64,000 nt of DNA, from the sequence record MH221129.1. The stretch is one strand, 5' to 3'. The position numbers were made by a program, and so were the translations under genes. How positions within the stretch are numbered: the first letter of the stretch is position 1; every line of letters begins with the position of its first letter. Below the pieces are notes generated by a model that made no database searches, was not told the DNA's origin, and was given only the letters and a program-made list of their open reading frames with translations. This document shows positions 1 through 64,000 of the stretch, piece after piece.

Positions 1-384
1 GGTACCGCTTAACCCGAACAATGCTCGAAAGCCCGCAGGCATAGCGTCGAAGTTCATTTGTTCAGCAAACGCGATATTACCGAGTAGGGCCAGGTCATCC
101 GTGTCGCTGTAGTAAGATTGGTCAACGTTACCAATACCGCGGCGGTTTTTCACGGTAATGTATTTCTGCGGACCTGCGACTGTCCGGCTACCGACGGTCA
201 CGGTTAAGAGGTAGTAGTAACTGGTGTTCAACAGCACCGTGGTATCTACCCAGGACTCTTCACCGTTTGAAAGGGTTGCAATGGGCGCTGGTAGTGAAGC
301 GGGATTGAGTTTAGCCGTCCCACGATAAATCTTCACCACCGACCCTGCGGGGTTTTCATTTTTCCAACGAAGTGTAAAAGACAT
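1..384 (-). CDS. Partial (runs off window) virion/tail-fibre protein, paralog of 2785..3783
   Basis: Hand translation from ATG at 384 (RBS AAGGAG) gives MSFTLRWKNENPAGSVVKIYRG...LPAPIATLSNGE, nearly the same N-terminus as 2785..3783; open to position 1. Confidence 0.85.
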   Translation of the reverse strand, partial: MSFTLRWKNENPAGSVVKIYRGTAKLNPASLPAPIATLSNGEESWVDTTVLLNTSYYYLLTVTVGSRTVAGPQKYITVKNRRGIGNVDQSYYSDTDDLALLGNIAFAEQMNFDAMPAGFRALFGLSGT

Positions 385-395
385 CACCTACTCCT

Positions 396-1838
396 TTATT
401 GGAATCCGTCCAACTCGCCGTCAGCGGATGCAATATCAATTTTTATTTGTTTATCACCAGTGGATGGCGGTAATGGCCGTGGCATATCGACGTGCGGAGA
501 TTCCAGACCGATTGGCAATACGAACCACAGATTATAACTTGTAGTTGGCAACGGTTTTGCCGTATCTACACTTGGTTCAAGCAACCCTATCGGTGCGATA
601 GTTGGGGAACTTGTATCTGCGAACGTAGCCGGAGGACGCGGTAATGGGGTGGTCGCCAGCTCGATGCTCAATGGATGTATCGGGTCGTCGTAAGTTGCCC
701 CAGTGAACGTCACTGGTCTACAAGCCCATTCTACCACACCCTCAATGTCTGCCAGTGGAAGCACGATGTTCGATTTGTCGAGCAGTTCGGCGATTGGCCA
801 CCATTGTGCTTGTGTCCAGTTATCAATCCAAGTCCCGTACGAACCTTTTAAATTGCGAACGAGGTTTTTCGTACCCGAGATAGATGAGAAGAGTACCTGG
901 TCCCCCCACTGTACCGTCGTTTCATTTCCCCATTCCCCCGCGGAATCACCGTCTCCGAGACGACGCAAGATACTAAAAGGCGGAACCGTCAGGTCACCGG
1001 TGTCCGGAATCTTCAGCGAGAAATAATACGTCTTCTCACCTTCAGTCTTCGACAGATAGAGCTGCTGCGTAACGGGAGTGGTGATGTTTGATGGCATGTT
1101 GCCGTAATCACCCGTACCGAAGATCGCTCCAGCGTCGTACAAACTGGCAAACGAGGATGGACCCACACCACGACTCGGTAAATATACCACATTCCCGTTC
1201 ATGAAGAACTTTAACCACACATACCCCGTTAACTGGGCTGCGGTAATGTTGGTTCCAGGAAACGCCCCGCCCCACAGCTCAACTGCGGAAAGCATCACAC
1301 CTTGCGGCACAATCCCGAAGTAGCCGTTTAACTCATTCCCTGCTAATAGCTGTTTGCTACCCGGACCAGAGTCAGGAAAATCGCCGTAAGGTTGTGCGGC
1401 ATAATTGATTGTCAGCGTACCAGTATAACCTGGGCTGTTTGTCGCAGTGATGACCAGGGACGTAAGTGTGGCCACAGGCTGTATGTTTTGCGATGGAACA
1501 CTAATTTCACTAATGTCCAGCTGAATCCCGTACCCATCTCGCAAGAGTGGTAACAAGTCAGCGACTTTAGTCATCGTGTTTGGCACATACAGCGGTAACG
1601 GTGCTTTAAAGAGACTCGTTAAATTCAACCGATCGTAATAAACGGTTGCTTCGCCGGCAAATCCCTTACCGGGTTTCCCTACCAACGTGATTTGTGTATT
1701 CCGCCCGTTGATATTTTTTGCAACAGGAACACCCCTGACCCCAACGGAGCCAGGAGTGACCCGTCCAGCTAATTCTGGATTATCACGAACAACTTGTTGG
1801 CAGAGCAGTTCCATTGAAGGTTCTGAATACAACCCCAT
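396..1838 (-). CDS. Tail-fibre/baseplate paralog, long type (YDR anchor domain + GYFG/WxKF domain + LDGF tail)
   Basis: ORF 396..1844, start moved to ATG 1838 (GGAG upstream); motifs VYYDRLNL, GPGSKQLLAGNELNGYFG, WLKFF, DGELDGF shared with 3795..5207. Confidence 0.75.
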   Translation of the reverse strand: MGLYSEPSMELLCQQVVRDNPELAGRVTPGSVGVRGVPVAKNINGRNTQITLVGKPGKGFAGEATVYYDRLNLTSLFKAPLPLYVPNTMTKVADLLPLLRDGYGIQLDISEISVPSQNIQPVATLTSLVITATNSPGYTGTLTINYAAQPYGDFPDSGPGSKQLLAGNELNGYFGIVPQGVMLSAVELWGGAFPGTNITAAQLTGYVWLKFFMNGNVVYLPSRGVGPSSFASLYDAGAIFGTGDYGNMPSNITTPVTQQLYLSKTEGEKTYYFSLKIPDTGDLTVPPFSILRRLGDGDSAGEWGNETTVQWGDQVLFSSISGTKNLVRNLKGSYGTWIDNWTQAQWWPIAELLDKSNIVLPLADIEGVVEWACRPVTFTGATYDDPIHPLSIELATTPLPRPPATFADTSSPTIAPIGLLEPSVDTAKPLPTTSYNLWFVLPIGLESPHVDMPRPLPPSTGDKQIKIDIASADGELDGFQ

Positions 1839-1851
1839 GGCCAACGCTCCA

Positions 1852-2775
1852 TTATGGTAAGACTAACTCAAAGACAAAGAACAGCGTTGCTGCTGTATTG
1901 ACACCCGACACCACGTTAAATGACGTCGGTGCGTAACCGTACGAATAGATATAGTTCCCGGTAGAGTATACAGGTGCTTGAGCCGAAGCTCCTGGATCTG
2001 TTACGCTGGTGGTACTACCCAGCAGAGCAAGTGAATCGAATGAACCTATGCCCGCCTGAGAAAACGTCGTGCTTACAGGGAACAGACGTGCGAATGTGTT
2101 ACGCCATTCGCCGTTAGCGTAATCCTGCCCAGATCCGGCAGCGTCGTACGGTACAGCGTACGGTAAACGAATGCGGTACGCTCGACCATCTTTCGTGACC
2201 TTGCAGTCTTGTTTAGTCGCCGTTGCTCCGCTGGGAATTATTGTGCCGTTGTCATCCGTCCCGTATAGCATCCCCCGCTGATACGCCATCAATACCGAGT
2301 TCGTGTTCGAATGGTACGTAGCCGGGAAGAACAAAATTCTGCCCCGGAAGACGAACTTGTGCCAGGTCGCTGGGTCGGCAGTAAACATTCCAGCTTGCTG
2401 GCTGTTCAACAGGAGTTGTAGCTCTTGCCGATTAAAGAACTCGGCATTGGTTAACGTCCCGAAGTACCCACATGCCCAGTCACCCCGTTTAAGGGTTTGT
2501 GGTCCAGGACCGGTATCTGGGAAGAAACCCTGTGTAACAGGGTTGCCAATCAAGCGCTCAGTTCCTTTTACACCCGCCACCCAATAACGGTAAGTCGTGT
2601 TCTTGGTTAGCGTAGCAATATCATCGACAAATTCTACAGCTGTGCCAGAGAGAGTTGCAATGGGTGTTCCAGGGTTGTTTACATCCAGCGTGGCATTCCA
2701 TCCGGCCTTGCGATAGATTTCAATCGCGGTTAGTCCTTTACTAGCCTGCGACGGCCAGCTTAAACGAATAGTCAT
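1852..2775 (-). CDS. Tail-fibre paralog, short type (Ig/FN3-like N-terminus + GYFG/WxKF domain)
   Basis: GPGPQTLKRGDWACGYFG, WHKF, LYGTDDNG, YRIRLP, EW, FELV motifs. Confidence 0.75.
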   Translation of the reverse strand: MTIRLSWPSQASKGLTAIEIYRKAGWNATLDVNNPGTPIATLSGTAVEFVDDIATLTKNTTYRYWVAGVKGTERLIGNPVTQGFFPDTGPGPQTLKRGDWACGYFGTLTNAEFFNRQELQLLLNSQQAGMFTADPATWHKFVFRGRILFFPATYHSNTNSVLMAYQRGMLYGTDDNGTIIPSGATATKQDCKVTKDGRAYRIRLPYAVPYDAAGSGQDYANGEWRNTFARLFPVSTTFSQAGIGSFDSLALLGSTTSVTDPGASAQAPVYSTGNYIYSYGYAPTSFNVVSGVNTAATLFFVFELVLP

Positions 2776-2784
2776 GGCCGCTCC

Positions 2785-3783
2785 TTATTCAACCAGTTCA
2801 AAGATAGGCATGTAACGGCCTGTAACACTAGGTGCCGGATAGCTGATGCGTTGTATCAACGACACAGGTGTATTGCCGCTGTTGTTCGTGATGGCACGAT
2901 GCAACACCCGATCTTGCACAGTATCGTGCTCCATGCACAACACCCCCGCGTTAAAGAATCCACCGGTCGCTACGTTGCCTTGCGCCAAGAGCGTGTAAGC
3001 TATTGAGTTCCAGTTTGCCCAACGCTGTTTTGCTGGCACCTCATTCACCATGGTGTATATCAGGTCGTTATATTCACATGGGTTAGTTAGGTCAGTGGCA
3101 TCGTGGTCTTTTCCGGCATATGCATCCACGAACGGATACACCGCCGGGTCAGTGTCAGACGTCAGTCCGCGCGGTAGACGCATGATATACGTGTCACCGT
3201 TGTGCACCACTTTTGCGTCCTGTAATGTTGCAGGAAGCGTGCCGTGCCCGTTAGCAGGTCCGGTGTCTCCGGTACCGTAGACTAAGCCCGCCTGATATAA
3301 CGAAGCCCAGTTTACAGCACTTACCTGATACGGCAGTTGTGCCACGTTCGACATCAGGTACAGAATTTTCCCGTTACGGGTAAATTTGTGTAACGCTACA
3401 CGGTCGGTCAGCAAATTAGGGAAGATGGCCAAGAAACCCGCAGGCATCTGTCCTGGCTGCCACTGCTCGTCATACGGCACAGCTCCCATATACCCTAAGC
3501 GATCATCACCATTCAGGATAGTCATAGGTCCGATACCGCGCTTCACCTCGATGGTGTAACGTTGGCTGGCAGAGGCAACAGTTTTCCCGTTTGCAGTAGT
3601 GGTGAGCAGGTAATAATAAACCGACCCCGGAACCGCAGTTGTGTCACGCCACTCGGTTTCCCCGTTAGACAACGTGGCAATAGGTGCAGGGAGCGCGGAT
3701 GGCGAGATATCTTTGGTGTCACGGTAAATGTTAATCACCGTGGCGATTACGTTTGGGTTCTTCCAACGCAATGTAAATGACAT
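2785..3783 (-). CDS. Tail-fibre paralog, short type
   Basis: GDDRLGYMG, WASLYQAGLVYG, MRLPRG, PIFELVE motifs; N-terminus paralogous to 1..384. Confidence 0.75.
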   Translation of the reverse strand: MSFTLRWKNPNVIATVINIYRDTKDISPSALPAPIATLSNGETEWRDTTAVPGSVYYYLLTTTANGKTVASASQRYTIEVKRGIGPMTILNGDDRLGYMGAVPYDEQWQPGQMPAGFLAIFPNLLTDRVALHKFTRNGKILYLMSNVAQLPYQVSAVNWASLYQAGLVYGTGDTGPANGHGTLPATLQDAKVVHNGDTYIMRLPRGLTSDTDPAVYPFVDAYAGKDHDATDLTNPCEYNDLIYTMVNEVPAKQRWANWNSIAYTLLAQGNVATGGFFNAGVLCMEHDTVQDRVLHRAITNNSGNTPVSLIQRISYPAPSVTGRYMPIFELVE

Positions 3784-3794
3784 GATAACTACCT

Positions 3795-5207
3795 CTACTT
3801 GAATCCGTCTAATTCACCGTCCAACGACGATAATGTCGTTTTCTCAGGCGGGGTATACGGTTCGGCGGCAAATACGACCGGTTGATAATCTACGGTTTTC
3901 GGCAGGTTTAGCGCAACGGGATGCAGTGCAAAGCTGCTATCTGCGGACAGTGCCACCGGTGCAAACTCCACAGTCTTCGCATTACCTAACACCACCGGGG
4001 TAAGTTTAAACTCATTGTTGGCTTTCACGCTGAGTGGCTGTAGCGTGTGATCAAAGTTACCACGAATCTCTTCCAACCCTAGCGTTGTGGTGGTTTTATC
4101 CACCAACTCCAGGACCGGGAACCAGTAGTAGTTATTGCCCGCAGTTGCTTTGCCGAGGTTTGTCCAACTGGCGCTTGACAACGTCGCCATGCGATGGTTT
4201 GCGGTGTTGGTGCTCAGTGTGTCTTTTAACAGACAGAATAAGCCCCAGTGCACATTCGTCAGTTTTGCCCACGTCCCGTTGTAGAGGAAGTTGAACATCT
4301 CAAACTCACTACCCGACAAATCCGCAGCGGTCGGCGTACCTGAGACATACGGGTCTTTCCCGGCACTCGGTAACCGAATGCGGAAATAGAACTTCTCACC
4401 ATTGGCGGCGGTGAAGGACAGAACCTTACCTTGGTTGACAGGTGTTGCGGCCGGGTATTTCCCATTGTCGTCAGTACCGTAGACCAACCCTTCGCTGTAT
4501 AAAGTGTTCCAGGTGACGTTGTACCCTACCGGGTTAATCGGCAGGTAAATAACACGACCTTGGTAGAAGAATTTATACCAGCCGTCCGTTCCGCCATACG
4601 TGGTCGGTAACACACCTTTTGTGAATGTCGCATCGATCAGTTTCTGATGAGTAAACAATTCTGCTGCGGTTGTGGTACCAAAATAGCCAGCGATCGTGTT
4701 ACCCTGTAGCAGCGTTTTTGGGCCAGGTCCAGAATCGGGATAAATTGCACCACCTGGCACTGTGTAGCTGATCGTCAGACTACCTGTATAAGCAGGACAG
4801 TTCCCAGCGATAGTCAGCTTCAACGTCTGCGGGGACGCACTCGGCTTCGGCAGAGCCGCGTCGGGTGTTGTAATGTCCTCGGCCGTAATTACCAATCCCA
4901 ACGCAGCGCTGATTACTGGCAAAGCATCACGCACGGTCAGGATAGTGTCTTTGATAGCCACAGGCGGGACAAAATTAAATAAGGTGGCCAGATTTACCCG
5001 GTCGTAATACACGGTAACATTACCTTGTAGTCCCGTACCAGGAAATCCGGTGAAGACAGCTTTCGTGTTGCGAGCGTTCAACGTGACATTCGTTGGCCCG
5101 CTGGTCAAAGCGGCGATAGCTGGCGTTAGTTTGACGATAAGGTCAGGGTTGTCCCGATTAACCTGATCGTAAACAAGCAGCTTTGCCTCCTTCGAGAAAA
5201 ATTGCAT
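3795..5207 (-). CDS. Tail-fibre/baseplate paralog, long type
   Basis: ORF 3795..5225, start moved to ATG 5207 (GGAG); VYYDRVNL, GPKTLLQGNTIAGYFG, WYKF, WNTLYSEGLVYG, WFPVLELVD, LDGELDGF. Confidence 0.75.
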   Translation of the reverse strand: MQFFSKEAKLLVYDQVNRDNPDLIVKLTPAIAALTSGPTNVTLNARNTKAVFTGFPGTGLQGNVTVYYDRVNLATLFNFVPPVAIKDTILTVRDALPVISAALGLVITAEDITTPDAALPKPSASPQTLKLTIAGNCPAYTGSLTISYTVPGGAIYPDSGPGPKTLLQGNTIAGYFGTTTAAELFTHQKLIDATFTKGVLPTTYGGTDGWYKFFYQGRVIYLPINPVGYNVTWNTLYSEGLVYGTDDNGKYPAATPVNQGKVLSFTAANGEKFYFRIRLPSAGKDPYVSGTPTAADLSGSEFEMFNFLYNGTWAKLTNVHWGLFCLLKDTLSTNTANHRMATLSSASWTNLGKATAGNNYYWFPVLELVDKTTTTLGLEEIRGNFDHTLQPLSVKANNEFKLTPVVLGNAKTVEFAPVALSADSSFALHPVALNLPKTVDYQPVVFAAEPYTPPEKTTLSSLDGELDGFK

Positions 5208-5230
5208 AGGGACTCCGCACGCCAATAAGA

Positions 5231-5248
5231 GGGGAGCCTAAGCTCCCC
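5231..5248 (-). terminator. Hairpin GGGGAGC-ctaa-GCTCCCC, weak terminator or processing site
   Basis: 7-bp GC-rich inverted repeat between genes; short U-tract on minus. Confidence 0.5.
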
Positions 5249-5252
5249 ACAC

Positions 5253-6080
5253 TTAGCTGTTGTAGTGGTAATAGGCCACGCCCTTCACACCAGCTTCATC
5301 GATACCCGTCTGGATAACCACACGATCGTACGACTTGTTGGCGAATTGGGCAGTGGACGTTGCCACATCCTGAACGGTGTTGCTGTTTAGCGGCCCGGCG
5401 TAACTTGGCACACCCAGGTCGTCCAGAACCTTACGTAACCCCGCCCATTGAGGCAGACCAGAGGCGTCGACCGTCAACAGGTTCTTGTAGGCCGTGAAGT
5501 CGATACCGTACGTCAGCATATCGATACACTTCTTCCCAAGAGATGGCAGAATAGGCTCTTGAATGGCGTCCAGAACATCCACTTTTACCGAAGTGTCCAA
5601 CACCGGCAAGCCACGGTTATAACGCACGTTTACACTACCGGTATAGGCCGGCGACGTACCGAGTGCGTTAAGGGTCGTGGTACTGGTGTAGTTAGGGGAA
5701 CTGACACCATTTAGACCGTAGTTGGTAATATCGATAGCCGAGAAGTTAACCCCGTACGTATCCAGTAACACCGAAAAGGCTGAGTGCAGGTTAGGCGCAT
5801 CGAAGGTAACGAACTGCGCCTGCGCTGCGGTTCCCCATGGGAACAACCGGGTCAAACTCACACGATCGTAGAACAACGTAATCGCGTCACGGAAACCAGA
5901 ACCCTGAATCCCACGCAAACGAGCCGATGTGTTACGGTTATTAGACGCCGCATTTACCGGAACTTGTGTAATCTTTTCAACATAGCAGTTGTCAGGTGAC
6001 ACTTTAACCGGCAAGTTTGGGTTATCACGGTTGATGAGGTCAAAGACCAACTCGTTGGACGGCTTAGCATAGTTGATCAT
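5253..6080 (-). CDS. Virion structural paralog (YDR family)
   Basis: LFYDRVSLTRLF and C-terminal YYHYN motif. Confidence 0.75.
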   Translation of the reverse strand: MINYAKPSNELVFDLINRDNPNLPVKVSPDNCYVEKITQVPVNAASNNRNTSARLRGIQGSGFRDAITLFYDRVSLTRLFPWGTAAQAQFVTFDAPNLHSAFSVLLDTYGVNFSAIDITNYGLNGVSSPNYTSTTTLNALGTSPAYTGSVNVRYNRGLPVLDTSVKVDVLDAIQEPILPSLGKKCIDMLTYGIDFTAYKNLLTVDASGLPQWAGLRKVLDDLGVPSYAGPLNSNTVQDVATSTAQFANKSYDRVVIQTGIDEAGVKGVAYYHYNS

Positions 6081-6083
6081 TAA

Positions 6084-6971
6084 TTATACCTCGCTTGGAT
6101 CGTCCAGATCGTTGAACTGGAGGTACATGGTACCGACGATAGACGTACAGGTCACAGGCAGTTTCAGCACAAGCGCGTATTTGTACTTGGCGTTGGTCGG
6201 CATCGCAACAGGATCGTTCAGACCCACACTGACGATTTCGCCACCTGCCAAACCGTACGAGGCTGCGGTAGTTGCTACCCACGCCGTGCCAGTGATGTCT
6301 TTCAGGATATTGACCATATCCGTCAATGGCTGACCAGACAGAATGCCCGGGGTGAATGCCAACATCTGGTCACGATACTTGGTGAAGTTGTACGGGTAAG
6401 AGTAAACCTGTGCAATGACACCGGATACAGCTTCAGAACCCATCTGACCGTTCGGGTATTTCAGACCCGTCAGGACGTTGGTGGTTACGGCAGACACCAG
6501 AGACTCGTCACCTTTCACGACTTTAAAGGTGGCCTGGCCAATCCAACCAATGGACTCCGGATTAGCAGCAATGTGGACAGTACCTGCTGTCTTATCACCG
6601 TTCCATTCGATATCAGCGTTCAGCAAATCTGCTTCTTCTAGCACAAACCCGTAGCGTTGATTCAGGCCAGGAATAGCAGCAAATAAAGTGTCGTTAGATG
6701 GACCGATTGCCAGTGTGTCGCCAATCAGTACCAACAGGTCTTCGACCTTCATGCGGTTGTAGTACACGTTCTTCTTACCAGACCAGGTAGAGCCCGTGAC
6801 GCCATCGGCTGTGATTTTAACCTGCGTGTTGCGCCCCGTCGTGGTTTCCTTCTCTGTACCACGAATGTCTTTCGGCGCAGACCAGACAATGTCCGTCATC
6901 TTGACCGCTAATGAGTTTTGTGCGTTCACTGCGGCCAACAGGACGTCTTTAGAAGGTTGATAAATTGCCAT
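6084..6971 (-). CDS. Virion structural paralog (YDR family)
   Basis: VYYNRMK, LNQRYGF, WIG, C-terminal YLQFND. Confidence 0.75.
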   Translation of the reverse strand: MAIYQPSKDVLLAAVNAQNSLAVKMTDIVWSAPKDIRGTEKETTTGRNTQVKITADGVTGSTWSGKKNVYYNRMKVEDLLVLIGDTLAIGPSNDTLFAAIPGLNQRYGFVLEEADLLNADIEWNGDKTAGTVHIAANPESIGWIGQATFKVVKGDESLVSAVTTNVLTGLKYPNGQMGSEAVSGVIAQVYSYPYNFTKYRDQMLAFTPGILSGQPLTDMVNILKDITGTAWVATTAASYGLAGGEIVSVGLNDPVAMPTNAKYKYALVLKLPVTCTSIVGTMYLQFNDLDDPSEV

Positions 6972-6982
6972 TCGTTTGTTTC

Positions 6983-7822
6983 CTAGTTGTTGTAGTGCAG
7001 CAGACAGTCACCGGTCACGCTCGGGTCATTGGAGATGCCAGTAATCAACAACACGTTGTCGTACGACTGATTCGCTTGTGGAAATGCAGTCGTTTTGTAA
7101 CGTTTGATGGATGCAAGCGTTGGGTCGAATGCGGGGATGCCACGCGCTATTAACGTTGCCATCAGATTCGTGGTGTAGCCCAAATCAAAATTAGTACCCA
7201 CATCCAGACGCCCATCTTTAAACGAGTTCATGACTTGCACTTCATCAGTGAAATCTTCGCCGTAAGTCAGGAAGCCCATGTACTTCTTCCCATCCTTCGC
7301 TGCGGCTGGGTGACTCAACGCAGCCAGGATATCGTTTACCACCAAATCTTCGAGGTTATTCTTACCACGAATAGACATGAAGGTGATTGAACCGATGTAC
7401 TGAATACAGTTTGAGTTCACACGTAACGTGTTGTTTACGTTCAAGTAGATGTATTGGTCGGGGATATCATCTGCAACCAGATTCAACCCATAACGACCAT
7501 TGACGTTTTGTGCAAACGCCGTTTTCTTTGACTCCACGGTCAGCCACCCGTACGCATTGGGAGCGGTGACCTGCGGAATCATGTTCTTGAACAAGTCGTT
7601 CAACGACAAACGTTTATACCGGAATGTCTGAGGACCGATATAGCCACGACCTTGACGACCACGAATGATAATCTCGGTGTTGGCACCGCTGGCTGTCGGT
7701 GTGATTGCTTTAGGAACACCAATGTTAGCGTTATCCAGTCCCATCGGCATAATGGCCCCTGGGGTTTCGGCATTAATCGCATCGTACAGATATTGTCGCT
7801 GAGACAGACTATATAAAGCCAT
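6983..7822 (-). CDS. Virion structural paralog (YDR family)
   Basis: ORF 6983..7840, start moved to ATG 7822 (GGAGG); FRYKRLSLNDLF, LLHYNN. Confidence 0.75.
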   Translation of the reverse strand: MALYSLSQRQYLYDAINAETPGAIMPMGLDNANIGVPKAITPTASGANTEIIIRGRQGRGYIGPQTFRYKRLSLNDLFKNMIPQVTAPNAYGWLTVESKKTAFAQNVNGRYGLNLVADDIPDQYIYLNVNNTLRVNSNCIQYIGSITFMSIRGKNNLEDLVVNDILAALSHPAAAKDGKKYMGFLTYGEDFTDEVQVMNSFKDGRLDVGTNFDLGYTTNLMATLIARGIPAFDPTLASIKRYKTTAFPQANQSYDNVLLITGISNDPSVTGDCLLHYNN

Positions 7823-7858
7823 AATAGCCTCCTCGGCCAAAAAAGAAAGGAGTGGCCA

Positions 7859-7878
7859 GGAGGAGGAATTCCTCCTCC
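7859..7878 (-). terminator. Perfect 20-bp palindrome GGAGGAGGAATTCCTCCTCC followed on minus by a U-rich tract
   Basis: Seen directly; intergenic. Confidence 0.55.
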
Positions 7879-7891
7879 CAGCGTGGCCTAA

Positions 7892-8803
7892 TTAGGCATT
7901 AAAGTGCAGGTACATGATACCCTGGAAATTGGAGCACAGGGTTGCATCCAGCTGCAGCAACAGAACCTGGTTGTACGCAGTGTTCGCGCCTTCCACCGGT
8001 TTCTTCGGCTCATCGCCTGTTGCAGTGCCGTCGTCAGTAGTAGAACCAACATACAGCACGTTTGCACCGTGGAGGTTGTAGTCTGCTGCTTCGGAGCTAT
8101 CAACCCACAACTCAGGAACAACCTTGTTCAGTTCAACTGGGAACGCGGAGTCAGCAGCGATAATACCCTCTGCTTGCACCTTCAGGAAGTTCGCAATCGG
8201 GGTGCAGTCTACGCCGTAAGAGTAGATGTAACCCTGACCTTTGGTATCGCTTGTGCCGTCAGGATAGACCAGACCGTCGAGTTTGGTTTGAGTAACAACC
8301 AGGCTCAGACGTTCACCAACTTGTGGCTTAGCACCGATTTTAACCGGAATAGAACCCAGGTAAGCGTAGCAGTCTTCTTTGAAGGTGATAACGTGGTCGA
8401 CCGGTGCTGGGTCCGGATCGTCCGGGTTAGTCAGCGGCGGGTTAGTACCATCGGGAATCGACGCTGGTACGATATCGTCTTCAGTGATTTTCAGACCGTA
8501 TTGGGTGTTCAGTGTGGCCAGCAGGTCAGTGGTCGTTTTCGGTGACTTAACGTCGAGGTACGCGGTAACGTTACGGAATAACGCGGTGCCTTCCAGGCGA
8601 TCGTAAGTAATATCCTGAGTACCGATGTACCCAGAGTTTTTCTTAGCGGTCAGGGTCATACCGGTGTTACGATCAGCACCTTCGTCGGTGAGTGGGGTTG
8701 GTGTCCCCAGGGTCACTTTGGAGAGTTCCAGTTCCGCATCCGGGTTTTTCTCGTTGATGAAATCCAGAACCAGCAGATCGGACGTTTTGTTTAAAGGTTT
8801 CAT
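7892..8803 (-). CDS. Virion structural paralog (YDR family)
   Basis: ITYDRLE, LNTQYGL, TKLDGL, YLHFNA; highly expressed codon usage. Confidence 0.75.
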   Translation of the reverse strand: MKPLNKTSDLLVLDFINEKNPDAELELSKVTLGTPTPLTDEGADRNTGMTLTAKKNSGYIGTQDITYDRLEGTALFRNVTAYLDVKSPKTTTDLLATLNTQYGLKITEDDIVPASIPDGTNPPLTNPDDPDPAPVDHVITFKEDCYAYLGSIPVKIGAKPQVGERLSLVVTQTKLDGLVYPDGTSDTKGQGYIYSYGVDCTPIANFLKVQAEGIIAADSAFPVELNKVVPELWVDSSEAADYNLHGANVLYVGSTTDDGTATGDEPKKPVEGANTAYNQVLLLQLDATLCSNFQGIMYLHFNA

Positions 8804-8824
8804 TCTTACTTCCTTTACTCAGGA

Positions 8825-9670
8825 TTAATCAGGGTCGTTGTAGTGGAGATACAGACGCCCGCCAAAGTTCAGACAGTACAACGACAGTTCTACAATGAGA
8901 ATGTTGTCAACTGCTGGGTTGGTTGGTAATTCCGCTTTGTTACGCCCGTTGTAAACGACAATCGCCTCTTTAAGGTTAAAGTCGATAGGGTTACGGTAAG
9001 TCGACCAACTGTCGCCGGTCACTGTCTTGAGTATCTGCGCCAAACGTTCCATGGTGATGGTGAGGCCAGAACGCTGAAACTCTTCCGCGAAATTATCAAA
9101 GCGCCACGGATACGAATATATCGCCCCTTGACCGACCTTGATGTTAAAATACGGATACTCGTAAGGCTGCACTGTTAATGGTTCGAAGTTTGCGGGAAGC
9201 AACGCATCACCCGGTAACAGCTGCACCACTTGTTGACCAATCCACCCTAAGGAGGTTGGCGTGGCAATCAAATCCACAGTCCAGGTTTTCCGATTGATTT
9301 CGGTATTCTCTACATCGCTCGGTCGCAGACTGAGGCCGTAATACTGGTTAATTAAACTGACAACGTCGTGCATCCAGAACACGGTATCTAATCGTGCTGG
9401 GACGCGTAACGGTTGGACTCCGTCCAGGTCAGTAAACATCTCTGCGAAATCAACCCGATCGTAGAAGACCGTCGTGGCACCAATCGCATTTGCCGTGGCG
9501 AGCGCTTGAATACGCACCTTCGAGTTGTGACCATTGGCCGCAGCCAGGTCTTCGTCAGAGGTAGGAATCGCAGGTACCCCAAAGACCACATCATCGACTT
9601 TTAAGTCAAGGTTGTTCTCGAGGTTAACCTCTGCGATAATAATCTGTTCAGCAGTGGCTAAAAGTGGCAT
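8825..9670 (-). CDS. Virion structural paralog (YDR family)
   Basis: ORF 8825..9868 overlaps the upstream gene; likely start MPLLATAEQ at 9670 (AAGGA); VFYDRVD, YLHYND. Confidence 0.75.
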   Translation of the reverse strand: MPLLATAEQIIIAEVNLENNLDLKVDDVVFGVPAIPTSDEDLAAANGHNSKVRIQALATANAIGATTVFYDRVDFAEMFTDLDGVQPLRVPARLDTVFWMHDVVSLINQYYGLSLRPSDVENTEINRKTWTVDLIATPTSLGWIGQQVVQLLPGDALLPANFEPLTVQPYEYPYFNIKVGQGAIYSYPWRFDNFAEEFQRSGLTITMERLAQILKTVTGDSWSTYRNPIDFNLKEAIVVYNGRNKAELPTNPAVDNILIVELSLYCLNFGGRLYLHYNDPD

Positions 9671-9680
9671 ATCAGAATCC

Positions 9681-10523
9681 TTATATCGGGAGATAGTGAA
9701 GGATGAGATTACCAGCATAGTTGCTATTCGCAGCCAGCTTGATAATCGCCACACGCTGATAGTCAGGGTCGTAGCTACTGTTCGGCGTAACGGACACCAC
9801 GCCTTGGTAACGTGCGCCCTGTAGCGCAATCTGACCCGCCTGCGCAGTGTCACCCGTGACATACGCAAACTTCAACGGCACCACTTCATTAAGCAATTCA
9901 ACATCTGCCGCAGTAATCGCCCGGTTATACGCCCAGTCGGTCGTAAACTGCTGTTGCATTTCTGTCCAGTCGTAACCGTAAGAAACGTACTCAGCCTGTG
10001 GCTTATCGGCAATCACAAACGGGGCAATAATCGCACTGAGGTCAACGTCCGTTACGACATCCGCCAAGTTCGGGAAGAACTTCGCAAAGCGTAAGCGGAA
10101 ACCACCCTGCCAGGCTAAGCAGCCCGGTTTGATGATGACATCAATTAACCAACTTTCTCCCAAGTCGGCAACCGATTGGTCTTCGATATCGTCAGCGACC
10201 AATGACAGCCCGTACTTCGCATTCAGGAACGGTAACAACTCAGAGAGCTTGTTTACCGGGTCAGCAACAACAACAGGAATCACGTTCCGGAACAGAATTT
10301 CCATTTCGATACGGTCGTATTCCAGCGTAACGTTACCTTTATAGCCTTTCCCGTTCAACCCGTACAAAAGCACACGAGTGTTACGGTCTGCGCCAGGCGT
10401 CTGGATAGTTTCAGGGAAACCTGTGGCTACCTGATCCCACGTCAGGGGATTAGCAGTCAGTCCGTTTTGACGGTTAATGGAATCTAACAACATCTCTTTC
10501 GAGGGCTTATCGTAAATAGACAC
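9681..10523 (-). CDS. Virion structural paralog (YDR family)
   Basis: LEYDRIE, LNAKYGL, LAWQG, ILHY. Confidence 0.75.
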   Translation of the reverse strand: MSIYDKPSKEMLLDSINRQNGLTANPLTWDQVATGFPETIQTPGADRNTRVLLYGLNGKGYKGNVTLEYDRIEMEILFRNVIPVVVADPVNKLSELLPFLNAKYGLSLVADDIEDQSVADLGESWLIDVIIKPGCLAWQGGFRLRFAKFFPNLADVVTDVDLSAIIAPFVIADKPQAEYVSYGYDWTEMQQQFTTDWAYNRAITAADVELLNEVVPLKFAYVTGDTAQAGQIALQGARYQGVVSVTPNSSYDPDYQRVAIIKLAANSNYAGNLILHYLPI

Positions 10524-10533
10524 CTATACCCTC

Positions 10534-11331
10534 CTAGTTGTTAAAGTGTAAGTTGAGGTTGCCCTGGAAGTTCGTGCATTTGTCGGTCAGTTTTACTGAA
10601 ACGACTTTGGCGAACGCCGTATTTGCGCCAGGTAAATCTGCAGGTACACCATCGAACACGACGGAAGAACCACGCAAGTTGTACGGCGCTGGGGTGTCTT
10701 GTGCAACCCAGATTTCAGAGACACACTTGTTAAGCTCAACCGCTAACGCCGTGTCATCTACTTCGATACCGACCGCTAAGAGGCTCAGGAAACGAGAGAT
10801 GTGGCTGCAGTCAATGTCGCGCGAATAAATATACGCTTGACCCAACTGAGTGTCCTGGTGATCCGGGTACAGCAGACCGCTCAACTCTGTATTGGTTACT
10901 ACTTCTGCCAGAGGTGTAGCAGGTTTCAGTTCGACTACTGCTTGACTTCGCCACTCGTGGGAAGTCGCAACAGCGACAACTGTGTGCTGCTGACCTTCTA
11001 TCGGATTATCTTCAAGATCCTCCGGTAAAATGTTCAGCTGGAATCGTTCGTTAATCGCAGTGAGTAAGTCGTGCGTCGTGTGCACTTCCTCGTCACCGAA
11101 GACGATATCGCCTTTGAGGTAATCCTCTAATGGACGACGATGGTAGTCAACAGTTACCTGTGAACCTTCATCGCCGCGCATTTTTGAGGTGAGGACAACT
11201 TCCGAATCCCGACCGTCTACTGATACAACCTCCGGCAGTCCGATATCAACATCGTCAAAGGTAAGCGGTGGGCTTATCTTATTCTCTTCGTTGATGAGTT
11301 TTAGCAGATTCTGTTTTGAAATAAAAGACAT
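10534..11331 (-). CDS. Virion structural paralog (YDR family), first gene of the array
   Basis: ORF 10534..11481 starts inside a terminator; likely start MSFISKQ at 11331; VDYHRR, ELSGL, NLHFNN; close paralog of 7892..8803 in the C-half. Confidence 0.7.
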   Translation of the reverse strand: MSFISKQNLLKLINEENKISPPLTFDDVDIGLPEVVSVDGRDSEVVLTSKMRGDEGSQVTVDYHRRPLEDYLKGDIVFGDEEVHTTHDLLTAINERFQLNILPEDLEDNPIEGQQHTVVAVATSHEWRSQAVVELKPATPLAEVVTNTELSGLLYPDHQDTQLGQAYIYSRDIDCSHISRFLSLLAVGIEVDDTALAVELNKCVSEIWVAQDTPAPYNLRGSSVVFDGVPADLPGANTAFAKVVSVKLTDKCTNFQGNLNLHFNN

Positions 11332-11432
11332 CGCGTTAACTCGTTGTAAAGGGATTATCGAGGCCGTAGATTCACGACCCCCTGCCAGCATATTAAAGGG
11401 TGCGGTCGTACAGCCACTCACACCCAAATGGA

Positions 11433-11479
11433 CAAAAAAAGAAAAGAAAACAAAAAAAGAAGGGGGACGTAATGTCCCC
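11433..11479 (-). terminator. Rho-independent terminator with ~28-nt U-rich tract
   Basis: GGGGAC/GTCCCC stem at 11463-11479 with A-tract 11433-11461 on plus. Confidence 0.75.
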
Positions 11480-11488
11480 ATAATCTTC

Positions 11489-12214
11489 TTAATCCGTACG
11501 CAGTGCTTCCATCGTTAGATGCCAATAAGGTTTTCGCGTACCGATAGGAGTTTCGAAGCGCTGGGTGATATCACACAACCGCAGCCATCGTGATTTCTGG
11601 GGGATATAAACTTCCACATTTCGATGATCGAAACCCGCCTTTACTGAAAAGACCTTTGCCAATGCAAGCATGTCCTGGTTGTGTGAAATGCTTTTCTTAC
11701 GCAAGTCGGTATAACGTGGGACCTTTTCTTTTCTGAATGTAGAGAAGCGCATCCGTATTTGCATACGGTCATAAATGTCTTTCTCCAGCAGCGCCAACGC
11801 ATCGTTAAAACCGCCGTCGGCAGGCTTATAAAGACGAATCGGCAGGCCATTACCTGAGAGAGACACCACCACAGCCTCAACCATATCCAGCCCGGAGCGC
11901 ATCGTAGCAAGTGGAACGTTTCGAACCTGGGACGCTTCGAGGAATATGAGCTGCTCTGTTTCTTTGTCGTAGTCCATCATACCCAACGTAGACCATTTGT
12001 TCGGCCAGATAAAACCATAACGATTGTAAAAAGCGGCATCAGAACTCGGATATAATATCCGATAGCGTGAAGCGTCACCCACAACCATCATGGCCGTTAT
12101 ATTTTCTGAATTGATGAATACGAATTTCCTGGTTAGCCAGGAGTGTGCCCGCCACGGCATAAGGCTAACATCTATATTACGGTCAATATCTTTATGGTCG
12201 AATTCAATTAACAT
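11489..12214 (-). CDS. Hypothetical protein (241 aa)
   Basis: ORF track; fits minus-strand gene packing, GGAG upstream. Confidence 0.7.
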   Translation of the reverse strand: MLIEFDHKDIDRNIDVSLMPWRAHSWLTRKFVFINSENITAMMVVGDASRYRILYPSSDAAFYNRYGFIWPNKWSTLGMMDYDKETEQLIFLEASQVRNVPLATMRSGLDMVEAVVVSLSGNGLPIRLYKPADGGFNDALALLEKDIYDRMQIRMRFSTFRKEKVPRYTDLRKKSISHNQDMLALAKVFSVKAGFDHRNVEVYIPQKSRWLRLCDITQRFETPIGTRKPYWHLTMEALRTD

Positions 12215-12231
12215 ATCTTAACTCCAGAGAT

Positions 12232-12453
12232 TTAGCAGACCCACACGAGGCCATTATTCTTTGGGCGGTCTTTGACTCCGTACGTAACCTGTACTTCGTC
12301 AATCAGTTTGTCGCCTTCTTTGATAGCTTTCATTACTGCATTGCGTTCGGTATTGGACATCTTCAACAGCAGGTCCAGCATGTCTGGTTTGCGTGCAGTA
12401 GTTTTAGTTTCGACAATCGGTTTGTTAGAAGCTTTAGTGAACAGGTTACGCAT
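12232..12453 (-). CDS. Small hypothetical protein (73 aa)
   Basis: ORF track; AAGGA RBS. Confidence 0.65.
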   Translation of the reverse strand: MRNLFTKASNKPIVETKTTARKPDMLDLLLKMSNTERNAVMKAIKEGDKLIDEVQVTYGVKDRPKNNGLVWVC

Positions 12454-12505
12454 GGTGAATTTCCTTTTTGTCTTGTGAGGTAATTTTTAGAATTAGAATG
12501 ATTGA

Positions 12506-12527
12506 TGGGAGAGCCTAGGCTCTCCCA
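12506..12527 (-). terminator. Perfect 22-bp palindrome TGGGAGAGCCTAGGCTCTCCCA
   Basis: Seen directly, just downstream of 12536..12964. Confidence 0.6.
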
Positions 12528-12535
12528 GTTGTTAC

Positions 12536-12964
12536 TTAGATGACGCGATAAGCAGCGAGTGCGATATTGCGCTGCTCGTAATCCAGTGAAGTCTCGCTGA
12601 ATGACTTGGTGAGTTCAGCGATAGTGCTATCTTTCATCAACTCTTCGCGCCAGTTGTGAATCATGTCACCGAAGGTGCGACCTTCGAGTGGCGGCTGTTC
12701 AATATCGAACACACGTTGGTTGATGAAGTATTGCGCGCGAATATCACGATAGATAGTATCACCCAGTTCGCCTTCCGGGAAATGTTCGCGTTTCGGCAAC
12801 GGGGCATACAGTGCCGCCCGTTTTGCTTCTTTGAGCATGGTCTCGTACTGCTCGATAGAGTAATCGTTCGGGTCCTGGCCATTGACAGAAAGTACAATAA
12901 CGAAAGAGGCAACATTAGGGTTGTTGCGAACGAAGTCACGTAATTCAGCGTTCAGTGTAAACAT
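12536..12964 (-). CDS. Monocistronic early hypothetical protein (142 aa)
   Basis: ORF with TAAGGAG RBS, bracketed by promoter 13019..13044 and palindrome 12506. Confidence 0.8.
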   Translation of the reverse strand: MFTLNAELRDFVRNNPNVASFVIVLSVNGQDPNDYSIEQYETMLKEAKRAALYAPLPKREHFPEGELGDTIYRDIRAQYFINQRVFDIEQPPLEGRTFGDMIHNWREELMKDSTIAELTKSFSETSLDYEQRNIALAAYRVI

Positions 12965-13018
12965 GGTAAATACTCCTTAAGAGGTGATAGTCGAATGAGT
13001 AAGAGTTGATGGTCAACT

Positions 13019-13044
13019 CTCACCTAGGTAATATATATCTGAAA
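13019..13044 (-). promoter_or_regulatory. Early (virion RNAP-type) promoter TTTCAGATATATATTAC-CTAG-GTGAG
   Basis: Contains the phiKZ early-promoter core TATATTAC; 22 invariant positions shared with copies at 37946 and 39421. Confidence 0.8.
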
Positions 13045-13080
13045 TTAATTATAATCATACCGAGACAAAAAAAGAAGATA

Positions 13081-13102
13081 CCCTACTCCCGAAGGAGTAG
13101 GG
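13081..13102 (-). terminator. Terminator, 9-bp stem, UUCG loop
   Basis: CCCTACTCC-cgaa-GGAGTAGGG with A-tract at 13067-13073 on plus. Confidence 0.85.
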
Positions 13103-13113
13103 CACTGCTTATT

Positions 13114-13518
13114 TTATTTCCCAACCAAGCGGACGCCGTCGATTTCCTTTTCAGGAACGAGAGGCACGTAGTGTTTCTTGGTCTTATTCAGCATGAAGGA
13201 ACTGTGGTGATACTCAGCTTTCATTGAGAGATTGACCCGACGTTCGACGAAGGCGTCATCCAACACCATTTCCCCGAAATGGAGGGGCGTCTCAGCACCG
13301 GGATAATTCTTTTTCATGAAGCGCATATACCACCCACCCAAGGCACGGCCAACCATACTGCACTGCGCAGGATTCCCCGAATCGACACATGCCCTAAAAT
13401 ACTGGAATTCCATCTTGACAATTTCAGGATGCTGACGCAGCAACTTCTTACCTACAACAATGCTGATGCGTGGAGAAAGTACCACCATCGCTTTACTACA
13501 CTTGCGCGGTTTAAGCAT
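13114..13518 (-). CDS. Hypothetical protein, MLKPRK N-terminus
   Basis: Likely start ATG 13518 overlapping the stop of the upstream gene (GAAGATGCTTAA). Confidence 0.7.
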   Translation of the reverse strand: MLKPRKCSKAMVVLSPRISIVVGKKLLRQHPEIVKMEFQYFRACVDSGNPAQCSMVGRALGGWYMRFMKKNYPGAETPLHFGEMVLDDAFVERRVNLSMKAEYHHSSFMLNKTKKHYVPLVPEKEIDGVRLVGK

Positions 13519-13756
13519 CTTCTGGTGTCCCTTTAATGAAATTGCCCTGCTCATCGGCCAGTAAAATGTACCCAACACCTGTTGGCCGGAACGGCCTAGA
13601 TTGATCGACTACTTTCGCGGCGTTCAGACCGACTGAGAAACGATGAATACAGCCTAGGGATTTCTTACCACAGTAGACCATTCTGCTACGGTACGGATAG
13701 ACTGACCAATGACGAGAGACAACCACCTTCTTATTCTGTTTGCGCGGCTTAAGCAC
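13511..13756 (-). CDS. Small hypothetical protein, (M)LKPRK N-terminus
   Basis: GTG start at 13756 with AAGGAG RBS. Confidence 0.7.
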   Translation of the reverse strand: MLKPRKQNKKVVVSRHWSVYPYRSRMVYCGKKSLGCIHRFSVGLNAAKVVDQSRPFRPTGVGYILLADEQGNFIKGTPEDA

Positions 13757-13803
13757 TATTATTCTCCTTGTAGAGAGTTGCAAGAGTTATTGATGTTAAA
13801 TTC

Positions 13804-14538
13804 TTATTTCACTTCGGGATGTTCGGAAAGTGAGTCAAGAATAACTGGCTTATATCCAGATTCCGAACGACCTTTTACAATGTCGAGAAGCGTCGTCCCT
13901 TTTGGGGCTTCAGGCGTTGACACCAACATCATGTCAGAAACCGTCCGTGTGCAGCCTTCGGCACCCAGTTGCCATACCGCGTCAGGCGTGACAAGTTTGA
14001 TGTTAGGAAACTTCAAAGCAATCTCTTCCATCTTCGCTTTCAGTGCATCGCCATTCAACAACGGTACAGTTGGTGTCATGTACGCGAACTCGACATCGCG
14101 GTCGAGTACATAGTCACGCAGAAATTTCCGTGCTGTTACCGTGGCTGACACTTGCTCTTTGTTGACGTTAATCCCGATGTCGCTAAAATAGCCCAACGCA
14201 TCTAAAGCGTTATCGGACAATTTATAACGACGTGGTGCTGGGAACTTGCGCATGAAGTACAGCGTGTCACGACCCGGTACCCAACTCAGTACCCATTCCA
14301 TTTGGTTCAAACGGAACAAGTCCCGATAAATTTTCTTCTGCTGGAAATAATCGCCCTTATCTTGGTCGGGCGCATCCACCATTTCACGAAGATGCTTCGC
14401 GACTTTGACCATGGTGCCCCAGTCTACTTTGTAAACGTGCTTCTTGCCAATATAAGCGTTGGCGGCAATCGCGCGTGAAGAACGCGACTTGGTAATCTTA
14501 ACGACCTGGAGTCGTTTTTGTTTGCGTGGCTTTAACAT
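13804..14538 (-). CDS. Hypothetical protein (244 aa), MLKPRK N-terminus
   Basis: ORF track; TAAGGAG RBS. Confidence 0.8.
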   Translation of the reverse strand: MLKPRKQKRLQVVKITKSRSSRAIAANAYIGKKHVYKVDWGTMVKVAKHLREMVDAPDQDKGDYFQQKKIYRDLFRLNQMEWVLSWVPGRDTLYFMRKFPAPRRYKLSDNALDALGYFSDIGINVNKEQVSATVTARKFLRDYVLDRDVEFAYMTPTVPLLNGDALKAKMEEIALKFPNIKLVTPDAVWQLGAEGCTRTVSDMMLVSTPEAPKGTTLLDIVKGRSESGYKPVILDSLSEHPEVK

Positions 14539-14565
14539 GTAAATGCTCCTTAAGGGGGTATTGGG

Positions 14566-14898
14566 CTACGGTCTTACAGCTAACATTTTTCTCAGATCGG
14601 CGACATCGACCTTAACGAGGATAGGCGACGTAGAGATGTGTGCGGAACGGGGTTGCACTTTAAACGCACCAGGTGGAAAAGGTTTGTTAAAATCTTTTAT
14701 CTGGTCACGACGGCGCTTTTCCATTGCACGTTTGGCTAACGTCTTTTCTAAAGGTGTCCACTTCGATGCTAAACCGAGAATGATAACATCGACGATTAAC
14801 TGGTTCTCCTGATACTTAAACGTACCAATGAGCTTCTTACCTTTATAGAGTCGCGCGTGACCCTTCTGGAACACGATCGCCGTTCGTTTCGTTTTCAT
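14566..14898 (-). CDS. Basic hypothetical protein (110 aa)
   Basis: ORF track. Confidence 0.65.
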   Translation of the reverse strand: MKTKRTAIVFQKGHARLYKGKKLIGTFKYQENQLIVDVIILGLASKWTPLEKTLAKRAMEKRRRDQIKDFNKPFPPGAFKVQPRSAHISTSPILVKVDVADLRKMLAVRP

Positions 14899-15205
14899 TG
14901 CTCGTGGTTTCCTTGGTTAAAGGGAAATCAATAACAGGGCACTGCACGCAGTCAGGTGGCAACGAACCACCGCCCAAGATACGCATTATAGTTTCAATCT
15001 CGTGGCGGTCAGTCGGAGTTTGATTTTTGCGTAATAGGTCGAGAATTTGATGCCGTGGGAAATCTTCACGCAGCATATACTCAACCGTGGCAAGGTTGAA
15101 AATGCGTTCGCTTTCCATCTGACGATGGAATTCGTTTTGCACTTCACGCCACGCACGGTAACCTGGGAAATTATCTTTCCACCACTTTCGTATTTTAGAA
15201 ATCAT
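14843..15205 (-). CDS. Hypothetical protein (120 aa)
   Basis: ORF track; 4-bp overlap with upstream gene. Confidence 0.6.
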   Translation of the reverse strand: MISKIRKWWKDNFPGYRAWREVQNEFHRQMESERIFNLATVEYMLREDFPRHQILDLLRKNQTPTDRHEIETIMRILGGGSLPPDCVQCPVIDFPLTKETTSNENETNGDRVPEGSRATL

Positions 15206-15582
15206 TGGAACTCCATCATTCTGCCGGAAAGACCCGCGTAGTCGACAACAACAGTTTCACCTGTGCCTTCGAAACTGAACTTGATAACGCTACCGGTATT
15301 GTAAACCACTGTAACAGGCGCGACAGCAACACCCTGTTTCCGCAGATTTATACAGGCAGCCTGATACATTATCATCTCCAGCTTAACATCACTTCGGAAC
15401 AGACGCATTTCTGTTTGTTCTTCTGAAAAACGTTTGGTGATAACGAACAATAAAATCTCCCCGACCTCACAGGCACCATAGCCGCCTAGGATTGGTTTGA
15501 GAATGACTTCACTATCGCTATCGGGCGGATAGATAATGACTTCTTCTGGGACCACGTATTCCCGGTGGGTGTCTTCAGTCAT
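15202..15582 (-). CDS. Hypothetical protein (126 aa)
   Basis: ORF track; 4-bp overlaps at both ends. Confidence 0.7.
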   Translation of the reverse strand: MTEDTHREYVVPEEVIIYPPDSDSEVILKPILGGYGACEVGEILLFVITKRFSEEQTEMRLFRSDVKLEMIMYQAACINLRKQGVAVAPVTVVYNTGSVIKFSFEGTGETVVVDYAGLSGRMMEFQ

Positions 15583-15977
15583 TTTTTCACCTCGTAACCG
15601 TGACTACGAAAATACTCGACAGCCGCAGAACGTCTACCCGGATAAGAGAGTTTCTCGTAAAGCAGCTTTAAAAGGGCGTCTGGACTCCACCGCTGCTCTA
15701 AGAAATAAATCAGCGCTCCTAAGTTCCACCCTAGCATCTCTTCACGAATGTCTGCTTCTTTCTGGGCCTCCTTTAACTGTTCACTTAACTTACGATTCTC
15801 AGATTGCAGTTCTGAAAGCTGGCGTGTGAGTTTGCGTTGAGTTTCCAGCCCTTCGCGTATATGTTTCTCCCACACCTCTTTCGAAGCCCCTAACTCAATC
15901 TTTGAGATGCTTAATTCCAGCTCGAGGACATCCACCCGGTGACGTAGACGATTCCTCTCTCGGAACACTCCGAACAT
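15579..15977 (-). CDS. Coiled-coil hypothetical protein (132 aa)
   Basis: ORF track; heptad-like E/K/L-rich centre; GAGGAG RBS. Confidence 0.7.
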   Translation of the reverse strand: MFGVFRERNRLRHRVDVLELELSISKIELGASKEVWEKHIREGLETQRKLTRQLSELQSENRKLSEQLKEAQKEADIREEMLGWNLGALIYFLEQRWSPDALLKLLYEKLSYPGRRSAAVEYFRSHGYEVKK

Positions 15978-16042
15978 GCTTTCTCCTCGCTATTGCGTTG
16001 TCAATTCGATTACGTATTTCAGCTAAAGATAATGCTTTCCAT

Positions 16043-16363
16043 TCAGAACCCATTTCTCCCACCTTGTGCGATATACAAACCACACTGTGCATTTAACGAA
16101 GTAATGTTCGCAATCAGAATCATTACCCCGCCTAACGTGCGGGGCACTCTGGCCGCTTCGTAAACACGGTCCTGCGTACGGACACAATACTCATCGCCCA
16201 GAAAAGCAATTTCGTAATACTCTGCGCGCAACGGGATAAACGCCTGCAGCAGCCTATCAGCTGTCTGGTAGTCGTCCGTTAATTTCCCGCCCTCGAGTAA
16301 ATATTTTTGAATCTCGGCAATCGTCAGATTCTGCAACGAAGTAGACACCTGCTTCTCCTTCAT
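16043..16363 (-). CDS. Hypothetical protein (alternative GTG start 16348)
   Basis: ORF track; AAGGAG at 16355-16360 favours the GTG start. Confidence 0.7.
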   Translation of the reverse strand: MKEKQVSTSLQNLTIAEIQKYLLEGGKLTDDYQTADRLLQAFIPLRAEYYEIAFLGDEYCVRTQDRVYEAARVPRTLGGVMILIANITSLNAQCGLYIAQGGRNGF

Positions 16364-16706
16364 GGTCGATTAGTGATACTTTGGGATGGTCCTCGTAACG
16401 TAAGGACACTGCACGCTCCATAGCGCGATATAAGCGATTATAGATAACGTTGGGTAGGATACCGAAGTCAACACGACAGAGCATGACACGGTGCATCTTA
16501 GGATGGTAAAATTCACCGTGGTTAATAGCGAGTTCAACAAACCAAAGGCAAAGTTCCCTCGGGCCAGCCCGCGTGTAAATATCCATCACCGCATTGTCGA
16601 ATATTTTACCCGATACCGGTATGTCGCACTGCCTGAATTTCAGTTTCCGAACACCGACACGGCGCAGTTCCTCAGCGATTCCATCGAGGATGGTTCTTAT
16701 TGGCAT
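16257..16706 (-). CDS. Hypothetical protein (149 aa), long overlap with downstream gene
   Basis: ORF track. Confidence 0.55.
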   Translation of the reverse strand: MPIRTILDGIAEELRRVGVRKLKFRQCDIPVSGKIFDNAVMDIYTRAGPRELCLWFVELAINHGEFYHPKMHRVMLCRVDFGILPNVIYNRLYRAMERAVSLRYEDHPKVSLIDHEGEAGVYFVAESDDCRDSKIFTRGREINGRLPDS

Positions 16707-16735
16707 TTTGATTACTCTTGTGTTGTGGTAGCAGA

Positions 16736-17122
16736 TTAACGATTGTAGCCAGTGTACTCGTTAATGGTGCCATCTTTAATGTACATGCCTGGTTTAAGTG
16801 GTGCCGTACGGGGGTCCTTTTCTGAACGTTCGCCGTTACAGCATACGTTCCATTCATTTTCCAGGCGTTCCATTTCACGATAAGCGTACAAACGCACATC
16901 CACTACACGATCGTGCATTTGGCTTTTTGTTTCGCAATACACCGCGTGGTGTTCCAGCTGACTTATCTTCTTGAGAAGAACCTTGTTCAGTTCGATGGCG
17001 GCTTTGGCTATTAATGCATAGCCTTCCCGCTGTTGGTCGGTATCGGACTGCAGCATCGTTAGCTCATGATTTTTCATGTGCTCAATTGCCAATGCAGCTT
17101 CTTTCGATATCTTATCAGTCAT
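16736..17122 (-). CDS. Coiled-coil hypothetical protein (128 aa)
   Basis: ORF track. Confidence 0.7.
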   Translation of the reverse strand: MTDKISKEAALAIEHMKNHELTMLQSDTDQQREGYALIAKAAIELNKVLLKKISQLEHHAVYCETKSQMHDRVVDVRLYAYREMERLENEWNVCCNGERSEKDPRTAPLKPGMYIKDGTINEYTGYNR

Positions 17123-17406
17123 TTCTTAATCTCCGTAAGGTGATACAGACCAATGTTCTGGTCTTGTTCAATTTTAGCAATAAGTTCTTCAGTTAACTGG
17201 AGTTCCGGCGCAGTGTAAATGTGGCCACGACGGTTTAATTCCTGTTGACGCTTCACCACTTCCAGGGCGATGATAGAGGCGGGTGCCAGGTGTTCATTAC
17301 TGGCACGTAAAGCTTTAACCTCTTTCTTCAACTGTGTGTTTTCTTTGTGCAGCTCTTTTTGACGCTTGTTAATCAAGCCAAGTAACCAATCAATCATGGC
17401 CGCCAC
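17119..17406 (-). CDS. Coiled-coil hypothetical protein (95 aa)
   Basis: ORF track. Confidence 0.65.
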   Translation of the reverse strand: MAAMIDWLLGLINKRQKELHKENTQLKKEVKALRASNEHLAPASIIALEVVKRQQELNRRGHIYTAPELQLTEELIAKIEQDQNIGLYHLTEIKK

Positions 17407-17687
17407 TCCTTAAGACTATAACGCTTCGCCCAGACATGTTGTTTTTTGCAATCACGATCGTATATTTCACGAAGTCGTTTTAAGCAAGTAGCGTAGTAGT
17501 CGCGATTCTTTTCTTTCTCGTCAAGTTTATCAACCGTTTGATTGAGCAGTTCTAAATAACGATGCTGTCTTTTCAGACTCTCCATCATCTCGACGTTGAC
17601 GAACTTGCGCAGAGAAAGAGCTTCCTCTGCCTGCTTAACTGCATCGCGATACGGTTTATAAAGGCGTCTTAGTAGCCTGTCGAACAT
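17394..17687 (-). CDS. Coiled-coil hypothetical protein (97 aa)
   Basis: ORF track. Confidence 0.65.
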   Translation of the reverse strand: MFDRLLRRLYKPYRDAVKQAEEALSLRKFVNVEMMESLKRQHRYLELLNQTVDKLDEKEKNRDYYATCLKRLREIYDRDCKKQHVWAKRYSLKEWRP

Positions 17688-17697
17688 TTTCTATCCC

Positions 17698-18222
17698 TTA
17701 CCTTTTGATGTAGATAACGTTGCGGTTCTCAAACCGCGCACACGTCCAGGAAAATTCCCAGTAATGACGTGGTCGGTCAGCGATTCGCATGTCTACTTCT
17801 ATAATACCGTGGCTCTCCAGATTTACCTGGCGGAGGATATTTACGATGGTGTGAAGTTCACTGTGTGGACGATCGGCGATGGTTTCCAGATGTTGATTGA
17901 GTCTGGCTGGTGTTGCCACTGTGCGGATGTGCGTTCGCGTGTCGTCGTCATGCAAGAAAAGATACGACGGGGTGCGAGGCACATACCAGCGCCAGTCACC
18001 GACGTATGGTGCATTCTGATACTCGGACAATGCGCGCATGGCGTTCAATACCACGGAACAACGGAAATACCAAATATCCCACAGGTTGGGGGAGAAGAGT
18101 TCTGAAACTTTAACTTTCAGTGGGTCGATGGTAATTTCCCCTGACGCCAATACTTCCGAGGCTTGTTCAGACTGCAAAATATTGCGTTCCCGTTTGGTGT
18201 ACAGGTTCATTGTGATATCCAC
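17698..18222 (-). CDS. Hypothetical protein (174 aa)
   Basis: ORF track; TAAGGAG upstream. Confidence 0.7.
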   Translation of the reverse strand: MDITMNLYTKRERNILQSEQASEVLASGEITIDPLKVKVSELFSPNLWDIWYFRCSVVLNAMRALSEYQNAPYVGDWRWYVPRTPSYLFLHDDDTRTHIRTVATPARLNQHLETIADRPHSELHTIVNILRQVNLESHGIIEVDMRIADRPRHYWEFSWTCARFENRNVIYIKR

Positions 18223-18246
18223 TTAATACTCCTTAAGGTTTAATAG

Positions 18247-18609
18247 TTATTGTTTTGCCCAGTAATCGGCCAATTTTAGGTTGCCTTTGCCAATGCAAGC
18301 GTTGTTACCCATCTTAGCGATGCCGCGAAGGTGTACAGACGTCACCATTAACTTATCGGCTGTCTCTTCGGTAGGGTTAGCGACACACGCATCGAGAACG
18401 TTAATAAAAGCATCAAGCTCTTGTTGTGGAAACGGTCCATCGGGGTAACCGTGAATGGGGTATACCGCGAACTGACGCACACCGAGACTGTTAAGCTGAG
18501 ATACTACCGCATCAATATCTCGGTCAATCATTACAGTCCCATCGAAACGCATGGGTTTGGCAACACGTATGGTGATGTTGGGGTGTCGGCTGTTTTGAAC
18601 GTTTGTCAT
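18247..18609 (-). CDS. Early hypothetical protein (120 aa)
   Basis: ORF track; 4-bp overlap with upstream gene. Confidence 0.7.
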   Translation of the reverse strand: MTNVQNSRHPNITIRVAKPMRFDGTVMIDRDIDAVVSQLNSLGVRQFAVYPIHGYPDGPFPQQELDAFINVLDACVANPTEETADKLMVTSVHLRGIAKMGNNACIGKGNLKLADYWAKQ

Positions 18610-18974
18610 GCAGAATACCCTCGTTGGAAAATAACACCGGGTGCCGGTAACGGCTCGTTGTCCAGCGCAGACATGCGCAGTGATATCGCGTGCACCTTCT
18701 CAGCATTACGTACGGTGGATTCACGACGCAGTTCGCCCAACGCGACAGCAAACTGAGTAGACAAGATGCGGCTACCGTAGAAACCGCGATGTTTGATAGG
18801 CAACGGTTCAAAGCGTGCATCGATTCCGTTGGTGGCGTTCAGTTCTTCGATGGTTTCCATGATGCCCTGCTGCATCCGGATTTCGCTGTCACCATCGGCA
18901 TCGGTGGCAGTTTCAATAACCGCTACCTGATAGATTTTTTGAGTCATGGTAAATTCTCCTTTAGATATAGACAT
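18606..18974 (-). CDS. Early hypothetical protein (probable start MTQKIY)
   Basis: ORF track; AAGGAG precedes the internal Met; immediately follows promoter 19006..19031. Confidence 0.7.
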   Translation of the reverse strand: MSISKGEFTMTQKIYQVAVIETATDADGDSEIRMQQGIMETIEELNATNGIDARFEPLPIKHRGFYGSRILSTQFAVALGELRRESTVRNAEKVHAISLRMSALDNEPLPAPGVIFQRGYSA

Positions 18975-19005
18975 AGACTCTGGTGCTAACGTAAAAACTC
19001 AGAGA

Positions 19006-19031
19006 TTCACGTAGATAAAATCTATCTAAAA
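19006..19031 (-). promoter_or_regulatory. Early promoter variant TTTTAGATAGATTTTAT-CTAC-GTGAA
   Basis: Aligns without gaps to the 26-bp motif; directly downstream of terminator 19064. Confidence 0.65.
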
Positions 19032-19063
19032 CCAATTGGAATCCAGTACAAAGAAAAAAAAGA

Positions 19064-19083
19064 AAGAGCCCCGAAGGGCTCTT
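19064..19083 (-). terminator. Terminator, UUCG loop
   Basis: AAGAGCCC-cgaa-GGGCTCTT with A-tract on plus. Confidence 0.85.
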
Positions 19084-19086
19084 GTC

Positions 19087-22000
19087 TTACACCAGCTTGT
19101 CATCTGGTAGAACGTAGTTAATGTCAAGCGATGCGGTGGTGTGGTCAGGTACGGCTAAATCGTGGTAGAAGTCATACCCCACCCCGTGAGTTTTATAAAG
19201 CATGTACAAGCCTAAAGCTCGCATTGCTTCACCGGTGTAGAAACCGAAAGCTTGCCCGTTGTCGGTCGTTGGGTTCGCCCACGGCGACCACGCACCGTTG
19301 ATAGCCTTACCGGGAATGTCGGTGACAGTGAAGTTATCCCCCATCTCTTTCATTCCCATATCCATGATACGGTCTAACCCTTCCACGGTACAACCTGCCA
19401 TTGCCGCATAACAGCTCCCTGCAATCCACAAAGCACACATGTGAGCCGTAAAGTCGTTCTCTACCCAAACCGGTTTATTCGGTGCAGTAGGGAACTCGTT
19501 CGGGGTGTGGTTATTGAACTTGTCCAAAAACTGAACCAGCCATCTTGCCCACGTCTCAACATATGTTTGTAGCTTCTCAGGAACAGGTTTACCGCGCACT
19601 ACTAATTCATACCAGCACCGAGCAGCGGCGTTATACGCACGCGGCTGATACCCTGCCCATGGATGCCCGTCTCCCCAGTGGAAAGTTGTCCAGGTATCTG
19701 GGTCACCGTACGAATAGTTATCCCAACGGTTCCACACATACGCTGCGCAACCCGGTCCCAATTCCCCAATTTGCGTATTGTACGCGATTTGTGAATCGTA
19801 CATAAACGTAATCTGGTTATTGAACCATTCTGCGAAGCGATCGTCCTTGTGAATGGTGTACATGAACGGGTACTGATAGCCTGGATACGGCATCCCGTGC
19901 CACGCCCCTAACTGCGCTGCCCCTTCCGAATAGATATTCGAGAACGGAATCGTTCCTGGGCAATAAGCCAGTGAGTCCAGGCGGTAGTCTTTAACCGTAC
20001 AGTCGCCCACCAAACCTGTGTATGCTGAACTACCACGAATAACGATGCGGAACGTTAAGGTCCAACCATCATCCTTATCGAACACCGGTGGGATGTCGTT
20101 CAGGCAGTAATAACTGAAGTGCGCATTATCCACTGTAGAGTCGGGTAATATCGTCACCTGGTCAATCGTGGTGTAGTTAGGTGCTGATGGTTCCGGATCG
20201 GTGTCAGCGTGGTCCGGTTGATAACCAGATAGCGTCGCCTGGGCTGGGTCGATAATAACTTGTCGCCACTCTCCGTTCGTGGCAGGCAACATCCACCACC
20301 ATCGCCATTTGTCCGTGTCTTCAAAGCGGAAGTTAAAGTCCGCATCTGCTTTGTAAACAATAGACTCTGGCTTAGCAACACCCGCATCAGTCAACCAGAA
20401 ACCAATGATAAACCCTGCGTCATCGTCCGGAAACAATGCTTCAACCACCGTACCCGAACGACCATCATAAATCCCTTCCTCAAACTGCTCCTTCCAGGTA
20501 CATCCGCCGTAGTCAGAACAAGCACGCGCGTCCGCAATCACGTAATCGTCGTTCGTCGCCGGGTTAGTGATTCTCGCCAGCGAACGAAAATCAATATCGT
20601 ACTGTTCCACCGCTAACGATGCCGAACCGGGTAACGTACAGCCGTACCAATTGACCTCCTGCGTATCAGCTTTCACCGGGTTGATGTCCACCATCACTTT
20701 ACATGCTAAAGCGTCGCCGTTATCACAAACGCCGCCATACGTCACGCGTAGTTTCGAGTTGGTGTTGATACGGAAACGAATGGCTTGTTGTTCCATGAAG
20801 TGCTGGAGGGCTTCAGCCGACTTAAACACGATATCCCCATCGGCATTTCGACTATACTCAACCGTTCCAGTAGACGGGTAGTTATAGTCGTACGAAATAC
20901 CGTCCGTAAACGGCGTCTCCGCGAGTTTAGAGCGACGGAAGAACTTATCGGTGGCATCGATGTACGTATACTCGTGTGCGGTGTAGAAGACGCAATCAAG
21001 CGCTTTCTTGTAACGGTCTTCACCGGTGATACGCCACAACAGATAGCAGCAATCGATAAACCACACTTCGGCATCTGCCGCGTTCCCCATCTGGTTCACA
21101 GAACCTTTAAATGGCGTGTGGACGGGACGGTTATGCCAAGCCTCGTTACGAGCGAATTGATAGCCACCTTCCGCGACCGGAACCTGTGATGCGTAGTTCA
21201 CGAGATACACGCCGTTTATGGTGGTGTCCTTCAACTGCACAGTGCCTTTGTCGGCATCCGCAAACCCGGTGCCAATAATCTCGCCGTCCTGAATCTTGTT
21301 GCCTGTCCAAGCAATAATCCAGTCAGGTTCAAACAATGCCCCTTTACTTGCCGAACCACCCCAGATGGGCGTATAGCCGGACGGGTCACCTAACATCGTG
21401 TTCCAGTCTACCCACGCTTTTACATCGTACGGTTTCTCAGGATTGGTGATGAGGAAATCCGGCACTCGTGCCCAGTCTATTAACCCGTCTTCCGATTCCT
21501 TGATTTTCTGTACGTCAGCATTGACCGCACCCCACGTTGGATGGCCACGATGCGCAGAAAAGAACTTGTTCAGATATTCCCCAAAGAAAGGTGCCCCATG
21601 GGATATCTTACCGAGACCATTCGTAAACGTGATAGGAACACATTTATAGCCTCCGTGAGTTGGTTCGGTCGGGTGTACGGGATAGTCGGCCAGAACCGGT
21701 TCTTTACCGTTTACTAACCAGTTACAAATCCAACGCTGGGCAGTCTCAGGGATCGGCTGATTGGCGTAGTAGTACGTTACGTACGCTTCCCATGCCTTTA
21801 TTGCGGCATCAAGCCACATCTGATGCTTGGTTGCGATGTACATGTGGCAATAGCCGATAATCAACAGCGATTGCCCTTCGGTAGTCGCATCGCCATTAGG
21901 CTGGTACTCCGCCATCGTGTCCGCAATAAAATGACGATTGTTCGACAACACCCCTTCCGGATTAATTAAGTAGTGATCGTTGTGAGCATCGTTTGTTTGA

Positions 22001-22095
22001 CCGGTGTTACGTCGCACAAAGTCCTGGTGGCCGTAAGCCAGTTGCATCGCGTAGTTTAACGCATGGCGACCCGCGGCAATCTTAAACTTCATCAT
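19087..22095 (-). CDS. GH8-like (alpha/alpha)6 glycoside hydrolase with large internal insertion, probable virion-associated polysaccharide hydrolase (1002 aa)
   Basis: ATTEGQSL and GNAADAEVWF...LWRITGEDRY resemble the catalytic segments of GH8 endoglucanase BcsZ (TTSEGQSY; NSASDGDVWM...LWKEQRY). Confidence 0.6.
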   Translation of the reverse strand: MMKFKIAAGRHALNYAMQLAYGHQDFVRRNTGQTNDAHNDHYLINPEGVLSNNRHFIADTMAEYQPNGDATTEGQSLLIIGYCHMYIATKHQMWLDAAIKAWEAYVTYYYANQPIPETAQRWICNWLVNGKEPVLADYPVHPTEPTHGGYKCVPITFTNGLGKISHGAPFFGEYLNKFFSAHRGHPTWGAVNADVQKIKESEDGLIDWARVPDFLITNPEKPYDVKAWVDWNTMLGDPSGYTPIWGGSASKGALFEPDWIIAWTGNKIQDGEIIGTGFADADKGTVQLKDTTINGVYLVNYASQVPVAEGGYQFARNEAWHNRPVHTPFKGSVNQMGNAADAEVWFIDCCYLLWRITGEDRYKKALDCVFYTAHEYTYIDATDKFFRRSKLAETPFTDGISYDYNYPSTGTVEYSRNADGDIVFKSAEALQHFMEQQAIRFRINTNSKLRVTYGGVCDNGDALACKVMVDINPVKADTQEVNWYGCTLPGSASLAVEQYDIDFRSLARITNPATNDDYVIADARACSDYGGCTWKEQFEEGIYDGRSGTVVEALFPDDDAGFIIGFWLTDAGVAKPESIVYKADADFNFRFEDTDKWRWWWMLPATNGEWRQVIIDPAQATLSGYQPDHADTDPEPSAPNYTTIDQVTILPDSTVDNAHFSYYCLNDIPPVFDKDDGWTLTFRIVIRGSSAYTGLVGDCTVKDYRLDSLAYCPGTIPFSNIYSEGAAQLGAWHGMPYPGYQYPFMYTIHKDDRFAEWFNNQITFMYDSQIAYNTQIGELGPGCAAYVWNRWDNYSYGDPDTWTTFHWGDGHPWAGYQPRAYNAAARCWYELVVRGKPVPEKLQTYVETWARWLVQFLDKFNNHTPNEFPTAPNKPVWVENDFTAHMCALWIAGSCYAAMAGCTVEGLDRIMDMGMKEMGDNFTVTDIPGKAINGAWSPWANPTTDNGQAFGFYTGEAMRALGLYMLYKTHGVGYDFYHDLAVPDHTTASLDINYVLPDDKLV

Positions 22096-22098
22096 GGC

Positions 22099-22572
22099 TT
22101 AGTACCCCTGTGCGCCGATAGCTCCCCGCCAGTGACCACCACCATCCGTCGAAGTGAGAATGAACACATCTTCTGCGCCAACAGTGTACGACAAGACAGG
22201 CTCTGCGCCGTACGGCCAAGTGACTGAAGATGGCCATACCACTTTATTAGCACCGGTACCCTGGAAAAAGCTCAATCGCATCTCGTAACGAATGTTCAGT
22301 ACCGGGTTCTCGATATCAACGAAAGTCAGCGTGGTGCTTGGGTCATTCAGCGTGATAATAAAATCGTCAGATACGTTCATGTCGATGCGTACTGCGCCTT
22401 GTGCCATGAACAATGATTGGAATGCCTTCCTCGTATCGCCGCCTAATTCGCTCAGTGGAATTTGGTATTCTTTTTCCCCGTCGGTGACAAGGGCGGCGGA
22501 CGCCGGTGCTGTTTTGTCACCCGTAAAGGCGGGAAGTTGGTGCAATCGTTTCTTTTTGACTGGAGTTGCCAT
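22099..22572 (-). CDS. Short tail-fibre adaptor-like protein (157 aa)
   Basis: N-terminal KRLHQLPAFTG and C-terminal WPSSVTWPYGAEPVLS...DVF...DGGGHW pattern typical of fibre domains. Confidence 0.55.
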   Translation of the reverse strand: MATPVKKKRLHQLPAFTGDKTAPASAALVTDGEKEYQIPLSELGGDTRKAFQSLFMAQGAVRIDMNVSDDFIITLNDPSTTLTFVDIENPVLNIRYEMRLSFFQGTGANKVVWPSSVTWPYGAEPVLSYTVGAEDVFILTSTDGGGHWRGAIGAQGY

Positions 22573-23114
22573 TATGCGTCCTCTTCAATCCCGTAAGTTA
22601 GTACGGCGTCATCGCCAATGCATAAAACAGTATCGTCATCCGAGACCCCAGCAGCGTACTCGAGCTTGCCGAATAGCGTGGCCGCAAATGTCCCTAACCA
22701 CGCAGGTGAGGCGTCGTCGATGTACAACAAAGTCACATCGTCAGTAATCGTGATGGGCGAGTCTACAAGGTCATCGGCCGTTAAATTGGTACCACAGTAT
22801 TCATTCACTACCGAAAGTAGCTCTGTGGTTTGTTGCGCGTCCTCAACAGATATCAAGAGCGGTTGACTGGTATCGAGGATGGCACTCGCGGATAATCTGT
22901 CGTAATAAATGACGACTTGCTTACCGTTAGGCTTACGGGCTTTTGCAACAAGCGCTTGTGTGTTGCGTGGAATAATTTCCACGTTTTCATTTACGCCCAC
23001 CTCGGTAATCACTAACTCGCTAGGCATCAACGTCAAATTGTTATCATTGTTGATAAGCGCCACGACGAGTGACTTAGCGTCAAGTGTGAGATCGGGCCGA
23101 TAGCGTTCTGCCAT
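22572..23114 (-). CDS. YDR-family structural paralog
   Basis: Likely start MAERY at 23114 (GGAGG); IYYDRLS, VNEYCGTNL, WLG motifs. Confidence 0.7.
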   Translation of the reverse strand: MAERYRPDLTLDAKSLVVALINNDNNLTLMPSELVITEVGVNENVEIIPRNTQALVAKARKPNGKQVVIYYDRLSASAILDTSQPLLISVEDAQQTTELLSVVNEYCGTNLTADDLVDSPITITDDVTLLYIDDASPAWLGTFAATLFGKLEYAAGVSDDDTVLCIGDDAVLTYGIEEDA

Positions 23115-23144
23115 TGATGCCTCCGGAGAAATAAAAAAAATAAA

Positions 23145-23172
23145 GCTACCACACATATGATCGTGTGGTAGC
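23145..23172 (-). terminator. Terminator, 10-bp stem
   Basis: GCTACCACAC-atatgatc-GTGTGGTAGC with A-tract 23131-23144 on plus. Confidence 0.8.
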
Positions 23173-23179
23173 CGTTTCA

Positions 23180-23392
23180 TCACCAGAGCTTACAAACGGC
23201 GTAAGCAATGGCGATAATGGTGACGATTATCTTGAGTAACGCCCCAGATTCTTCGTCTTCGAATTTCTTACTGCCATATGGGTTACTGCCAAACGCGCTT
23301 TTGTTAAAGTGTCGACATTTGCGCCAATAGTTGAACTGGCTGACCAACACGACAATCGCAATAACCAGAATAACAACCCAAAACAGAGTCAT
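23180..23392 (-). CDS. Small membrane protein, two hydrophobic segments
   Basis: ORF track; hydrophobic N- and C-terminal helices. Confidence 0.7.
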   Translation of the reverse strand: MTLFWVVILVIAIVVLVSQFNYWRKCRHFNKSAFGSNPYGSKKFEDEESGALLKIIVTIIAIAYAVCKLW

Positions 23393-23400
23393 GATAATCC

Positions 23401-23802
23401 TTAATGTAATGTTGGTGTCGATGGGAACGGAACGGGTGGTTGTCCGTTAGCTTCCAGGGTACGATTCGCTTCGGCTAAAATACCATCAAGGCCGCGACGA
23501 ACGTATTCCGGTAAGCCGAGATCAACAAACGTCATTTCGTCCATTTCTTCACGGAACACTTTACAGCAATTATCCAGATATTCCGCACATGCAGTGGTGT
23601 CGTCAGCAAACAACACATGAAATAGAGCGAAGCGATATGCTTCACCAACGAATGCAAAACGCTGGAAAACTTCGTAGTCACATTCTTCAACAGAGACGTC
23701 AAGACGACGAGCCGCTTCGGTAACGGTATTGCGGAGTGCGTGAACCCATTGGAGTTCAGCATAAGAGTCAGGACGCTTTTTATTCGGCATTAACAGTTTC
23801 AT
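23401..23802 (-). CDS. Hypothetical protein (133 aa)
   Basis: ORF track. Confidence 0.7.
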   Translation of the reverse strand: MKLLMPNKKRPDSYAELQWVHALRNTVTEAARRLDVSVEECDYEVFQRFAFVGEAYRFALFHVLFADDTTACAEYLDNCCKVFREEMDEMTFVDLGLPEYVRRGLDGILAEANRTLEANGQPPVPFPSTPTLH

Positions 23803-24191
23803 GCTTGTGCACTCCCTGGTGGGGTATAGAGGAAATTAAGGGTAGCGGTTATTGACCAACGAATACGATTCAATGCAATTATCGGGAGTTCTTTTTTAGC
23901 CTCGTCCGAAAGCACCACTGTAAAGACCAACCCATCGCGGATAACACCGTGGCCTAAATCCACCAGCCGCTCTTTGATTATCTCCGCCAGCACCACATCG
24001 ACTTCGCCCCGGTCTGCGCGTGAAAGCTCAAAGGTATAACTCACACCGTCCCAATGTACATCACTCACGATAGCCAGATACTCAAATGAAGCCGCTCGCA
24101 CGATGCTTACTTCAATGCCATACTGGGCCATCCTTCCTTCAATTTCGTTAATCTCATCCTGACTAATACTGCTTGCGGCAAGTAAGTACAT
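23799..24191 (-). CDS. Hypothetical protein (130 aa)
   Basis: Likely start MYLLAAS at 24191 (TAAGGAG). Confidence 0.7.
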   Translation of the reverse strand: MYLLAASSISQDEINEIEGRMAQYGIEVSIVRAASFEYLAIVSDVHWDGVSYTFELSRADRGEVDVVLAEIIKERLVDLGHGVIRDGLVFTVVLSDEAKKELPIIALNRIRWSITATLNFLYTPPGSAQA

Positions 24192-24192
24192 T

Positions 24193-24597
24193 TTAATTCT
24201 CCTTAAGATTGGCGGCGTCAAGCTCGCCCATGTAAATAACTTCGTAGCCGAACCATTCACCGATTTCGATGAGATACGAAACCAACAAATGGCGGTGGCA
24301 GAACTTCCCCGGAGGACAATAGCACATAAGCACCACCTCTTCCTGCCGGAGAATATCAATTAGCTTATCGGTATCTTCATCAAATAACCGATTGAGCTTT
24401 TGCAAATAACGTACTGTGTAAGCGGCTTCTGCTTCTGGACCTTTATCAGACTGTTTATAGTCCATCAAGAAATCCCAATCCGGGGCCAGATACTTCAGCC
24501 CCGTTTTGACAGTGATGTCCAGCTTAGGTATACCTTGCTGGTCAGCTTTGCGCCACTTCGCCAGTTGGAGCGTCCACAGTTTTACTTGCTTTGGCAT
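24193..24597 (-). CDS. DUF488-like protein
   Basis: LAPDW, Y..RY..L and VLMCYC...CHRHLL motifs characteristic of DUF488-type proteins. Confidence 0.6.
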   Translation of the reverse strand: MPKQVKLWTLQLAKWRKADQQGIPKLDITVKTGLKYLAPDWDFLMDYKQSDKGPEAEAAYTVRYLQKLNRLFDEDTDKLIDILRQEEVVLMCYCPPGKFCHRHLLVSYLIEIGEWFGYEVIYMGELDAANLKEN

Positions 24598-25549
24598 TTC
24601 TCTCGCGCTCCTTTTCCCGTTCCTGTAGCGCTTTGAAGTCGGGAGAGAGACCGCACCACTCTTCCGCTGTGTACGCCGTAATCACCAAGCGTTCAGCATC
24701 TTCATGCACTGTGTAAGGTTCAGGTCGTCGATGCAGATGGCGATACTGAGCCGCCTTCGGGACGGATAATCCCAACTTGGATACCGATGCCCCTAGTTTG
24801 GAGTACCAGAAATCTTTGTAGGGTTGATTTATAGATATCCGCCAAGCAACAGCTGGATTGATGCCGATACTGTTATAGTAGCGTGACTTCGCACACGGAT
24901 TAGCATACACCCACAACATGCGCTGCTCGCGGTCAAAGGCGAACTCGTAGTTGTTGAAGTTACTGACCTGAATCAGTTCACGAATGTTCTCCGGGAGGTC
25001 ACTCCACATTTCAGTTTTATCTTTATCCCAGGCTGGGGTTTGTAATGGCGGAATACGACCAGCGTGATCTTGAAAATACATTATCTCGCTGTATAGTTTC
25101 TTCAAACGGGCGTATTCGTCCAAAGACCAGTCGCCCATCGAATGACTATTTTCCAGAGCATCCATTTTATTCCACCCAAGATAAGCGGCGGAGTGATGCT
25201 CCTTACGTGTGATCCCGTGCATCAGCTTAGCTAACCCCTGAACCACATTACCTTGCTGTATCAACGGTGACCACCCATTCGGGTGGTTAGGCGTTGTTAG
25301 CGGCTCAAAGCAGTCTTCTGTTAATGTTGCCCAAGTAACATGATCAACACGTGCGTGGTGCAAATCCATTAGACGTTCCACGATAGCGACAGACATCAAC
25401 ATCTCCATGAAGTTGGCATCACCGCCATTCCACATGGAGAAATACGCCGGTCGCACGTAGTGGGCTTCTGTAGGCGTAGCCTTGCACATCAGCTGGTACA
25501 TTATCCAGGTGGAATCTAACCCCGCTGAAAATGAAACAAGCTTGGTCAT
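24542..25549 (-). CDS. PP-loop ATP pyrophosphatase, QueC-like (335 aa)
   Basis: N-terminal LVSFSAGLDST PP-loop (SGGxDS variant); no C-terminal CxxCxxC zinc site. Confidence 0.6.
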   Translation of the reverse strand: MTKLVSFSAGLDSTWIMYQLMCKATPTEAHYVRPAYFSMWNGGDANFMEMLMSVAIVERLMDLHHARVDHVTWATLTEDCFEPLTTPNHPNGWSPLIQQGNVVQGLAKLMHGITRKEHHSAAYLGWNKMDALENSHSMGDWSLDEYARLKKLYSEIMYFQDHAGRIPPLQTPAWDKDKTEMWSDLPENIRELIQVSNFNNYEFAFDREQRMLWVYANPCAKSRYYNSIGINPAVAWRISINQPYKDFWYSKLGASVSKLGLSVPKAAQYRHLHRRPEPYTVHEDAERLVITAYTAEEWCGLSPDFKALQEREKERERNAKASKTVDAPTGEVAQS

Positions 25550-25557
25550 CCGTTACC

Positions 25558-25890
25558 TCACTTTTGTTTCTGTTTTTCTTCACGCATCAGCTTAGCATTC
25601 AGGTCAACCATGTAATCCGGCTTTTCCATCACCTGGACTTCTTCCCAGTTGCTACCCACGGTCATTTTAAGAGTGCCTTGACGCACCGCAATTTCTTTCG
25701 CGGTGTCTCGACAGACCTCTAACGCTTCGTCTAAATCATTAAAGGTCGTTTTCTGTGGCCCGTTAAAGGTTTTAGCGCATTCCAGGAACACACGTTCGTA
25801 AACGTCCTGGTCGAGTAAGAGTGGTTTGTCCGCAGCCTGGACAACCATAGGCGCAACAAGTGCGCCTAACAGAACTAAAACTTTTTTCAT
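25558..25890 (-). CDS. Exported protein with signal peptide and two Cys
   Basis: MKKVLVLLGALVAPMVVQA-ADK Sec-type signal. Confidence 0.7.
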   Translation of the reverse strand: MKKVLVLLGALVAPMVVQAADKPLLLDQDVYERVFLECAKTFNGPQKTTFNDLDEALEVCRDTAKEIAVRQGTLKMTVGSNWEEVQVMEKPDYMVDLNAKLMREEKQKQK

Positions 25891-25893
25891 GGC

Positions 25894-26343
25894 TTAGCCT
25901 ACCAAATCGATGGTGATGATTTTGTCGACGTGACCTTTTTCGTTTGCCAGTCCACGGATAGCAAACGTTGGTCCCGATTTCTCTTCGTTCAGTAAGTCAC
26001 GCAATACCGAAGCGTGTGGTCCCCAAGGACGCAACTCTGCAACAGCCTGCTGGCCACGCACGCGAATGTTAGACAGCGCACCACAAACATTGCTGTAGTT
26101 CACTGCAGACTGACGGCAGATAAAGCGGTCACTGTCTGCTGGGTTGTTGACATTCAGATAAGACAAGTCCGGCTGACCAAACTCGCAGAATACACGAGGC
26201 TGTCGAACCATTCCACGTACCAACTTTTTAAGCGATGTGTTCTGATCGTACACCACACCAAACGCATTTGGCTTTGATAAATCCGCCAGTGTCACTTCGA
26301 ACCATTGATCCGATTCCCCAACCACTTTCTTAATATCCATCAA
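25894..26343 (-). CDS. Degenerate paralog of phiKZ-type (S80) prohead protease
   Basis: FEVTL, CEFGQP, RPWGP, FAIRG, IITIDLV are colinear with the S80 motifs GEYGHP, PxGP, FSxRS, IVTWDxV; His and Ser positions substituted. Confidence 0.55.
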   Translation of the reverse strand: MMDIKKVVGESDQWFEVTLADLSKPNAFGVVYDQNTSLKKLVRGMVRQPRVFCEFGQPDLSYLNVNNPADSDRFICRQSAVNYSNVCGALSNIRVRGQQAVAELRPWGPHASVLRDLLNEEKSGPTFAIRGLANEKGHVDKIITIDLVG

Positions 26344-26358
26344 ATTGCTCCTTACGTT

Positions 26359-26562
26359 TTATTGAATAGCTTCTCTAATTAACGGCGCGATAACCAACAT
26401 CATGTACGGGACACCGACGATTATCCCAGTAATCGCCGCACCGAAAACAAACAACAACTGACCAGCGAGATCTTTATCTTTCGTAAACCGTGGGAGACTG
26501 AAAAGATGTCCAATCCCCACAAGTGCCAACAGGATTACAACAACATGTAACGCAATTAACAT
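26359..26562 (-). CDS. Small two-TM membrane protein
   Basis: ORF track; hydrophobic. Confidence 0.7.
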   Translation of the reverse strand: MLIALHVVVILLALVGIGHLFSLPRFTKDKDLAGQLLFVFGAAITGIIVGVPYMMLVIAPLIREAIQ

Positions 26563-28316
26563 ATACGTTCCTTATCTAAAGTTCGTAGTGTTTCCCCACG
26601 AATATCCCAGACTGGATGCTGCGATGAATCGTACAGCGCCGGTTGGAATATTTCATGCACGATGTCTGCTAAACGACGCGCACCTAAATCATCAACACGG
26701 TTGGCCTCAACAGTACGTTCAGCAATGTACTGGTAAGTGTCCATGTCGTATTTAGTTTCTACGTTGTCGGTTTTCAGCAGCTTCATCATGCCGTGGAACT
26801 CACTGTTGTCGAGTTTGCAGATGGCAATGAGCGCACCTTCGTCCAATGGTTCCATCTGAGCACGTAGTGGGAAACGTCCTTGTAGCTCTGGCATTAACTT
26901 CGACGGAGGGGCGTCTGCGAAGCTCCCTGCAGCCACGAAAAGAATATTGGTAGTATCGATGCCGTGATAGTTTCCGCCTTCTACAAGCTTTAACAGACCG
27001 CGTTGTACGCCACTACGCGATACATGGCTATTCGAGCTACCACCCCGCTCAATAAGTTTGTCAAACTCATCTAAGAACACCACCGCAAAGTTCTCAACGA
27101 AGTCATGCCCGTTACAGTTAGGCAGCTTTTTGAGGTCTTGGCGGTTGATTGTTTCTTTTTCCGGTTCGGGTTCTTTCTTGATTTCGTAGGACCACGGACG
27201 TGGGTCAGCGTATTTGGTAAATTCCGGAGAACCCTCAAAGGTGTTGTCCCACCATTCGCACCACTTTTCAGGTGTTTCTAATCGCCGTAGCATGTCGAAA
27301 GTAAAACTGGTCGCGTCACGCGGTATCCAATTAATACCCGCTGGCTCCACACCCTCTTCATTGCCATCGAAAGTATCAAAGCCGTCCCAGAAATGCGAAC
27401 CGTCCGCACAAGACAAGTCCAGATTACTCGACATTAATTCTTGACCACAATCGATGTACATGTCGACGTGTTCCCCGATGGCCATCAGCGACATAATCTC
27501 AGCCATAAACGCTAACGCGCCAGGCCCTTCGCCACCCATAATCTCATCGAGGCGTTGGTCGACGTTATTCGTATTCAAGAAGTCCGTTATAGAATCCAGA
27601 CCAAACATCGTCTGCACCATTTCGGTGATAACCGTCAACCACTCCTGAACAGTACGACCGCCAAGGATAACTTCGTAAATATCAAAGTCGTCGTACCCCA
27701 TTGAGTGCTCGTGGCAATAGCCGACCATGAACGCACGCAAACAGTAAATGTCCTGAATTTCCTCGTAGAGATCTTTCTCATCGAGAATACCCTGTCGACG
27801 CAATAGCGCGGTGTGGTCGCGTTTAGCTTGAATTTCTAGCTGACGCTCCGCATCCCGCTCGTTTCGCTCACGCTCGACTTGTTTGCGAGATTCTTTCTCC
27901 CATTGGTCACGCGTCAAACGACCGTCCTGTTCTTCCTTCTCTACTTTGCGACGGGTACGCATTTCGATATACCAGTCGGGAAGATGGACAGAGCCGGCCA
28001 GCTCAGCAAGGTCCTTGCCGATTGATGTCACCTCACGACCCACATACCCGCTCTCGGTATATGCCGTCATGTCAAGTTCCAGGACAGGTAAACCGAACTG
28101 TGTTTTCAGCACGCGCATTAACGCAGTCTTACCCGTACCAGTAGGCCCCACAATCAACAAGTTTTGTTTGTGGACGGATAGGCGGTCAGGTGCATTGAGT
28201 TTGTTCACGCGATAACGGTTACGCATCGCGATGGCTAACATCTTCTTCGCTTGCATTTGCCCGTAGACGTATCGGTCGAAAATCTTGACGATCTCGACCG
28301 GAGTTAATTTCTCCAT
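26556..28316 (-). CDS. hslU: HslU-like AAA+ ATPase (586 aa) with unrelated large I-domain
   Basis: LTPVEIV..GQ..AKK..AIAMRNR, Walker A GPTGTGKT, GYVG, Walker B VFLDEFDK, GVQRGLL, PELQGRFP, GARRL all match HslU. Confidence 0.9.
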   Translation of the reverse strand: MEKLTPVEIVKIFDRYVYGQMQAKKMLAIAMRNRYRVNKLNAPDRLSVHKQNLLIVGPTGTGKTALMRVLKTQFGLPVLELDMTAYTESGYVGREVTSIGKDLAELAGSVHLPDWYIEMRTRRKVEKEEQDGRLTRDQWEKESRKQVERERNERDAERQLEIQAKRDHTALLRRQGILDEKDLYEEIQDIYCLRAFMVGYCHEHSMGYDDFDIYEVILGGRTVQEWLTVITEMVQTMFGLDSITDFLNTNNVDQRLDEIMGGEGPGALAFMAEIMSLMAIGEHVDMYIDCGQELMSSNLDLSCADGSHFWDGFDTFDGNEEGVEPAGINWIPRDATSFTFDMLRRLETPEKWCEWWDNTFEGSPEFTKYADPRPWSYEIKKEPEPEKETINRQDLKKLPNCNGHDFVENFAVVFLDEFDKLIERGGSSNSHVSRSGVQRGLLKLVEGGNYHGIDTTNILFVAAGSFADAPPSKLMPELQGRFPLRAQMEPLDEGALIAICKLDNSEFHGMMKLLKTDNVETKYDMDTYQYIAERTVEANRVDDLGARRLADIVHEIFQPALYDSSQHPVWDIRGETLRTLDKERIC

Positions 28317-28327
28317 GATGGCCCCTA

Positions 28328-28813
28328 TTAGTCTCGTTTACGGATGAACGTCATCTCACCCTGCCGCGGCTGTAGTTCGTTCACCAAATCCCACGTTTCA
28401 ATTTGTTGGATAAGATTGTCGCTATCCAACGTCTTACGGGCAGAGAGCAACGCACCTTTGTTAATGATACAATGAACCAGTGCGTCGTGCTTGTGTACGA
28501 ATCCGGGAACAAAACGACCACTAACGACCACACGATCTTCTGTTACGGTAACCCGACCATCCTGTATACTCCCACAAGCATTTTCAGGAACAACCGTACG
28601 CCAGCGATGCACAGTCCTCAGTATACCTGTTCGGGTTTCCACAGGGTGTCCGTATTCGCACACCGCTGTGCCGTTCAACAGGCGACGGAAAGCACTTTCA
28701 GGATGTTCATAGTCAGCGAAAGCGACCCGTGGTAAATCTAACAACACCCCGCTCACTTCCATGCTCGACAGAAAAGCATCAAAGTCTGGAGCATGTACCA
28801 TTTCAAGCTTCAT
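28328..28813 (-). CDS. Degenerate paralog of phiKZ-type (S80) prohead protease
   Basis: CEYGHP, R..V..ENAC, LSARK, IETWDLVNE. Confidence 0.55.
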   Translation of the reverse strand: MKLEMVHAPDFDAFLSSMEVSGVLLDLPRVAFADYEHPESAFRRLLNGTAVCEYGHPVETRTGILRTVHRWRTVVPENACGSIQDGRVTVTEDRVVVSGRFVPGFVHKHDALVHCIINKGALLSARKTLDSDNLIQQIETWDLVNELQPRQGEMTFIRKRD

Positions 28814-28815
28814 GC

Positions 28816-29466
28816 TTACCCCTCTAATATTGTTTCAGCAACCTTCCGATATTCATCCGTACGGTTAATGCGTTCAGACACCACGCAGTTAAACTTACGA
28901 TGGTCAACCAGCAACATCATGGCCAGTTCTTGACGACTCACAATGAGTTTGTCTTCCGGCCAATGGGTATCGCGTTCCAGTAAACCGGAAGCGATGAAGT
29001 TTTCTGCCAACCGGTCATCAGACTCTGCGAGGTCGTAATGATCGTTAGGCGCAGCAAAGAATGCCCAGCCAATATAGTTCGGATCGTTCATCCACTCTTC
29101 TGGTTTGGTGTGCTCAACCAGATGGCGCACGTTCTCTGTGAAGTCACTTAGGGTGAAGTCAGTCTGCGACATGATGGCGGTATCCATTTGGATTTCACCA
29201 TCGTTATCGTAGAAATGCCCCATCCACATTTTCCATTCCCGTGGGTCATGGAACAACGTAGAAGCTAGAGCATCACTAACCACCCGACGAATCTGCGGCT
29301 TCACGGTGAAGTGGAAACCACGACCACCGTACGGCTGCAATTGACGGTTAGACGCGCCGATAAACGCGATACGGTTCAGCGCGTTTTCACACGTTAAGCG
29401 TGCGGTTTCTTCGAAGGCTTTAACAGGACTATATTTTTTAGTGCGGGCTTTTTTCTGCTTGCTCAT
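28816..29466 (-). CDS. Hypothetical protein with KKARTKKYSP basic N-terminus
   Basis: ORF track. Confidence 0.75.
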   Translation of the reverse strand: MSKQKKARTKKYSPVKAFEETARLTCENALNRIAFIGASNRQLQPYGGRGFHFTVKPQIRRVVSDALASTLFHDPREWKMWMGHFYDNDGEIQMDTAIMSQTDFTLSDFTENVRHLVEHTKPEEWMNDPNYIGWAFFAAPNDHYDLAESDDRLAENFIASGLLERDTHWPEDKLIVSRQELAMMLLVDHRKFNCVVSERINRTDEYRKVAETILEG

Positions 29467-29945
29467 TTTTTGCGGAATACCTTGTATGCTGCGTCATTAA
29501 GAATTTTACGAACCTTGCGAAGGGTCGGTTCCGTGTGAGTATACTCGTAAGAGATTTTCCAGGCGTTGTACGTGTCTTTCAACGTCAAGTCTTCTACGAA
29601 GTACATCGTCTCTAGCGGGGCATCGGGGTAGATCAACCGACACATCGAGAGCAACCACAACGGGGCCAACTCGCTCCCCATGAGTTCTTCCATAAACTCA
29701 TCTAACAGCGGGAGTGCTTCTGCACCTAACGCCAAGACGATATGGCAGTTCCCTGGTACGTTCTTTTTGGAGTAAGGGCCATGCCCTTGACAGGCCCACA
29801 CGGTGGTTGCTAACGGGTGTTTGTTGATAACCCTACAGGTATCTTCCACACCCTTCTCAATCCATCCTTCATCGAGCGCTTTAAACGTTCGTCGTTTGAA
29901 TTTGTTCAAGTCCCGGACCCCGACGCTACCGTAACGGTGCTTCAT
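29463..29945 (-). CDS. Hypothetical protein, TVWACQGH motif
   Basis: ORF track; paralog of 29973..30437. Confidence 0.7.
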   Translation of the reverse strand: MKHRYGSVGVRDLNKFKRRTFKALDEGWIEKGVEDTCRVINKHPLATTVWACQGHGPYSKKNVPGNCHIVLALGAEALPLLDEFMEELMGSELAPLWLLSMCRLIYPDAPLETMYFVEDLTLKDTYNAWKISYEYTHTEPTLRKVRKILNDAAYKVFRKK

Positions 29946-29972
29946 GTTAATTCTCCTTAAGGGTGTCTACAT

Positions 29973-30437
29973 TTAAAGGTCGTTATTTGTAAAAACTGCG
30001 ATAGCCAGCCAATGCTTCATTACAGATTCGACCACATCAGGTTCGGGGCGGTAGTTCAGACGGAATACCCAGGCTGGGTACGTTTCTGTCCGGGTGTCTT
30101 CTTTAAAGAGATGCTGTGTTGTAATCTGCATCCGGTTATGGAGTTCGTGTTTCTGCCACTCTTCAGCAATCCGGCTTATCAACGGCAGACCAGCTTCGGT
30201 ACAAACAAACGTGAGGCTATGTGGACGGCGGGTACGGTACTTTTCGCCTTCCAGACGTACTTCACCAGTGAATGCCCAAACGGTAGCGATATGCGGCCAT
30301 TTAAGAAACGCTTCCACAACAGCACGCATACGTGGGTCAACGGGTTTATCAGCATTCAGCGCGAGGGTAGTGCGCTGTTTGTACGCGGCCAATTCCGCTT
30401 CACTGACTACTGAATATTTAAACATAACGATTCCCAA
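29973..30437 (-). CDS. Hypothetical protein, ATVWAFTG motif
   Basis: ORF track; paralog of 29463..29945. Confidence 0.7.
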   Translation of the reverse strand: MGIVMFKYSVVSEAELAAYKQRTTLALNADKPVDPRMRAVVEAFLKWPHIATVWAFTGEVRLEGEKYRTRRPHSLTFVCTEAGLPLISRIAEEWQKHELHNRMQITTQHLFKEDTRTETYPAWVFRLNYRPEPDVVESVMKHWLAIAVFTNNDL

Positions 30438-30458
30438 TTTTAGGATTAAAAAGAATAG

Positions 30459-30484
30459 CCCTACCTAACCGGAGTTAGGTAGGG
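30459..30484 (-). terminator. Terminator, 11-bp stem
   Basis: CCCTACCTAAC-cgga-GTTAGGTAGGG with A-rich tract on plus. Confidence 0.8.
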
Positions 30485-30490
30485 ACTAGA

Positions 30491-30817
30491 TTACGCTGTA
30501 GTAAGCTTGCCTTTTGCACGGGCTTTGCCTGCAACAGATTTTGGTTCTGCTTTCCGTCCTGCTTTTCCTTTGGCAGGGATGGTATCCACGGGTACATCTG
30601 CCACGAGTGGCTTTTCGGTGCCATTCGCCAGCAGGACACGAAGATTGCGAGCTTGCGGCAAACCACGGAAGATAATGGTCAAGCCTTTACGAAGACCTTT
30701 AAACAGAAACCCGTCGAGTTTCAGTTTCTTAGCCGCCGCTTCTTTCCCGCCTTCCGTCTTCTCCACGTACAGCAGAGTAGCACCTTTACGTTCTACAATT
30801 TCGTACTGTTTAGCCAT
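30491..30817 (-). CDS. Small very basic protein with K/A-rich tail (108 aa)
   Basis: ORF track; AAGGA RBS; own promoter and terminator. Confidence 0.8.
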   Translation of the reverse strand: MAKQYEIVERKGATLLYVEKTEGGKEAAAKKLKLDGFLFKGLRKGLTIIFRGLPQARNLRVLLANGTEKPLVADVPVDTIPAKGKAGRKAEPKSVAGKARAKGKLTTA

Positions 30818-30843
30818 CTTGTATTTCCTTCCAAACGGTTAGT

Positions 30844-30869
30844 ATCAACAAAATAACATCTATCTGAAA
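30844..30869 (-). promoter_or_regulatory. Early promoter variant TTTCAGATAGATGTTAT
   Basis: 17-bp core matches the motif; downstream GTGA absent. Confidence 0.55.
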
Positions 30870-30878
30870 AGTCGTGCG

Positions 30879-31211
30879 TTATGTCATCATTTCTAAGCGC
30901 ACATACTCTTTACGGCTGCGATGAATCTGCGCCATAATCCGATGATGTACACGGTCAATGAGCAGAGTCTCGTTTACACGTGGGATAAAACGAAAGATGT
31001 TTAACGGCAGTGTAAACTCAACTCCAGTCACAAGATTAGTCAATGTCATTACTTCATCGTTGAAGCTTACAACTTCTGCGACCACAGAACGATCTGCTAT
31101 ATCACCACCCAACGGTGGTGTGAACGCGTGCATAAATCGCACATGCAGTTCCTGGCAGTTTAAATTAGGCTCAGTGGGGCTTAGGTTCAATGTGGATACG
31201 TCCGTACGCAT
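30879..31211 (-). CDS. Hypothetical protein (probable start MRTDV)
   Basis: ORF 30879..31301 trimmed to reduce overlap. Confidence 0.55.
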   Translation of the reverse strand: MRTDVSTLNLSPTEPNLNCQELHVRFMHAFTPPLGGDIADRSVVAEVVSFNDEVMTLTNLVTGVEFTLPLNIFRFIPRVNETLLIDRVHHRIMAQIHRSRKEYVRLEMMT

Positions 31212-31509
31212 ATGCGGTGCCTGCAGCATTAGTAGGATTGGCGACACACCACTTCCACTGTTTGGTTTCTTTGTCCTGCCAAGAGAACAACAGTGAGCCA
31301 TCGCGGATTTCCGATGCGTCGACTTCTGGGTGGAACAGCATGAATTCGTTTTCGTTGTCGTCTACAACGACGTACTGACCTTCTTCCATGCGGTCGAATT
31401 TGGTCACCCCAACTTCAATGGTGTCCGCGACCAGAACGTTATCCGTTTGTGTAACGGAGAATGTTTCGTTACGTTTCGGCAGGTCACGATGAATAGCACT
31501 TAGCCACAT
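31171..31509 (-). CDS. Hypothetical protein (112 aa)
   Basis: ORF track; GAGGA RBS. Confidence 0.7.
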   Translation of the reverse strand: MWLSAIHRDLPKRNETFSVTQTDNVLVADTIEVGVTKFDRMEEGQYVVVDDNENEFMLFHPEVDASEIRDGSLLFSWQDKETKQWKWCVANPTNAAGTAYAYGRIHIEPKPH

Positions 31510-31576
31510 GTTCTTAATTCCTCATTCAATTGTGTGGTTTTCACATATATTTACGTTGGGATGTAAAAAAGAAGTT

Positions 31577-31600
31577 CCTCCTCACCCGTGGGCAAGGAGG
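31577..31600 (-). terminator. Probable terminator
   Basis: CCTCCT...AGGAGG stem with A-tract 31565-31570 on plus. Confidence 0.55.
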
Positions 31601-31606
31601 TAAACC

Positions 31607-32101
31607 TTACAGCTGGTTCTCTTCGCGGTCGTCGGTCAGAATGGCTGCACAGATAAAGCGTGCCAAGCGCATTCGTGCTTCACGCACCTGCTCGTCGGTA
31701 GGATTCGGATCAACCGGTGCCGCCAGGGTGATATCGCTCAACTCTTCAGCGTACTTCTCGGCAGCCTCGTCAAACGTGTTGCGTATCGTCGCCAGCATAT
31801 CCTGCACTTCATCGCTTGGTACTGGACCATCGATAAGAATTTTCTGTGCATCGGACGGCTCTACGGTAGCGAAGTTCATTTCGTTCAACATGCCGACATG
31901 CATGGCGTTAGTGGTGATGAGATTCGCCAACACTTTTTCAAAGCGGTTGATAAACTCATCGTCCAACGGCTGACCAGTCAGTAGCTCGTAGTAGCGGGCC
32001 ATAAAAGTATTAGCGTCGTACTTTTCCTCGTGCCGCACTTCTAAATCAAAGTTGTGCTGAGGGAGCTGACCTAATTCGATCATATCCATAGTTAACCTCA
32101 A
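31607..32101 (-). CDS. Acidic hypothetical protein (~160 aa)
   Basis: ORF track. Confidence 0.75.
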   Translation of the reverse strand: MRLTMDMIELGQLPQHNFDLEVRHEEKYDANTFMARYYELLTGQPLDDEFINRFEKVLANLITTNAMHVGMLNEMNFATVEPSDAQKILIDGPVPSDEVQDMLATIRNTFDEAAEKYAEELSDITLAAPVDPNPTDEQVREARMRLARFICAAILTDDREENQL

Positions 32102-32129
32102 CGGTGTTTAAGGGTCATACAATGACGAA

Positions 32130-32408
32130 TTACGCCGCTACTGGAACAGGAGTGATTAACAGCTCCCCTTCCACTTCATGCAGCTGGTAACCATACATGA
32201 CGTTGTAAGACTTAATCCCGTCGCGCTGTTTGGCTTTCGCAACAAGTTTCTCCAACACACGGCTGTGTGCACGAGTCATTTCATCTTTCGAATAAACGAT
32301 CTGTAACACATGCTGCTCGTCGATTACGGCACGGAACTGCATCACGTTACCGTCTTCAACGTTGTAAACGACTTCTTTAGACTTTGACACTGTACGATTA
32401 ATCTGCAT
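32130..32408 (-). CDS. Hypothetical protein (92 aa)
   Basis: ORF track; GGAG RBS. Confidence 0.75.
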   Translation of the reverse strand: MQINRTVSKSKEVVYNVEDGNVMQFRAVIDEQHVLQIVYSKDEMTRAHSRVLEKLVAKAKQRDGIKSYNVMYGYQLHEVEGELLITPVPVAA

Positions 32409-33219
32409 TGTTCACTCCATTAGTAGGTTTAAGTTTACGTCCGTACAAATAACTTTCTGGTAACCAGCCGTGTTGTAGCAGATGCATTGCTTCGCACCCG
32501 CCTTCAAACTGGTGGTAAGTGTATACGACCTGATCGCCTTTAGGTAAAGACGAAAGGATACAATCGACGAAGCATTGAAAACGCGCGGTGCTCAGTCGTA
32601 ATGTTTTACCTTGGTCATCAAAAGGTTTCCCGACAATCCAACGGTTATTATCTGTGGATGTCGAGATGACCGTGCCACAAAAACCTTGCGAGTCACGCAT
32701 GGATACCAGTCGACCGCCGGTAAGCATGATATCGTAGATGCTGCTTTTGCCATAAACCATTGCAACCCAGCTCATAAACTCTTCACGGCTGTCGAACGCC
32801 TCTTCTAAAGAAGGGCAGAACGAGACGTCCGGTGTAACAGGTTTAGGGTTATGGATAGAATAGTTAACGGTGGAGCAGTGGAAGCCCATTCGTGAATACT
32901 CTTCGCCCTCTTCGCGGGTATAGTGTATCACGTAATTGCGATTGGCTGCGCGGAGAAGCGACTCTGCCAATGTGTGCAAACGGGCATCCAGGGAACGGGT
33001 CATGTTGATGATTTCTAACATGTACCCGTGGTCCAGGCACAACACCGTGGCATCGGGTGCCACATGGTCACGACTGAACACCTCAAAGACACGATAGTAC
33101 AGACGACGTTCGTCACGCATGACGCTTATTTCGATGTCGTCCAGAAAGGATAGCGATTGGCGGTCTTCCAACCAATCCCTGTCCAGCATCTTTTCAGTAC
33201 GTTCCACGACCTTAAGCAT
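32398..33219 (-). CDS. Degenerate tandem GNAT-fold protein (273 aa)
   Basis: Two motif-B-like segments (EEYSRMGF, HLLQHGW) spaced about one domain apart; no QxxGxG motif A. Confidence 0.4.
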   Translation of the reverse strand: MLKVVERTEKMLDRDWLEDRQSLSFLDDIEISVMRDERRLYYRVFEVFSRDHVAPDATVLCLDHGYMLEIINMTRSLDARLHTLAESLLRAANRNYVIHYTREEGEEYSRMGFHCSTVNYSIHNPKPVTPDVSFCPSLEEAFDSREEFMSWVAMVYGKSSIYDIMLTGGRLVSMRDSQGFCGTVISTSTDNNRWIVGKPFDDQGKTLRLSTARFQCFVDCILSSLPKGDQVVYTYHQFEGGCEAMHLLQHGWLPESYLYGRKLKPTNGVNNAD

Positions 33220-33228
33220 AAAGACTCC

Positions 33229-34038
33229 TTACGCGAGGGTATAATGGTGCGTTATCACACGGCACTCCAGTCCAGGTATTTCTGGCATTTCGTGCTCAAT
33301 CGCGACCCCCATATTGACCTTCTTACCTTTGGTGCACGCCAGCCAAAGAATCTCTTTGAAATGTTTCATGAACTCTTGTGAGTAGCGAATAGGTTCAAGC
33401 GTCTGGCAACAGAACTGTTCTGTGACGATGCTGCGAGGAAATTCCTTATACAACATCAGTGAGAACGGTCTGTCGTTTTCTAGGCCTACGAACGCCGATA
33501 CAAATCCCATGGAAAGTTCTTGCAGCATTTCCCGCGCCCCTTCGTCTTTTAACGTTGGACGCATCAAATAACAAACGTCTGCGGTCTGTTCGAGATTCAA
33601 TGACTCTAGTGTCACTACAGAGCCGTCTGCGACGTACCCGTATTCTTTAGACACGGTAATTTCAACACGCTTTGTGACCGCTTCAAAACCTAACTGTTGA
33701 TACAGCGCAGCGTGTTCAGTGTCGTGTGGCAGACAACTGATGTCGAGCACCGACACTTCAAGCAATCGCATCAGCCGTTTCCACTCGTGGAATAAGGGGT
33801 CAGATAGTACATGCAGCTCGTAGATGTAGTACACCGTGCCCGATTTGTTACCCCGGAAATACATCTGCGCCTTTCCAGAGTTACTGAAGACGAGCCAATG
33901 GTCGTCACCGTCACCGTCACCGTTCATCGGACGTAGTGACTGAATCCGTTCACGCATTCTCCCCAACGTGATCAAACGACCACTGAATTCCACGGTGAGG
34001 TCGTTCTTGTCCATCCCGTGTAAATTAAATAGTTGCAT
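33229..34038 (-). CDS. Degenerate tandem GNAT-fold protein (269 aa)
   Basis: HAALYQQLGFE motif-B-like; no motif A. Confidence 0.45.
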   Translation of the reverse strand: MQLFNLHGMDKNDLTVEFSGRLITLGRMRERIQSLRPMNGDGDGDDHWLVFSNSGKAQMYFRGNKSGTVYYIYELHVLSDPLFHEWKRLMRLLEVSVLDISCLPHDTEHAALYQQLGFEAVTKRVEITVSKEYGYVADGSVVTLESLNLEQTADVCYLMRPTLKDEGAREMLQELSMGFVSAFVGLENDRPFSLMLYKEFPRSIVTEQFCCQTLEPIRYSQEFMKHFKEILWLACTKGKKVNMGVAIEHEMPEIPGLECRVITHHYTLA

Positions 34039-34047
34039 GGTTGTACC

Positions 34048-34866
34048 TTATAAGGTGCCGATAAGTTCTCCGACCGACTTACGTTTACTGGCGTCAGCAC
34101 TCATATACCGCCCGACCTGAATCTCACGCCATTTAAATCCGTAATAGATGTCCCGCGTCAACAACGTATCAGCGTTAGACAACACGACCTTGTTCCCATC
34201 AGCAGCTTGTTGCAAGAGAAGTTTCGCCAACTCGCGATGGTCAGCTTGTGAAAATTCTTTTTTGTGGTATTGTGCGTGCTTCGACGTATCCGATAACGGA
34301 ATGTACGGCGGATCAGCGTAGATAACCGAATTCGACGGGCAGTTATTTAACACCTGTCGGAAATCAGCACACAGTAGTTCAACATTGGCTTCTGAGCAAC
34401 GCTTTGCCCATGCCAGGATTTCTTCCTCTGGGAAATAAACCCCGTTTGGGTGCGCGCCGTACGGCACATTGAAACCGCCTGACTGGTTATAACGACACAG
34501 GCCATTATACCCGTGCCGGGTTAAGTACAGAAACGTCGCCGCATCCTTAAGGTTGGGTTTACCCGTCACGCCACGACTGTTAAACTCGTCGCGACGCTCC
34601 ATGTACTTGCAGCGATTTTCACCATCCTTAAACATCGCCTTCGCTTCTACTATCAGTGCTTCTGGCCTGTCCCGCGCTATCGTTAACAGCCCAATCAAAT
34701 CTGGATTGGTGTCTGACAATATATAGTTCGGGTACGTGGTGTTTAAGAATACTGAGCCTGCCCCAACGAATGGTTCGACGAAGTAATCTGCCTCAGGCAA
34801 CACTTTCAACAGCTCAGGCAGCACCCTCGTCTTTCCACCCATCCATTTTAAAATTGGTCGTATCAC
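34048..34866 (-). CDS. dam: DNA adenine methyltransferase, Dam family
   Basis: LKWMGGK, FVEPFVGAGSVF (motif I), YNGLCRYN..G.FNVPYG, IYADPPY (motif IV). Confidence 0.95.
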   Translation of the reverse strand: MIRPILKWMGGKTRVLPELLKVLPEADYFVEPFVGAGSVFLNTTYPNYILSDTNPDLIGLLTIARDRPEALIVEAKAMFKDGENRCKYMERRDEFNSRGVTGKPNLKDAATFLYLTRHGYNGLCRYNQSGGFNVPYGAHPNGVYFPEEEILAWAKRCSEANVELLCADFRQVLNNCPSNSVIYADPPYIPLSDTSKHAQYHKKEFSQADHRELAKLLLQQAADGNKVVLSNADTLLTRDIYYGFKWREIQVGRYMSADASKRKSVGELIGTL

Positions 34867-34869
34867 CCG

Positions 34870-35871
34870 TTATCCTCTCAATCCCAGTAAAAAAGCCTTA
34901 GCCGGTGTGGATGGCGCTGGATTCGCAGGTTCATGCACCGTAGGTTTTTCGCGTAGGGTAAGTTCTACACGATTACCTTTTGCTTTCTTCCAGCTAACCA
35001 GTTCGTTGTTCCGTTTTAACACCATGCTGCGCACAACTTGCGTACAACGCAGAATGTCGCCGTAGAGGTGATTGGCCGCTTCGTTGTTTGCACCTGTCTC
35101 GATGTAGACCGTATCGCTGTGACGTTGGGCGAAATCAAACAGTGCACCGATTAAACGACGACCGATGCCTTTACGCTGATGTGTGTACTTAACCGCTACG
35201 CCACTCAACATCACCACGCCTTTACTCACCAGACGCATTTGGGCAACACCCACGATTTCTTTACCGTCGCGCCACACCACCGTTTCCACATTTGCGTGTG
35301 AGATACGATTAACCATAGTGTCTGCAATAGGACTGGTATAAAGATAGTGACCACGGACGTCTTGACTAAGTTCTTCATAGATGCCACCTGCGACTAACTC
35401 ACGTACGCGTTCTCTATCTGCAATGGGAAGCTCTGGAAAGCGTTCGCCGCTGATGTACTGGATTTCTGACGCGGTAATGACACCGTCAAACAACCGCGAT
35501 GAGCACGACCACATTAAATCAGCAAGTTCAAAACCACGACTGATAAGTTGCTTCTCGACCTCATCGTTAGGAGCAGGACAGGACATGAATTCAAAACCGG
35601 TGTGGTCAAGAATCAATGCCAGGCCAACTGCATCTAACGCCCCCGCTTCAAACTCTTCAAAATAGTGACAGGTCAGTGTCGGGTCGCCGTGTTGATACGT
35701 TGCAACTAAGTACCCCACCCAACGTGCTTGCGCGTTGCGAACTACGTACACAGAGTAGGAAGGGTCTTTCAGATACTTACTCAACCGGTCTGCACGTGCA
35801 CCCGTACCAACGAAATTAGCAAAATCATCAGTCCGGATATCGGCACGGAATAATCTGCCCACTGTTCTCAT
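34870..35871 (-). CDS. Tandem GNAT acetyltransferase (333 aa), C-terminal domain intact
   Basis: VAVKYTHQRKGIGRRL (motif A) and NNEAANHLY (motif B); N-domain ends LISRGF. Confidence 0.8.
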   Translation of the reverse strand: MRTVGRLFRADIRTDDFANFVGTGARADRLSKYLKDPSYSVYVVRNAQARWVGYLVATYQHGDPTLTCHYFEEFEAGALDAVGLALILDHTGFEFMSCPAPNDEVEKQLISRGFELADLMWSCSSRLFDGVITASEIQYISGERFPELPIADRERVRELVAGGIYEELSQDVRGHYLYTSPIADTMVNRISHANVETVVWRDGKEIVGVAQMRLVSKGVVMLSGVAVKYTHQRKGIGRRLIGALFDFAQRHSDTVYIETGANNEAANHLYGDILRCTQVVRSMVLKRNNELVSWKKAKGNRVELTLREKPTVHEPANPAPSTPAKAFLLGLRG

Positions 35872-35936
35872 TGTAATTCCCTCAAAAAGGTATTGCTGTC
35901 ACATCATGAGTCAAAAGTGTAAAAAGACAAAAAAAG

Positions 35937-35958
35937 TAAGGGAGCAAAAGCTCCCTTA
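35937..35958 (-). terminator. Terminator, 9-bp stem
   Basis: TAAGGGAGC-aaaa-GCTCCCTTA with A-tract on plus. Confidence 0.75.
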
Positions 35959-35964
35959 TCTTAC

Positions 35965-36624
35965 TTACAGAGTGAGGCGTGGTGGGTTATTTCCGTCATA
36001 CAGGCCACGAGATGCGGCGTGGGCGAAAGAGTTATACATCTTCGCAAAGTTATCGAGATGTGTACGTACTTCCGGGTCTTCGAGATTACCCACAACAACA
36101 TTCCCGGCGGCACCGAGTAAGAAATAACCGAAGTTCTCACCATCGGTAAAGTTGATGTCGGTGGTAACCGGATGAACCATCGTTGCATTCGGCAGAATGT
36201 TACCGATAAGTCCTGCCGCACGAATGAGGTGACCCGCTTCTTTCTCTTCGCCATTCAAGAACGAGCGCAGGGCTGCGACTGCAATCAATGGATAGATGTT
36301 CACCCGGCTTTCTGTGCTACGTAACACGCCGATGACTTTACCGTGAGTCTGAATCGAGAACGACCAAAGTTCCGCGCCGCAGTGGATGGAAAACTTCAGC
36401 CACGGGGCTGGTGTGATCGTGATGACTTCTTCGCCCGGTTCGATGAGATAATCCTGCTCAACACGAATCTGTTTCATGCGGGCAGCGAAGTTGGCGGCCA
36501 GATCTTCGGGTAAAGCTGAGGGTTGTGGTACGTTCACTTTGTCTGCCTCTTTTTTGTTGGCGGGATTTGTACCGATGGTGGTACGTCTGTCTCGGACGGG
36601 TGTCGTACGTGGTGCTTTTGCCAT
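35965..36624 (-). CDS. Hypothetical protein (219 aa)
   Basis: ORF track; TAAGGAG RBS. Confidence 0.8.
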   Translation of the reverse strand: MAKAPRTTPVRDRRTTIGTNPANKKEADKVNVPQPSALPEDLAANFAARMKQIRVEQDYLIEPGEEVITITPAPWLKFSIHCGAELWSFSIQTHGKVIGVLRSTESRVNIYPLIAVAALRSFLNGEEKEAGHLIRAAGLIGNILPNATMVHPVTTDINFTDGENFGYFLLGAAGNVVVGNLEDPEVRTHLDNFAKMYNSFAHAASRGLYDGNNPPRLTL

Positions 36625-36651
36625 AGTGTATACTCCTTACGTGGTGCTTAC

Positions 36652-37059
36652 TTAATAGTCTCTGTGTTCTGGGAATTCTCGTTCGCAAGCGATGCGGTCA
36701 TTCTCTACACGGTTCAGATGTGCCGGAAGAGACACACAGTTGTTACAAATACACAATTCTTTATCGCCTTGACGGGCGTCAAAGTCGTACCATTTCCAGC
36801 CGACGGTGTCGCGCTTCGGGAAAGTTCCTTTGCAGTCATCACAGATGACTTCTTCCGCTGCTATTTCAGCTTGTAACTTTTCCCAGCACGCTTCGCACAT
36901 GTAGTACGTTTCACGACCCCATGGGTCACATTCCGCTGTATAGCGTGTGGCCACAGACCCCACCTTGAGGTGCTTACAACGCTCGTCGTCTTCTTTCATC
37001 ACACGACGCGTGATACCATTAACAAACCAGTTCATAATGGGTCTCCTAGTGAACCACAA
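36652..37059 (-). CDS. Multi-CxxC zinc-finger protein
   Basis: CKH, CEAC, CDDC, CNNC. Confidence 0.7.
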   Translation of the reverse strand: MWFTRRPIMNWFVNGITRRVMKEDDERCKHLKVGSVATRYTAECDPWGRETYYMCEACWEKLQAEIAAEEVICDDCKGTFPKRDTVGWKWYDFDARQGDKELCICNNCVSLPAHLNRVENDRIACEREFPEHRDY

Positions 37060-37417
37060 CGGAAGGCTTACGGTTCACCACAGAAAGGCGACCAGTCTCT
37101 CCTTGACGGATAGGGCAGTTCTTCATGTAGTCCACGCCCGATTCCATCTTGAAGACGTATCTGCATTTACCGTTACGGGATTGGTACTCAACCGTATAGG
37201 TTAAACGCAATGTATCCGCTACACGCATCAGTGTTTCGATGGTGACGTTCTTTTCACGTTCGTTTTTGATTGCTGAAATCTGGGAAGCTGAACAGCCCAC
37301 CAGTTGCGCAATCTCTTTTTGGGTTACGTCAATCTCGGTAATTCTTTTAATAATAAAAGACAGACGAACCAAGAAAGCTTTCTTAGCCAACACAACAGCA
37401 GCATGTTTGAAACGCAT
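37046..37417 (-). CDS. XRE/HigA-like helix-turn-helix protein
   Basis: TQKEIAQLVGCSASQISAIKN...VTIETLMRVADTL. Confidence 0.85.
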   Translation of the reverse strand: MRFKHAAVVLAKKAFLVRLSFIIKRITEIDVTQKEIAQLVGCSASQISAIKNEREKNVTIETLMRVADTLRLTYTVEYQSRNGKCRYVFKMESGVDYMKNCPIRQGETGRLSVVNRKPSVVVH

Positions 37418-37444
37418 GATAATACTCCTTTAGTTAATAGTCGA

Positions 37445-37897
37445 TTAGTTCAATGGTTCTAAAACGTATATGGGGAAGAAGATACCGAGGCTTGTCTTGT
37501 GGCCACGACGTATCATCCACGCCGGTAAGATTTTCTCCGGAAGCATCACACCTGGTGTGGCAAAATGCACACACGACGGATTATCGTCTGGGTCTGACCA
37601 ATATTCCCAGGTGCCGACAGTGTTACATTTAACTTTGAAAATGCGTGACAAATCACGCACAGCCACCTGATCCCAACTAACGACCACTTTCTTCTTGTCG
37701 CCGTATTCCAACAGGTAGTCGTGAATCGGCATTTTATCGAAGTGGTTGAATGGTACCGCGTTGCGCAACGGCTTAAGATAACGACGACACCACAACCGTA
37801 GTCTGATACTGCGAATAATGCCGCTCAAGTCAGGGAAGTATGTTTCACGAACCACTTGAGCCTCTGGAAAGGTGGGCCGTACAGGTTTATTTGACAT
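37445..37897 (-). CDS. Early hypothetical protein (150 aa)
   Basis: ORF track; first gene after promoter 37946..37971. Confidence 0.8.
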   Translation of the reverse strand: MSNKPVRPTFPEAQVVRETYFPDLSGIIRSIRLRLWCRRYLKPLRNAVPFNHFDKMPIHDYLLEYGDKKKVVVSWDQVAVRDLSRIFKVKCNTVGTWEYWSDPDDNPSCVHFATPGVMLPEKILPAWMIRRGHKTSLGIFFPIYVLEPLN

Positions 37898-37945
37898 CTT
37901 AATACTCCTTACGAAAATGGTCGATTAGGCGTTTTGTTATCAACG

Positions 37946-37971
37946 CTCACTTAAGTAATATATATCTGAAA
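37946..37971 (-). promoter_or_regulatory. Early promoter TTTCAGATATATATTAC-TTAA-GTGAG
   Basis: Exact copy of the invariant positions. Confidence 0.8.
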
Positions 37972-38012
37972 TCATTTTGCATAGGACTAGTTCGAAGTGT
38001 AAAAAATGAAAG

Positions 38013-38036
38013 CCCCCTTACCCGAAGGTAAGGGGG
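38013..38036 (-). terminator. Terminator, 10-bp stem, UUCG loop
   Basis: CCCCCTTACC-cgaa-GGTAAGGGGG. Confidence 0.85.
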
Positions 38037-38041
38037 TACTA

Positions 38042-38665
38042 CTAGGCGGCGAGAATCTGTTCAACGATTCTGGCGGCGACCAAAGCCATATCGTCATTTG
38101 CGCTCACGTTCATCAGCTTGAACTTGTCACCACCTTCGGTAATGATGTGATGCGCGAAACGATACTGGTCGCGTAAGGCGTCCCAGGAGCGACTGTCGCG
38201 CAGATACTTCGCGGTTAATACTTCGTCATCCCAGTTCTTGCCCTGGGCCTCTACGCGCTTCCTGAAGCGTTCTGTGGCACTTTCGAAGTCGATGTCCATT
38301 GCAACGTACAATTGCGGAGCATTAGGATGGTCTGCGACCTTGGAACGGAAGACTTCACCTTTGCCATCAACGCCCTGATAGACAACAGTGGATGGACAGA
38401 AACGGTCGAAGATAACCACGTCGTATTCAGGGACAACATTCTCGAGGGTGTGTAAGAAGTCTTCACACATCGCCTCGGCAATCCGTGCATTAGAAGCAGA
38501 CTGCACAACTAACGACCGTGCGCGAATCCCTGCTTCTGTGGTGTTCGTTGGATGGTTAACCACCACGGCGTTGATCCCTGCGCAACGTAGCATTTCCAAC
38601 ACCAGTTTAGCCAGTGTGCTTTTGCCTGCGAAGTCAGGTGCGTCGAACGACACCGATTTTAACAT
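38042..38665 (-). CDS. tmk: Thymidylate kinase
   Basis: P-loop DAPDFAGKST, HP, VIFDRFCPSTVVYQG. Confidence 0.85.
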   Translation of the reverse strand: MLKSVSFDAPDFAGKSTLAKLVLEMLRCAGINAVVVNHPTNTTEAGIRARSLVVQSASNARIAEAMCEDFLHTLENVVPEYDVVIFDRFCPSTVVYQGVDGKGEVFRSKVADHPNAPQLYVAMDIDFESATERFRKRVEAQGKNWDDEVLTAKYLRDSRSWDALRDQYRFAHHIITEGGDKFKLMNVSANDDMALVAARIVEQILAA

Positions 38666-38732
38666 GATAATACCCCAAGTAGTTTGTTAATAGCTGCTAT
38701 TCACATTATAACTATTTGGCGTAAACAAAAAA

Positions 38733-38760
38733 AAACAAGTGCCCCGAGAGACACTTGTTT
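38733..38760 (-). terminator. Probable terminator
   Basis: AAACAAGTG...CACTTGTTT with A-tract on plus. Confidence 0.65.
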
Positions 38761-38764
38761 TCGT

Positions 38765-39379
38765 TTACTTCACGAGCAGTATCTGCTCACCTGCCACACG
38801 CACTTCTTCCCAACCTTGATGCCTGGCGGCCGCAGCAACTAAATCAACACAGTTTCTATCAGCAATCCAACCCTGGCAAACATCTCGAATGAAATCAGGT
38901 TGGAGCACAACCAGTGGAGCTGCTTCTGAAACGCATTCTGGTGCGGGGAGACGAGCAATATCCACCATGTGACGTAGCTTGTGATGCTCGAGATTAAAGC
39001 GATAATAGAGTGTTTCTGTGTGGCTATCGCCATTCTCTTCAGTTATGGTAATATTAATCGCGAGGCCGGAACGAGGATGTTCTTCGTTATCAACTCTGTA
39101 CGTCGATGCACTCAGAACATAGCTAAAGTATTTTATACCTATTGCGAAGTCGAAATCTTCTTCAAGTATCTCCGTATACAGTTTACTTATTTCGCGGGTG
39201 CATGGCCTTTCATCGTAATAATCATCCCCTTCGAAGGGGGCGTACTGTGCATCAGGCCGAAGATTATTAAAAATCCAGTTTGGGAGACGCTGGCGAAATG
39301 CCTCGGCAATCTTGGCACGCTCATAACCGTCAGTCATGGTGGATAAGGAGACTGCTGCCTCTACAATATCATTAATCAT
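38765..39379 (-). CDS. Monocistronic early hypothetical protein (204 aa)
   Basis: ORF between promoter 39421 and terminator 38733. Confidence 0.8.
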   Translation of the reverse strand: MINDIVEAAVSLSTMTDGYERAKIAEAFRQRLPNWIFNNLRPDAQYAPFEGDDYYDERPCTREISKLYTEILEEDFDFAIGIKYFSYVLSASTYRVDNEEHPRSGLAINITITEENGDSHTETLYYRFNLEHHKLRHMVDIARLPAPECVSEAAPLVVLQPDFIRDVCQGWIADRNCVDLVAAAARHQGWEEVRVAGEQILLVK

Positions 39380-39420
39380 AATAGATTCCTTAATGGTCGA
39401 TTAGAAGTATGGGTCGTAAT

Positions 39421-39446
39421 CTCACTAAGGTAATATATATCTGAAA
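39421..39446 (-). promoter_or_regulatory. Early promoter TTTCAGATATATATTAC-CTTA-GTGAG
   Basis: Exact copy of the invariant positions. Confidence 0.8.
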
Positions 39447-39460
39447 AATAATATAATACA

Positions 39461-39480
39461 CCCACTCCCGAAGGAGTGGG
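39461..39480 (-). terminator. Terminator, UUCG loop
   Basis: CCCACTCC-cgaa-GGAGTGGG. Confidence 0.8.
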
Positions 39481-39487
39481 TTATCGC

Positions 39488-40087
39488 TTACTGATGGTCA
39501 ACAACCGGCGCAGACCATTCTGGCACTTCTGGCAGTTTGATTTCTTCAGCTTGCGCGCTGGGGACAGCCAGCGTTGCAAAGCCACGACACGCCAGGTAAT
39601 GCTGCATACGTGCAGCTTGGTTTGGTGTGTCGGTAATCACCAGATGTGTTTTGCGCATGAGTGCCAGCACCGCTTGTCCTTCCTGCGGCGTTGGTGAACG
39701 CGGATTCTTACTGATAATGCTTAACAGCCAGTCGCGAGCCAGACCGGCGACGTTGCAAGTTGCCTCACGCAAATCGACCACCCCACCACCTTCACCCACT
39801 ACTTGTTTCGTGGAGTTAGGATAAAAGCGATATGGTGAACGGCGACGTTTACGTCTTACTTCCGAGATAGCACGACCCAGAATCATTTGTGCGTGCTTCA
39901 CGCTGCACCCTTCACCCGGCCGACGCATGGCCGTTACCAGGCAGGCAATTTCGAGAACTTTGCTAATCTGATAACGACGCTTGAACCCATGCCGACTAAT
40001 GTCGACGTGCTCCGGGAGTTTGCCGTTTTTGTTGATGTGGGCAACAGTAATCAAAAACAGCGAATCGAGAATCATCTCAGACATCAC
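39488..40087 (-). CDS. Basic hypothetical protein (199 aa)
   Basis: ORF track. Confidence 0.7.
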   Translation of the reverse strand: MMSEMILDSLFLITVAHINKNGKLPEHVDISRHGFKRRYQISKVLEIACLVTAMRRPGEGCSVKHAQMILGRAISEVRRKRRRSPYRFYPNSTKQVVGEGGGVVDLREATCNVAGLARDWLLSIISKNPRSPTPQEGQAVLALMRKTHLVITDTPNQAARMQHYLACRGFATLAVPSAQAEEIKLPEVPEWSAPVVDHQ

Positions 40088-40096
40088 GGTTTCCCC

Positions 40097-40468
40097 TTAG
40101 AACCCCGCTACTACAGCAGCAATAAAGGCGTGAACGTCTTTACGGTGCTCAGATAACGGATAGCCAAATTTAGAAAAATCACTTGCCCAACGTGCCGGAT
40201 AGACGTCGCCATCGTGACTGAAAAAAGAACGCAGCACTAAAAAGTATTCAGCGCTGACGCGAAAGTTTAACGAACAGCATCCGTGTTTGGCTCGCACTGA
40301 AAGCTGAATCCGTTTAACACCGTCGCCGAGATACTGGGAATCCAGAGTAACATCGCTGACACCAGGCACCGCCCGTAATGCCGCCGCAACATCCTCTAAA
40401 TCCCCGTTCTTTGTTACATTACTGCCAGTGAGTGCTGTGGTGAGTTGTTGAAGTTCTCTATAGAACAT
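40097..40468 (-). CDS. Hypothetical protein (123 aa)
   Basis: ORF track; GGAAGGA RBS. Confidence 0.7.
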   Translation of the reverse strand: MFYRELQQLTTALTGSNVTKNGDLEDVAAALRAVPGVSDVTLDSQYLGDGVKRIQLSVRAKHGCCSLNFRVSAEYFLVLRSFFSHDGDVYPARWASDFSKFGYPLSEHRKDVHAFIAAVVAGF

Positions 40469-41022
40469 CCTTCCAGTCTCCTGTCCCTACCGTACGGCAA
40501 GGGGTATTTATAGTGCCAATCATCCTGTACAGGACTGACCCGGACATAACGGCCGTAGAACAGAAGATACTTATAAAAGGTCGCTATTGTGACATCCTTG
40601 TTTACCGAGAGATAATAGTTCAGCTCCGGCTGTTCAGGGAAGTCCACATAGATACCCGTAAAGTGGTCACCGCGGTATTCACCATTAAAGGGCGTCACTA
40701 CACATTCCACGTCAGGCATTCCGACTTGGAAAGCATGTTGCCCTGTCCAGTAAATTCCTCGACCGGTTGCATCTCGTGTCTTGCCGGAATCCCGGCACGC
40801 AATCCCGTCCAAAAAACTCGCGCGCTGACTAGAGTCTGCGGCTTTTAAAAACTGCAATATCTGCTCCGGCGTCACGTATTTCAGCGTGTCGGGTGGCAGA
40901 TGCCAAAAGGTGCCCGCAACACGTACCACTTTCCAACCAGGACGATGCCTCGCCCCAAAACGCTTTACACCAAAAGTATAACGCGAGCCAGTCTGATGTG
41001 GCACGCTGCGAACAGCAACCAT
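40414..41022 (-). CDS. Hypothetical protein (202 aa)
   Basis: ORF track. Confidence 0.55.
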   Translation of the reverse strand: MVAVRSVPHQTGSRYTFGVKRFGARHRPGWKVVRVAGTFWHLPPDTLKYVTPEQILQFLKAADSSQRASFLDGIACRDSGKTRDATGRGIYWTGQHAFQVGMPDVECVVTPFNGEYRGDHFTGIYVDFPEQPELNYYLSVNKDVTIATFYKYLLFYGRYVRVSPVQDDWHYKYPLPYGRDRRLEGCSIENFNNSPQHSLAVM

Positions 41023-41023
41023 G

Positions 41024-41521
41024 TTATATCTCCTTCACCATGTCGTGATATTCAGTTCGAAAACCGAAGCGTTCGTAAAACGCAAGTGCGCGGTCGTTAT
41101 TACCCAGCACAGTAAGCTGCATCCATGCGCAGCCTTTCGACTTGCCGTAAGCTTCTACGGCGGCGATTAAATCTTTACCTACACCCTGGGAACGAACTTC
41201 GTCCTCGACGAAGAAGTTATATATCCAGAGCCAACGCTGACCTTTCTTGGTGTAGCCAAAGGTAATGAAGCCCACAACCACATCGCGGTCATCAACGGCG
41301 CAAGCGCACATCGTCCCTTCATTCCAGATTTCCTCTAACTTATCAATCGATGCAAACCCATCACGACCGTTCAAGTCCGTCAGTTTGATTCGCTGATCGG
41401 CGTAGAGTTTGTTGTGCAGGCTTAGAAGGTCGGCGTAATACTTCCGGCCATACGGTGATGTGGGTTTGGTGACAAAGACTATTTTCATCATTTCACCTTT
41501 GCCAGCGACTGTTGTGTCCAT
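41024..41521 (-). CDS. GNAT acetyltransferase
   Basis: FFVEDEVRSQGVGKDL, NNDRALAFYERFGF. Confidence 0.9.
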   Translation of the reverse strand: MDTTVAGKGEMMKIVFVTKPTSPYGRKYYADLLSLHNKLYADQRIKLTDLNGRDGFASIDKLEEIWNEGTMCACAVDDRDVVVGFITFGYTKKGQRWLWIYNFFVEDEVRSQGVGKDLIAAVEAYGKSKGCAWMQLTVLGNNDRALAFYERFGFRTEYHDMVKEI

Positions 41522-42618
41522 TCCATCAACCCCTCCGCCACACGGACTAACGCCGTTGTGAAAGCGTCTTCCATGGCCAGCGCGTTTTTGTACCGTCGTG
41601 TCACTTCGCGTAGTTCTTTCCCTTCCAGGTTCTTTAACTCACCCTTCATGGTTTCAACTTCGGCATAAATCCCCGTGTAGCCAGAGATACGACTCTTCGT
41701 ACCACGGTCACGGATTGACTTAATCAGTTCTTCGGCAGCTTCAATGGCTTTACCGCACTGATGCATATCGAGTGATTCGATTGTATCACCGTACGTACCT
41801 TCACGGGCTATTGCCCAACCAACCTTACCACTGTGATGGGTCACCACAATCAGGTTACCAGGGATAGGGTACGCCTCAACCTTCTTAAAGGGATCGACGA
41901 TACCGAGTAATCCTGCAGCACGCTTAACCGCCCAGTTGGTTGAACGCCCGATTTGTTTCATACCGGGGCCATCACTGATAAACTGGCTACTTTTCAGCGC
42001 GGTGCGGGTGTATACAGTGTACTTCTGCACCACCCCTTCGTACGCTTGCGTTTGTTTGGAAAACTTCACACAAGCTTCAAAGTCAACTTTGTCTTCGTAA
42101 CAAACTTTCGATGTCCAGCTGCTCGTGTGGACATCGACATTGTCCAACGTTTGGTGGCCGTCTAACAGCGACATGCGTTTCTTCAGCTTGTCGAGTTTCC
42201 GTTCCATGAAAGCCGCTTTTGAGGTGGCCTCTTTTAAACGTTCAGTTTGTTCTTTGGCCAGCTCCTCAGCGAACTCGTAAAACTTACCCGCCAATTTCTT
42301 GGAGAGCTTTACGGTACCGTTAGCGGTGGCAGCCAAGCCTTTACCGGCGAGTTTACCGACGCCTTTGATGCCTTTGGCGGCGAGACGACCCGCTGCACGA
42401 TGTACGCCTGCAGTTGGGTCGGTGTCGGTCATGAACTGCGCTTGCTCTAGCATCTCTCTGGACTCACGAGCAATCAACAAGCCGTCGTCGTCAATTAGTC
42501 CCCAGCGTTGTGCAATCGCGCAGACCGCCGGAAACTCAGGCTTGACCCCGAGGGCCTCCAATGCAACGAGACGGTCGTAATCGTCGCACAGGATTTCAAA
42601 ATCAAGATCAAGCGACAT
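41488..42618 (-). CDS. Probable internal head (ejection) protein, protease-processed
   Basis: Acidic N-terminal propeptide with ALE (AxE cleavage motif), then G/K/A-rich and coiled-coil segments typical of phiKZ-like head proteins. Confidence 0.5.
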   Translation of the reverse strand: MSLDLDFEILCDDYDRLVALEALGVKPEFPAVCAIAQRWGLIDDDGLLIARESREMLEQAQFMTDTDPTAGVHRAAGRLAAKGIKGVGKLAGKGLAATANGTVKLSKKLAGKFYEFAEELAKEQTERLKEATSKAAFMERKLDKLKKRMSLLDGHQTLDNVDVHTSSWTSKVCYEDKVDFEACVKFSKQTQAYEGVVQKYTVYTRTALKSSQFISDGPGMKQIGRSTNWAVKRAAGLLGIVDPFKKVEAYPIPGNLIVVTHHSGKVGWAIAREGTYGDTIESLDMHQCGKAIEAAEELIKSIRDRGTKSRISGYTGIYAEVETMKGELKNLEGKELREVTRRYKNALAMEDAFTTALVRVAEGLMEWTQQSLAKVK

Positions 42619-42621
42619 TGG

Positions 42622-42948
42622 TTATTCTCCCTGGTCTATAGCTGGCAACTCTACAGTTTTCCCAGCCAAGCCATGTGTACAGTCGTTAAGAAACTGAATG
42701 TGACCGTCCCGAACAAACGAATGGCAGCACAACGTGATGTCTTTTGTCGGGTCGTCAAACTCTTCTGGAACGTCGCTGGGTTCAGTCCAGGTGCATAGCA
42801 CGCTCGGGGACAATGTCGGCGATTCCAGATTACCATTGAAAGTCCACCGTGGTCCGGGACCACTTCCCACTTGCACCGTGTGCGCACGGTTACAACCAGG
42901 GCACAGAAACGACAGACGTTCTGCGTTGAGGTATTTTGCACGGGCCAT
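42622..42948 (-). CDS. DUF6527-like small Cys/His protein
   Basis: CPGC..H, W.FNG....PTLSPSV, CHSFV.DG.IQFL.DCTH. Confidence 0.7.
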   Translation of the reverse strand: MARAKYLNAERLSFLCPGCNRAHTVQVGSGPGPRWTFNGNLESPTLSPSVLCTWTEPSDVPEEFDDPTKDITLCCHSFVRDGHIQFLNDCTHGLAGKTVELPAIDQGE

Positions 42949-42967
42949 CGATGGACTCTCCTGTGAG

Positions 42968-43234
42968 TTACACCTGAACTAAGGTGTAGTAATAGTTGCG
43001 GTTTGGCCAACGTACGCACATGGCGAAGATTTCCCCGGTGTCAGGGGTAACGTATAACGTGGGCCGTGGGTTATTCTCGTCCACCGGCACCTTGGCTTCG
43101 TACCCGTGGCGCTCTAAGTAATCAAAGAATTCATCTTCGCTGCCCGGATACTGCCGGAACATCGTGATTTTCTTCTCTGGTTTATCGGGAAAGAATGCTT
43201 TCCACAAACGACGTGCTAATCCAGTTGTTTGCAT
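42968..43234 (-). CDS. Hypothetical protein (88 aa)
   Basis: ORF track. Confidence 0.65.
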   Translation of the reverse strand: MQTTGLARRLWKAFFPDKPEKKITMFRQYPGSEDEFFDYLERHGYEAKVPVDENNPRPTLYVTPDTGEIFAMCVRWPNRNYYYTLVQV

Positions 43235-43262
43235 ACCTACGGCCTCGTTAAAAGCGGTCAGG

Positions 43263-43859
43263 TCATAATAAACGCAGGCTCTCGAGCCAAGCTTGACCTT
43301 CTAACGCGTGATGATAACAAGGTACCCCACACTGCTTGGCGTATTTCACACCCATCGCAGTACCGCCTGTTGGATTACCGTGTTTGTCCAAAGGAGCCGA
43401 ATAATAGACGGCATCCACCGGGTCGTCTAAGTTGTCGCCCATAATTATATTCAAATTGCGTCCGTGAAGGCCCCAGGCGAATTCCTTGAGGTTTTCTGGT
43501 GCAGGGTGAAGCTGACCTACGATCTCACGATAACGCTCGTCCTGGGGGATTACACGGAACTCTACGTTAGGGTGTTGTTTCTTAAGCCATAGCTTCTTGT
43601 CATCCGGCAAGTAACAAATGAACTCATCGTCCCATTCCACCTTCTTCCCGGTATCCTGGTCGTAGGTATTTGCCCATTGACGTGCAAACTGGAACTGAAG
43701 CATGTCAGGGCCTTTCCAGCAACTGCCAGAAGAATAACGAATCTTGTATCCTCTGGCATGAAGCGCATTAAACCCGCGCAACAACCGCATGTACATCTCG
43801 GACATCGTTTCTTGGTCGGTCTCACGAGAGCCGATTACTGCTACTTTGTAAGTTTTCAT
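43263..43859 (-). CDS. SLOG-superfamily (DprA/Smf-like Rossmann) protein
   Basis: Start MKTYKVAVIGSR at 43859 (GGAGG); SG.C..GPD, LHGRN, GGTAMGV. Confidence 0.7.
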   Translation of the reverse strand: MKTYKVAVIGSRETDQETMSEMYMRLLRGFNALHARGYKIRYSSGSCWKGPDMLQFQFARQWANTYDQDTGKKVEWDDEFICYLPDDKKLWLKKQHPNVEFRVIPQDERYREIVGQLHPAPENLKEFAWGLHGRNLNIIMGDNLDDPVDAVYYSAPLDKHGNPTGGTAMGVKYAKQCGVPCYHHALEGQAWLESLRLL

Positions 43860-43906
43860 GGCAGTCCTCCTATATACACTCGGGCAAACGCAAAAAATAA
43901 GAGAAA

Positions 43907-43924
43907 CCCTGCCCGAAGGCAGGG
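43907..43924 (-). terminator. Terminator, UUCG loop
   Basis: CCCTGCC-cgaa-GGCAGGG with A-tract on plus. Confidence 0.8.
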
Positions 43925-43926
43925 GG

Positions 43927-44544
43927 TTACACAAACTCGCGGTATTTGAAACCGCCAAGCCGGGTAACGACAGCTAACTCTTGCAATTTACGACCCCAGA
44001 AATCGCCCAGGTCATAATTCAAACCATCGAGCGTTTTCACCGTTAGGTCTTGACCGATGTTGTACGGGAGTACGATACGTGCACGTGGGCCGTAAACGAA
44101 AGATTCGCATTCATAGACCAGTATATAACGGTCAAGGGCAATGTCATACTCGACATGACACTGTGCAGGGTTCTCCCAGGCTTTAGAAATAACCATGCCT
44201 AAATCCGTACAGGTGTCCTCGAATGCTTTCATTGCCGGGGCAGACCAAACAGATAAGTCAGCCGGTTTACCTTTCGACAAATCAAACCAGCCAAGGTGTT
44301 TTTCTGGGATGGTAATGAAGTCTCCCAGATTCAGTTGATAGTAACGCACCTGGATAGCATCGCCTGGTACGTTACGGTTGGTTAACGTCACCGTAACCCG
44401 ACCGTCTGCTTCGGGTGGCGTTAAGCTGCCAACGATAATGTCGCTCGTACTAAGCGGTGTGAAAATCGTGTCGCTATTACAAGCGTAAACCAAGTCAAGC
44501 AACGTTTGACTATGGTGATGTGTGAAATCAATAACAAAAGACAT
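43927..44544 (-). CDS. Isolated YDR-family structural paralog
   Basis: TLLDLVY, VRYYQLNLGDF, TVKTLDGLNY, LGGFKY. Confidence 0.55.
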   Translation of the reverse strand: MSFVIDFTHHHSQTLLDLVYACNSDTIFTPLSTSDIIVGSLTPPEADGRVTVTLTNRNVPGDAIQVRYYQLNLGDFITIPEKHLGWFDLSKGKPADLSVWSAPAMKAFEDTCTDLGMVISKAWENPAQCHVEYDIALDRYILVYECESFVYGPRARIVLPYNIGQDLTVKTLDGLNYDLGDFWGRKLQELAVVTRLGGFKYREFV

Positions 44545-44597
44545 GCTGTTCCCCTACTGCCGCGATGGCTACATAAGATTTCACAAAAAATAAAGGA

Positions 44598-44617
44598 GTA
44601 GGGGCCAAAGCCCCTAC
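44598..44617 (-). terminator. Terminator, 8-bp stem
   Basis: GTAGGGGC-caaa-GCCCCTAC with A-tract on plus. Confidence 0.75.
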
Positions 44618-44625
44618 GCTGTGTA

Positions 44626-45021
44626 TCAGTAGTCGTATAAAGGATACCGTGCCGCAATATCCTTTCCCACCCAGAAAGTTAACACCTGGGTATTGGCACT
44701 TCTACGTGTAGGGTTTGTTGATTCAATCGTTACTACCGTGTGTTGCGCACAACTCCCAGCATCGATTAACTGGTACGTTTTGCGTTTGGTATTAACTAAA
44801 TAGAAACCCCCTGCCGGACACAAATCCGACTGACCATAATTCACTACGGTAAAATCCCCTTTCTGCAAGGCTACACGAGGTTTGTCCTCGGAGTCGAACA
44901 CGACGGGTTTGTCTGTTGGCACCGTTGGACTATAATGTTGAATGTCCTCAGGTGAAAACGCCAACGCTTGATTGCCTACCGCGACGAAGGCCAAAAACAC
45001 AGCTAATACAGCACGCATCAT
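44626..45021 (-). CDS. Exported protein with signal peptide and Cys pair
   Basis: MMRAVLAVFLAFVAVGNQALA; GAGGA RBS. Confidence 0.7.
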   Translation of the reverse strand: MMRAVLAVFLAFVAVGNQALAFSPEDIQHYSPTVPTDKPVVFDSEDKPRVALQKGDFTVVNYGQSDLCPAGGFYLVNTKRKTYQLIDAGSCAQHTVVTIESTNPTRRSANTQVLTFWVGKDIAARYPLYDY

Positions 45022-45023
45022 AT

Positions 45024-45500
45024 CTAATCCTCTTCCAAGTAGGGACGAAGCCAGTCCATGTGCTCTAGACGATGAATCATATTGCGTGTATTGGGTGACC
45101 AACGTAGAGCATCATGGTACTGTTTTTTGAAGTGATGCCAGTGATAAGAGAAAGGTTTAGTCGGATAGCCTGCCTCCTTCAGGATTTCCTCCCACTCCAA
45201 CTTCTTGATGAGGTGTTCTTCAACAACCACCTCAACCAACGCTTTCCATGCACTCCGACGAAAGTGCCGGGACAACCGATATTTTAAATCAGCGAAACTT
45301 TTTCTTTTACTGGTCCGTATCGCGGGTGTAGTCTTATCTTTATAATTGGAACATCTACTGTGGTGAAGTATCTTCACAGGCTGGCCCCGTAAAGTGCCTG
45401 CTTCCAAATCCAGTTCATTTACGGGGACCAACTCAACACAGCGGAGGACGTTCGCATGGAGATCATCCACGGTTCGTGTTTCGTAAGCAACACGTATCAT
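45024..45500 (-). CDS. Hypothetical protein (158 aa)
   Basis: ORF track. Confidence 0.65.
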   Translation of the reverse strand: MIRVAYETRTVDDLHANVLRCVELVPVNELDLEAGTLRGQPVKILHHSRCSNYKDKTTPAIRTSKRKSFADLKYRLSRHFRRSAWKALVEVVVEEHLIKKLEWEEILKEAGYPTKPFSYHWHHFKKQYHDALRWSPNTRNMIHRLEHMDWLRPYLEED

Positions 45501-45517
45501 TATTCTCTCACTCGCTG

Positions 45518-46006
45518 CTAGATTACCTTACCTTCTGCCATCGAGAGAAAAATGGGAACGTTATCCACAAAGGTATTTAAATCCACTTCTTCCGATGGCG
45601 TGTGTGACGAAGTTACTGAATGGTTCGTCATACGAAAATACTTTCGGGAGTCATCTGCAATGTACCAGCGTTCAATCTGGAAGCCTTGTTGGTGAAAGAA
45701 ACAAATTGCCGCTACGTTTGAAGGGTGAACACGACACTGGATACGACGTCGGTCAGAGTGCTGTTCCAGGTAGCGTAAAAGGTACTTTCCTACACCCCCG
45801 CGACGGGAATCTTTCTGCACAACCATGTAGATAAGATTGCCCGGTTCCCACACCATCACCCCACGGGCAATATCGTCTTCAACCGCCAGCGTAACCTTTA
45901 CAGGTTCTTCACGAATGCTGTTCAGGTCTTTAATCCATGCCGCAAGCCCCGGATAGTTGGCTTCGGAAATCTTATCATTCGAGACATTAATTACGAGCAT
46001 CTTCAC
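45518..46006 (-). CDS. GNAT acetyltransferase
   Basis: VVQKDSRRGGVGKYLL, SNVAAICFFHQQGF. Confidence 0.85.
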   Translation of the reverse strand: MKMLVINVSNDKISEANYPGLAAWIKDLNSIREEPVKVTLAVEDDIARGVMVWEPGNLIYMVVQKDSRRGGVGKYLLRYLEQHSDRRRIQCRVHPSNVAAICFFHQQGFQIERWYIADDSRKYFRMTNHSVTSSHTPSEEVDLNTFVDNVPIFLSMAEGKVI

Positions 46007-46640
46007 ACTCCATCAACATTTTCTTAAAACCTGCCCATGACTCAGGACGGGTAAGCAATTTGGTCAGGGGCGTGGTGTTCAGTTTGTCGCGCGGTAATCC
46101 CGTTTTCTTTACTAACAGGTTCACGTAACTGCCCACACTCATTTCCTGCCAATCTACCGTTGGTCTTAGCCAGCGGATTTGCAACCAACGTCCTAACGAT
46201 ACCTCGCGTTTACCACGGGGCATAACAACAGTCAGGGTATAACCATGATCGAATATCCGGGGTGGATGTCCAGGTTCCCACGGAACGTCTATTCGTAACG
46301 CGCCTAACATCAAACTTGAATCAAAAAGAAGACTTTCGATTACATCGTCTATCTTGGCTCGTAGCTTAGCAATCTCGCCGGTCAGCGTTTCCGGATTTAC
46401 TCGTTGTTGTTTAATGATGGCAACCAATCGCCACGCAAACTGACCTTCAACATACGGTGCCTGCAAGGTCCCTTTAAATGGGGTAACGTAATATTCGCGC
46501 CACAGCAGTTCTTCGATTGCTGAAAGAAGCAGACGCTCACGGTCTGCATCCGTGAACTTTACTGTGGATAAGTTGGAGACGGCACCCAACAACCTGCTCA
46601 ACGGTAATAACAGCGTCCGTTGGCGAAAATCGATATTCAT
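45987..46640 (-). CDS. Hypothetical protein (217 aa)
   Basis: ORF track. Confidence 0.7.
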   Translation of the reverse strand: MNIDFRQRTLLLPLSRLLGAVSNLSTVKFTDADRERLLLSAIEELLWREYYVTPFKGTLQAPYVEGQFAWRLVAIIKQQRVNPETLTGEIAKLRAKIDDVIESLLFDSSLMLGALRIDVPWEPGHPPRIFDHGYTLTVVMPRGKREVSLGRWLQIRWLRPTVDWQEMSVGSYVNLLVKKTGLPRDKLNTTPLTKLLTRPESWAGFKKMLMECEDARN

Positions 46641-46704
46641 TTCTTATTCCTTCTGGGTACGTGTTTTTTCACAGTAAGATACGTAGACGTAATAAAAAAA
46701 GAAG

Positions 46705-46730
46705 CCTCTTCTCCTTTACGGGAGAAGAGG
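46705..46730 (-). terminator. Terminator, 10-bp stem
   Basis: CCTCTTCTCC...GGAGAAGAGG with A-tract on plus. Confidence 0.8.
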
Positions 46731-46736
46731 TCTTGT

Positions 46737-47312
46737 TTACTTTTTCGAACTCGTGGTAGTGCCGTTTTTGTCCGCGCCTTTGTTAAGCTTGTACTCCAAC
46801 ACTTTGGCACCAATCGCCATTGAGTTGTAAGCCAGCGTCTTAATCGGCCAGGTCACGAATACTGCCTGTGCCATCAAAGGTAAGAGTGCCACGATGAGCA
46901 CGTCCGTGATATCTCGTGGATAGTGGACGTGGGTATCCCATGCCATCGCTGCCGTAACAAGCACAGTGGTCAACACCAGTAAGACAATCAGCGTTCGTTG
47001 ACCGGCTTTCAGATTCGGCCATAACGTCAGCAGTGTCTCTTTGGCGATTTTCTCATCCATGCCTTCTACAGCAGCGGTTGCCTGTGCTTCAAAGCCCTTC
47101 GCCATGGTTCCAATGTGTTCAAGAATCATAGGACGCAAAGAGTTCAGAATCACGTTCGCGGGTTGAGTGACGTCAATTTCAACGCCCGCCCCCAGCGCGG
47201 TTTCAGCTGCGGTTTTGAGTCGATTGCTCTCTTCCAGGCTTAAGTTGTTGGTGCCCGCCTGGATAAGAACATCCAACACATCCGTCGAGGCCTCTTGCAA
47301 AGACTGCGACAT
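46737..47312 (-). CDS. Membrane protein, two TM helices near the C-terminus
   Basis: LIVLLVLTTVLVTAAMAW and VLIVALLPLMAQAVFV. Confidence 0.7.
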   Translation of the reverse strand: MSQSLQEASTDVLDVLIQAGTNNLSLEESNRLKTAAETALGAGVEIDVTQPANVILNSLRPMILEHIGTMAKGFEAQATAAVEGMDEKIAKETLLTLWPNLKAGQRTLIVLLVLTTVLVTAAMAWDTHVHYPRDITDVLIVALLPLMAQAVFVTWPIKTLAYNSMAIGAKVLEYKLNKGADKNGTTTSSKK

Positions 47313-47314
47313 CG

Positions 47315-47959
47315 CTATTTCCTCCGTCTATTCCCTTTCCGCTTTTTGGCTTTTGGTGCTTTCACCTTGGGCGGGAGAAGACTGTTTAGGTTTAATAAGT
47401 TGACCCTGACGAAGATATTACCTACCGCCACGGCGTCAATGCTGTGTTCATCCAGCGTCGACAAATCGCAGCGGGTATGGTCGGCATAGAGCTGCATCAC
47501 CGCACGTTGCATGTGCGACTTATCAGTTCCCTTGGCCTCCACCCCTACGTACGATTTCACAATAATAGGATTAAACCCATGGAGAGATTTTTCAGGATAA
47601 ACATCCCATAGCGTGCGACGCAGCATCAGCTGCAATTCCACTCCAGATTCGTACGCCGATAGTTTAGCCCGGCGCATGAACGGCGTTTCGGTAGCAATAA
47701 AGGTTGGGCACGAAAGTTGTAAAAACTCTCTGAACTGTTCTTCTAATTGTACCAAACGCGCGTCGCGTTTTCCCACACACTCGCCAAAGGCGTTGTTGTG
47801 TGTGGGGTCTGCAACGTGAGCCGTTCCTGCCCAAACAACTTCGGCCTGCGGTTGACCGTACTCCCAATCCAGTACCGCCATCCCAAGATGTGATGTACCG
47901 GGGTCGACCGCTGCAATACGAACCATTTTGTCGGGTATTCTCGGCTCAGGGATAAGCAT
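47315..47959 (-). CDS. ruvC: RuvC-like Holliday junction resolvase
   Basis: AAVDPGTSHLG, ATETPF, VKSYVG..GTDK, HSIDAVAVG acidic catalytic pattern. Confidence 0.85.
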   Translation of the reverse strand: MLIPEPRIPDKMVRIAAVDPGTSHLGMAVLDWEYGQPQAEVVWAGTAHVADPTHNNAFGECVGKRDARLVQLEEQFREFLQLSCPTFIATETPFMRRAKLSAYESGVELQLMLRRTLWDVYPEKSLHGFNPIIVKSYVGVEAKGTDKSHMQRAVMQLYADHTRCDLSTLDEHSIDAVAVGNIFVRVNLLNLNSLLPPKVKAPKAKKRKGNRRRK

Positions 47960-48846
47960 TAATTGCCCATCCCTAAGAAGAATGGTGCTGGCTGACCAAC
48001 ACGAATTGTCAGCGACAAACGATCGTTGGTTTGTGCCAGGTTCGTAAACAGGGAGATGAAGTACAGCGCTTGTGCACCGATAACCTCATCATAACTGAAC
48101 TGGGAGCCTGTAGCGGACTCACCGGTATTCGGAGTGTCCACGCCTGACGCCAATGCAATTTCAGAAATGATGGAGCTACGTGGCGTACCACGAAGAATGC
48201 TGGTCACGTTCATGTATTCTTGAACATCAAACTCTGTCCAAGGAATCACCAGGTCCGCACCAGACTCAACGTAACGCCCGTCTGGAATTTCTACGGTGCC
48301 ATCGTCGTCGTAGTCATAATCCGGCAGCTCTTTCGGTACCGGGTTAAGTTCGGTGTCGGTGTAGACGAAGTCTTTCACGGTTTCGACACCGTTCTCACGA
48401 GTGATATCCAGGTCGGTCGTTTTCACCGCGCGGATATCAACACGTTTCAGGTAATACGCCCAGTAATCGCGCCCGTTAATGGTTTCACGAACACGAAACG
48501 CGTATTGCTTACGCTGTTCATCAGACAAGTCGTTGTCCAGCGTACGCAGAATCAATGGGACGCGTGAAAACATCCCAGAAGCAATCGGGGACTTCGCTAC
48601 GGGCACAACGTCGGCAACGACGTCAGACTGGTCAACGATGTGGCCGCGATTACCCACACACATGTACCCCAAATGCGGACGGGTTGCACCGTCGGGCAGT
48701 TTGTTCGTCATGATTTTGTAGAACTCGTTCAGAGTCGACTTCTGCGGATACTGAACGTCACAGCCCATCAGCAATGCGGTCGTTAAACGCATCGCATTAA
48801 GAGTTACCGTGGACAGTTTACCGTCGTAAACTTTGGTGTTAGCCAT
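47959..48846 (-). CDS. Conserved phiKZ-like virion structural protein (295 aa)
   Basis: STLNE, GNRGH, PLILR.L.NDL, AYYLK, IISEIALASG motifs; position next to the baseplate/portal block. Confidence 0.65.
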   Translation of the reverse strand: MANTKVYDGKLSTVTLNAMRLTTALLMGCDVQYPQKSTLNEFYKIMTNKLPDGATRPHLGYMCVGNRGHIVDQSDVVADVVPVAKSPIASGMFSRVPLILRTLDNDLSDEQRKQYAFRVRETINGRDYWAYYLKRVDIRAVKTTDLDITRENGVETVKDFVYTDTELNPVPKELPDYDYDDDGTVEIPDGRYVESGADLVIPWTEFDVQEYMNVTSILRGTPRSSIISEIALASGVDTPNTGESATGSQFSYDEVIGAQALYFISLFTNLAQTNDRLSLTIRVGQPAPFFLGMGN

Positions 48847-49366
48847 TTAAAAATTCTCCTGGGCGAAACCCGTCGAGTGCCCGTTTGGTTACCAGCTGTG
48901 CCAGCTTACGGGGTGTTGGGTCAACAAAAGTAATCGCAATGGTGCCTTTGAAAGAAAGGTGGTGCGGGATTAAGCGCGCCTCATACGATTCCATTTCTGG
49001 TGTGATGGGCTCAACCATGACATCGTACGTATCCAACTGGAGCCCCAAGTCTTCCGTAATGAACGGAACTAACTCGTGGCTCCACTCGGCAGCGCCTTTC
49101 GGGACTTCAACAGTCACCCCTTTCAGCAGCTTATTTAAATCCGCACGGGTAAGATAAAATTCTTGATGCCCGTAGACACCGTTGACAAAGCGCGCGGAGA
49201 CTTTCGACTCCACCCCTTTCTTACGAATTTCATCCAGCGTTAACGGCCAAACCCCACGCTCGTTAAATTCGTAATTATCCTCACTATAGGATAACTTGAA
49301 AACGTAGTTGATTCTCTCAACTAGTATCTGCTTTGGGGTTTTCGATAAATCTATACGGTATCCCAT
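48839..49366 (-). CDS. Virion structural protein, YDR-related
   Basis: ILVERIN, LTRADLNKLL, LVTKRALDGF. Confidence 0.6.
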   Translation of the reverse strand: MGYRIDLSKTPKQILVERINYVFKLSYSEDNYEFNERGVWPLTLDEIRKKGVESKVSARFVNGVYGHQEFYLTRADLNKLLKGVTVEVPKGAAEWSHELVPFITEDLGLQLDTYDVMVEPITPEMESYEARLIPHHLSFKGTIAITFVDPTPRKLAQLVTKRALDGFRPGEFLNG

Positions 49367-49373
49367 AGGGCTC

Positions 49374-51557
49374 TCACTTTGGTAATTGGTCTAGCCTGAA
49401 ACCGTCAAGGTCGCGTTCAATAACCTTTTCGGCCAGCGTCCATTCATCACCTGACATCGACACCTTAACAATGTCAAGAGTCGGCTGAGTAATATCGACC
49501 ACCACCTCTTGTGTGACTTTCACGCGAATCGCCGGATAAATATTCATCCGCAGTTTGATTCGTTGTGGAATTGCCAACTCCTTAATCACCGGGGCAACCG
49601 GTATTGGCTTGTCAGTGGTCATGGCCATATTGCGGCTCACGCGCTGGATACCGGTCAGCGGCTCGATGATGTGCATCGTGTCATCCGCTGCCGCAGCAAT
49701 GTCATCCAACATCGGAATAACCGGGTCGGTAACATCATACATTTCCGAACCCATACGGGCAGCAAAGTGTACGGTGTACGACGACAGCTTCGTCATCAGC
49801 CGCACCATCGCTCGCTGGATTTCAGCTTGTGAGACAGACGCACGGGTTTCCAGATTGGTTGCCACGTTTAATGCGTCAGTGGCGATATCCTGCCAAGTTT
49901 CCGCAGAGACCAGCTCGTAATCAAAACCAAAGGTCTTAAAGAACTCGTCGTAGTTGCGGTATGGCAGTTTTAAATCGCACTTATAATCGCGGTAATGGTA
50001 CGCAAACAGTTGTACCCCCGCCGCACGGTCAGTCAACTTGTGACGGTTGTGCGTATAACGATAACGACGACGCTTCTGGGTCATGATCGTGTCGGCCATG
50101 TCGTACAGCTCGTCCGCTGATAACAGGTTGCCAACAATTTCGTAATGCGTGTCGGTGTAGTAGTTAATCAACGCATCAAAGCGATGAGGATAAGACGGCA
50201 CCAGGTGCTGTTCCATTTCATCAAAGCTCACCCAGCGTTTGATTAACACACCAAACACGTTCCAGACAGGGATGTCGTCGAGCGCTACATCCGAGTACCC
50301 TTTGAATCCCGCGTACAAGAACAGCGCCATCAGCTCTTTAGATGTAAGCTTGAGCGTGTCGCCATTCGTCGGGTTAAGGATTTCGTGATAGATGTTGTAG
50401 TTGCCACGGGCGACTACGTGCATCCATTCATTGAAGAGACCGTGCATGTATTCCCAGCGTTCGATGGCTTCTGGGTCAACTGCAGTAACCTCAATGAGTT
50501 TCGTTGAGAGGTTGGGATACTGGGTCAAACTCAACCGGCGATCAAGGTCTTCCTGATACTCCGGCTCGTGAACCGGGTTATTATACGCCAGGTTCACTTC
50601 CTTTTGAATGATGTCTGTTGTCGTTACGATGTCCAAATCCCGACCAGAATCCCGTTCAGTGTAGTTGAGCGAGGACTGGTACCCGATAGGTAACGGGGTC
50701 AAGTCGTCGTCACTACCCGTCGATGGGTCATGAATCTGTTGTCCTACGACGTAGCTGACTGCTGGCATACCCCAACCGGTCAGCAACGTATCAATCATCC
50801 ACGTAAAGATTTCTTCTTTACCTGAGTTACGCTCCCAGTAGCGAATGTTGCGGTACAGCGTGAACTTCTGGGATTGCGTCAGGTACGGCATGAACTCGTG
50901 CAACTCCTGGTGCGAAGCCAGGAACTCTGTCACGTAGTACGAATGCGTTTCTGTCGTAAACTGTAGACGTTTGCGAATATACATGATTGCACCGGGTAAT
51001 ACCGGGTACACTTGCATGTAGAAAGCCAGTACAAAGCAATCGTTATGTACTTTCCATCCATCCGCCATAAAGCGAACGTGTATCGCTCGAATAAAGTTCT
51101 CCAACTGAGAGATAAGCGAGGTTTCTTGCGATTCAACTAACGAGGGATCGTAATAGAGGATAGAGCAATCGTCCACACGGAGAGCGTACGCCATGTCCAC
51201 CGGATTAAATGTCCCACGAATGTATACCGCGTAGTCCGGGTAATCGGCGATCAGGTCGTCGATATATTCCGGGTTGGATCGGTATACGTTTGAGGTCTTT
51301 TTATGACGGGAGAGGTTCTGCGTCGTTAACTCTATCTGCTCTTGCGTGTCGAGTGACGTAATGTAAATCGGTTTATCGATAGCATGACGTCTACCTGCTA
51401 AGTGTAGGTAATACCGCCACGTCTCACGGTTATCGGAAACGTAACCGCCGTTTTTGGTTATTCCCAGGTTCATCTGCTGGGCAATAGACTCTGATTTGAT
51501 AATCAAAGACTTCGCCAGCGTAATTGCCTGGTCACGAAAAATGTTAAATCTCTGCAT
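49374..51557 (-). CDS. Large conserved virion/baseplate protein
   Basis: TWRYYLHLAG, LYRNIRY, ends ERDLDGF like the paralog family; start moved to MQRFNIF at 51557. Confidence 0.65.
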   Translation of the reverse strand: MQRFNIFRDQAITLAKSLIIKSESIAQQMNLGITKNGGYVSDNRETWRYYLHLAGRRHAIDKPIYITSLDTQEQIELTTQNLSRHKKTSNVYRSNPEYIDDLIADYPDYAVYIRGTFNPVDMAYALRVDDCSILYYDPSLVESQETSLISQLENFIRAIHVRFMADGWKVHNDCFVLAFYMQVYPVLPGAIMYIRKRLQFTTETHSYYVTEFLASHQELHEFMPYLTQSQKFTLYRNIRYWERNSGKEEIFTWMIDTLLTGWGMPAVSYVVGQQIHDPSTGSDDDLTPLPIGYQSSLNYTERDSGRDLDIVTTTDIIQKEVNLAYNNPVHEPEYQEDLDRRLSLTQYPNLSTKLIEVTAVDPEAIERWEYMHGLFNEWMHVVARGNYNIYHEILNPTNGDTLKLTSKELMALFLYAGFKGYSDVALDDIPVWNVFGVLIKRWVSFDEMEQHLVPSYPHRFDALINYYTDTHYEIVGNLLSADELYDMADTIMTQKRRRYRYTHNRHKLTDRAAGVQLFAYHYRDYKCDLKLPYRNYDEFFKTFGFDYELVSAETWQDIATDALNVATNLETRASVSQAEIQRAMVRLMTKLSSYTVHFAARMGSEMYDVTDPVIPMLDDIAAAADDTMHIIEPLTGIQRVSRNMAMTTDKPIPVAPVIKELAIPQRIKLRMNIYPAIRVKVTQEVVVDITQPTLDIVKVSMSGDEWTLAEKVIERDLDGFRLDQLPK

Positions 51558-51568
51558 CGGAGACCCCA

Positions 51569-54325
51569 ATGGAAGATATTAGTAAAATAACGGGCGACCC
51601 CGCGGTAGCCTCAATACTGCGTAAATCTACTGGGCCATCAGCTCAGCAGGAACGCGGTAAGCGAGAAGAGGGCGGCGTTACACCAACCCGTTCAGAACTC
51701 ACAGGCATTGCGAGTTCCCGCATCCGCACCGTTAAAAATGCCGAACGTATCTTTGATGCGCTCCCAGAGTTAGAGGTCATTGTCACCATTGCGACGTCCT
51801 CACTCCTGTCCACAAAAGATTTGATTAACACCACACTGATTTACGACAACGTGGCCGATATTCCTATCGATCTACGTAGTCAGCTGTTGGAACCGGTACG
51901 TGAATTCCACGACCACACACGTCAGCTGCCAAGTAAGTTGTATCAGTGGATGTATGATGCACTGAAATCCAAAGGTGCCAGCCCAGTTATGCTGATTTCA
52001 GATACGGGCTTTGACCAACTCTTTGGCTTGAAGCCGTCGGTCGCAACCGAATCCGTTCGTCGTAGCCAATCTGAATTCTTCGAACAGCAACTCGGTATTC
52101 TGGGTAGCATAAACCCATCCGAAAAACCAAAGGTTGGTGTTGAAAGTATTCTGGGTCGTGCACGCGGTGCTTCGAAGCCAACGAAACCACAGACGCTCAG
52201 CATTAACTTTGCTGCTGCGCCAGACAGCCCATTTAAAGCTGGCGGTGAATTGGCCACACTCGACATCACAGTCACAGATAACCCGCGTATTACCATGCTG
52301 CCAGAGGCTTATCGCCGGGTAGCACAGGAAAATGCACGCACTGGGTTGTTCGGACAATTAGAGCAGTCCGCATATGAACAACCTACAACGCCCAACGGCT
52401 CCAGTGAATTCAATGCAGACCGCTTTACGGACCGCGAGGAAGAACTGGCTAAACAGAATCTGATTAACCTTGGTGATCTGAACGAAACGTACAAGAACAC
52501 CCCGCAACAGAAACTGTATGCCGAAGTACCGAAGATGAGTTTTGCTGATGCAAACAAAATCGAGTACACAGAGCGATTGCTGCCTGCAGAATCTACGCTG
52601 CCGCTGGTTATCGGCGATGACGTCCGTAACCCAATCGGGTATCTGACTATTGTCGATGAAATGGGTAACTTCATTAACTCGCGTTCTACCCTGTACGGTG
52701 ATGCGAACTTCATGAACTACCTGAACAACGACGGGATGACGGATTCAACCATTAACCGTGCGAACCTCGGGATGGGTAATACCTCTCGTGTGACGCCGGA
52801 CATTGCCAACCGTCTAACCTCTCGTTACGGTGAAATTGCCGAAGACCAGCTGACCAAGGCGTTAGGTGAAGCATTGGGTGGTGCAGAAATTAGCATGACG
52901 GTAACGGAAACGTTTAGCCGTATCATGCTGGCGCGTCACTTGGCGAAGCGTCATACGCAGGTTATCTATATTCCTGCGGAAAACCTGTGTTACTTCGCGA
53001 CCGACTTCGACGAAGACGGTATCGGTGTGTCTATCACTGAGCGTTCGTTCGTTATCTCTACTGTACGTATGGCACTGTTGTTCGCTACCATGAACTCCGC
53101 GGTACTGAACTCTGCGCGTCACATGCAGTACGATATCGAGTTGTCTCCGGACGACATGAACCCACAGAAAACCATCGACCAGGTGAAAACCGACATCATG
53201 AACACCTACAACCGGCGTCAGCCGATGTGGGGGGACATGAACGACACATGGGCAATGACCACCAACGCAGGTGTGGCCTTTAACGTCACTGGGAACGATT
53301 ACTACGCATCCACGCGCATTAGTGTATCTGACACCACCCCTGACTATAAAGCGCCGGATGCAGAGTTTGATGAAACCTTGCTGCGTCGTACGTGTCACAT
53401 TGCTGGCGTTGACCCGGATCTGGTAATGACGCCGGAGAATATCGAATTTGCATCTCAGATCTTCTCCAAGTCACTGTTGGTAACGCAACAGATTACCAAG
53501 AAACAGGAAATTCTGTCTAAACCGCTGACCCGGTATGTGGTTAACGGTCTGTTGGCTTCCCCGTCGTTGCAGTCTTCGTTGATTAAAATCATCGCGGAGT
53601 ACATCAATGCAAACGGTAACGGGATGACCACCGACCAGATTACTGCACAGATTTCTGAATACCTGGCGAAGTTCATCAACGGTATGAAAGTTACTCTGCC
53701 GCCGCCAGATACCTCAGCTGCTGCTTCTCAGATGGATTTGTTCGATAAACGTATCGAGTTCTTTGAGAAACTGGCCGACCTGGTCGTGACAGAAGACCTG
53801 TCCAATGCGCTCCAGAACGAAGGCATCGAGATGTCGCCTGATGACCTGAAGACCATGATTAAATCCTTCTACGCCCGTAACTGGCTGCGTAAACAGGGTA
53901 TTGAGAATGAGTTCTTCGATCTTATCTACGATGATGAGAATCGTCAGGACAACATTAAGATGATCGTTGATGATTCCATCACGGCGTCTAAAGGTCTTAT
54001 TCAGCTGGCGAAGAAATTCACTGGTCGTCTTGAGACACTGGCGAAGAACGCTGACCTTGACCCGAACGCTGCACCAGGCGGGTTTGACAACAGCTTCGGT
54101 GGGGATACTACCGGGGGTGGGGATGATGATGGCTTCGGTGGAGAAGGAGGCGGTGATGGTGGGTTAGACGACGATTTGAGTCTGGACATTGACACTACCG
54201 GTGCGGATGATTCCGCAGACGGGGCTGATGGTGCAGACCAAACCGGCGGTGATCTGAATGCAGGTAGCGGTGACGCTACCGGTGGTGATGGCACAAGCGG
54301 TGAAGGTGATCTTCCACCTAGTTAA
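51569..54325 (+). CDS. Portal protein (phiKZ-like), with G/D-rich C-terminal tail
   Basis: 918 aa on the opposite strand in the core block; AxE sites ATE-161 and AQE-254 match processing sites I recall for the SPN3US portal. Confidence 0.8.
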   Translation: MEDISKITGDPAVASILRKSTGPSAQQERGKREEGGVTPTRSELTGIASSRIRTVKNAERIFDALPELEVIVTIATSSLLSTKDLINTTLIYDNVADIPIDLRSQLLEPVREFHDHTRQLPSKLYQWMYDALKSKGASPVMLISDTGFDQLFGLKPSVATESVRRSQSEFFEQQLGILGSINPSEKPKVGVESILGRARGASKPTKPQTLSINFAAAPDSPFKAGGELATLDITVTDNPRITMLPEAYRRVAQENARTGLFGQLEQSAYEQPTTPNGSSEFNADRFTDREEELAKQNLINLGDLNETYKNTPQQKLYAEVPKMSFADANKIEYTERLLPAESTLPLVIGDDVRNPIGYLTIVDEMGNFINSRSTLYGDANFMNYLNNDGMTDSTINRANLGMGNTSRVTPDIANRLTSRYGEIAEDQLTKALGEALGGAEISMTVTETFSRIMLARHLAKRHTQVIYIPAENLCYFATDFDEDGIGVSITERSFVISTVRMALLFATMNSAVLNSARHMQYDIELSPDDMNPQKTIDQVKTDIMNTYNRRQPMWGDMNDTWAMTTNAGVAFNVTGNDYYASTRISVSDTTPDYKAPDAEFDETLLRRTCHIAGVDPDLVMTPENIEFASQIFSKSLLVTQQITKKQEILSKPLTRYVVNGLLASPSLQSSLIKIIAEYINANGNGMTTDQITAQISEYLAKFINGMKVTLPPPDTSAAASQMDLFDKRIEFFEKLADLVVTEDLSNALQNEGIEMSPDDLKTMIKSFYARNWLRKQGIENEFFDLIYDDENRQDNIKMIVDDSITASKGLIQLAKKFTGRLETLAKNADLDPNAAPGGFDNSFGGDTTGGGDDDGFGGEGGGDGGLDDDLSLDIDTTGADDSADGADGADQTGGDLNAGSGDATGGDGTSGEGDLPPS

Positions 54326-54354
54326 TCGCTAAAAGCAAAAAAAAAAATAAAGAG

Positions 54355-54383
54355 CCCGTTCCACCCCTTCGGGGGTGGGCGGG
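54355..54383. terminator. Bidirectional terminator between convergent genes, UUCG loop on plus
   Basis: CCACCCC-ttcg-GGGGTGG with T-tract after and A-tract before. Confidence 0.85.
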
Positions 54384-54395
54384 TTATCTTTTTTC

Positions 54396-54701
54396 TTAAT
54401 CTTCATCAGCCTGTGGTTTTGGTTTATTGACCAACTCGTCGAGCATGATACCAATCGCCAGAGGGTCCTTCAGGAAGGGTTCTAGCTTTGCCTTAACCTC
54501 GGGTAGCTTTGCTGCCTCTACGGCTTGCATAAGCGTTTTACGGGCGTTATAGAAGATTTGCCAACGACGACCAAAGGTAATGGACGTCTTAGCTTCACGG
54601 AAGGCAGACAGAAACGTCTCAGTAGCGTTCGTTTCAGGAAGTTCAAAGCGAAAACGCACACTGCGATCGTAATCCATGTTAATAACTATTAACTTCACCA
54701 T
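54396..54701 (-). CDS. Hypothetical protein (101 aa)
   Basis: ORF track. Confidence 0.7.
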   Translation of the reverse strand: MVKLIVINMDYDRSVRFRFELPETNATETFLSAFREAKTSITFGRRWQIFYNARKTLMQAVEAAKLPEVKAKLEPFLKDPLAIGIMLDELVNKPKPQADED

Positions 54702-54721
54702 GCTCGAACCTCGTTATAGAG

Positions 54722-54952
54722 CTACTCTATATTAAGGCTTAAATCGTCAATACGGAGATTCAGAATATCCGCATAGAGTTCCATGGCGTTCAGCTGCATC
54801 ATGAGCAGCCCCTGCTGTTTCACGGGGAGTTCATTAAACTCAAAGCTGCCTTTCATCTCACGCAGAGCAGTAATCTTTGTTTCTAACTCTGCGGACTCAG
54901 CTTTTATCGATGCAATCAGATCGCTGTTAACGTCTTGATTCTCGTTTTCCAT
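54722..54952 (-). CDS. Small helical-hairpin protein, crAss001_48-like
   Basis: E..EL..KI..L......F..L...QQ.LL..QL.AM..Y..IL..RI pattern; AAGGAG RBS. Confidence 0.6.
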   Translation of the reverse strand: MENENQDVNSDLIASIKAESAELETKITALREMKGSFEFNELPVKQQGLLMMQLNAMELYADILNLRIDDLSLNIE

Positions 54953-54981
54953 TTGACTCTCCTTACAAATAAAAAATAATA

Positions 54982-54999
54982 GGAGACCCGAAGGTCTCC
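54982..54999 (-). terminator. Terminator, UUCG loop
   Basis: GGAGACC-cgaa-GGTCTCC with A-tract on plus. Confidence 0.85.
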
Positions 55000-55006
55000 G
55001 TATTAG

Positions 55007-56671
55007 TTAGTAATGCACGGCCGCAGTTTTCTCACCGTTGCTCAGGAGCAGGTAAGTCTGTTGTGGCAGCTGCATCATCACTTGCACGTGGGGCTGTTCT
55101 TCCAGAATCGCCTCATAGATAGACACGACCGGGTCAGCCGTATTGCCCAGGGAGGCCACGGTTACCACATCATGTTTTTCCACGGAGTTATACAGGCCAG
55201 GTACCACAATGGTGATCAGGCTCTGAATCAAATTAATGGTAGAAGCAGAATCACTCAGCTTGATAGTCAGCTTACGTAGAGAAGTAGCAACCATCAGGAA
55301 CAGGTCACGGAACCAATCTTCGTGTTCACTTACACCGTTATCGCCAGCGGTTGCGGCAAACAGGTCTTTTGCGAAGAAGGTAATATCGTCAGGAGCACGC
55401 TCCAGTTCGATAGTGCCATTAATAGTTGGGACTTCGGTACCACGATTAGTGCCCAGTGCCAGCGCGTTATGAACCAGGAGGGTGATGTTCGCCATATATG
55501 CGTTTGCGAAACGGGCTACTTCACTTACCACCACTTCAGATTCATCACTGTTCTCTACCGCATAATCGTGCAGAGAGATAGTGTTCTTACGCATATCCGT
55601 CAAGATATTTTGTACCTTGGTGATCAGGCGCTCGACATCGTCAATCGCATACAGATCATCCAGCTCGCCTTTCAGTGCATCGTGCTTAGCCACGAACTGA
55701 CGAACTTTGTCCTGCATATCTTTATTCACACCAACCAGATATGCGCGATAGCTATCACGCGCACGCACAATCAGATCTGCGCCCTGATAAAATACCACTT
55801 CTTCTTTACCATTGAACAGATCTTGTAACGGCGATGCCCAGTCGCGAGTTTCCGCAAACACGGATTGTTTGATGCGGCTGTTGGCTTCTTTCGCCGGGAT
55901 GGTCATTTTGGCTTCTGGCGTTTTCAGCTCATGAAGTTTGTAGTCTTCCACATCAATCTCCTGCAAGATATTGTTAACTGGGCTATTTGTGTTCGCGGGC
56001 TGCCGCTCGCTAATGGCTGCGCCGAGTGTGTCGTTTACGGGTACGTTAAATTGGCGGGTTGGTTCCAGCTGAGAAGCTGTTTGTGGAACTTCAACCGTGA
56101 TCGGTGCCGGTGCCTGTTGCTGCGGAGCAGCAGGTTGCGTCGTTGTTTGTGGTGACAGCAGTGGGTCGTTAACGAGATCGATTTCCGCACTCGGCGCAAT
56201 AACCGAAATCCCATTACCTGTACCACCGACACGTACACCACCAGACGGCTGGTTAGAGAGCGTTAGCCCGTCAGTAACACGGATACCGCCACTGCTACTA
56301 CCACCACCCAGCAGTCCGCCGGCATTACCACCCAAACTGTTTTCCTGAGCTTTACGCACTTGTTGAAGAATGTTAGACACCTCTTCCCATGCTTTAGTCA
56401 GTCGGGTGTGACGATCGTCGTTGTACTGGTTACCGGAACGCTGCATCTGCTGATACACCGTTGCTTTATAGGCATCGACTGCGTAAGCGACGATTTGGTC
56501 TTCGCTACCACCTTTTTGTCGTGCATATTCTGCAACGAGTGTCGCGATCTTTAACGCCTGTTCCGGAGCCATATTCAGCTTCTTCATGACGTTATTCAGC
56601 TCAGTTAGTGTCTGATCGCGATTCAGTTGGTTAACGATGACTTTGGTGATTTGTTCAACAGAAATACTCAT
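55007..56671 (-). CDS. Conserved hypothetical protein (554 aa) with G-rich and Q/P-rich linker
   Basis: ORF track; TAAGGAG RBS; adjacent to the RNAP subunit. Confidence 0.8.
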   Translation of the reverse strand: MSISVEQITKVIVNQLNRDQTLTELNNVMKKLNMAPEQALKIATLVAEYARQKGGSEDQIVAYAVDAYKATVYQQMQRSGNQYNDDRHTRLTKAWEEVSNILQQVRKAQENSLGGNAGGLLGGGSSSGGIRVTDGLTLSNQPSGGVRVGGTGNGISVIAPSAEIDLVNDPLLSPQTTTQPAAPQQQAPAPITVEVPQTASQLEPTRQFNVPVNDTLGAAISERQPANTNSPVNNILQEIDVEDYKLHELKTPEAKMTIPAKEANSRIKQSVFAETRDWASPLQDLFNGKEEVVFYQGADLIVRARDSYRAYLVGVNKDMQDKVRQFVAKHDALKGELDDLYAIDDVERLITKVQNILTDMRKNTISLHDYAVENSDESEVVVSEVARFANAYMANITLLVHNALALGTNRGTEVPTINGTIELERAPDDITFFAKDLFAATAGDNGVSEHEDWFRDLFLMVATSLRKLTIKLSDSASTINLIQSLITIVVPGLYNSVEKHDVVTVASLGNTADPVVSIYEAILEEQPHVQVMMQLPQQTYLLLSNGEKTAAVHY

Positions 56672-56701
56672 TGTGAATAATACTCCTTAAGGGATAATAA
56701 A

Positions 56702-58495
56702 TTAACGGCCGATTTTCGCGATATCTTCTTCGGTCGGTCTGATGTACGGCTCGAGCTTCGGATTACGTACGATAACCAGGCTCGGGTTGGTTTTCATGTA
56801 CGGGTTAAGGATGTTGGCCTTAAACGGTGCGGACTTCGGAATGTAGTAGACGTTACCTGCTTCCAGATGCGATGCAGATGCGTGCTTCGTCCGGTCGTTA
56901 AGGTTAACGGTCTTCCCTCCTTTCTTCGAACGTTTCGCGTCAGTTTCAGTCTGACCAATGGCGTGTGTAGATACCGCCAAGACCATCGATTCTGTCGCTG
57001 CGTTGAAGAAGCTAATACCACCATTGCCAGTGATGTTACGTAGCACCAGATTCAACACTATCTGTTTATTCAGTGCATCGCGAATTGACTTGGCGGCAGT
57101 TTCTGGCGTACGGTGTTCCAGTTGCCCCAGTTTCCATCGTATCTTGGAGATCGTTGTGGTGAACCCACGTTGGCCCAACAACAGATAGTCAGTCACCGTC
57201 AGACGTTTACCATACATTGATGGGATGTCGTCTTGCTTCGTCAATCGTGTACGTACCATTAACTGCGTGGTGTACCAGAGGAAATCAAACATATCCATAT
57301 CGTCCGGGATACTCGGGTCGTTCGCCATCAGTTCACCACGGAATGTGCTGTTAACATAACGCTCACACTCTTGGAAGTGGTTGTCCATACTGCGGCCTAA
57401 CTCGATATCGGACGGTTTCAGTCCACGAATACTGCGACCCAACACCTCACGCCAGGACGCGGCAGAGTTGATGTTAGCAATATCTTCGTCAAACGCCATT
57501 TCGTTGATTTGAGTGAACAGTCCAGGCAGAACGGGTGCGCGACCGTTCTTACTATTCTGTTTACTTGCGTAGTAGTGTGCAGCTTTGAAGAAGGCAGCCA
57601 GTGCGACTAACAATAAGTGCTCTTGCTGCTCCCAACGCGCCACGTCCACGTTTGGCAAATCACTACGTTTCACCAGCAAGACATACTGGATATGTTTCGC
57701 CAGTTGTGGTTCACCTGATTGGATAACCACATATTTCTCGAGATCGACGTTACGGACATTCACTGCAGGCCATATTGCCACATCCACGCCCGTACAGCGC
57801 TTCACAGCCTGTTTAAAGCCATAACGACCGAACAGCCAATACATCAGTGGCTTCTCGTCTGTATCGTGCCCTATTGGTCCTGTGGAGACGAATAGGTTCG
57901 ATGTACCCGGTAGGAACAATTGCTCTGGTCGACCGTTTACCAGAATCTTGGTTGGTTTCTTACAGAACTTGATAGACACCTTGCGGGTGAAGTCAAAGTT
58001 GATAAAGATACCACCATGTTCACGACAGATGCCCGGTTGGTGGATAACTGGCGCGACATGATACGTAGTGCCGTAGTAATTCATTAAACCACCACGGCGA
58101 ATAAACGGTAGGCTTATCGGACGCATCACTGGACGTGAGTCACCAGGAATACGGAACGATGCCATGACCATATACGTATCCGTTGCCGAGATGTTGATAA
58201 TGCTGCGGCCACGATTGTTACGGGAATTGTTGTCCGACTTCGACAACTTGAAAATGTACGCTTCGAACGGCGACATGTGTCGGCATCCCAGTACCGTCAA
58301 ACCTTCTGGCAGTTTCGGGTTATCGACTTCATCGTACGTTAATTCACGACGCAGTATTGTGCTTACACGATCGTGAATACCATCCTTCGCTTGTGTGTAC
58401 CCAACACCTTCTGCTATAGCCCGATTAAAAGGCACGATCTCACCTGCCTCTTTCATCATCCTAATCGCATCTTTAAACACACTGGCCTCCCTCAA
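56702..58495 (-). CDS. Non-virion RNA polymerase beta-type subunit (phiKZ gp123-like)
   Basis: LPFIRRGGLM.YYGT.YHV.PV, RLTVTDY, H.S..E.G..Y..PKS.P...LNP motifs; conserved position two core genes from the capsid gene. Confidence 0.75.
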   Translation of the reverse strand: MREASVFKDAIRMMKEAGEIVPFNRAIAEGVGYTQAKDGIHDRVSTILRRELTYDEVDNPKLPEGLTVLGCRHMSPFEAYIFKLSKSDNNSRNNRGRSIINISATDTYMVMASFRIPGDSRPVMRPISLPFIRRGGLMNYYGTTYHVAPVIHQPGICREHGGIFINFDFTRKVSIKFCKKPTKILVNGRPEQLFLPGTSNLFVSTGPIGHDTDEKPLMYWLFGRYGFKQAVKRCTGVDVAIWPAVNVRNVDLEKYVVIQSGEPQLAKHIQYVLLVKRSDLPNVDVARWEQQEHLLLVALAAFFKAAHYYASKQNSKNGRAPVLPGLFTQINEMAFDEDIANINSAASWREVLGRSIRGLKPSDIELGRSMDNHFQECERYVNSTFRGELMANDPSIPDDMDMFDFLWYTTQLMVRTRLTKQDDIPSMYGKRLTVTDYLLLGQRGFTTTISKIRWKLGQLEHRTPETAAKSIRDALNKQIVLNLVLRNITGNGGISFFNAATESMVLAVSTHAIGQTETDAKRSKKGGKTVNLNDRTKHASASHLEAGNVYYIPKSAPFKANILNPYMKTNPSLVIVRNPKLEPYIRPTEEDIAKIGR

Positions 58496-59496
58496 AGAAT
58501 CATCCCGACTAGCGCCACACCGGCGGCGAGGTAGGCAGGAATGGATTTCATAAACTCCGAACTATCTTTACGTTGATAAGCTCGGGACTCGTAATGGTCT
58601 TTACGAACATCCGAACGAAGCTTCAGTTCGTTCGACTGCAATGTGTTGAGTGTGCTTATCCTCTCTTTTTCTAAAGCCAAGTTGTTTAGTTGGGTACGAT
58701 AATCTAAATCTTGTTGAGCTTTTCGGTCGTCGAGATCTTGCAGTTTGGATTGATACGATGCTTCTAACTTCGTTCTAATATCCCGCAAGTCAGGCAAGGA
58801 GTCTATCCATCGATAACTTCTCGCCTCATCTTCTGTTGCAAACGCCCTAAATGGTGACAGTGCATCATCAAATGGAAATAACAGCATCCTGCCATTCTCC
58901 ACGCAATCCCCGCCACCGATGACCATGTAAATCCCTTCGTCGTAATACTTCGACCGAATCGGCTCCACCTCCAACATGGACGTGTAGAACCTCACCCACT
59001 TCAAGTTCTTCGGATCATCATACCGTTGAACGACTACCACGCCTAAAGCAAATTCCTTACGGTCTCCTCCAGGTCTTCCAACCATTTCAGAATCCAGTTT
59101 GACCGGTTGCGTTGAGAAGGCCATACCCAGCTTTCTTAACACCACCAAGTCACCACGCATTAACGCACCAATGTCATCCACAACGTACATCAGTGTGGTC
59201 GACCCTGTGGAGGTTAACTCCTTGCACATTTGCGTGTACTGTTTAGGAGAGTGTCCGTCGCGCAATCCTGACAGATTAGCCCCACTCCCCATGACCGTAT
59301 AGGTAACGTACACCACAATCCCAAACTCCGCTGCTGTCTTCATTGACGGGGATAAAACAAAATGCCCGCCACTGAGTTCAGTGACGTAGATGGGAAATCC
59401 GGTATTATTTTCGTACGTGATAGTTTTCGACACAGCACCGTGATGCAAGGGCTGCTGGGTTAGCGTGGGTTCAATATCTAAATCATAACGATTCAT
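58492..59496 (-). CDS. Conserved core protein with C-terminal coiled coil and hydrophobic tail
   Basis: Probable start MNRYDL at 59496; ends AYLAAGVALVGMIL. Confidence 0.7.
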   Translation of the reverse strand: MNRYDLDIEPTLTQQPLHHGAVSKTITYENNTGFPIYVTELSGGHFVLSPSMKTAAEFGIVVYVTYTVMGSGANLSGLRDGHSPKQYTQMCKELTSTGSTTLMYVVDDIGALMRGDLVVLRKLGMAFSTQPVKLDSEMVGRPGGDRKEFALGVVVVQRYDDPKNLKWVRFYTSMLEVEPIRSKYYDEGIYMVIGGGDCVENGRMLLFPFDDALSPFRAFATEDEARSYRWIDSLPDLRDIRTKLEASYQSKLQDLDDRKAQQDLDYRTQLNNLALEKERISTLNTLQSNELKLRSDVRKDHYESRAYQRKDSSEFMKSIPAYLAAGVALVGMIL

Positions 59497-59527
59497 CAAG
59501 CATCCCAGTAATAATACCAATCAACAA

Positions 59528-59553
59528 GTCACGTAGATAATATCTATCTCAGT
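59528..59553 (-). promoter_or_regulatory. Early/middle promoter variant ACTGAGATAGATATTAT-CTAC-GTGAC
   Basis: Gapless alignment to the 26-bp motif. Confidence 0.65.
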
Positions 59554-59600
59554 TTACTTTGGGCGTGAGTACATACCCACTGCCCCAATCGTAAAAAACA

Positions 59601-60299
59601 TCAAGGTATCAAGCGGGTGGCGAGTTCACGTAACTGGGAGCGTGTTAAATCGGCCAATTTCTGATTACCGAACCCTAACTTTAACTCTAGCTCGTACCCT
59701 GCCGTTGGATACGTTTGTGTATCGGCGATGGATAGTAATGCATCAGCCACATTTATCATGGACAAATCAAGGGACGCATACGGAGTCGGTACCGGCTGAT
59801 CCACGATGCGATAGTTATAATACACACTGTTATTATCAAGAGTAAATTCCATCCTTCTCCCTGGAACGTTATACGACTCTGCAGAACAACTGCCCAACGG
59901 ATGATTAACGCGTACCCACAGATTTTCTCGCTCAGTAAACCCGGTCGCGAAATTCCGGCGCACCGTATCGAAAATGTGTGCGGCCTGGGTGTGGTGCAGT
60001 TCATTCAAATCGGTGTAGTCGTAGTCAGCCCTAGAATATAAAACGAATATAACGTCATTTATATTCAGTTCCGTACTGCCCATCTTGGGACCGCTGTCGC
60101 TTTGTAAATGAAGCTCCCACATTTTTACCCACTGCAAAATCGCAAGCACCGCATCGCGACTGAGATAAAAATTGGTAGGCTCGACGGCAGCGTCAGCGAA
60201 CGAGAGTCGACACTCTGATTCAAAGTGCCCAGCGGCCATAAACCCTCTGCCGTCAAACATAGGCGCAATTAATTTCGATTTCTCCAGATTGATTTCCAT
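59601..60299 (-). CDS. Hypothetical protein (232 aa), paralog of 60310..61017
   Basis: Shared C-terminal P..GY.L.L..G.G motif. Confidence 0.7.
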   Translation of the reverse strand: MEINLEKSKLIAPMFDGRGFMAAGHFESECRLSFADAAVEPTNFYLSRDAVLAILQWVKMWELHLQSDSGPKMGSTELNINDVIFVLYSRADYDYTDLNELHHTQAAHIFDTVRRNFATGFTERENLWVRVNHPLGSCSAESYNVPGRRMEFTLDNNSVYYNYRIVDQPVPTPYASLDLSMINVADALLSIADTQTYPTAGYELELKLGFGNQKLADLTRSQLRELATRLIP

Positions 60300-60309
60300 C
60301 TAAGTCTCC

Positions 60310-61017
60310 TTATTTCATTAGTTTACGTTGGATTGCTTTGAGATCGTTTTTGGTTGGGTGGCCGAAATTAAGTTGACCTAAACCACATTCCAAAGCGAGA
60401 GTATAACCCGTCTCTGGCAGGCTATTCGTTTCGGTAACACCGCCTAACAAATCACTAAGGTACGGGAAGTACGCAGGTAAGACTTCAAAGGGTTCGATGT
60501 CGGTGTAGGTGTCGTGAAAGTCTTCTGCGATATATTGGCGAATGCGGCCAGGAACCATCCAGCGCTTACTGCCTTCACGACGAAACGCGAAACCGACATC
60601 AATTCCAATCGACCCTGACGACCCCGTTCGATGTAACCCCACCATTAGGTCATCCCGGTTAGAACCGGAAGAACCACTATACAGGTATACGAACTCAGCG
60701 TCGCGGTAATAAAAACCCAACAGTTGATCAATACGCTGTAGATTTTTCTCCAGCTGCTCTAGGCCATTTTCTTCCCACGGTAAGACCAGGCAGAATCGAT
60801 CGTCGCCCCAATGCAGATACTCCGGCCTAATCACATCATAGCCCAGGCCATGGTGATGGATGTGGTCATCATAATTCACAACAACGTATCGAATGGCCTC
60901 ATGGAAGCAAATAAACTGTTCTTCAGTGAAGTAGTAGTCACCCAGGCCCTCTATCTTCAAACTGATGCCGCCGCGCGTTTGACGTACATCTATAACGTCA
61001 GTTAAACGAATATCCAT
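60310..61017 (-). CDS. Hypothetical protein (235 aa), paralog of 59601..60299
   Basis: ORF track; TAAGGAG RBS. Confidence 0.7.
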   Translation of the reverse strand: MDIRLTDVIDVRQTRGGISLKIEGLGDYYFTEEQFICFHEAIRYVVVNYDDHIHHHGLGYDVIRPEYLHWGDDRFCLVLPWEENGLEQLEKNLQRIDQLLGFYYRDAEFVYLYSGSSGSNRDDLMVGLHRTGSSGSIGIDVGFAFRREGSKRWMVPGRIRQYIAEDFHDTYTDIEPFEVLPAYFPYLSDLLGGVTETNSLPETGYTLALECGLGQLNFGHPTKNDLKAIQRKLMK

Positions 61018-61032
61018 TACATACTCCTTAAG

Positions 61033-61284
61033 TTACGATGGGAATTTCCCGCTACGAACAACATTCATTTTATCAAGCAGTTTTTGCACCTCAGCAGCCT
61101 GCTCAGGGCTAAGGTCTTTTTCTTTGGCTTGCCGTAACGCAATCTTAAACGAGGTTTCAATCTGTTTCATGGTACATTGTAAACAAATCATTTTAACCCA
61201 TCGCGGTGACCACGGCGACAGCCCTACTTTACCTAATAGAAACAGCTTTACCTTGTGTCCATACGCAGTTAAAAGTCCTTTCAT
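61033..61284 (-). CDS. Small hypothetical protein (83 aa)
   Basis: ORF track; TAAGGAG RBS. Confidence 0.7.
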   Translation of the reverse strand: MKGLLTAYGHKVKLFLLGKVGLSPWSPRWVKMICLQCTMKQIETSFKIALRQAKEKDLSPEQAAEVQKLLDKMNVVRSGKFPS

Positions 61285-61314
61285 TACAATCTCCTTAAGT
61301 TAAAGCAAACGACT

Positions 61315-61340
61315 CTCCCTAAGATAATATCTATCTATAA
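61315..61340 (-). promoter_or_regulatory. Early promoter variant TTATAGATAGATATTAT-CTTA-GGGAG
   Basis: Gapless alignment to the motif; follows terminator 61361. Confidence 0.65.
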
Positions 61341-61360
61341 AATTTTAGAAAAAAAGAAAA

Positions 61361-61386
61361 AGCTTACACCCCGAAGGGTGTAAGCT
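61361..61386 (-). terminator. Capsid-gene terminator, 11-bp stem, UUCG loop
   Basis: AGCTTACACCC-cgaa-GGGTGTAAGCT with A-tract on plus. Confidence 0.9.
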
Positions 61387-61408
61387 AATCTTAGCGCGTA
61401 GTCATTCC

Positions 61409-63706
61409 TTACGGAGTAACTTGGCCGCCGTTACCGCCGGAGGTGTCGCCACCACCAACATCACCAGCGTTGCCGCCATCGGTACCGTCAGTGCCGTTGG
61501 AAGTAGTAGTGACGTTGTACGCCAGTTTCTCTTCCACGAACTTGGTGATACCTTTAATCCAGATCAGACCAGTGATCGGGCAGTGGCAGATGTGCGCGTT
61601 ACGAGGCTGTACAGCAAGTTCTTTGCTGGTAGCGCCGTTACGTTGGATGTTGATGTTGGTTACCATGATCGGAGACCAGAAGTGGTTACCCCAGTTCAGA
61701 ACACAGTAAGAACCATCGTCGTTGGTCGGAACTTTCAGAACCCATTGCAGACGGCGAGTCCAGCTGCCATCAGCTTCGTTCTTCACACGCCAGCGGTCAT
61801 CGTTGGTGGTGATTACTTCGTACTCGTAACGGTCGCCCAGCAGACGCTGGTCACCCTGAGTCAGAAGCAGCATTGCTGCGGTTGGTTCGTCAGTTGCGAT
61901 AACAACTTTCGGCAGTGCATCCGGATTGGACGTCAGCAGGCGCAGAGCCGGCATGAAGCGAGAATCCTGGATAGCGCGAGTTACCTGGTCACCGATACGC
62001 TGTACCAGACCCTGACGGGCGTTGATGAGCGCATCTTTGGTATCCAGAGACTGGATCACTTTGTCAACTTCGTAGTCGCTTTCGTTGAACCACGGAGCAA
62101 CCCAGTGACGACCCAGACCACGGATAGCCGGTTTATCCCACGGAGTGATCATGGACGCAGCTGCGTTCTTAACCGCTTCGGTGTAGGACAGAGTCTGAGT
62201 GATGGCCAGCATTTCGTTACGGATGTTAACCGCAGAAACCAGGTCGTCCAGACGTTCGGTGTCATCATACTCAACACCAACCGGAGATTTGGTCATGATC
62301 GGAGAACCGTACTGCAGTTTGTAGTTCTCTTGTTCCCAAATCGGGTCGAGCAGCAGGCCCTGAGTACGACGGTTCTCGTTGGTACGAGTACCATCGAAGC
62401 GCCAGCCCAGCAGTTCGATTTTCAGGTTGTCGATGATAACTTTACCGGTACCGGTGGTGATATCAACAGAAGAACCAGCTGCATCGTAGATACCTTCGAT
62501 ATCCAGACGCGCACCAGAGATGTCAACACGACCAGAGTTCTGACCGTTGGTGAACAGGCTCATGGAGATGTTCATGGTGTAACGAACGGTGTAATCGTTC
62601 TGAGCCAGAGCGGCCAGTGCTGGGATTGCAGCACCTTTCCAGTCCAGGGACTTGGAGTTCAGAGAGAACACAGTACGACGGAACTGGAGCACCAGCTCGC
62701 GGCCGTCACCTTCAGGAGGACGCTGGAAGGTAGCGAACTGCATGTCGCGTACGTTCAGTTTGATCAGCGCGCCATCTTTCGCATCTTCGGTCGGCTTACG
62801 GACAGAAATCAGCAGGCTGCCCAGAGCGGCACCCGGCGCGATTTCGTCAGTTTCGTCGTAGCCTTCCTGCACGATGCCAGGGTGAGCAGACAGTTGGAAC
62901 AGGTTCAGACGTTCTTCAGCGAAGGTCAGGTAGTTGGTCGGGTAAGAAGGCACACGACCCAGCTGAACCATTTCGTTTTCGATGATGTCTTCACCGATGA
63001 AGTATTTGCTGTTCTCGCCGGTTTCCATCACATACGGAACGATGCGGATTGCATCATCCTGCAGCACTTTGTGGTTGGACAGCGCGTTGTGCAGCGGCTG
63101 ACGGTTGTCAGTGACAACGTCTTTGGTCAGCAGCGCGTTCAGAATACCACGAGTTACAGTAGTAACTTTGGTACGAACGGTAATACCAACATCGTTGGTG
63201 TCAACGGTGATGGTTGGGAACAGGGTTTCGGCGAACTTGGATTGAGTTTCCAGTGCGCGCACGTTCAGAGTCCAGGTCAGACCCAGGTTTTTGTCCAGGT
63301 CTTTGTTGGTGTAGTATTCGGTTGCGACCAGCGGAGTTTTACCGTAGTCAGCAGCCAGAGTAGCTGCACCAGAAATAGCGATCGGCATGAAGCTGTCGTA
63401 TTTCGGGTTGTTGCTTTCAGTCGCAACGCGGGACATGAACTCTTCTTCGTGACCAGCAGCGCCGAGGATCATTGCCGAAGCAACCTGAGCAGCACGGCTC
63501 ATGGTTTTGCCAGGGAAGGCAGCTTCGTAGTGAGTCTGAGCGGCATCTTTCAGATTACTGAAAGCGGTGTTGTTTTTACGAACAGACTCGCCGGCAACAA
63601 CGGTTGCCCATACGTCGTTTGCGTGAGTACCAGCCTTGGTGGCGGCAACCAGCGCATTGCCCTGCTGGACCAAAGTCTCCAGGTTAGCGATTCGGGTATC
63701 TTTCAT
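61409..63706 (-). CDS. Major capsid protein precursor (phiKZ gp120/SPN3US gp75-like)
   Basis: 765 aa, extreme highly-expressed codon bias, ETLFPTITV, WG...W.P.....I.I.RNG motifs; ATE-130 matches the SPN3US capsid cleavage site as I recall it. Confidence 0.9.
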   Translation of the reverse strand: MKDTRIANLETLVQQGNALVAATKAGTHANDVWATVVAGESVRKNNTAFSNLKDAAQTHYEAAFPGKTMSRAAQVASAMILGAAGHEEEFMSRVATESNNPKYDSFMPIAISGAATLAADYGKTPLVATEYYTNKDLDKNLGLTWTLNVRALETQSKFAETLFPTITVDTNDVGITVRTKVTTVTRGILNALLTKDVVTDNRQPLHNALSNHKVLQDDAIRIVPYVMETGENSKYFIGEDIIENEMVQLGRVPSYPTNYLTFAEERLNLFQLSAHPGIVQEGYDETDEIAPGAALGSLLISVRKPTEDAKDGALIKLNVRDMQFATFQRPPEGDGRELVLQFRRTVFSLNSKSLDWKGAAIPALAALAQNDYTVRYTMNISMSLFTNGQNSGRVDISGARLDIEGIYDAAGSSVDITTGTGKVIIDNLKIELLGWRFDGTRTNENRRTQGLLLDPIWEQENYKLQYGSPIMTKSPVGVEYDDTERLDDLVSAVNIRNEMLAITQTLSYTEAVKNAAASMITPWDKPAIRGLGRHWVAPWFNESDYEVDKVIQSLDTKDALINARQGLVQRIGDQVTRAIQDSRFMPALRLLTSNPDALPKVVIATDEPTAAMLLLTQGDQRLLGDRYEYEVITTNDDRWRVKNEADGSWTRRLQWVLKVPTNDDGSYCVLNWGNHFWSPIMVTNINIQRNGATSKELAVQPRNAHICHCPITGLIWIKGITKFVEEKLAYNVTTTSNGTDGTDGGNAGDVGGGDTSGGNGGQVTP

Positions 63707-64000
63707 TTCAAGTTTACCTTATTAAGTAAATGACATGCGTATAACTGCGTCAGCACTTCATGGGCAGCAAACTGCGTAGACGTGCTGAACGTATCATCCA
63801 CGACGCGAGTCTTGGTACGCATATATTTAAAAAGTTCTGCGCAGAACATCTTTTGTGCCGCGTGGTCCTCACTCAGGGTGAATCCCGGCTGGCCCGGTTT
63901 CGCTTCCGCGAATGATGCCACTATGACATCGCCCCGTTGCGAAAACACCCAACGTAGACGACCGTCGAATGATTCCCCATATAAATCACAGAGAGAATCC
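63703..64000 (-). CDS. Partial gene (3-prime part) upstream of the capsid gene
   Basis: Frame of ORF 63703..63948 stays open to the window end. Confidence 0.7.
   Translation of the reverse strand, partial: DSLCDLYGESFDGRLRWVFSQRGDVIVASFAEAKPGQPGFTLSEDHAAQKMFCAELFKYMRTKTRVVDDTFSTSTQFAAHEVLTQLYACHLLNKVNLK

Follow-up and report, generated by a model that had tools for sequence, protein, structure and literature searches.

To our knowledge, gene expression in the phiKZ-like, nucleus-forming jumbo phages is understood at the promoter level only, and the reviews known to us treat middle and late signals as not predictable from sequence. The promoters of the non-virion RNA polymerases carry TATG at the start of transcription in phiKZ and AACA-N6-T-A/G in AR9. 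For translational control, the T4 RegA targets, as well as the T4 gp43 and gp32 operators and the Mu Com site, offer a short shared sequence in the ribosome-binding region, and the element described below is likened to these operators. Conserved motifs have been reported in both the early and late 5′ UTRs of AR9, with their function left open (Lavysh et al. 2017, PMC5312081, Fig. S3).

The window analysed here is the first 64 kb (64,000 nucleotides) of the Salmonella jumbo phage SPAsTU (Seoulvirus; SPN3US/phiKZ-like), which encodes its own RNA polymerases. AR9 (PMC5312081) and SPAsTU are alike in being jumbo phages with two multisubunit RNA polymerases and a conserved early 5′-UTR motif, whereas AR9 belongs to another phage lineage, with a Bacillus host and uracil DNA. 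A sequence-only reading of the window had reported five minus-strand copies of a short leader motif, and all of them, four exact and one variant (TCATTCGACTA), were confirmed (Table 1). The list itself turned out to be incomplete: the element, referred to below as the box, comprises 10–13 bases and is wider than first noted, with the coding-strand consensus t-A-(A/T)-Y-C-G-A-C-Y-A-T-(T/C)-A, and its relaxed core [TC]CGAC[CT]AT adjoins the Shine-Dalgarno (SD) sequence in approximately 16 SPAsTU gene leaders, always on the sense strand. The earlier estimate that about 0.06 exact copies would be expected by chance stood against four CTAATCGACYA matches in the window, a number reached by 0/100 shuffles, and the motif is non-random; the whole SPAsTU genome contained six exact and five one-mismatch copies.

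In the 40 nt upstream of start codons, the sense-strand counts for SPAsTU and three relatives were 15 (SPAsTU), 12, 11, and 9 versus approximately 0.7–1.0 expected, and the antisense counts were 0, 1, 0, and 2, giving 47 sense versus 3 antisense copies. All of the approximately 45 leader copies in these four genomes were located on the sense strand 14–23 nt before the start codon and 0–10 nt before the SD sequence, which is the position expected of an RNA translation-initiation element (sense strand, less than ~35 nt upstream of the start codon, SD adjoining). The 2–9 nt spacing first noted for the five copies in the window was reproduced (2, 7, 7, 2, and 9 nt to AAGGA(G/A)). No earlier description of the box was found in the papers searched, no Rfam 15 family matched the whole window or genome positions 200001–220000 at the gathering score, and the complementarity of the box to 16S, 23S, and 5S rRNA was no better than that of shuffled boxes.

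Table 1 Box-bearing leaders of the SPAsTU window and their neighbouring features
Feature	Position	Strand	Remarks
Leader box variant TCATTCGACTA	12988..12998	-	9 nt upstream of AAGGAG, gene 12536..12964
Leader box CTAATCGACCA	16363..16373	-	2 nt upstream of AAGGAG, gene 16043..16348 (GTG start)
Leader box CTAATCGACTA	37438..37448	-	Precedes XRE/HTH gene; 7 nt from AAGGAG
Leader box CTAATCGACCA	37918..37928	-	Leader of early promoter 37955-37971, upstream of gene 37445..37897; 7 nt to SD
Leader box CTAATCGACCA	39394..39404	-	Leader of early promoter 39430-39446; 2 nt upstream of AAGGAA, gene 38765..39379
SD TAAGGAG	12973..12979	-	Gene 12536..12964
SD AAGGAG	16355..16360	-	Gene 16043..16348
SD AAAGGAG	37425..37431	-	HTH gene
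SD TAAGGAG	37905..37911	-	Gene 37445..37897
SD TAAGGAA	39386..39392	-	Gene 38765..39379
Box-bearing early gene	12536..12964	-	142 aa, no known function
Box-bearing gene	16043..16348	-	101 aa, no known function
XRE-type HTH protein gene	37046..37417	-	Pfam HTH_3, E 1.8e-7; box-bearing
Gene	37445..37897	-	150 aa, no known function; SPAsTU only, between early promoter and HTH gene
Box-bearing early gene	38765..39379	-	204 aa, no known function
Class I early (virion RNA polymerase type) promoter core TTTCAGATATATATTAC	13028..13044	-	Predicted transcription start ~13021
Class I early promoter core TTTCAGATATATATTAC	37955..37971	-	Predicted transcription start ~37948
Class I early promoter core TTTCAGATATATATTAC	39430..39446	-	
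5′-terminal hairpin of early transcript	12999..13023	-	11 bp, -14 kcal/mol; box directly after
5′-terminal hairpin of early transcript	37929..37946	-	GCGUU/AACGC, -5.9 kcal/mol; one C, then box
Intrinsic terminator of upstream operon	13067..13102	-	Just before Class I promoter
Intrinsic terminator	38001..38036	-	Before Class I promoter
Terminator-type hairpin	39461..39480	-	Before Class I promoter

The genes carrying the box are small early-type genes without known function, the HTH gene, and an HD-domain gene; no structural or late gene is preceded by it. In SPAsTU, 10 of the 16 boxes belong to operon-first genes, with two to three more in this position ancestrally; such placement of most boxes is also the pattern expected of a promoter. 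Only a minority of the early genes inside operons carry the box, which is thus not a general requirement for translation.

In the relatives SPN3US, pEa_SNUABM_29 (pEa29), and Asesino, the box was retained at 28 of 31 orthologous leaders (9/11, 11/11, and 8/9 in the pairwise comparisons), in front of orthologous proteins with identities down to 38%. Identical 6-mers were retained at 77–84% in the box, 52–61% in the SD sequence, and 13–35% in the flanks. Because it is better conserved across these phages than the SD sequence and is set before the SD sequences of approximately 16 early genes, the box is a genuine, undescribed control signal, which most likely acts at the level of the mRNA and not as an operator on the DNA. 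Selection on the box extends over three genera, and in Machinavirus a variant fused to the SD sequence, GACT(A/T)TCGAGGA, was found in seven leaders. Moreover, the box travels with the ribosome-binding region, independently of the promoter; the MLTRNHKRA gene is boxed everywhere, although what lies ahead of it differs: in SPN3US an early promoter, in SPAsTU another gene, and in both pEa29 and Asesino a terminator.

Conserved leaders of this kind could also arise if the box had no function and were the conserved joint of leader cassettes (box, SD, and ATG) spread by recombination or gene conversion, like the T4-type promoter/stem-loop cassettes. Identical leaders of 33–37 nt are found in front of non-homologous genes (12964, 139781, and, nearly identical, 68821), a tandem box occurs at 132607/132622, and the SPAsTU-specific genes 37445..37897 and 68387..68821 each form an insertion that separates a promoter from a conserved gene, with two flanking copies of box and SD; at the second of these sites, pEa29 and Asesino carry different cargo. 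Gene 37445..37897 is, in this respect, like a cassette insertion, and the arrangement is similar to the PeSL cassettes of T4-type phages, where repeated terminator/promoter/leader units flank variable small early genes and lineage-specific genes are inserted between the repeats. The flanking repeat in SPAsTU, however, is the box-SD leader, which is under selection beyond recombination: the box-SD spacers and the hairpins have diverged, but the box has not (footprint 0.8 versus 0.2–0.35), it has been kept across genera in which the orthologous proteins are 38–60% identical, and its conservation exceeds that of the SD sequence. Recombination at the box may follow from its conservation rather than cause it, and a functionless joint appears improbable.

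Three of the five copies in the window had been assigned to the leaders of early promoters, and indeed three identical 17-mers, TTTCAGATATATATTAC, are located there, with the box approximately 26–28 nt downstream of each. These 17-mers fit the description of a virion RNA polymerase early promoter (AT-rich, ~10+ nt, centre near −10), and the transcription start was placed by the rule of 6 nt after the AT-rich consensus, as given in the source reports (PMC5312081, PMC7598289). The perfect Class I promoters of the four genomes are followed by a 5′ hairpin, the box, and the SD sequence, in this order, in 22 of 23 cases, and in these 22 leaders the box occupies roughly +24 to +36 relative to the predicted start. 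Alignment A1 was invariant at the GA of GTGAG and at A..GAC.AT. A covarying hairpin just 5′ of the box was detected in 21 of 22 leaders (mean z −4.2), and the predicted unpaired probability of the box, ~0.7–0.9 in most leaders, points to an accessible sequence. Inclusion of the box in the virion RNA polymerase promoter itself was rejected, since it is located 26–33 nt downstream of TTTCAGATATATATTAC and also occurs without a promoter, both behind terminators and in internal leaders 500–850 bp from any promoter.

Such copies raise the question of a second promoter. The non-virion phage RNA polymerase might recognise the box as a ‘middle’-class promoter, or as the core of one, which would keep the operons transcribed after the virion polymerase phase. 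Several boxes directly follow a terminator at sites where no other promoter can be recognised (SPAsTU 211805 and its three orthologues, SPAsTU 139811, pEa29 67644, and Asesino 67312 and 58152), and the box is the only enriched intergenic motif apart from the SD sequence, terminators, and Class I/II promoters. Its approximately 16 copies per genome resemble the number of phiKZ middle promoters. Known promoters of non-virion polymerases are short and overlap the start of transcription (PMC7598289), and the location of one just downstream of an early promoter is described for AR9 and phiKZ (PMC5312081, PMC8244752): continuous expression in AR9 comes from late promoters in tandem with early ones and from further late promoters within early operons (PMC5312081), and phiKZ gene 054 is transcribed from a primary start of the early class and a secondary start of the middle class (PMC8244752). 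The box shares with these promoters its shortness, its directionality, and its location downstream of early promoters and inside early operons, but its sequence is unrelated to theirs, and its 14–23-nt distance to the start codon at all of the approximately 45 sites differs from the AR9 and phiKZ leaders of 20 to several hundred nt (PMC5312081, PMC8244752). At 16363, 39394, 132622, and all Machinavirus sites, the box-SD gap is only 0–2 nt, so the transcript would have to begin inside the box to keep its SD sequence; the Machinavirus fusion leaves almost no space for a start between the two. Rather than replication or structural operons with leaders of variable length, as expected of a middle or late promoter, early-type genes follow the box, two copies of which can recur ~800 nt apart within one operon, and the box 8-mer is not avoided on the sense strand within genes. 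Many terminators lead directly to an SD sequence and a gene with neither box nor known promoter, so a box behind a terminator need not imply a promoter. On balance, we regard a middle promoter as unlikely.

The sequence-only reading had preferred an operator on the DNA to which a dimeric protein binds, with the XRE/HTH protein encoded at 37046..37417 as a possible candidate that would autoregulate its gene; bound downstream of the early promoters, such a protein would block elongation, that of its own gene included. The HTH_3 gene behind one copy was verified and is the only HTH regulator; each of the four Seoulvirus/Erskinevirus genomes has the box in front of it, and in three of them (SPN3US, pEa29, and Asesino) no other gene separates it from an early promoter, a setting in which the +24 to +36 position would suit a roadblock. 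The near-palindrome was correct for five of the six pairs of TAATCGACYATTA, and a 13-bp near-palindrome beside an XRE-type gene recalls the Cro/CI-type operators of XRE-family HTH dimers. The asymmetric pair, however, is invariant: position 5 is C, and position 9 is Y, never the G required by symmetry (0/56). Conservation is complete in the central CGAC and 50–85% in the arms, the reverse of an operator with two conserved half-sites and a weaker centre, and in Machinavirus the SD sequence replaces the right arm. Neither free orientation nor placement over or next to promoters was found; the orientation relative to the gene is fixed (47:3), the copies are tied to the SD sequence, which a roadblock does not need, and some occur far from promoters or behind terminators. 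Additionally, the leader of the Huxley HTH gene is without the box although the protein is conserved. The dimeric operator is therefore unsupported, and we consider it very doubtful.

The same reading had also raised an RNA element that controls translation or serves in processing, and this option fits the position, strand, and promoter independence better than an operator does. Judging from the sequence comparisons, we tentatively favour, as the leading explanation with nearly an even chance, a cis-acting 5′-UTR RNA element (operator or enhancer) of the immediate-early mRNAs of Seoulvirus and Erskinevirus, with a sister form in Machinavirus. The injected virion RNA polymerase would start ~6 nt after the AT-rich promoter, and the transcript would open with a stable 5′-terminal hairpin, probably protecting the 5′ end, followed by the single-stranded box and, 0–8 nt further on, the SD sequence. 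With its position about −14 to −30 relative to the start codon, the box would lie within the 30S binding region or at its border, so a putative sequence-specific factor bound there would set ribosome loading. This factor could be an early or virion protein of the phage or a host protein, and its action may be that of an enhancer or, as with T4 RegA, that of a common repressor by which the early set is shut off.

Like the T4-type translational operators, the box belongs to a set of phage mRNAs co-expressed in time, is on the sense strand, and is within reach of the 30S subunit, but RegA sites overlap the AUG and are poorly conserved, whereas the box is upstream of the SD sequence and better conserved than it. 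The lambda nut sites (boxA and boxB hairpin) similarly combine a hairpin and a linear box in an early operon leader; in the present leaders, however, the hairpin comes first, the box also occurs without it, and the host polymerase is not used for the box genes.

With the box, the early leaders of SPN3US-type phages have a second sequence-specific signal, which marks a small regulon of approximately 16 genes, mostly of unknown function. SPN3US, with its amber mutants, serves as a genetic model in which the box can be tested directly. If the box is an RNA operator, a putative early translational regulator is implied; if it is a promoter, it would show which sequence the non-virion polymerase recognises in this clade. 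A broader proposal, that the box is either an address label carried by immediate-early mRNAs in the nucleus-forming enterobacterial jumbo phages or the long-missing middle promoter of the second phage RNA polymerase, seems to us somewhat unlikely even with both options taken together. A putative virion-delivered or first-made protein recognising the label would act at the ribosome, turning the entire set of immediate-early genes on or off, or, alternatively, would hand transcripts from the injected-genome compartment to ribosomes. Either option, if true, would give Chimalliviridae gene expression its first post-initiation control point defined by sequence. In annotation, the box can be used to flag immediate-early genes and their real start codons, and the promoter, 5′ hairpin, box, and SD sequence together are a candidate portable expression module for phage engineering.

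Individual copies in the window also touch neighbouring reading frames. The TAA of box 37438..37448 is the stop codon of the upstream gene 37445..37897. The box at 16363..16373, which has no promoter nearby, was retained in SPN3US and lost in pEa29 and Asesino, and the TAA inside it could end a small unannotated ORF, 16370..16540.

The window matches, base for base, positions 1-64000 of the 250,739-bp genome of Salmonella phage SPAsTU (MH221129.1; genus Seoulvirus), an SPN3US-like relative of phiKZ. The recurring 11-mer CTAATCGACYA noticed in the sequence-only reading was recovered as four exact minus-strand copies in the window against 0.06 expected, its variant form was also confirmed, and AAGGA(G/A) was located 2-9 nt downstream of every one of these five sites. 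The complete genome contains 6 exact and 5 one-mismatch copies, of which 9 are minus-strand. Over all sites, the extended consensus reads t-A-(A/T)-Y-C-G-A-C-Y-A-T-(T/C)-A (hereafter, the box), and its end lies 14-23 nt from the start codon. Approximately 16 SPAsTU leaders carry the relaxed core [TC]CGAC[CT]AT followed by a Shine-Dalgarno (SD) sequence and a start codon. Within 40 nt upstream of the starts, taken from heuristic gene calls made in this analysis, the sense-strand count of this core was 15 versus ≈ 1 expected from the coding-sequence density of the 8-mer, and the antisense count was 0. Among enriched intergenic 7-mers, the box was the sole signal apart from the SD, terminators and two promoter classes. 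Among the genes with a box are those for small proteins without an assigned function, for an XRE-type HTH protein and for an HD-domain protein; none is structural.

In phiKZ-type phages, the early genes are transcribed by a virion RNA polymerase, the middle and late ones by a non-virion polymerase. A conserved AT-rich element centred at about -10 marks the early promoters, and transcription starts ~6 nt downstream (PMC7598289; PMC5312081). The three window sites previously called perfect early promoters proved to be identical 17-mers, TTTCAGATATATATTAC, with a terminator ahead of each, and match this description. Two promoter classes were distinguished, Class I being perfect AGATATATATTAC followed by yTAGGTGAG and Class II being AGATAGATATTATC; both the classes and the transcription starts are predictions based on likeness to phiKZ and AR9. 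The only match in a search of RNA sequencing runs was a wastewater metatranscriptome, as contigs, with 5% of the words. Class I promoters with a gene within 75 nt (n = 23; SPAsTU, pEa_SNUABM_29 (pEa29), SPN3US and Erwinia phage Asesino) provided a leader set picked independently of the box, which was present in 22 of the 23, and the invariant columns of the leader alignment were the GA of GTGAG and A..GAC.AT. Folding predicted a 5′-terminal hairpin between the presumed start and the box in 21 of 22 leaders (mean -7.8 kcal/mol, z -4.2). Successive positions of the stem covary (AU/CG, UA/GC/AU, AU/GU/UA), and the box lies 2-6 nt 3′ of the hairpin and is predicted to be unpaired. For these results each leader was folded separately and the pairs were tabulated; RNAalifold, applied to the MAFFT leader alignment, returned no structure, the stems being misaligned. 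Among Class II leaders, the box occurs in about 2 of 11. One of these two leaders, which is highly conserved, belongs to the gene for a 544-aa protein, and here 3 nt separate the predicted 5′ end from the start of the box. A second promoter class was also located in the window as AGATAGAT(A/G/T)TTAT, usually without the 5′ hairpin and box, and one copy lies upstream of a gene for a 1002-aa structural protein.

Two other interpretations of these leaders were rejected. A leaderless upstream ORF, opening with the GTG at +1 and closing with the TAA in the box or SD, showed, on inspection, inconsistent frames among leaders, and the arms of a mini-hairpin UAAU/AUUA with the loop CGACY did not covary (e.g., CATT...ATCA, TAAC...ATCA).

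Orthologues of the SPAsTU box genes were found by tblastn without use of the motif, and the box was kept at 9 of 11 orthologous leaders in pEa29, 11 of 11 in SPN3US and 8 of 9 in Asesino, at protein identities down to 38%. In a footprint of 31 leader pairs, identical 6-mers were retained at 77-84% in the box, 52-61% in the SD and 13-35% in the hairpin and spacer. The Machinavirus phage Huxley has a counterpart, (T/A)(T/A/C)GACT(A/T)TCGAGGA, fused to the SD in seven leaders, and in five of these a Class I promoter and hairpin lie upstream; Klebsiella phage Miami and Erwinia phage Joad have a different early promoter consensus, and no similar leader architecture was found in them. Identical 33-37-nt leaders (box, spacer, SD and ATG) stand on unrelated genes, which suggests that leaders are exchanged as cassettes or by gene conversion. 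Such leaders, together with cassette-like insertions bordered by box and SD, hint that the box could be purely a recombination relic, but this explanation, which we consider improbable, does not account for the fact that the box alone resists divergence.

The box travels with the ribosome-binding region and not with the promoter. Five boxes are operon-internal, and others stand immediately behind terminators, one of these (at 211805) together with its orthologues. The box of a 47-aa gene product starting with MLTRNHKRA is kept in all four genomes, with a Class I promoter upstream of the gene in SPN3US, a terminator in pEa29 and Asesino, and another gene in SPAsTU. The HTH gene is the first after the promoter in three genomes (SPN3US, pEa29 and Asesino). 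The fourth, SPAsTU, has an inserted 150-aa gene ahead of it, and both genes carry the box and SD. The genome-wide terminator finder was too permissive (~300 matches), and only individual clear terminators were used, the aggregate counts being discarded.

In the strongest rival explanation, the non-virion polymerase would use the box as its promoter: AR9 and phiKZ position such promoters just downstream of early promoters and within early operons, some boxes behind terminators have no other promoter, and the majority of boxes are at operon starts. However, the distance from box to start codon is constant and short, certain sites leave only 0-2 nt between box and SD, late genes have no upstream box, and many terminators lead directly to an SD with no box between, so that a promoter role appears possible but doubtful.

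The fixed orientation, invariant asymmetric centre, tight SD coupling and promoter independence point to a box read directionally with the ribosome-binding site, i.e., on the mRNA. Given these features and the position of the box at about -14 to -30, we therefore tentatively favour, as a reading somewhat short of probable, that the box serves the immediate-early mRNAs as a shared operator or enhancer of translation. A putative factor bound at the box would control 30S loading, and the 5′ hairpin would stabilise the immediate-early mRNA; the factor, the sign of its effect and the transcription start are all presumptive. The alternative preferred in the sequence-only reading, a DNA operator for a dimeric HTH protein, was prompted by a near-palindrome that is indeed present in the consensus, yet symmetry, orientation and placement all stand against it, and this role is quite unlikely.

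By analogy, the translational element proposed here would resemble phage translational operators in function, and the box resembles the AR9 tandem promoters in arrangement. AR9 also has unexplained 5′-UTR motifs (PMC5312081). The published accounts consulted deal with jumbo-phage promoters and these AR9 motifs; none of them treated Seoulvirus leaders or contained a description of the box, and Rfam gave no family match in the window or in genome 200001-220000.

Several other identities were rejected. Pairing with E. coli 16S/23S/5S rRNA gave best runs of 7-9 nt (G-U allowed) versus typically 9-10 nt for shuffled boxes, and the match at 16S 1524-1532 falls in helix 45, on the wrong side of the anti-SD. 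The likeness to the T7 promoter (TAAT-CGACT-AT versus TAATACGACTCACTATA) was treated as coincidence; a search for a T7-type polymerase (PF00940) gave no match in the SPAsTU genome, but as it gave none in the control genomes either, this negative carries little weight. An IHF-like site had two mismatches in nine specified positions and no further support.

Coordinates of boxes, leaders and neighbouring features (SPAsTU numbering unless stated)
Feature	Position	Strand
Class I promoters in the window	13028-13044, 37955-37971, 39430-39446	-
Variant box	12988-12998	
Operon-internal boxes	16363, 37438, 68374, 78205, 155611	
Boxes immediately behind terminators	211805, 139811	
HTH gene	37046..37417	-
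Inserted 150-aa gene	37445..37897	
Identical leaders on unrelated genes	12962-12998, 139779-139813, 68819-68850	
Stretch without annotated gene	16349-16735	
56-codon ORF	16370..16540	-
Tandem boxes	132607-132632	-
Tandem boxes, pEa29	129843-129866	
Second promoter class	19015-19027, 30853-30865, 59537-59549, 61324-61336	-
Structural protein gene (1002 aa)	19087..22095	
GTGAAAA(A/C)(A/C)CAC leaders	31540-31570, 46670-46700	-
Promoter-hairpin-terminator unit	213880-213970	-
Orthologous units	pEa29 212202, SPN3US 165687	
Conserved ~90-nt leader	204420-204517	-

Additional observations concern individual leaders. One stretch of 387 nt has no annotated gene, and an ORF scan of it revealed a 56-codon ORF whose TAA stop is the TAA within the box; in the matching region, the SPN3US annotation has a longer overlapping gene, gp136. 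In SPAsTU and pEa29, tandem boxes lie 15 nt apart, the second sitting between SD and ATG, so that the start codon takes its AT from this box; only the first box is present in SPN3US and Asesino.

The motif GTGAAAA(A/C)(A/C)CAC, common to two post-terminator leaders ~25-30 nt before the SD, is possibly a further promoter-type motif. Positional enrichment, used to look for a TATG late promoter of the phiKZ kind, gave no peak and was uninformative. Elsewhere in the genome, an intrinsic terminator lies ~55 nt downstream of a perfect Class I promoter and its 5′ hairpin, and no gene intervenes; this unit, conserved in three Seoulvirus genomes and with no Rfam match, may give rise to a short early RNA or act as an attenuator ahead of the next gene. 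Finally, a promoter-like AAATAGATTTTATC precedes a ~90-nt leader with the blocks GGGCAC, GTCCGCGCCG and CGGAAAAGTATAAAT, which is conserved in five of five genomes of three genera; it also had no Rfam match and is possibly a structured leader or small RNA.

Follow-up and report, generated by a model that had tools for sequence, protein, structure and literature searches.

An HslU-like gene between two small S80 prohead-protease paralogs in the Salmonella jumbo phage SPAsTU

The gene cluster

SPAsTU (MH221129.1) is a Salmonella jumbo phage that belongs to the Seoulviruses and is a relative of SPN3US. A 64-kb window of its genome (nt 1-64000) was analysed for homologies, residue states, predicted folds, synteny and presence or absence of genes in related phages. 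It contains a cluster of four minus-strand ORFs, which were found in the ORF list as first described. ORF B (28328..28813, 161 aa) encodes a truncated paralog of the S80 prohead protease and is a B-type member of the SPN3US gp117 family. It is located directly upstream of the gene for a 586 aa HslU-like AAA+ unfoldase (26556..28316). This is followed by a gene for a 67 aa protein (26359..26562), in which hydropathy analysis revealed two hydrophobic helices (2-TM), in agreement with the small transmembrane protein of the initial annotation. ORF A (25894..26340), an A-type member of the gp117 family and a pseudoprotease, comprises 148 aa when translation starts at ATG 26340. This codon, 7 nt after AAGGAG, is the likely start; TTG 26343, which had been proposed before, is disfavoured.

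The genes are tightly packed: Intergenic gaps in the cluster amount to 11 and 15 nt, and the 2-TM gene starts within the end of hslU, with an overlap of 7 nt. The four genes had been described as one operon. Two minus-strand terminator-like hairpins, one upstream of the co-directional block (30459..30484, 11 pairs followed by a T-run) and one downstream of it (23144..23173, 12 pairs followed by a T-run), both identified by pattern match only, enclose ~7.3 kb with 13 genes. Therefore, a possible operon would be much larger than four genes. A promoter scan yielded 11 candidates vs 13.5 expected, i.e. not above chance. These phages transcribe with their own RNA polymerases.

The 2-TM protein is homologous to Huxley gp131 and, according to sequence comparison and gene tables, absent from SPLA3 and phage 1252. 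Two other neighbours were considered and rejected. Ahead of the cluster, a tandem of phrog_7413 genes in the position of Huxley gp125/gp126 did not match the HslV HMM and is not regarded as HslV-like. Likewise, phrog_11712, which precedes hslU in Huxley, Kwan, Asesino and pEa_SNUABM_29, displayed neither an HMM match nor a Pfam or PHROG link that would make it a third diverged S80 paralog.

ORF A and ORF B belong to the S80 prohead-protease family

Both HslU neighbours had been assigned to the S80 family from motifs, and similarity to S80 was found in HMM, phrog and fold comparisons alike. ORF A matches Pfam PF20034 (Peptidase_S80) with 36.1 bits (gathering score 23.4; E 5e-9) and phrog_7478 ('head maturation protease') with E 6.5e-30; tblastn with ORF A alone recovers the true proteases of other phages. 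ORF B reaches 17.6 bits with PF20034, which is under the gathering score, so that its membership in the superfamily is derived from the phrog_7478 match (E 2e-18), reciprocal HMM matches and fold matches. An HMM built from small paralogs alone recovers phiKZ gp175 (E 3.7e-9), SPN3US gp245 and SPAsTU's own protease. In BFVD, Foldseek related the AF2 model of ORF B (pLDDT 85.6) to prohead-protease folds, and the best PDB matches of the model, T4 gp21 and HCMV protease, are both weak. The protease domain of A and B is homologous to that of MEROPS S80/PF20034 proteases like phiKZ gp175 and SPN3US gp245, has an assemblin-like fold and shares with them the motifs GExxHP, NVC, PxGP, SxR and TWD. Searches for further homologs returned small numbers. 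In this fast-evolving family and with a coarse word index, ORF B alone yielded 2 matching proteins and a profile of A and B 4; a search of protein representatives with an alignment found only 24 clusters, and single proteins retrieved few IMG/VR loci. The domain fusions P0015, P0026 and Caitlin gp128 were uninformative on function, and P0011 proved to be a low-complexity false positive.

The nearest described protein is SPN3US gp117, a diverged truncated prohead-protease paralog in which S126 and D144, but no His, could be aligned with the catalytic residues (Ali et al., 2017, Front Microbiol, PMC5694885). Our alignment reproduces this numbering. The same authors had already noted two gp117 homologs in some Erwinia phages, and HslU is mentioned nowhere in their paper (0 occurrences, PMC5694885). 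A and B share the features of the gp117 family: a length of 130-165 aa (here ~140-165 aa), homology to the S80 domain, loss of the propeptide, a location in the gp115-gp120 block next to homologs of gp118, gp119 and DUF488, and a separate true protease in the same genome. In SPAsTU, the latter is a canonical S80 protease (290 bits) encoded at MH221129 158128-158931. Unlike SPN3US, SPAsTU carries an A-type and a B-type copy, which are split by hslU, and unlike gp117, ORF B keeps the catalytic His and, hence, the whole triad. In a phylogenetic tree, A-type (support 98/93) and B-type proteins (99/98) form separate clades, the clade of the true proteases is also well supported, and gp117 is placed among the B-type proteins. 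We regard A and B as old, separate paralogs. Between ORF A and its pEa_SNUABM_29 ortholog, identity amounts to 69%. A comparison of ORF B with its 88%-identical relative gave a dN/dS of 0.07, indicating purifying selection.

The real prohead protease is targeted into proheads by its C-terminal propeptide (PMC7411985). In the alignment, this propeptide is missing in both small proteins: A stops 3 and B 19 residues past the triad Asp, whereas gp245 continues for ~89 residues. A and B may thus be regarded as copies of the S80 prohead-protease domain devoid of the C-terminal targeting propeptide.

Catalytic residues

S80 prohead proteases characteristically cleave at S/A/G-x-E sites. The published catalytic His is located in the GExxHP motif (gp245 H77, phiKZ gp175 H89, T4 gp21 H85). 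The initial assignment of NVCG/NACG as the substitute for the His segment of the two paralogs resulted from a wrong register. Furthermore, the NVC cysteine is also kept in true proteases (gp245 C102), i.e. it is not specific to the paralogs and lends no support to the proposed machine. For gp245, S153 was demonstrated to be catalytic using an S153A mutant (PMC7411985). H85 and S140 of T4 gp21 fall in the same GExxHP and SxR motifs. The hhalign alignment of the family with the single T4 gp21 sequence is weak (probability 0.3) and spans the GExxHP region only; the SxR correspondence lies outside of it and was read by eye from the sequence.

At the triad positions, ORF A displays Gln57, Ala128 and Asp146. 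His and Ser are lost, while Arg130 is retained, and judged from these residues, ORF A is a pseudoenzyme. In contrast, ORF B aligns with the whole published triad (His56/Ser124/Asp142) and may have retained activity. The catalytic erosion initially ascribed to both paralogs is clear only in A, while the loss of Ser in one paralog and its retention in the other were confirmed. The intact triad of ORF B is the sole new detail of this locus.

Among the small paralogs, such a triad is exceptional. Across ~25 lineages, it is found only in ORF B and its 88%-identical relative, and the triad table of 33 family members shows that the catalytic residues were lost repeatedly and are not conserved among small paralogs. 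Therefore, a conserved proteolytic ring, which had been suggested as a replacement for HslV, is unlikely. By contrast, the third triad residue (gp245 D178) is invariant in 33 of 33 aligned sequences, and Glu74, Arg155 and Asp178 (gp245 numbering) are invariant across the family, dead paralogs included. Since these three residues persist while the triad is repeatedly lost, the conserved job of the small proteins is most likely binding and not cutting. A second conserved His (gp245 H104, in a CxH motif) is shared by each of the sampled true S80 proteases and lost in every small paralog; ORF A has Ala89 and ORF B Ser82 at this position. T4 gp21 has no obvious counterpart of H104. Compared to the S80 proteases, A and B lack the targeting propeptide and His104, A additionally lacks His77 and Ser153, and an extra conserved Cys is found at gp245 position 73.

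The HslU-like protein and HslV-family peptidases

The middle gene had been recognized as HslU-like, and this was borne out by a match with E. coli HslU (PDB 1g4a, E 4.5e-51) in two stretches (1-119 and 389-566). The protein matches phrog_4339 with E 9e-148 and scores 223.9 bits with TIGR00390, below the equivalog cut-off of 362.45. When it was aligned with HslU of E. coli and with four homologs from phages, no ATPase or pore motif proved to be lost: Walker A and B, the GYVG pore loop, the Arg finger and sensor-2 are invariant. The insertion point of the I-domain is that of bacterial HslU (ClpY). However, this domain comprises ~285 aa (residues ~105-389), about twice the bacterial length, and its sequence is unrelated; this enlargement is conserved among phage homologs. 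A further difference concerns the C-terminal tail, which is required for HslV activation. In the alignment, the phage proteins are ~13 residues shorter than E. coli HslU and lack this HslV-docking and -activating segment. Their last 8-12 residues differ among themselves, and all SPN3US-type homologs have short, unconserved C-termini. In addition, the phage gene is not part of an hslV operon.

Erwinia phage RAY encodes gp116, which has been described as HslU-like and accessory in chimalliviruses (Prichard et al., 2023, PMC10299810). Both RAY gp116 and the SPAsTU protein are HslU-like AAA+ proteins of nucleus-forming jumbo phages and are accessory, not core. However, they share only ~31% identity over half of their length, differ in I-domain and C-terminus, and RAY has no S80 paralog within 5 kb.

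An HMM search did not find an HslV-like ORF within the 64-kb window, so that the absence of HslV noted initially holds for the window, but not for the genome. At MH221129 136530-137030, SPAsTU encodes an HslV-family Ntn peptidase (phrog_1040), the gene of which is ~108 kb away from hslU. The protein begins with MTT, and T2, D14, K30, G54 and G123-S124-G125 are invariant in 62 homologs, representing a complete catalytic set. The protein thus has an N-terminal Thr nucleophile and equivalents of Asp17, Lys33 and Gly-Ser-Gly, and its predicted fold is that of an Ntn peptidase. In Foldseek, the AF2 model (pLDDT 94.7) matches BPH, HslV and 20S beta subunits with probability 1.0 and TM 0.64-0.71. Nevertheless, the protein is shorter than HslV, very divergent and unlinked to hslU: phmmer yielded no match in the PDB, and the Pfam Proteasome model only 16 bits. 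Members of phrog_1040 are also found in phages that lack hslU, among them SPN3US and Klebsiella and E. coli phages of 40-50 kb. A second HslV-like subfamily is confined to hslU-carrying phages, namely Machinavirus and Derbicusvirus-type relatives. In 19 of 19 records, it is linked to the phage hslU on the same strand, 2.3-3 kb upstream.

Distribution of hslU and the small paralogs in related phages

Among near-identical Seoulviruses, in which one flanking backbone gene is 94-99% identical (SPLA3, phage 1252, SPN3US, EC001), all four presence/absence states occur. SPLA3 has both HslU and the small S80 paralog, phage 1252 only the same HslU (72.5% identical), SPN3US only the small paralog, and EC001 neither of them, with a 75-aa HslU stump left. 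These four states argue against an obligate HslU/S80 machine and against the idea that co-occurrence of the two genes reflects an obligate link. Stratton, Asesino and phiEaH2 have likewise kept the paralogs without HslU. Gene order is [phrog_11712][B][A] in Stratton vs [phrog_11712][HslU][B][A] in pEa_SNUABM_29. hslU is dispensable and was lost repeatedly. In SPN3US-like phages that carry both hslU and a small S80 paralog, the two are always located within 2 kb of each other. Derbicusvirus-type and RAY-type hslU-like genes have no S80 paralog within 5-6 kb.

Partners or neighbours?

Both gene families were already known, and the locus is a neighbourhood, not a proven new machine. We lean towards the explanation that a conserved block of co-directional genes has an accessory portion here, composed of two known kinds of genes whose proximity reflects descent and no obligate partnership; their roles, i.e. 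activities, binding and partners, we infer from the comparisons above. The HslU-like protein would be a phage-specific unfoldase, whose doubled I-domain might serve substrate choice. Its proteolytic partner, if any, would most likely be the divergent HslV-family Ntn peptidase that the phage itself encodes, bound by a non-canonical type of docking; neither the S80 paralogs nor host HslV are as likely. Two observations run counter to this pairing: The missing tail argues against any HslV-like ring by the known mechanism, and in SPAsTU both genes are widely separated, with phrog_1040 being present in hslU-less phages, too. As for the small paralogs, we speculate that their binding targets in the cytoplasm are the A-x-E substrates of the prohead protease or the protease itself, and that they act as regulators or decoys.

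Alternatively, the HslU-like protein might be a stand-alone unfoldase or chaperone that needs no peptidase and remodels phage or host proteins, possibly in the phage nucleus, with the S80 paralogs as unrelated neighbours. This is rather unlikely, although the lost docking tail with its short, variable remnants, the repeated loss of hslU and the conserved enlargement of the I-domain are in line with it, as is the finding that a GFP fusion of RAY gp116, a distant homolog, localizes in the phage nucleus (PMC10299810). However, a dedicated HslV-like subfamily that is confined to hslU phages and encoded shortly upstream of hslU is hard to explain without a peptidase role, and SPAsTU itself encodes an HslV-family protein predicted to be catalytically complete. 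The same phage-encoded HslV-family proteins, together with the absence of the C-terminal stretch with which HslU of E. coli docks into HslV, speak against the hijacking of host HslV (ClpQ) to form a hybrid protease with phage-chosen substrates. We consider such a hijack very improbable, even though the phage protein is a bona fide HslU homolog and HslV is present in the host (E. coli locus).

A further model builds on the initial annotation. HslU, B and A would form a new ATP-dependent protease, possibly with the 2-TM protein as anchor, in which HslU would have lost its HslV-docking tail because it now feeds unfolded substrates to B, and the dead paralog A would act as adaptor for A-x-E substrates. 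Local coupling of hslU and the paralogs is suggested by their co-location within <2 kb wherever both exist in SPN3US-like phages, the overlapping or closely spaced reading frames, and the position of B immediately ahead of hslU. Moreover, B with its complete triad is under purifying selection, Glu74 and Arg155 are invariant even in dead paralogs, and HslU has no canonical HslV tail. Nonetheless, this model is improbable. Phage 1252 has HslU without a paralog, and SPN3US, Stratton, Asesino and phiEaH2 have paralogs without HslU. Both paralogs are located downstream of hslU in the closest complete relative, where neither has His and Ser, while a full triad is restricted to B and one close relative. 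Assemblin-fold proteases are not known to assemble into chambered rings that dock onto an AAA+ hexamer. A more specific version, in which HslU without the HslV tail was rewired to the mini-S80 protease B in SPAsTU and its closest relatives, with A as adaptor and the 2-TM protein as anchor, would be a hitherto unseen AAA+/assemblin-fold ATP-dependent protease and is more improbable still.

Another conceivable role of the gp117-family pseudoproteases concerns defence. Prohead-protease activity has been reported to trigger CBASS defence (PMC12991175). As a weaker variant of the latter, improbable reading, these pseudoproteases might serve as decoys that protect the phage from host sensors of prohead-protease activity, e.g. 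CBASS sensors (PMC12991175).

Perspectives

If the explanation as neighbours by descent is true, the phage HslV-family genes become the first candidates for partners of HslU, ahead of host HslV and the S80 paralogs. In view of the triggering of CBASS (PMC12991175), pseudoproteases that regulate or mimic the prohead protease would be of interest. The Seoulviruses provide a natural set of variants with both genes, either of them or neither, which can be compared directly to elucidate gene function. Finally, due to its full triad, ORF B is the best candidate to ascertain if the small protease-fold proteins that are widespread in jumbo phages still cut.

The hslU region of SPAsTU

Salmonella phage SPAsTU (genome 250.7 kb), a Seoulvirus and relative of SPN3US, is one of the jumbo phages that form a nucleus. 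The 5-kb region around hslU is 100% identical to SPAsTU MH221129.1, with coordinates unchanged, which places the window at nt 1-64000 of this genome. It comprises four minus-strand ORFs, as first annotated and confirmed by an ORF and gap check: B (28328-28813), hslU (26556-28316), a small ORF for a 67-aa two-helix membrane protein (TM; 26359-26562) and A (25894-26340). They are tightly packed with gaps of 11, 15 and 3 nt and a 7-nt overlap between hslU and the small ORF. In GenBank, A is designated 'virion structural protein' and hslU 'heat shock protein ATPase subunit HslU domain-containing protein', and both B and the small ORF are hypothetical. For A, the ATG at 26340 (148 aa) is a likelier start than the TTG at 26343 (149 aa), because AAGGAG is located 7 nt before the ATG. 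Terminator-like hairpins at 30459-30484 and 23144-23173 delimit a block of 13 genes. Most likely, the A/hslU/B region is an accessory stretch within this conserved co-directional block, in which a phage-type HslU is accompanied by two protease paralogs of the gp117 family.

An identical 5-kb region is present in Salmonella phage STsAS (MH221128.1, 197 kb) at 97065-102065, where A, hslU and B lack an annotated feature. The neighbouring genes are encoded on the minus strand, too. Upstream of the cluster, two tandem paralogs without assigned function (29463-29945 and 29973-30437) both belong to phrog_7413. They were considered as HslV-like candidates, as they occupy the same position as the HslV-like gp125 together with gp126 in phage Huxley, but they do not match an HslV HMM. 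On the other side, a 335-aa phrog_8825 protein (24542-25549) with an N-terminal SxGxDS PP-loop-like motif displays a weak QueC-like match. Its gene overlaps by 56 nt with that of a DUF488-N3a protein (24193-24597), and the pair retains its place downstream of the cluster in every relative examined. The gene at 25558-25890 encodes a 110-aa homolog of SPN3US gp118 with a typical signal peptide at its N-terminus (MKKVLVLLGALVAPMVVQA/AD). This does not fit a published suggestion that gp118 could have been split off from an ancestral gp117 protease as its C-terminal half.

A and B are old paralogs of S80 prohead proteases

SPN3US gp117 was reported in 2017 as an unexpected diverged prohead-protease paralog with homologs in Erwinia phages, some of which have two copies, and relatives in 201phi2-1 and PhiPA3 (PMC5694885). 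A scores above the threshold of Pfam Peptidase_S80 and matches the short PHROG 'head maturation protease' family phrog_7478 with E 6.5e-30. B (161 aa) stays under the Pfam threshold and matches phrog_7478 with E 2e-18. An HMM built from seven small paralogs alone recovers phiKZ gp175 (E 3.7e-9), SPN3US gp245 and the prohead protease of SPAsTU itself. Likewise, tblastn with A as sole query reaches the true proteases of Serratia phages and of PhiEaH1-like phages. AF2 gave a confident model for B (pLDDT 85.6). Among the viral structures in BFVD, this model resembles prohead proteases and numerous small jumbo-phage proteins that are uncharacterised (34 matches at E<1e-3); in the PDB, the best matches are T4 gp21 and herpesvirus proteases, both weak (E 0.035, TM 0.39). 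Taken together, these profile, HMM, tblastn and fold matches substantiate the initial annotation of both hslU neighbours as S80 homologs. In the tree, A-type proteins (98/93), B-type proteins including gp117 (99/98) and true proteases (95/91) form separate clades. This means, A and B are old paralogs and did not arise by recent tandem duplication.

The BFVD matches to B show that small protease-fold proteins (124-160 aa) are common in jumbo phages, often with several copies per genome (three in Phabio, two in 201phi2-1; also in Psa21, RAY, Eowyn and Miami), and occur in T4-like Aeromonas phages, too. Thus, the family is much wider than sequence searches reveal. Searching 1.84 billion representative proteins with a profile yielded 24 clusters only.

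Catalytic residues

The published triad of SPN3US gp245 consists of H77, S153 and D178 (PMC5694885), and S153A abolishes self-cleavage (PMC7411985). SPN3US gp53 is a known A-x-E substrate. In our alignments, H77 is the His of GExxHP, and the other two triad residues belong to an SxR motif (S153) and to T(W/F)D (D178). T4 gp21 displays the same motifs, GELNHP (H85) and SSR (S140), and H85A/S140A is its catalytically dead form (PMC12991175). The published gp117 residue numbers were reproduced: S126, D144 and a His that precedes the aligned position by seven residues. Both paralogs had been described as catalytically eroded, with NVCG/NACG replacing the His segment. This was a wrong register: The catalytic His belongs to GExxHP, and the NVC Cys of the small paralogs is shared with true proteases (gp245 C102). 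Erosion holds for A, which carries Gln57, Ala128 and Asp146 at the triad positions and is, hence, a pseudoprotease. It does not hold for B, where His56, Ser124 and Asp142 retain the whole published triad. A second His two residues past C102 (gp245 H104) does not vary among the true S80 proteases sampled (five of five). T4 gp21 lacks a clear counterpart of this His, and it is absent from all small paralogs.

Each paralog has two Cys positions (Cys53 and Cys87 in A, Cys52 and Cys80 in B). In most small paralogs, a Cys is found in an (F/V)CE motif where true proteases carry Gly, Met or Ser.

HslU-like protein and HslV-family proteins

The middle gene encodes a true HslU homolog, as annotated (E 4.5e-51 to E. 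coli HslU). Alignment with E. coli HslU revealed intact Walker A, GYVG pore, Walker B, Arg finger and sensor-2 motifs. The I-domain is inserted at the same point, but its length is about 285 aa, compared with about 130 in E. coli HslU, and the two inserts share no sequence relationship. The score is under the NCBIfam hslU equivalog cut-off. The C-terminus ends before the segment by which E. coli HslU docks into HslV, and the same applies to the homologs from SPLA3, Huxley and Kwan; the final residues of the phage proteins are not conserved among themselves. Due to the missing segment, canonical docking of the phage protein on host HslV is unlikely.

The reported lack of HslV is correct for the 64-kb window, where an HMM search found no HslV-like ORF, but not for the genome. 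An HslV-family Ntn peptidase of 166 aa, annotated 'HslV family protein', is encoded beside a tRNA cluster at MH221129.1 136530-137030 (-) (22530-23030 of compared locus L009), outside the window. It begins with MTT, matches phrog_1040 (E 1e-37) and has a complete catalytic set, with Thr2, Asp14, Lys30, Gly54 and Gly-Ser-Gly invariant in 62 homologs. Its predicted fold (pLDDT 94.7) resembles that of BPH, HslV and 20S beta subunits, each matched with probability 1.0. The phrog_1040 family is found throughout SPN3US-like phages and in some 40-50 kb phages. As it is also present in hslU-less SPN3US-like phages, it is no strict HslU partner. A second, more diverged HslV-like subfamily (19 records, e.g. 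Huxley gp125, L003:2037-2564, and Phobos gp123, L048:3146-3649) occurs in Machinavirus-type and Derbicusvirus-type phages. In all 19 records, the same strand carries a phage hslU 2.3-3 kb further downstream. An hslU-linked copy of this kind is missing from SPAsTU.

hslU and the S80 paralogs are separable

Whenever SPN3US-like phages encode hslU and a small S80 paralog, both are less than 2 kb apart, in variable order. SPAsTU has B-HslU-TM-A, pEa_SNUABM_29 and Caitlin-like phages phrog_11712-HslU-B-A, Huxley HslU-TM-A and SPLA3 HslU-B-type; in Kwan, a B-type gene is followed by two genes and then phrog_11712-HslU. Stratton has phrog_11712-B-A without hslU, and Asesino and phiEaH2 lack hslU as well. 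Within 5-6 kb of Derbicusvirus-type and RAY-type hslU, no S80 paralog was found. Four Seoulviruses whose adjoining QueC-like gene is 94-99% identical cover all four presence/absence states: SPLA3 has hslU and a small paralog, phage 1252 only HslU (three tblastn queries found no small S80 paralog genome-wide), SPN3US only the paralog and EC001, which infects E. coli, neither, apart from a 75-aa HslU stump (loci L004, L055, L006 and L056, respectively). In EC001, Lh1B, JN03 and SPLA1a, only the first 68-75 hslU codons are left. Since phages with either gene or neither were all isolated and form plaques, hslU and the paralogs are dispensable and separable.

Possible roles

Both kinds of genes are already known, and RefSeq labels the paralogs 'head maturation protease'. 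Four points were not found in the literature searched: that B has an intact triad, that HslU-like lacks the docking tail, that one HslV-like subfamily is linked to hslU, and the natural hslU/paralog matrix.

HslU and the S80 paralogs had initially been proposed to form one machine. Despite their proximity, an obligate HslU/S80 machine is unlikely, because each gene occurs alone in close relatives. In the reading that we favour, HslU-like is an unfoldase; if it has a peptidase partner at all, this would be the HslV-family protein of the phage itself. The main alternative is a stand-alone unfoldase. A distant homolog, RAY gp116, is located in the nucleus (PMC10299810).

In the small paralogs, Glu74, Arg155 and Asp178 (gp245 numbering) never vary and Cys102 hardly does, while His77 is kept in only four lineages and Ser153 in six. 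These last two coexist nowhere but in B and a relative 88% identical to it, which comes from a sequencing-run assembly. With a dN/dS of 0.07, purifying selection acts on B, which, judged by its residues, is possibly still active as a protease. The conserved scaffold combined with a repeatedly lost nucleophile suggests that the role of the family is mainly non-catalytic, in binding. The paralogs would then act on the prohead protease or on its A-x-E substrates, either as regulators or as decoys.

Follow-up and report, generated by a model that had tools for sequence, protein, structure and literature searches.

In our preferred reading, four adjacent genes of the Salmonella jumbo phage SPAsTU are a lineage-specific array of tandem-GNAT paralogues (genes A, C and D) into which the gene of an independently acting, probably orphan Dam methylase (gene B) has been inserted, so that the four would be neighbours by descent and not parts of one machine. 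We put the probability of this reading at roughly 55%. SPAsTU is an SPN3US-like member of Seoulvirus, and the window analysed here is a stretch of 64,000 nt of its sequence record, MH221129.1. All four genes lie on the minus strand and are transcribed in the order A, B, C, D. The original prediction saw in them a heteromeric DNA-modification complex of Dam and GNAT proteins; it is partly supported, in that its structural reading was right and its functional inference is unsupported.

The cassette is compact. Upstream of A, a terminator-like hairpin with a T-run (35937..35958, minus strand; a 9-bp stem with five GC pairs and a T-rich tail) closes the preceding unit, coming after a 219-aa ORF (35965-36624); the unit that begins with A starts at this point. 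Gene A (34870..35871) encodes a 333-aa tandem GNAT, the orthologue of SPN3US_0104 (PF00583, phrog_8663), and B (34048..34866) a 272-aa Dam-family N6-adenine DNA methyltransferase, the orthologue of SPN3US_0105 (PF02086, TIGR00571). C (33229..34038; 269 aa, orthologue of SPN3US_0106, phrog_9941) and D (32398..33219; 273 aa, orthologue of SPN3US_0107, phrog_13677) encode proteins with a tandem GNAT fold as judged by AlphaFold and Foldseek. The gaps A/B, B/C and C/D are 3, 9 and 9 nt, and ORFs, gaps and hairpin are exactly as predicted. The array of four stands, but a transcription unit of these four only probably does not: because the next terminator on the same strand lies only at 31600-31577, the unit probably comprises six genes, A, Dam, C, D, p92 and p164. 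The start of the 92-aa ORF p92 (32130..32408, minus strand; phrog_7896) shares 11 nt with the end of D, and the 164-aa ORF p164 (31607..32101, minus strand; phrog_8221) is the final gene ahead of that second terminator-like hairpin and T-run (31577..31600, minus strand; a 10-bp stem with six GC pairs), the probable end of the unit. PADLOC returned no match for A, C, D, p92, p164 or p219, and in the literature searched we found no discussion of SPN3US gp104-107 or of the A-Dam-C-D cassette.

That A to D are real genes follows from the conservation of their order in four phage genera and from dN far below dS. Values of dN were 0.05-0.16 against a saturated dS; since dS is saturated even in the comparison with the closest relative, "far below" is all that we claim. 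By this sequence measure, the array genes are under purifying selection.

The methylase is readily classified. B scores 187.6 bits against PF02086 (D12/Dam; cut-off 22, E 4.4e-55) and 253.5 bits against TIGR00571 (cut-off 114.85), and it aligns along its whole length with E. coli Dam (2g1p) at an E value of 6.1e-56, with T4 Dam much farther away (E 2e-7). The catalytic DPPY and the AdoMet-binding FVGAGS (FxGxG) align with the E. coli Dam motifs, the hairpin GYNGLCRYN is identical to that of E. coli Dam, and LKWxGGK is conserved when the GTG start at 34866, which has a Shine-Dalgarno-like GAGAGGA just upstream, is used. We take the N-terminal lysine of LKW and the beta-hairpin to be the elements that contact GATC in the E. 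coli Dam-DNA structure. B is probably, with every sequence hallmark of a GATC Dam, a GATC-specific enzyme of the E. coli type, and the dam call of the original prediction holds. The top PADLOC model for B is an orphan methyltransferase, and the genes of its immediate neighbourhood lack Pfam or NCBIfam nuclease domains. B is like E. coli Dam and the orphan Dams of enterobacterial phages in its end-to-end match, DPPY, FxGxG and DNA-contact hairpin; it differs from them in being a gene of a nucleus-forming jumbo phage that sits inside an array of GNAT paralogues. These phages are of a kind that encloses its replicating DNA in a protein shell, which would plausibly keep out host Dam. B would work alone, methylating GATC on phage DNA, and its gene, inserted into the GNAT array, would be co-transcribed with the array genes, p92 and p164. 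As a separate observation, no other 4-bp palindrome in the window is as strongly depleted as GATC (observed/expected 0.37), despite the phage-encoded E. coli-type Dam.

Gene A is the one member of the array recognised as a GNAT by Pfam. PF00583 matches its C-terminal half (residues 184-271, E 1.1e-13), PF13508 and PF13673 are passed as well, and a motif scan places an intact CoA loop, QRKGIG, at residue 232 in the C-terminal GNAT domain. The N-terminal half appears to be a degenerate GNAT, as seen through the modelled orthologue from phage Kwan and through hhalign: in the viral structure library the C model matches the Kwan orthologue along 280 columns (TM 0.63, E 6e-14), and A and C are collinear over 209 columns in hhalign (E 3.3e-3, probability 10%). 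On this footing A has a tandem GNAT architecture and an intact acetyl-CoA motif, as had been proposed. Among phage GNATs, AcrVA5 acts on Cas12a. GNATs of jumbo phages have been predicted generically to acetylate host proteins, as phiKMV Rac does with the RNAP alpha subunit (PMC7824862). Rac and AcrVA5 are single-domain proteins whereas A is a tandem one, and A resembles them at the level of the superfamily. A may be an acetyl-CoA-dependent N-acetyltransferase whose substrate would be a protein or a small molecule, with a role in host takeover or counter-defence.

C and D are less conspicuous. Neither has a Pfam match (E <= 0.1) or an NCBIfam match, and profile searches against PDB sequences gave chance-level matches only (PDE4D, N-WASP); their fold was therefore taken from structure prediction. 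The AlphaFold model of C has a pLDDT of 86.5 and a pTM of 0.72; that of D is of moderate confidence (pLDDT 79.9, pTM 0.56; the other four models, pLDDT 62-67). Both contain two beta1-alpha-alpha-beta2-4-alpha3-beta5-... units per chain. In Foldseek searches of the PDB, every one of the top matches of the C model is a tandem GNAT (best E 9.5e-10), and those of the D model are VipF, the clavulanate tandem GNAT (2wpw) and Eis2 (E down to 4.1e-7). The structures matched by the two models at E values of 1e-9 to 1e-6 comprise Legionella VipF, M. abscessus MAB_4324, 2wpw, Eis and the mycothiol synthase MshD. Because nearly all PDB structures matched by the models are tandem GNATs, the GNAT call for C and D, tentative in the original prediction, was right, and by these models both are tandem GNAT folds, newly recognised here. 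Like those five proteins, C and D have two GNAT domains in a chain of ~270-330 aa. They differ from them in sequence (9-16% identity) and in lacking the CoA loop of these CoA-binding proteins; moreover, A, C and D are families restricted to one phage clade. The CoA-loop motif Q/RxxGxG/A (motif A, beta4-alpha3) is absent from both domains in seven of seven C and five of five D orthologues. This loss, read from sequence, need not mean that catalysis is lost. In MshD, one of the two GNAT domains can be catalytically silent. We suggest that C and D are pseudo-GNATs that would bind rather than acetylate; they may serve A as adaptors or regulators, or act on their own as binders or decoys.

Profile and structure comparisons point to one family for the three proteins. 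In Derbicusvirus the homologous genes are GNAT1 (G1), GNAT2 (G2) and a third array gene, X. By hhalign, A matches G1 (E 2e-16) and G2 (E 7e-17), G1 matches X (E 3.6e-5), and C matches X weakly (E 1.1e-4, probability 56%). Outside its own orthologues, the best matches of C in the viral structure library are, besides the Kwan orthologue of A, a 289-aa GNAT from Derbicus (E 9.5e-14) and, less closely, the phiEaH2 orthologue of D (E 1.7e-7). BLASTP detects no similarity between C and D, and their profiles reach E values of only 0.003-0.008 in hhalign; D is tied to the other family members through predicted structure only. The strict Q/RxxGxG/A motif is present only in Seoulvirus A, G1 and G2 and is absent from all C, all D and three of three X. 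In our reading A, C and D are diverged paralogues of one tandem-GNAT protein family, with two to four GNAT copies per genus. The family is narrow: C has only 12 representatives among the 1.84 billion proteins searched, and word-indexed searches for remote homologues of C, D and the A/G1/G2 profile, with a full HMMER scan for C, returned the same phage clade only, with no bacterial or characterised relatives. As further candidate members, the 219-aa ORF, CR5_104 and RisingSun gp166 were rejected (hhalign probability <= 1.3%); a tblastn match from C to CR5_104 (E 0.001) is unsupported by profiles.

The distribution of these genes among relatives argues for neighbours by descent. In Derbicusvirus (CR5, Derbicus, Phobos) the locus reads Tmk-GNAT1-GNAT2-X with Dam absent. 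Indeed, the whole CR5 genome contains no Dam homologue, and the p92 orthologue CR5_102 (46% identity) follows the GNAT array there. Erskinevirus has Dam-C-D without A, and RisingSun has a related Dam alone, as a gene on the opposite strand. Because relatives thus have Dam and GNAT-like genes without each other, a joint Dam-GNAT machine acting on DNA is unlikely. In each of the four genera with C, namely Seoulvirus, Erskinevirus, Machinavirus and Wellingtonvirus, Dam is the immediate upstream neighbour of C, a few bases away. Dam may therefore have a functional tie to C and D in that lineage.

The Erskinevirus arrangement also bears on how closely C and D belong with A. They may be unlinked to A too, stand-alone binders of GNAT ancestry such as decoys, sponges or inhibitors of host factors. 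That Erskinevirus retains C and D but not A is consistent with this, as are the variable GNAT copy number and the rapid divergence of D, which is 55% identical to SPN3US, where Dam reaches 86%, and has a dN to the closest relative of 0.163 against 0.049 for C. However, A is kept beside C and D in most genera, and the divergence rates are not outliers for the region; we regard a complete separation from A as unlikely.

The missing CoA loop would be explained if C and D were active transferases with a donor other than acyl-CoA, either aminoacyl-tRNA, as in enzymes of the Fem/Sbb17 type, or acyl-ACP. Enzymes of the Fem type have a tandem GNAT fold and lack the CoA motif, as do C and D. The C model matches the aminoacyl-tRNA-dependent peptide synthases Sbb17/Sba18 (E 2.6e-8 to 4.3e-8) and a viral FemAB protein (E 1.3e-4), the D model matches FemX (E 7.4e-3), and three polar residues of C, R124, K239 and H265, are invariant. 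However, CoA-dependent tandem GNATs outrank these matches (Sbb17/Sba18 at ranks 15-21 for C, FemX at rank 37 for D), and neither Pfam FemAB nor any other profile matches at E <= 0.1. The long helical arm associated with tRNA use in Fem enzymes also appears to be absent from the modelled secondary structure of C and D. On the acyl-ACP side, the co-transcribed p92 was considered as an acyl-carrier-like partner and rejected, having by eye no obvious ACP features and no Pfam or NCBIfam match. An alternative donor is therefore improbable.

The proposal of the original prediction fares worse. It holds that Dam, one active GNAT and two pseudo-GNATs form a heteromeric complex for Mom-like acylation or hypermodification of adenine, or for methylation coupled to acylation. 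The gene order kept in four genera (with A absent in Erskinevirus), the gaps of 3-9 nt and the Shine-Dalgarno sites within the preceding gene are in its favour. However, collinearity among these phages extends to the entire neighbourhood, and adjacency is inherited; tight spacing and kept order are therefore not specific evidence of a complex. Against it stand also the CR5 array in a genome without Dam, the Erskinevirus cassette without A, and sequence identities to two relatives that are discordant, at 88/61% for A, 92/78% for C and 75/56% for D but 83/86% for Dam. The mom promoter of Mu is Dam-controlled, with an upstream GATC cluster, and com is a translational activator. At the SPAsTU locus there is no GATC between 34311 and 36100, and therefore none in the region upstream of A (35872-35964); the start of A is not overlapped by any small ORF, so a com-like overlapping regulator is absent. 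Mom, the precedent named in the original prediction, is a GNAT-fold enzyme with a functional tie to Dam (PMC7824862). It shares with the SPAsTU genes the GNAT superfamily fold, phage origin, and a Dam gene or Dam dependence, but it is a single 241-aa protein, in contrast to the tandem-domain A, C and D, and bears no sequence or profile resemblance to them. Its hhalign probability against A, C, D, E, G1, G2 and X is at most 0.8%, BLASTP gives E >= 0.83, and tblastn finds nothing in the window. We consider a Dam-GNAT complex very unlikely; a Dam-coupled DNA acylation complex was an attractive idea that is now unsupported. Very unlikely too is a narrower form, for which the constant Dam-C adjacency in the four C-bearing genera leaves room: that C and D were recruited to Dam in that lineage to produce or recognise a non-canonical modification of adenine in phage-nucleus DNA, which, if true, would be a novel DNA-modifying system with no relation to Mom.

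Two families that are conserved in SPN3US-like jumbo phages and so far listed as "hypothetical protein", phrog_9941 and phrog_13677, can now be described as tandem GNAT folds whose CoA loop has been lost. They and the annotated GNAT are part of a clade-specific paralogue expansion of two to four copies. Where enzyme and pseudoenzyme paralogues have multiplied in the early region of a phage, this is often a mark of host takeover or counter-defence. Several SPN3US-like jumbo phages have been characterised as candidates for the control of Salmonella and Erwinia. A, C and D are a defined gene set for study in the SPN3US genetic system.

The block is best explained as a set of tandem-GNAT paralogues peculiar to one phage clade, of which one is CoA-competent and two have lost the CoA loop, with an orphan GATC Dam that acts on its own lying within the array. 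ORF calling returned its four minus-strand genes exactly where the original prediction had put them: A (34870-35871, 333 aa), B (34048-34866, 272 aa), C (33229-34038, 269 aa) and D (32398-33219, 273 aa), separated by 3, 9 and 9 nt. Just upstream of A is a hairpin followed by a T-run that resembles a terminator (35958-35937, minus strand). The strand has its next terminator only at 31600-31577, so the transcription unit probably also includes two small minus-strand ORFs: p92 (32130-32408, 92 aa), whose ATG lies within the 3' end of D, giving an 11-nt overlap, and p164 (31607-32101, 164 aa). Over 32000-36700, the window is 100% identical to Salmonella phage SPAsTU (MH221129.1, same coordinates) and also to STsAS, which both belong to Seoulvirus, the genus of SPN3US-like jumbo phages of roughly 240 kb. 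Elsewhere in the window, a 586-aa AAA+ ATPase ORF (26556-28316; PF07724, PF00004) adjoins a Peptidase_S80-like ORF of 149 aa (25894-26343); the proteins that SPN3US encodes at the equivalent position, gp149 and gp150, had no match within the window at E 1e-5.

Judged by its sequence, B is a Dam, as had been called: PF02086 matches at E 4.4e-55, TIGR00571 scores 253.5 bits (cut-off 114.85), and E. coli Dam (2g1p) aligns end to end (E 6.1e-56), with the FxGxG and DPPY motifs and the GYNGLCRYN hairpin conserved. T4 Dam reaches just 2e-7, and the top PADLOC model is an orphan methyltransferase. The GTG start at 34866 has a Shine-Dalgarno-like GAGAGGA 7-8 nt upstream, inside the 3' end of A, and gives back a conserved LKW N-terminus that can be aligned with E. 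coli Dam; the start annotated in STsAS and SPN3US (ATG, 264 aa; window 34842-34866) is probably 8 codons short. Across the window (1-64000), GATC occurs 113 times against 306 expected from trinucleotide content (second-order model). This ratio of 0.37 is the lowest among the 16 four-base palindromes, followed by CTAG at 0.47, with all others at least 0.73. The Dam target is avoided in a phage that carries an E. coli-type Dam gene of its own, which suggests that, besides self-methylation, there is selection against GATC, e.g., by nucleases directed at this site or by MutH.

The predicted GNAT with an intact acetyl-CoA motif is A, in which residues 184-271 match Pfam GNAT models (PF00583, E 1.1e-13) and a motif scan finds a canonical CoA loop (QRKGIG, residue 232). 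The closest NCBIfam model, RimI, scores well below its cut-off, so A is assigned as a generic GNAT. Seoulvirus orthologues of A carry a Pro/Lys-rich tail of ~45 residues (~290-333; window 34870-35000) whose conserved C-terminal residues read hydrophobic-x-x-G-x-RG. Derbicusvirus GNAT1 and GNAT2 do not have this tail, which might serve in targeting or interaction.

Neither C nor D matches Pfam or NCBIfam, BLASTP found no similarity between the two, and their profiles match PDB sequences at chance level only. The tentative GNAT assignment of both was nevertheless correct. AlphaFold models from alignments of 10 (C) and 12 (D) relatives, confident for C (pLDDT 86.5, pTM 0.72) and moderate for D (pLDDT 79.9, pTM 0.56), each contain two consecutive GNAT-type alpha/beta units, and their Foldseek matches in the PDB are almost all tandem GNATs (VipF, MAB_4324, the clavulanate-pathway tandem GNAT, Eis and MshD; best E-values 9.5e-10 for C and 4.1e-7 for D). 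The Q/RxxGxG/A motif is found in 0 of 7 C sequences, 0 of 5 D sequences and 0 of 3 sequences of X, the third gene of the Derbicusvirus array. Selection maintains both C and D, since dN relative to the closest relative is 0.049 and 0.163, respectively, against saturated dS. C and D may serve as non-catalytic adaptors or binders. It is possible instead that they take a non-CoA donor, like Fem/Sbb17-type enzymes, for which there is some structural support, or that they act independently of A.

Paralogy is seen in both structure and sequence. Against a viral structure library, the best match of the C model after its own orthologues is the Kwan orthologue of A (E 6e-14, TM 0.63, 280 columns), followed by a 289-aa Derbicus GNAT (E 9.5e-14) and the phiEaH2 orthologue of D (E 1.7e-7). 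Profile-profile comparison links A strongly to the two Derbicusvirus GNATs (E 2e-16 and 7e-17), with further links between GNAT1 and X (3.6e-5), C and X (1.1e-4), and A and C (3.3e-3); the last is collinear over 209 columns and sets QRKGIG of A opposite a glycine-free stretch in C. D and E, an extra paralogue in Caitlin, have a weak sequence connection to the rest. The C family comprises 12 representatives among 1.84 billion proteins, all from the same phage clade, to which matches of D and A are likewise confined in word-indexed searches. Copies of this ~250-330-aa family number two in Erskinevirus, three in Seoulvirus and Derbicusvirus, and four in Caitlin, where E (gp119; L005 5610-6374) is the fourth; E also takes the D position in Huxley and Wellington, where the gene at that place (L007 4764-5525; L006 4841-5578) aligns better with the Caitlin copy of E than with D. 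Proteins of ~214 aa from the same Erwinia jumbo phages (BFVD A0A1B2IE03, Kwan, 215 aa; A0A1B2IDM8, Huxley, 214 aa; A0A1B2IBG0; A0A8E7G123) match the C model at E 1e-7 to 3e-5 with low TM (0.28-0.35). The 219-aa ORF upstream of A, p219, was considered as a member of that family, but no profile similarity was found.

The original prediction joined Dam and the GNATs in a DNA-modification complex, with Mu Mom as precedent. In its favour, gene order is kept in four genera, as A-Dam-C-D in Seoulvirus, Machinavirus and Wellingtonvirus and as Dam-C-D in Erskinevirus. However, these phages are collinear across the entire neighbourhood (Tmk, HTH, p127, p219, A ... p164), so the adjacency reflects common descent. 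The linkage fails in the Derbicusviruses CR5, Derbicus and Phobos, which carry Tmk-GNAT1-GNAT2-X at the same place with no Dam there; in CR5 a p92 orthologue follows X, and no Dam homologue was found in the complete genome (tblastn E <= 1; phmmer E <= 10). Erskineviruses, for their part, have Dam-C-D but lack A at the locus, and none of them is among the best 60 of 68 A matches at E <= 1. In RisingSun, another Erwinia jumbo phage, Dam stands by itself, encoded on the other strand from the genes around it, none of which is GNAT-like. Against the closest relative (Logan contig SRR34965338_201) and SPN3US, the GNATs share 88/61% (A), 92/78% (C) and 75/56% (D) identity, whereas Dam shares 83/86% and p92 55/95%, indicating that Dam and p92 have histories different from those of the GNATs. 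Moreover, no family member has sequence or profile similarity to Mu Mom, and no GATC lies upstream of A. Such a complex is thus very improbable.

Compared with these two relatives, the region 31607-38665 is a mosaic: Dam is equidistant from both, p92 is closer to SPN3US, and the reverse holds for A, C and D, which implies recombination breakpoints within the cassette. In the records of SPFM1, 5, 6, 7, 8, 10, 12, 14, 15 and 20 (LR5359xx; around positions 142-148 kb), matches to A, C and D are broken into 2-5 short pieces that together cover just 7-34% of the query, and sister records carry the genes intact; either sequencing frameshifts in the assemblies or real cassette decay would account for this. 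A close relative (87-92% aa identity in A and C) occurs both in a contig of 39.9 kb whose record is assigned to Salmonella enterica and in a Logan assembly of run SRR34965338, so jumbo-phage DNA travels with bacterial isolate read sets.

In the array with its orphan Dam, the latter would methylate phage DNA, and A would be an acetyltransferase that targets a protein or small molecule in takeover or counter-defence, a generic prediction for jumbo-phage GNATs (PMC7824862). Our literature search found no publication on these cassette genes. The cassette adds a new and highly diverged variant to a known superfamily and contains an ordinary Dam; on present evidence it is not a new kind of system. 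The result is a useful annotation and a gene set open to testing.
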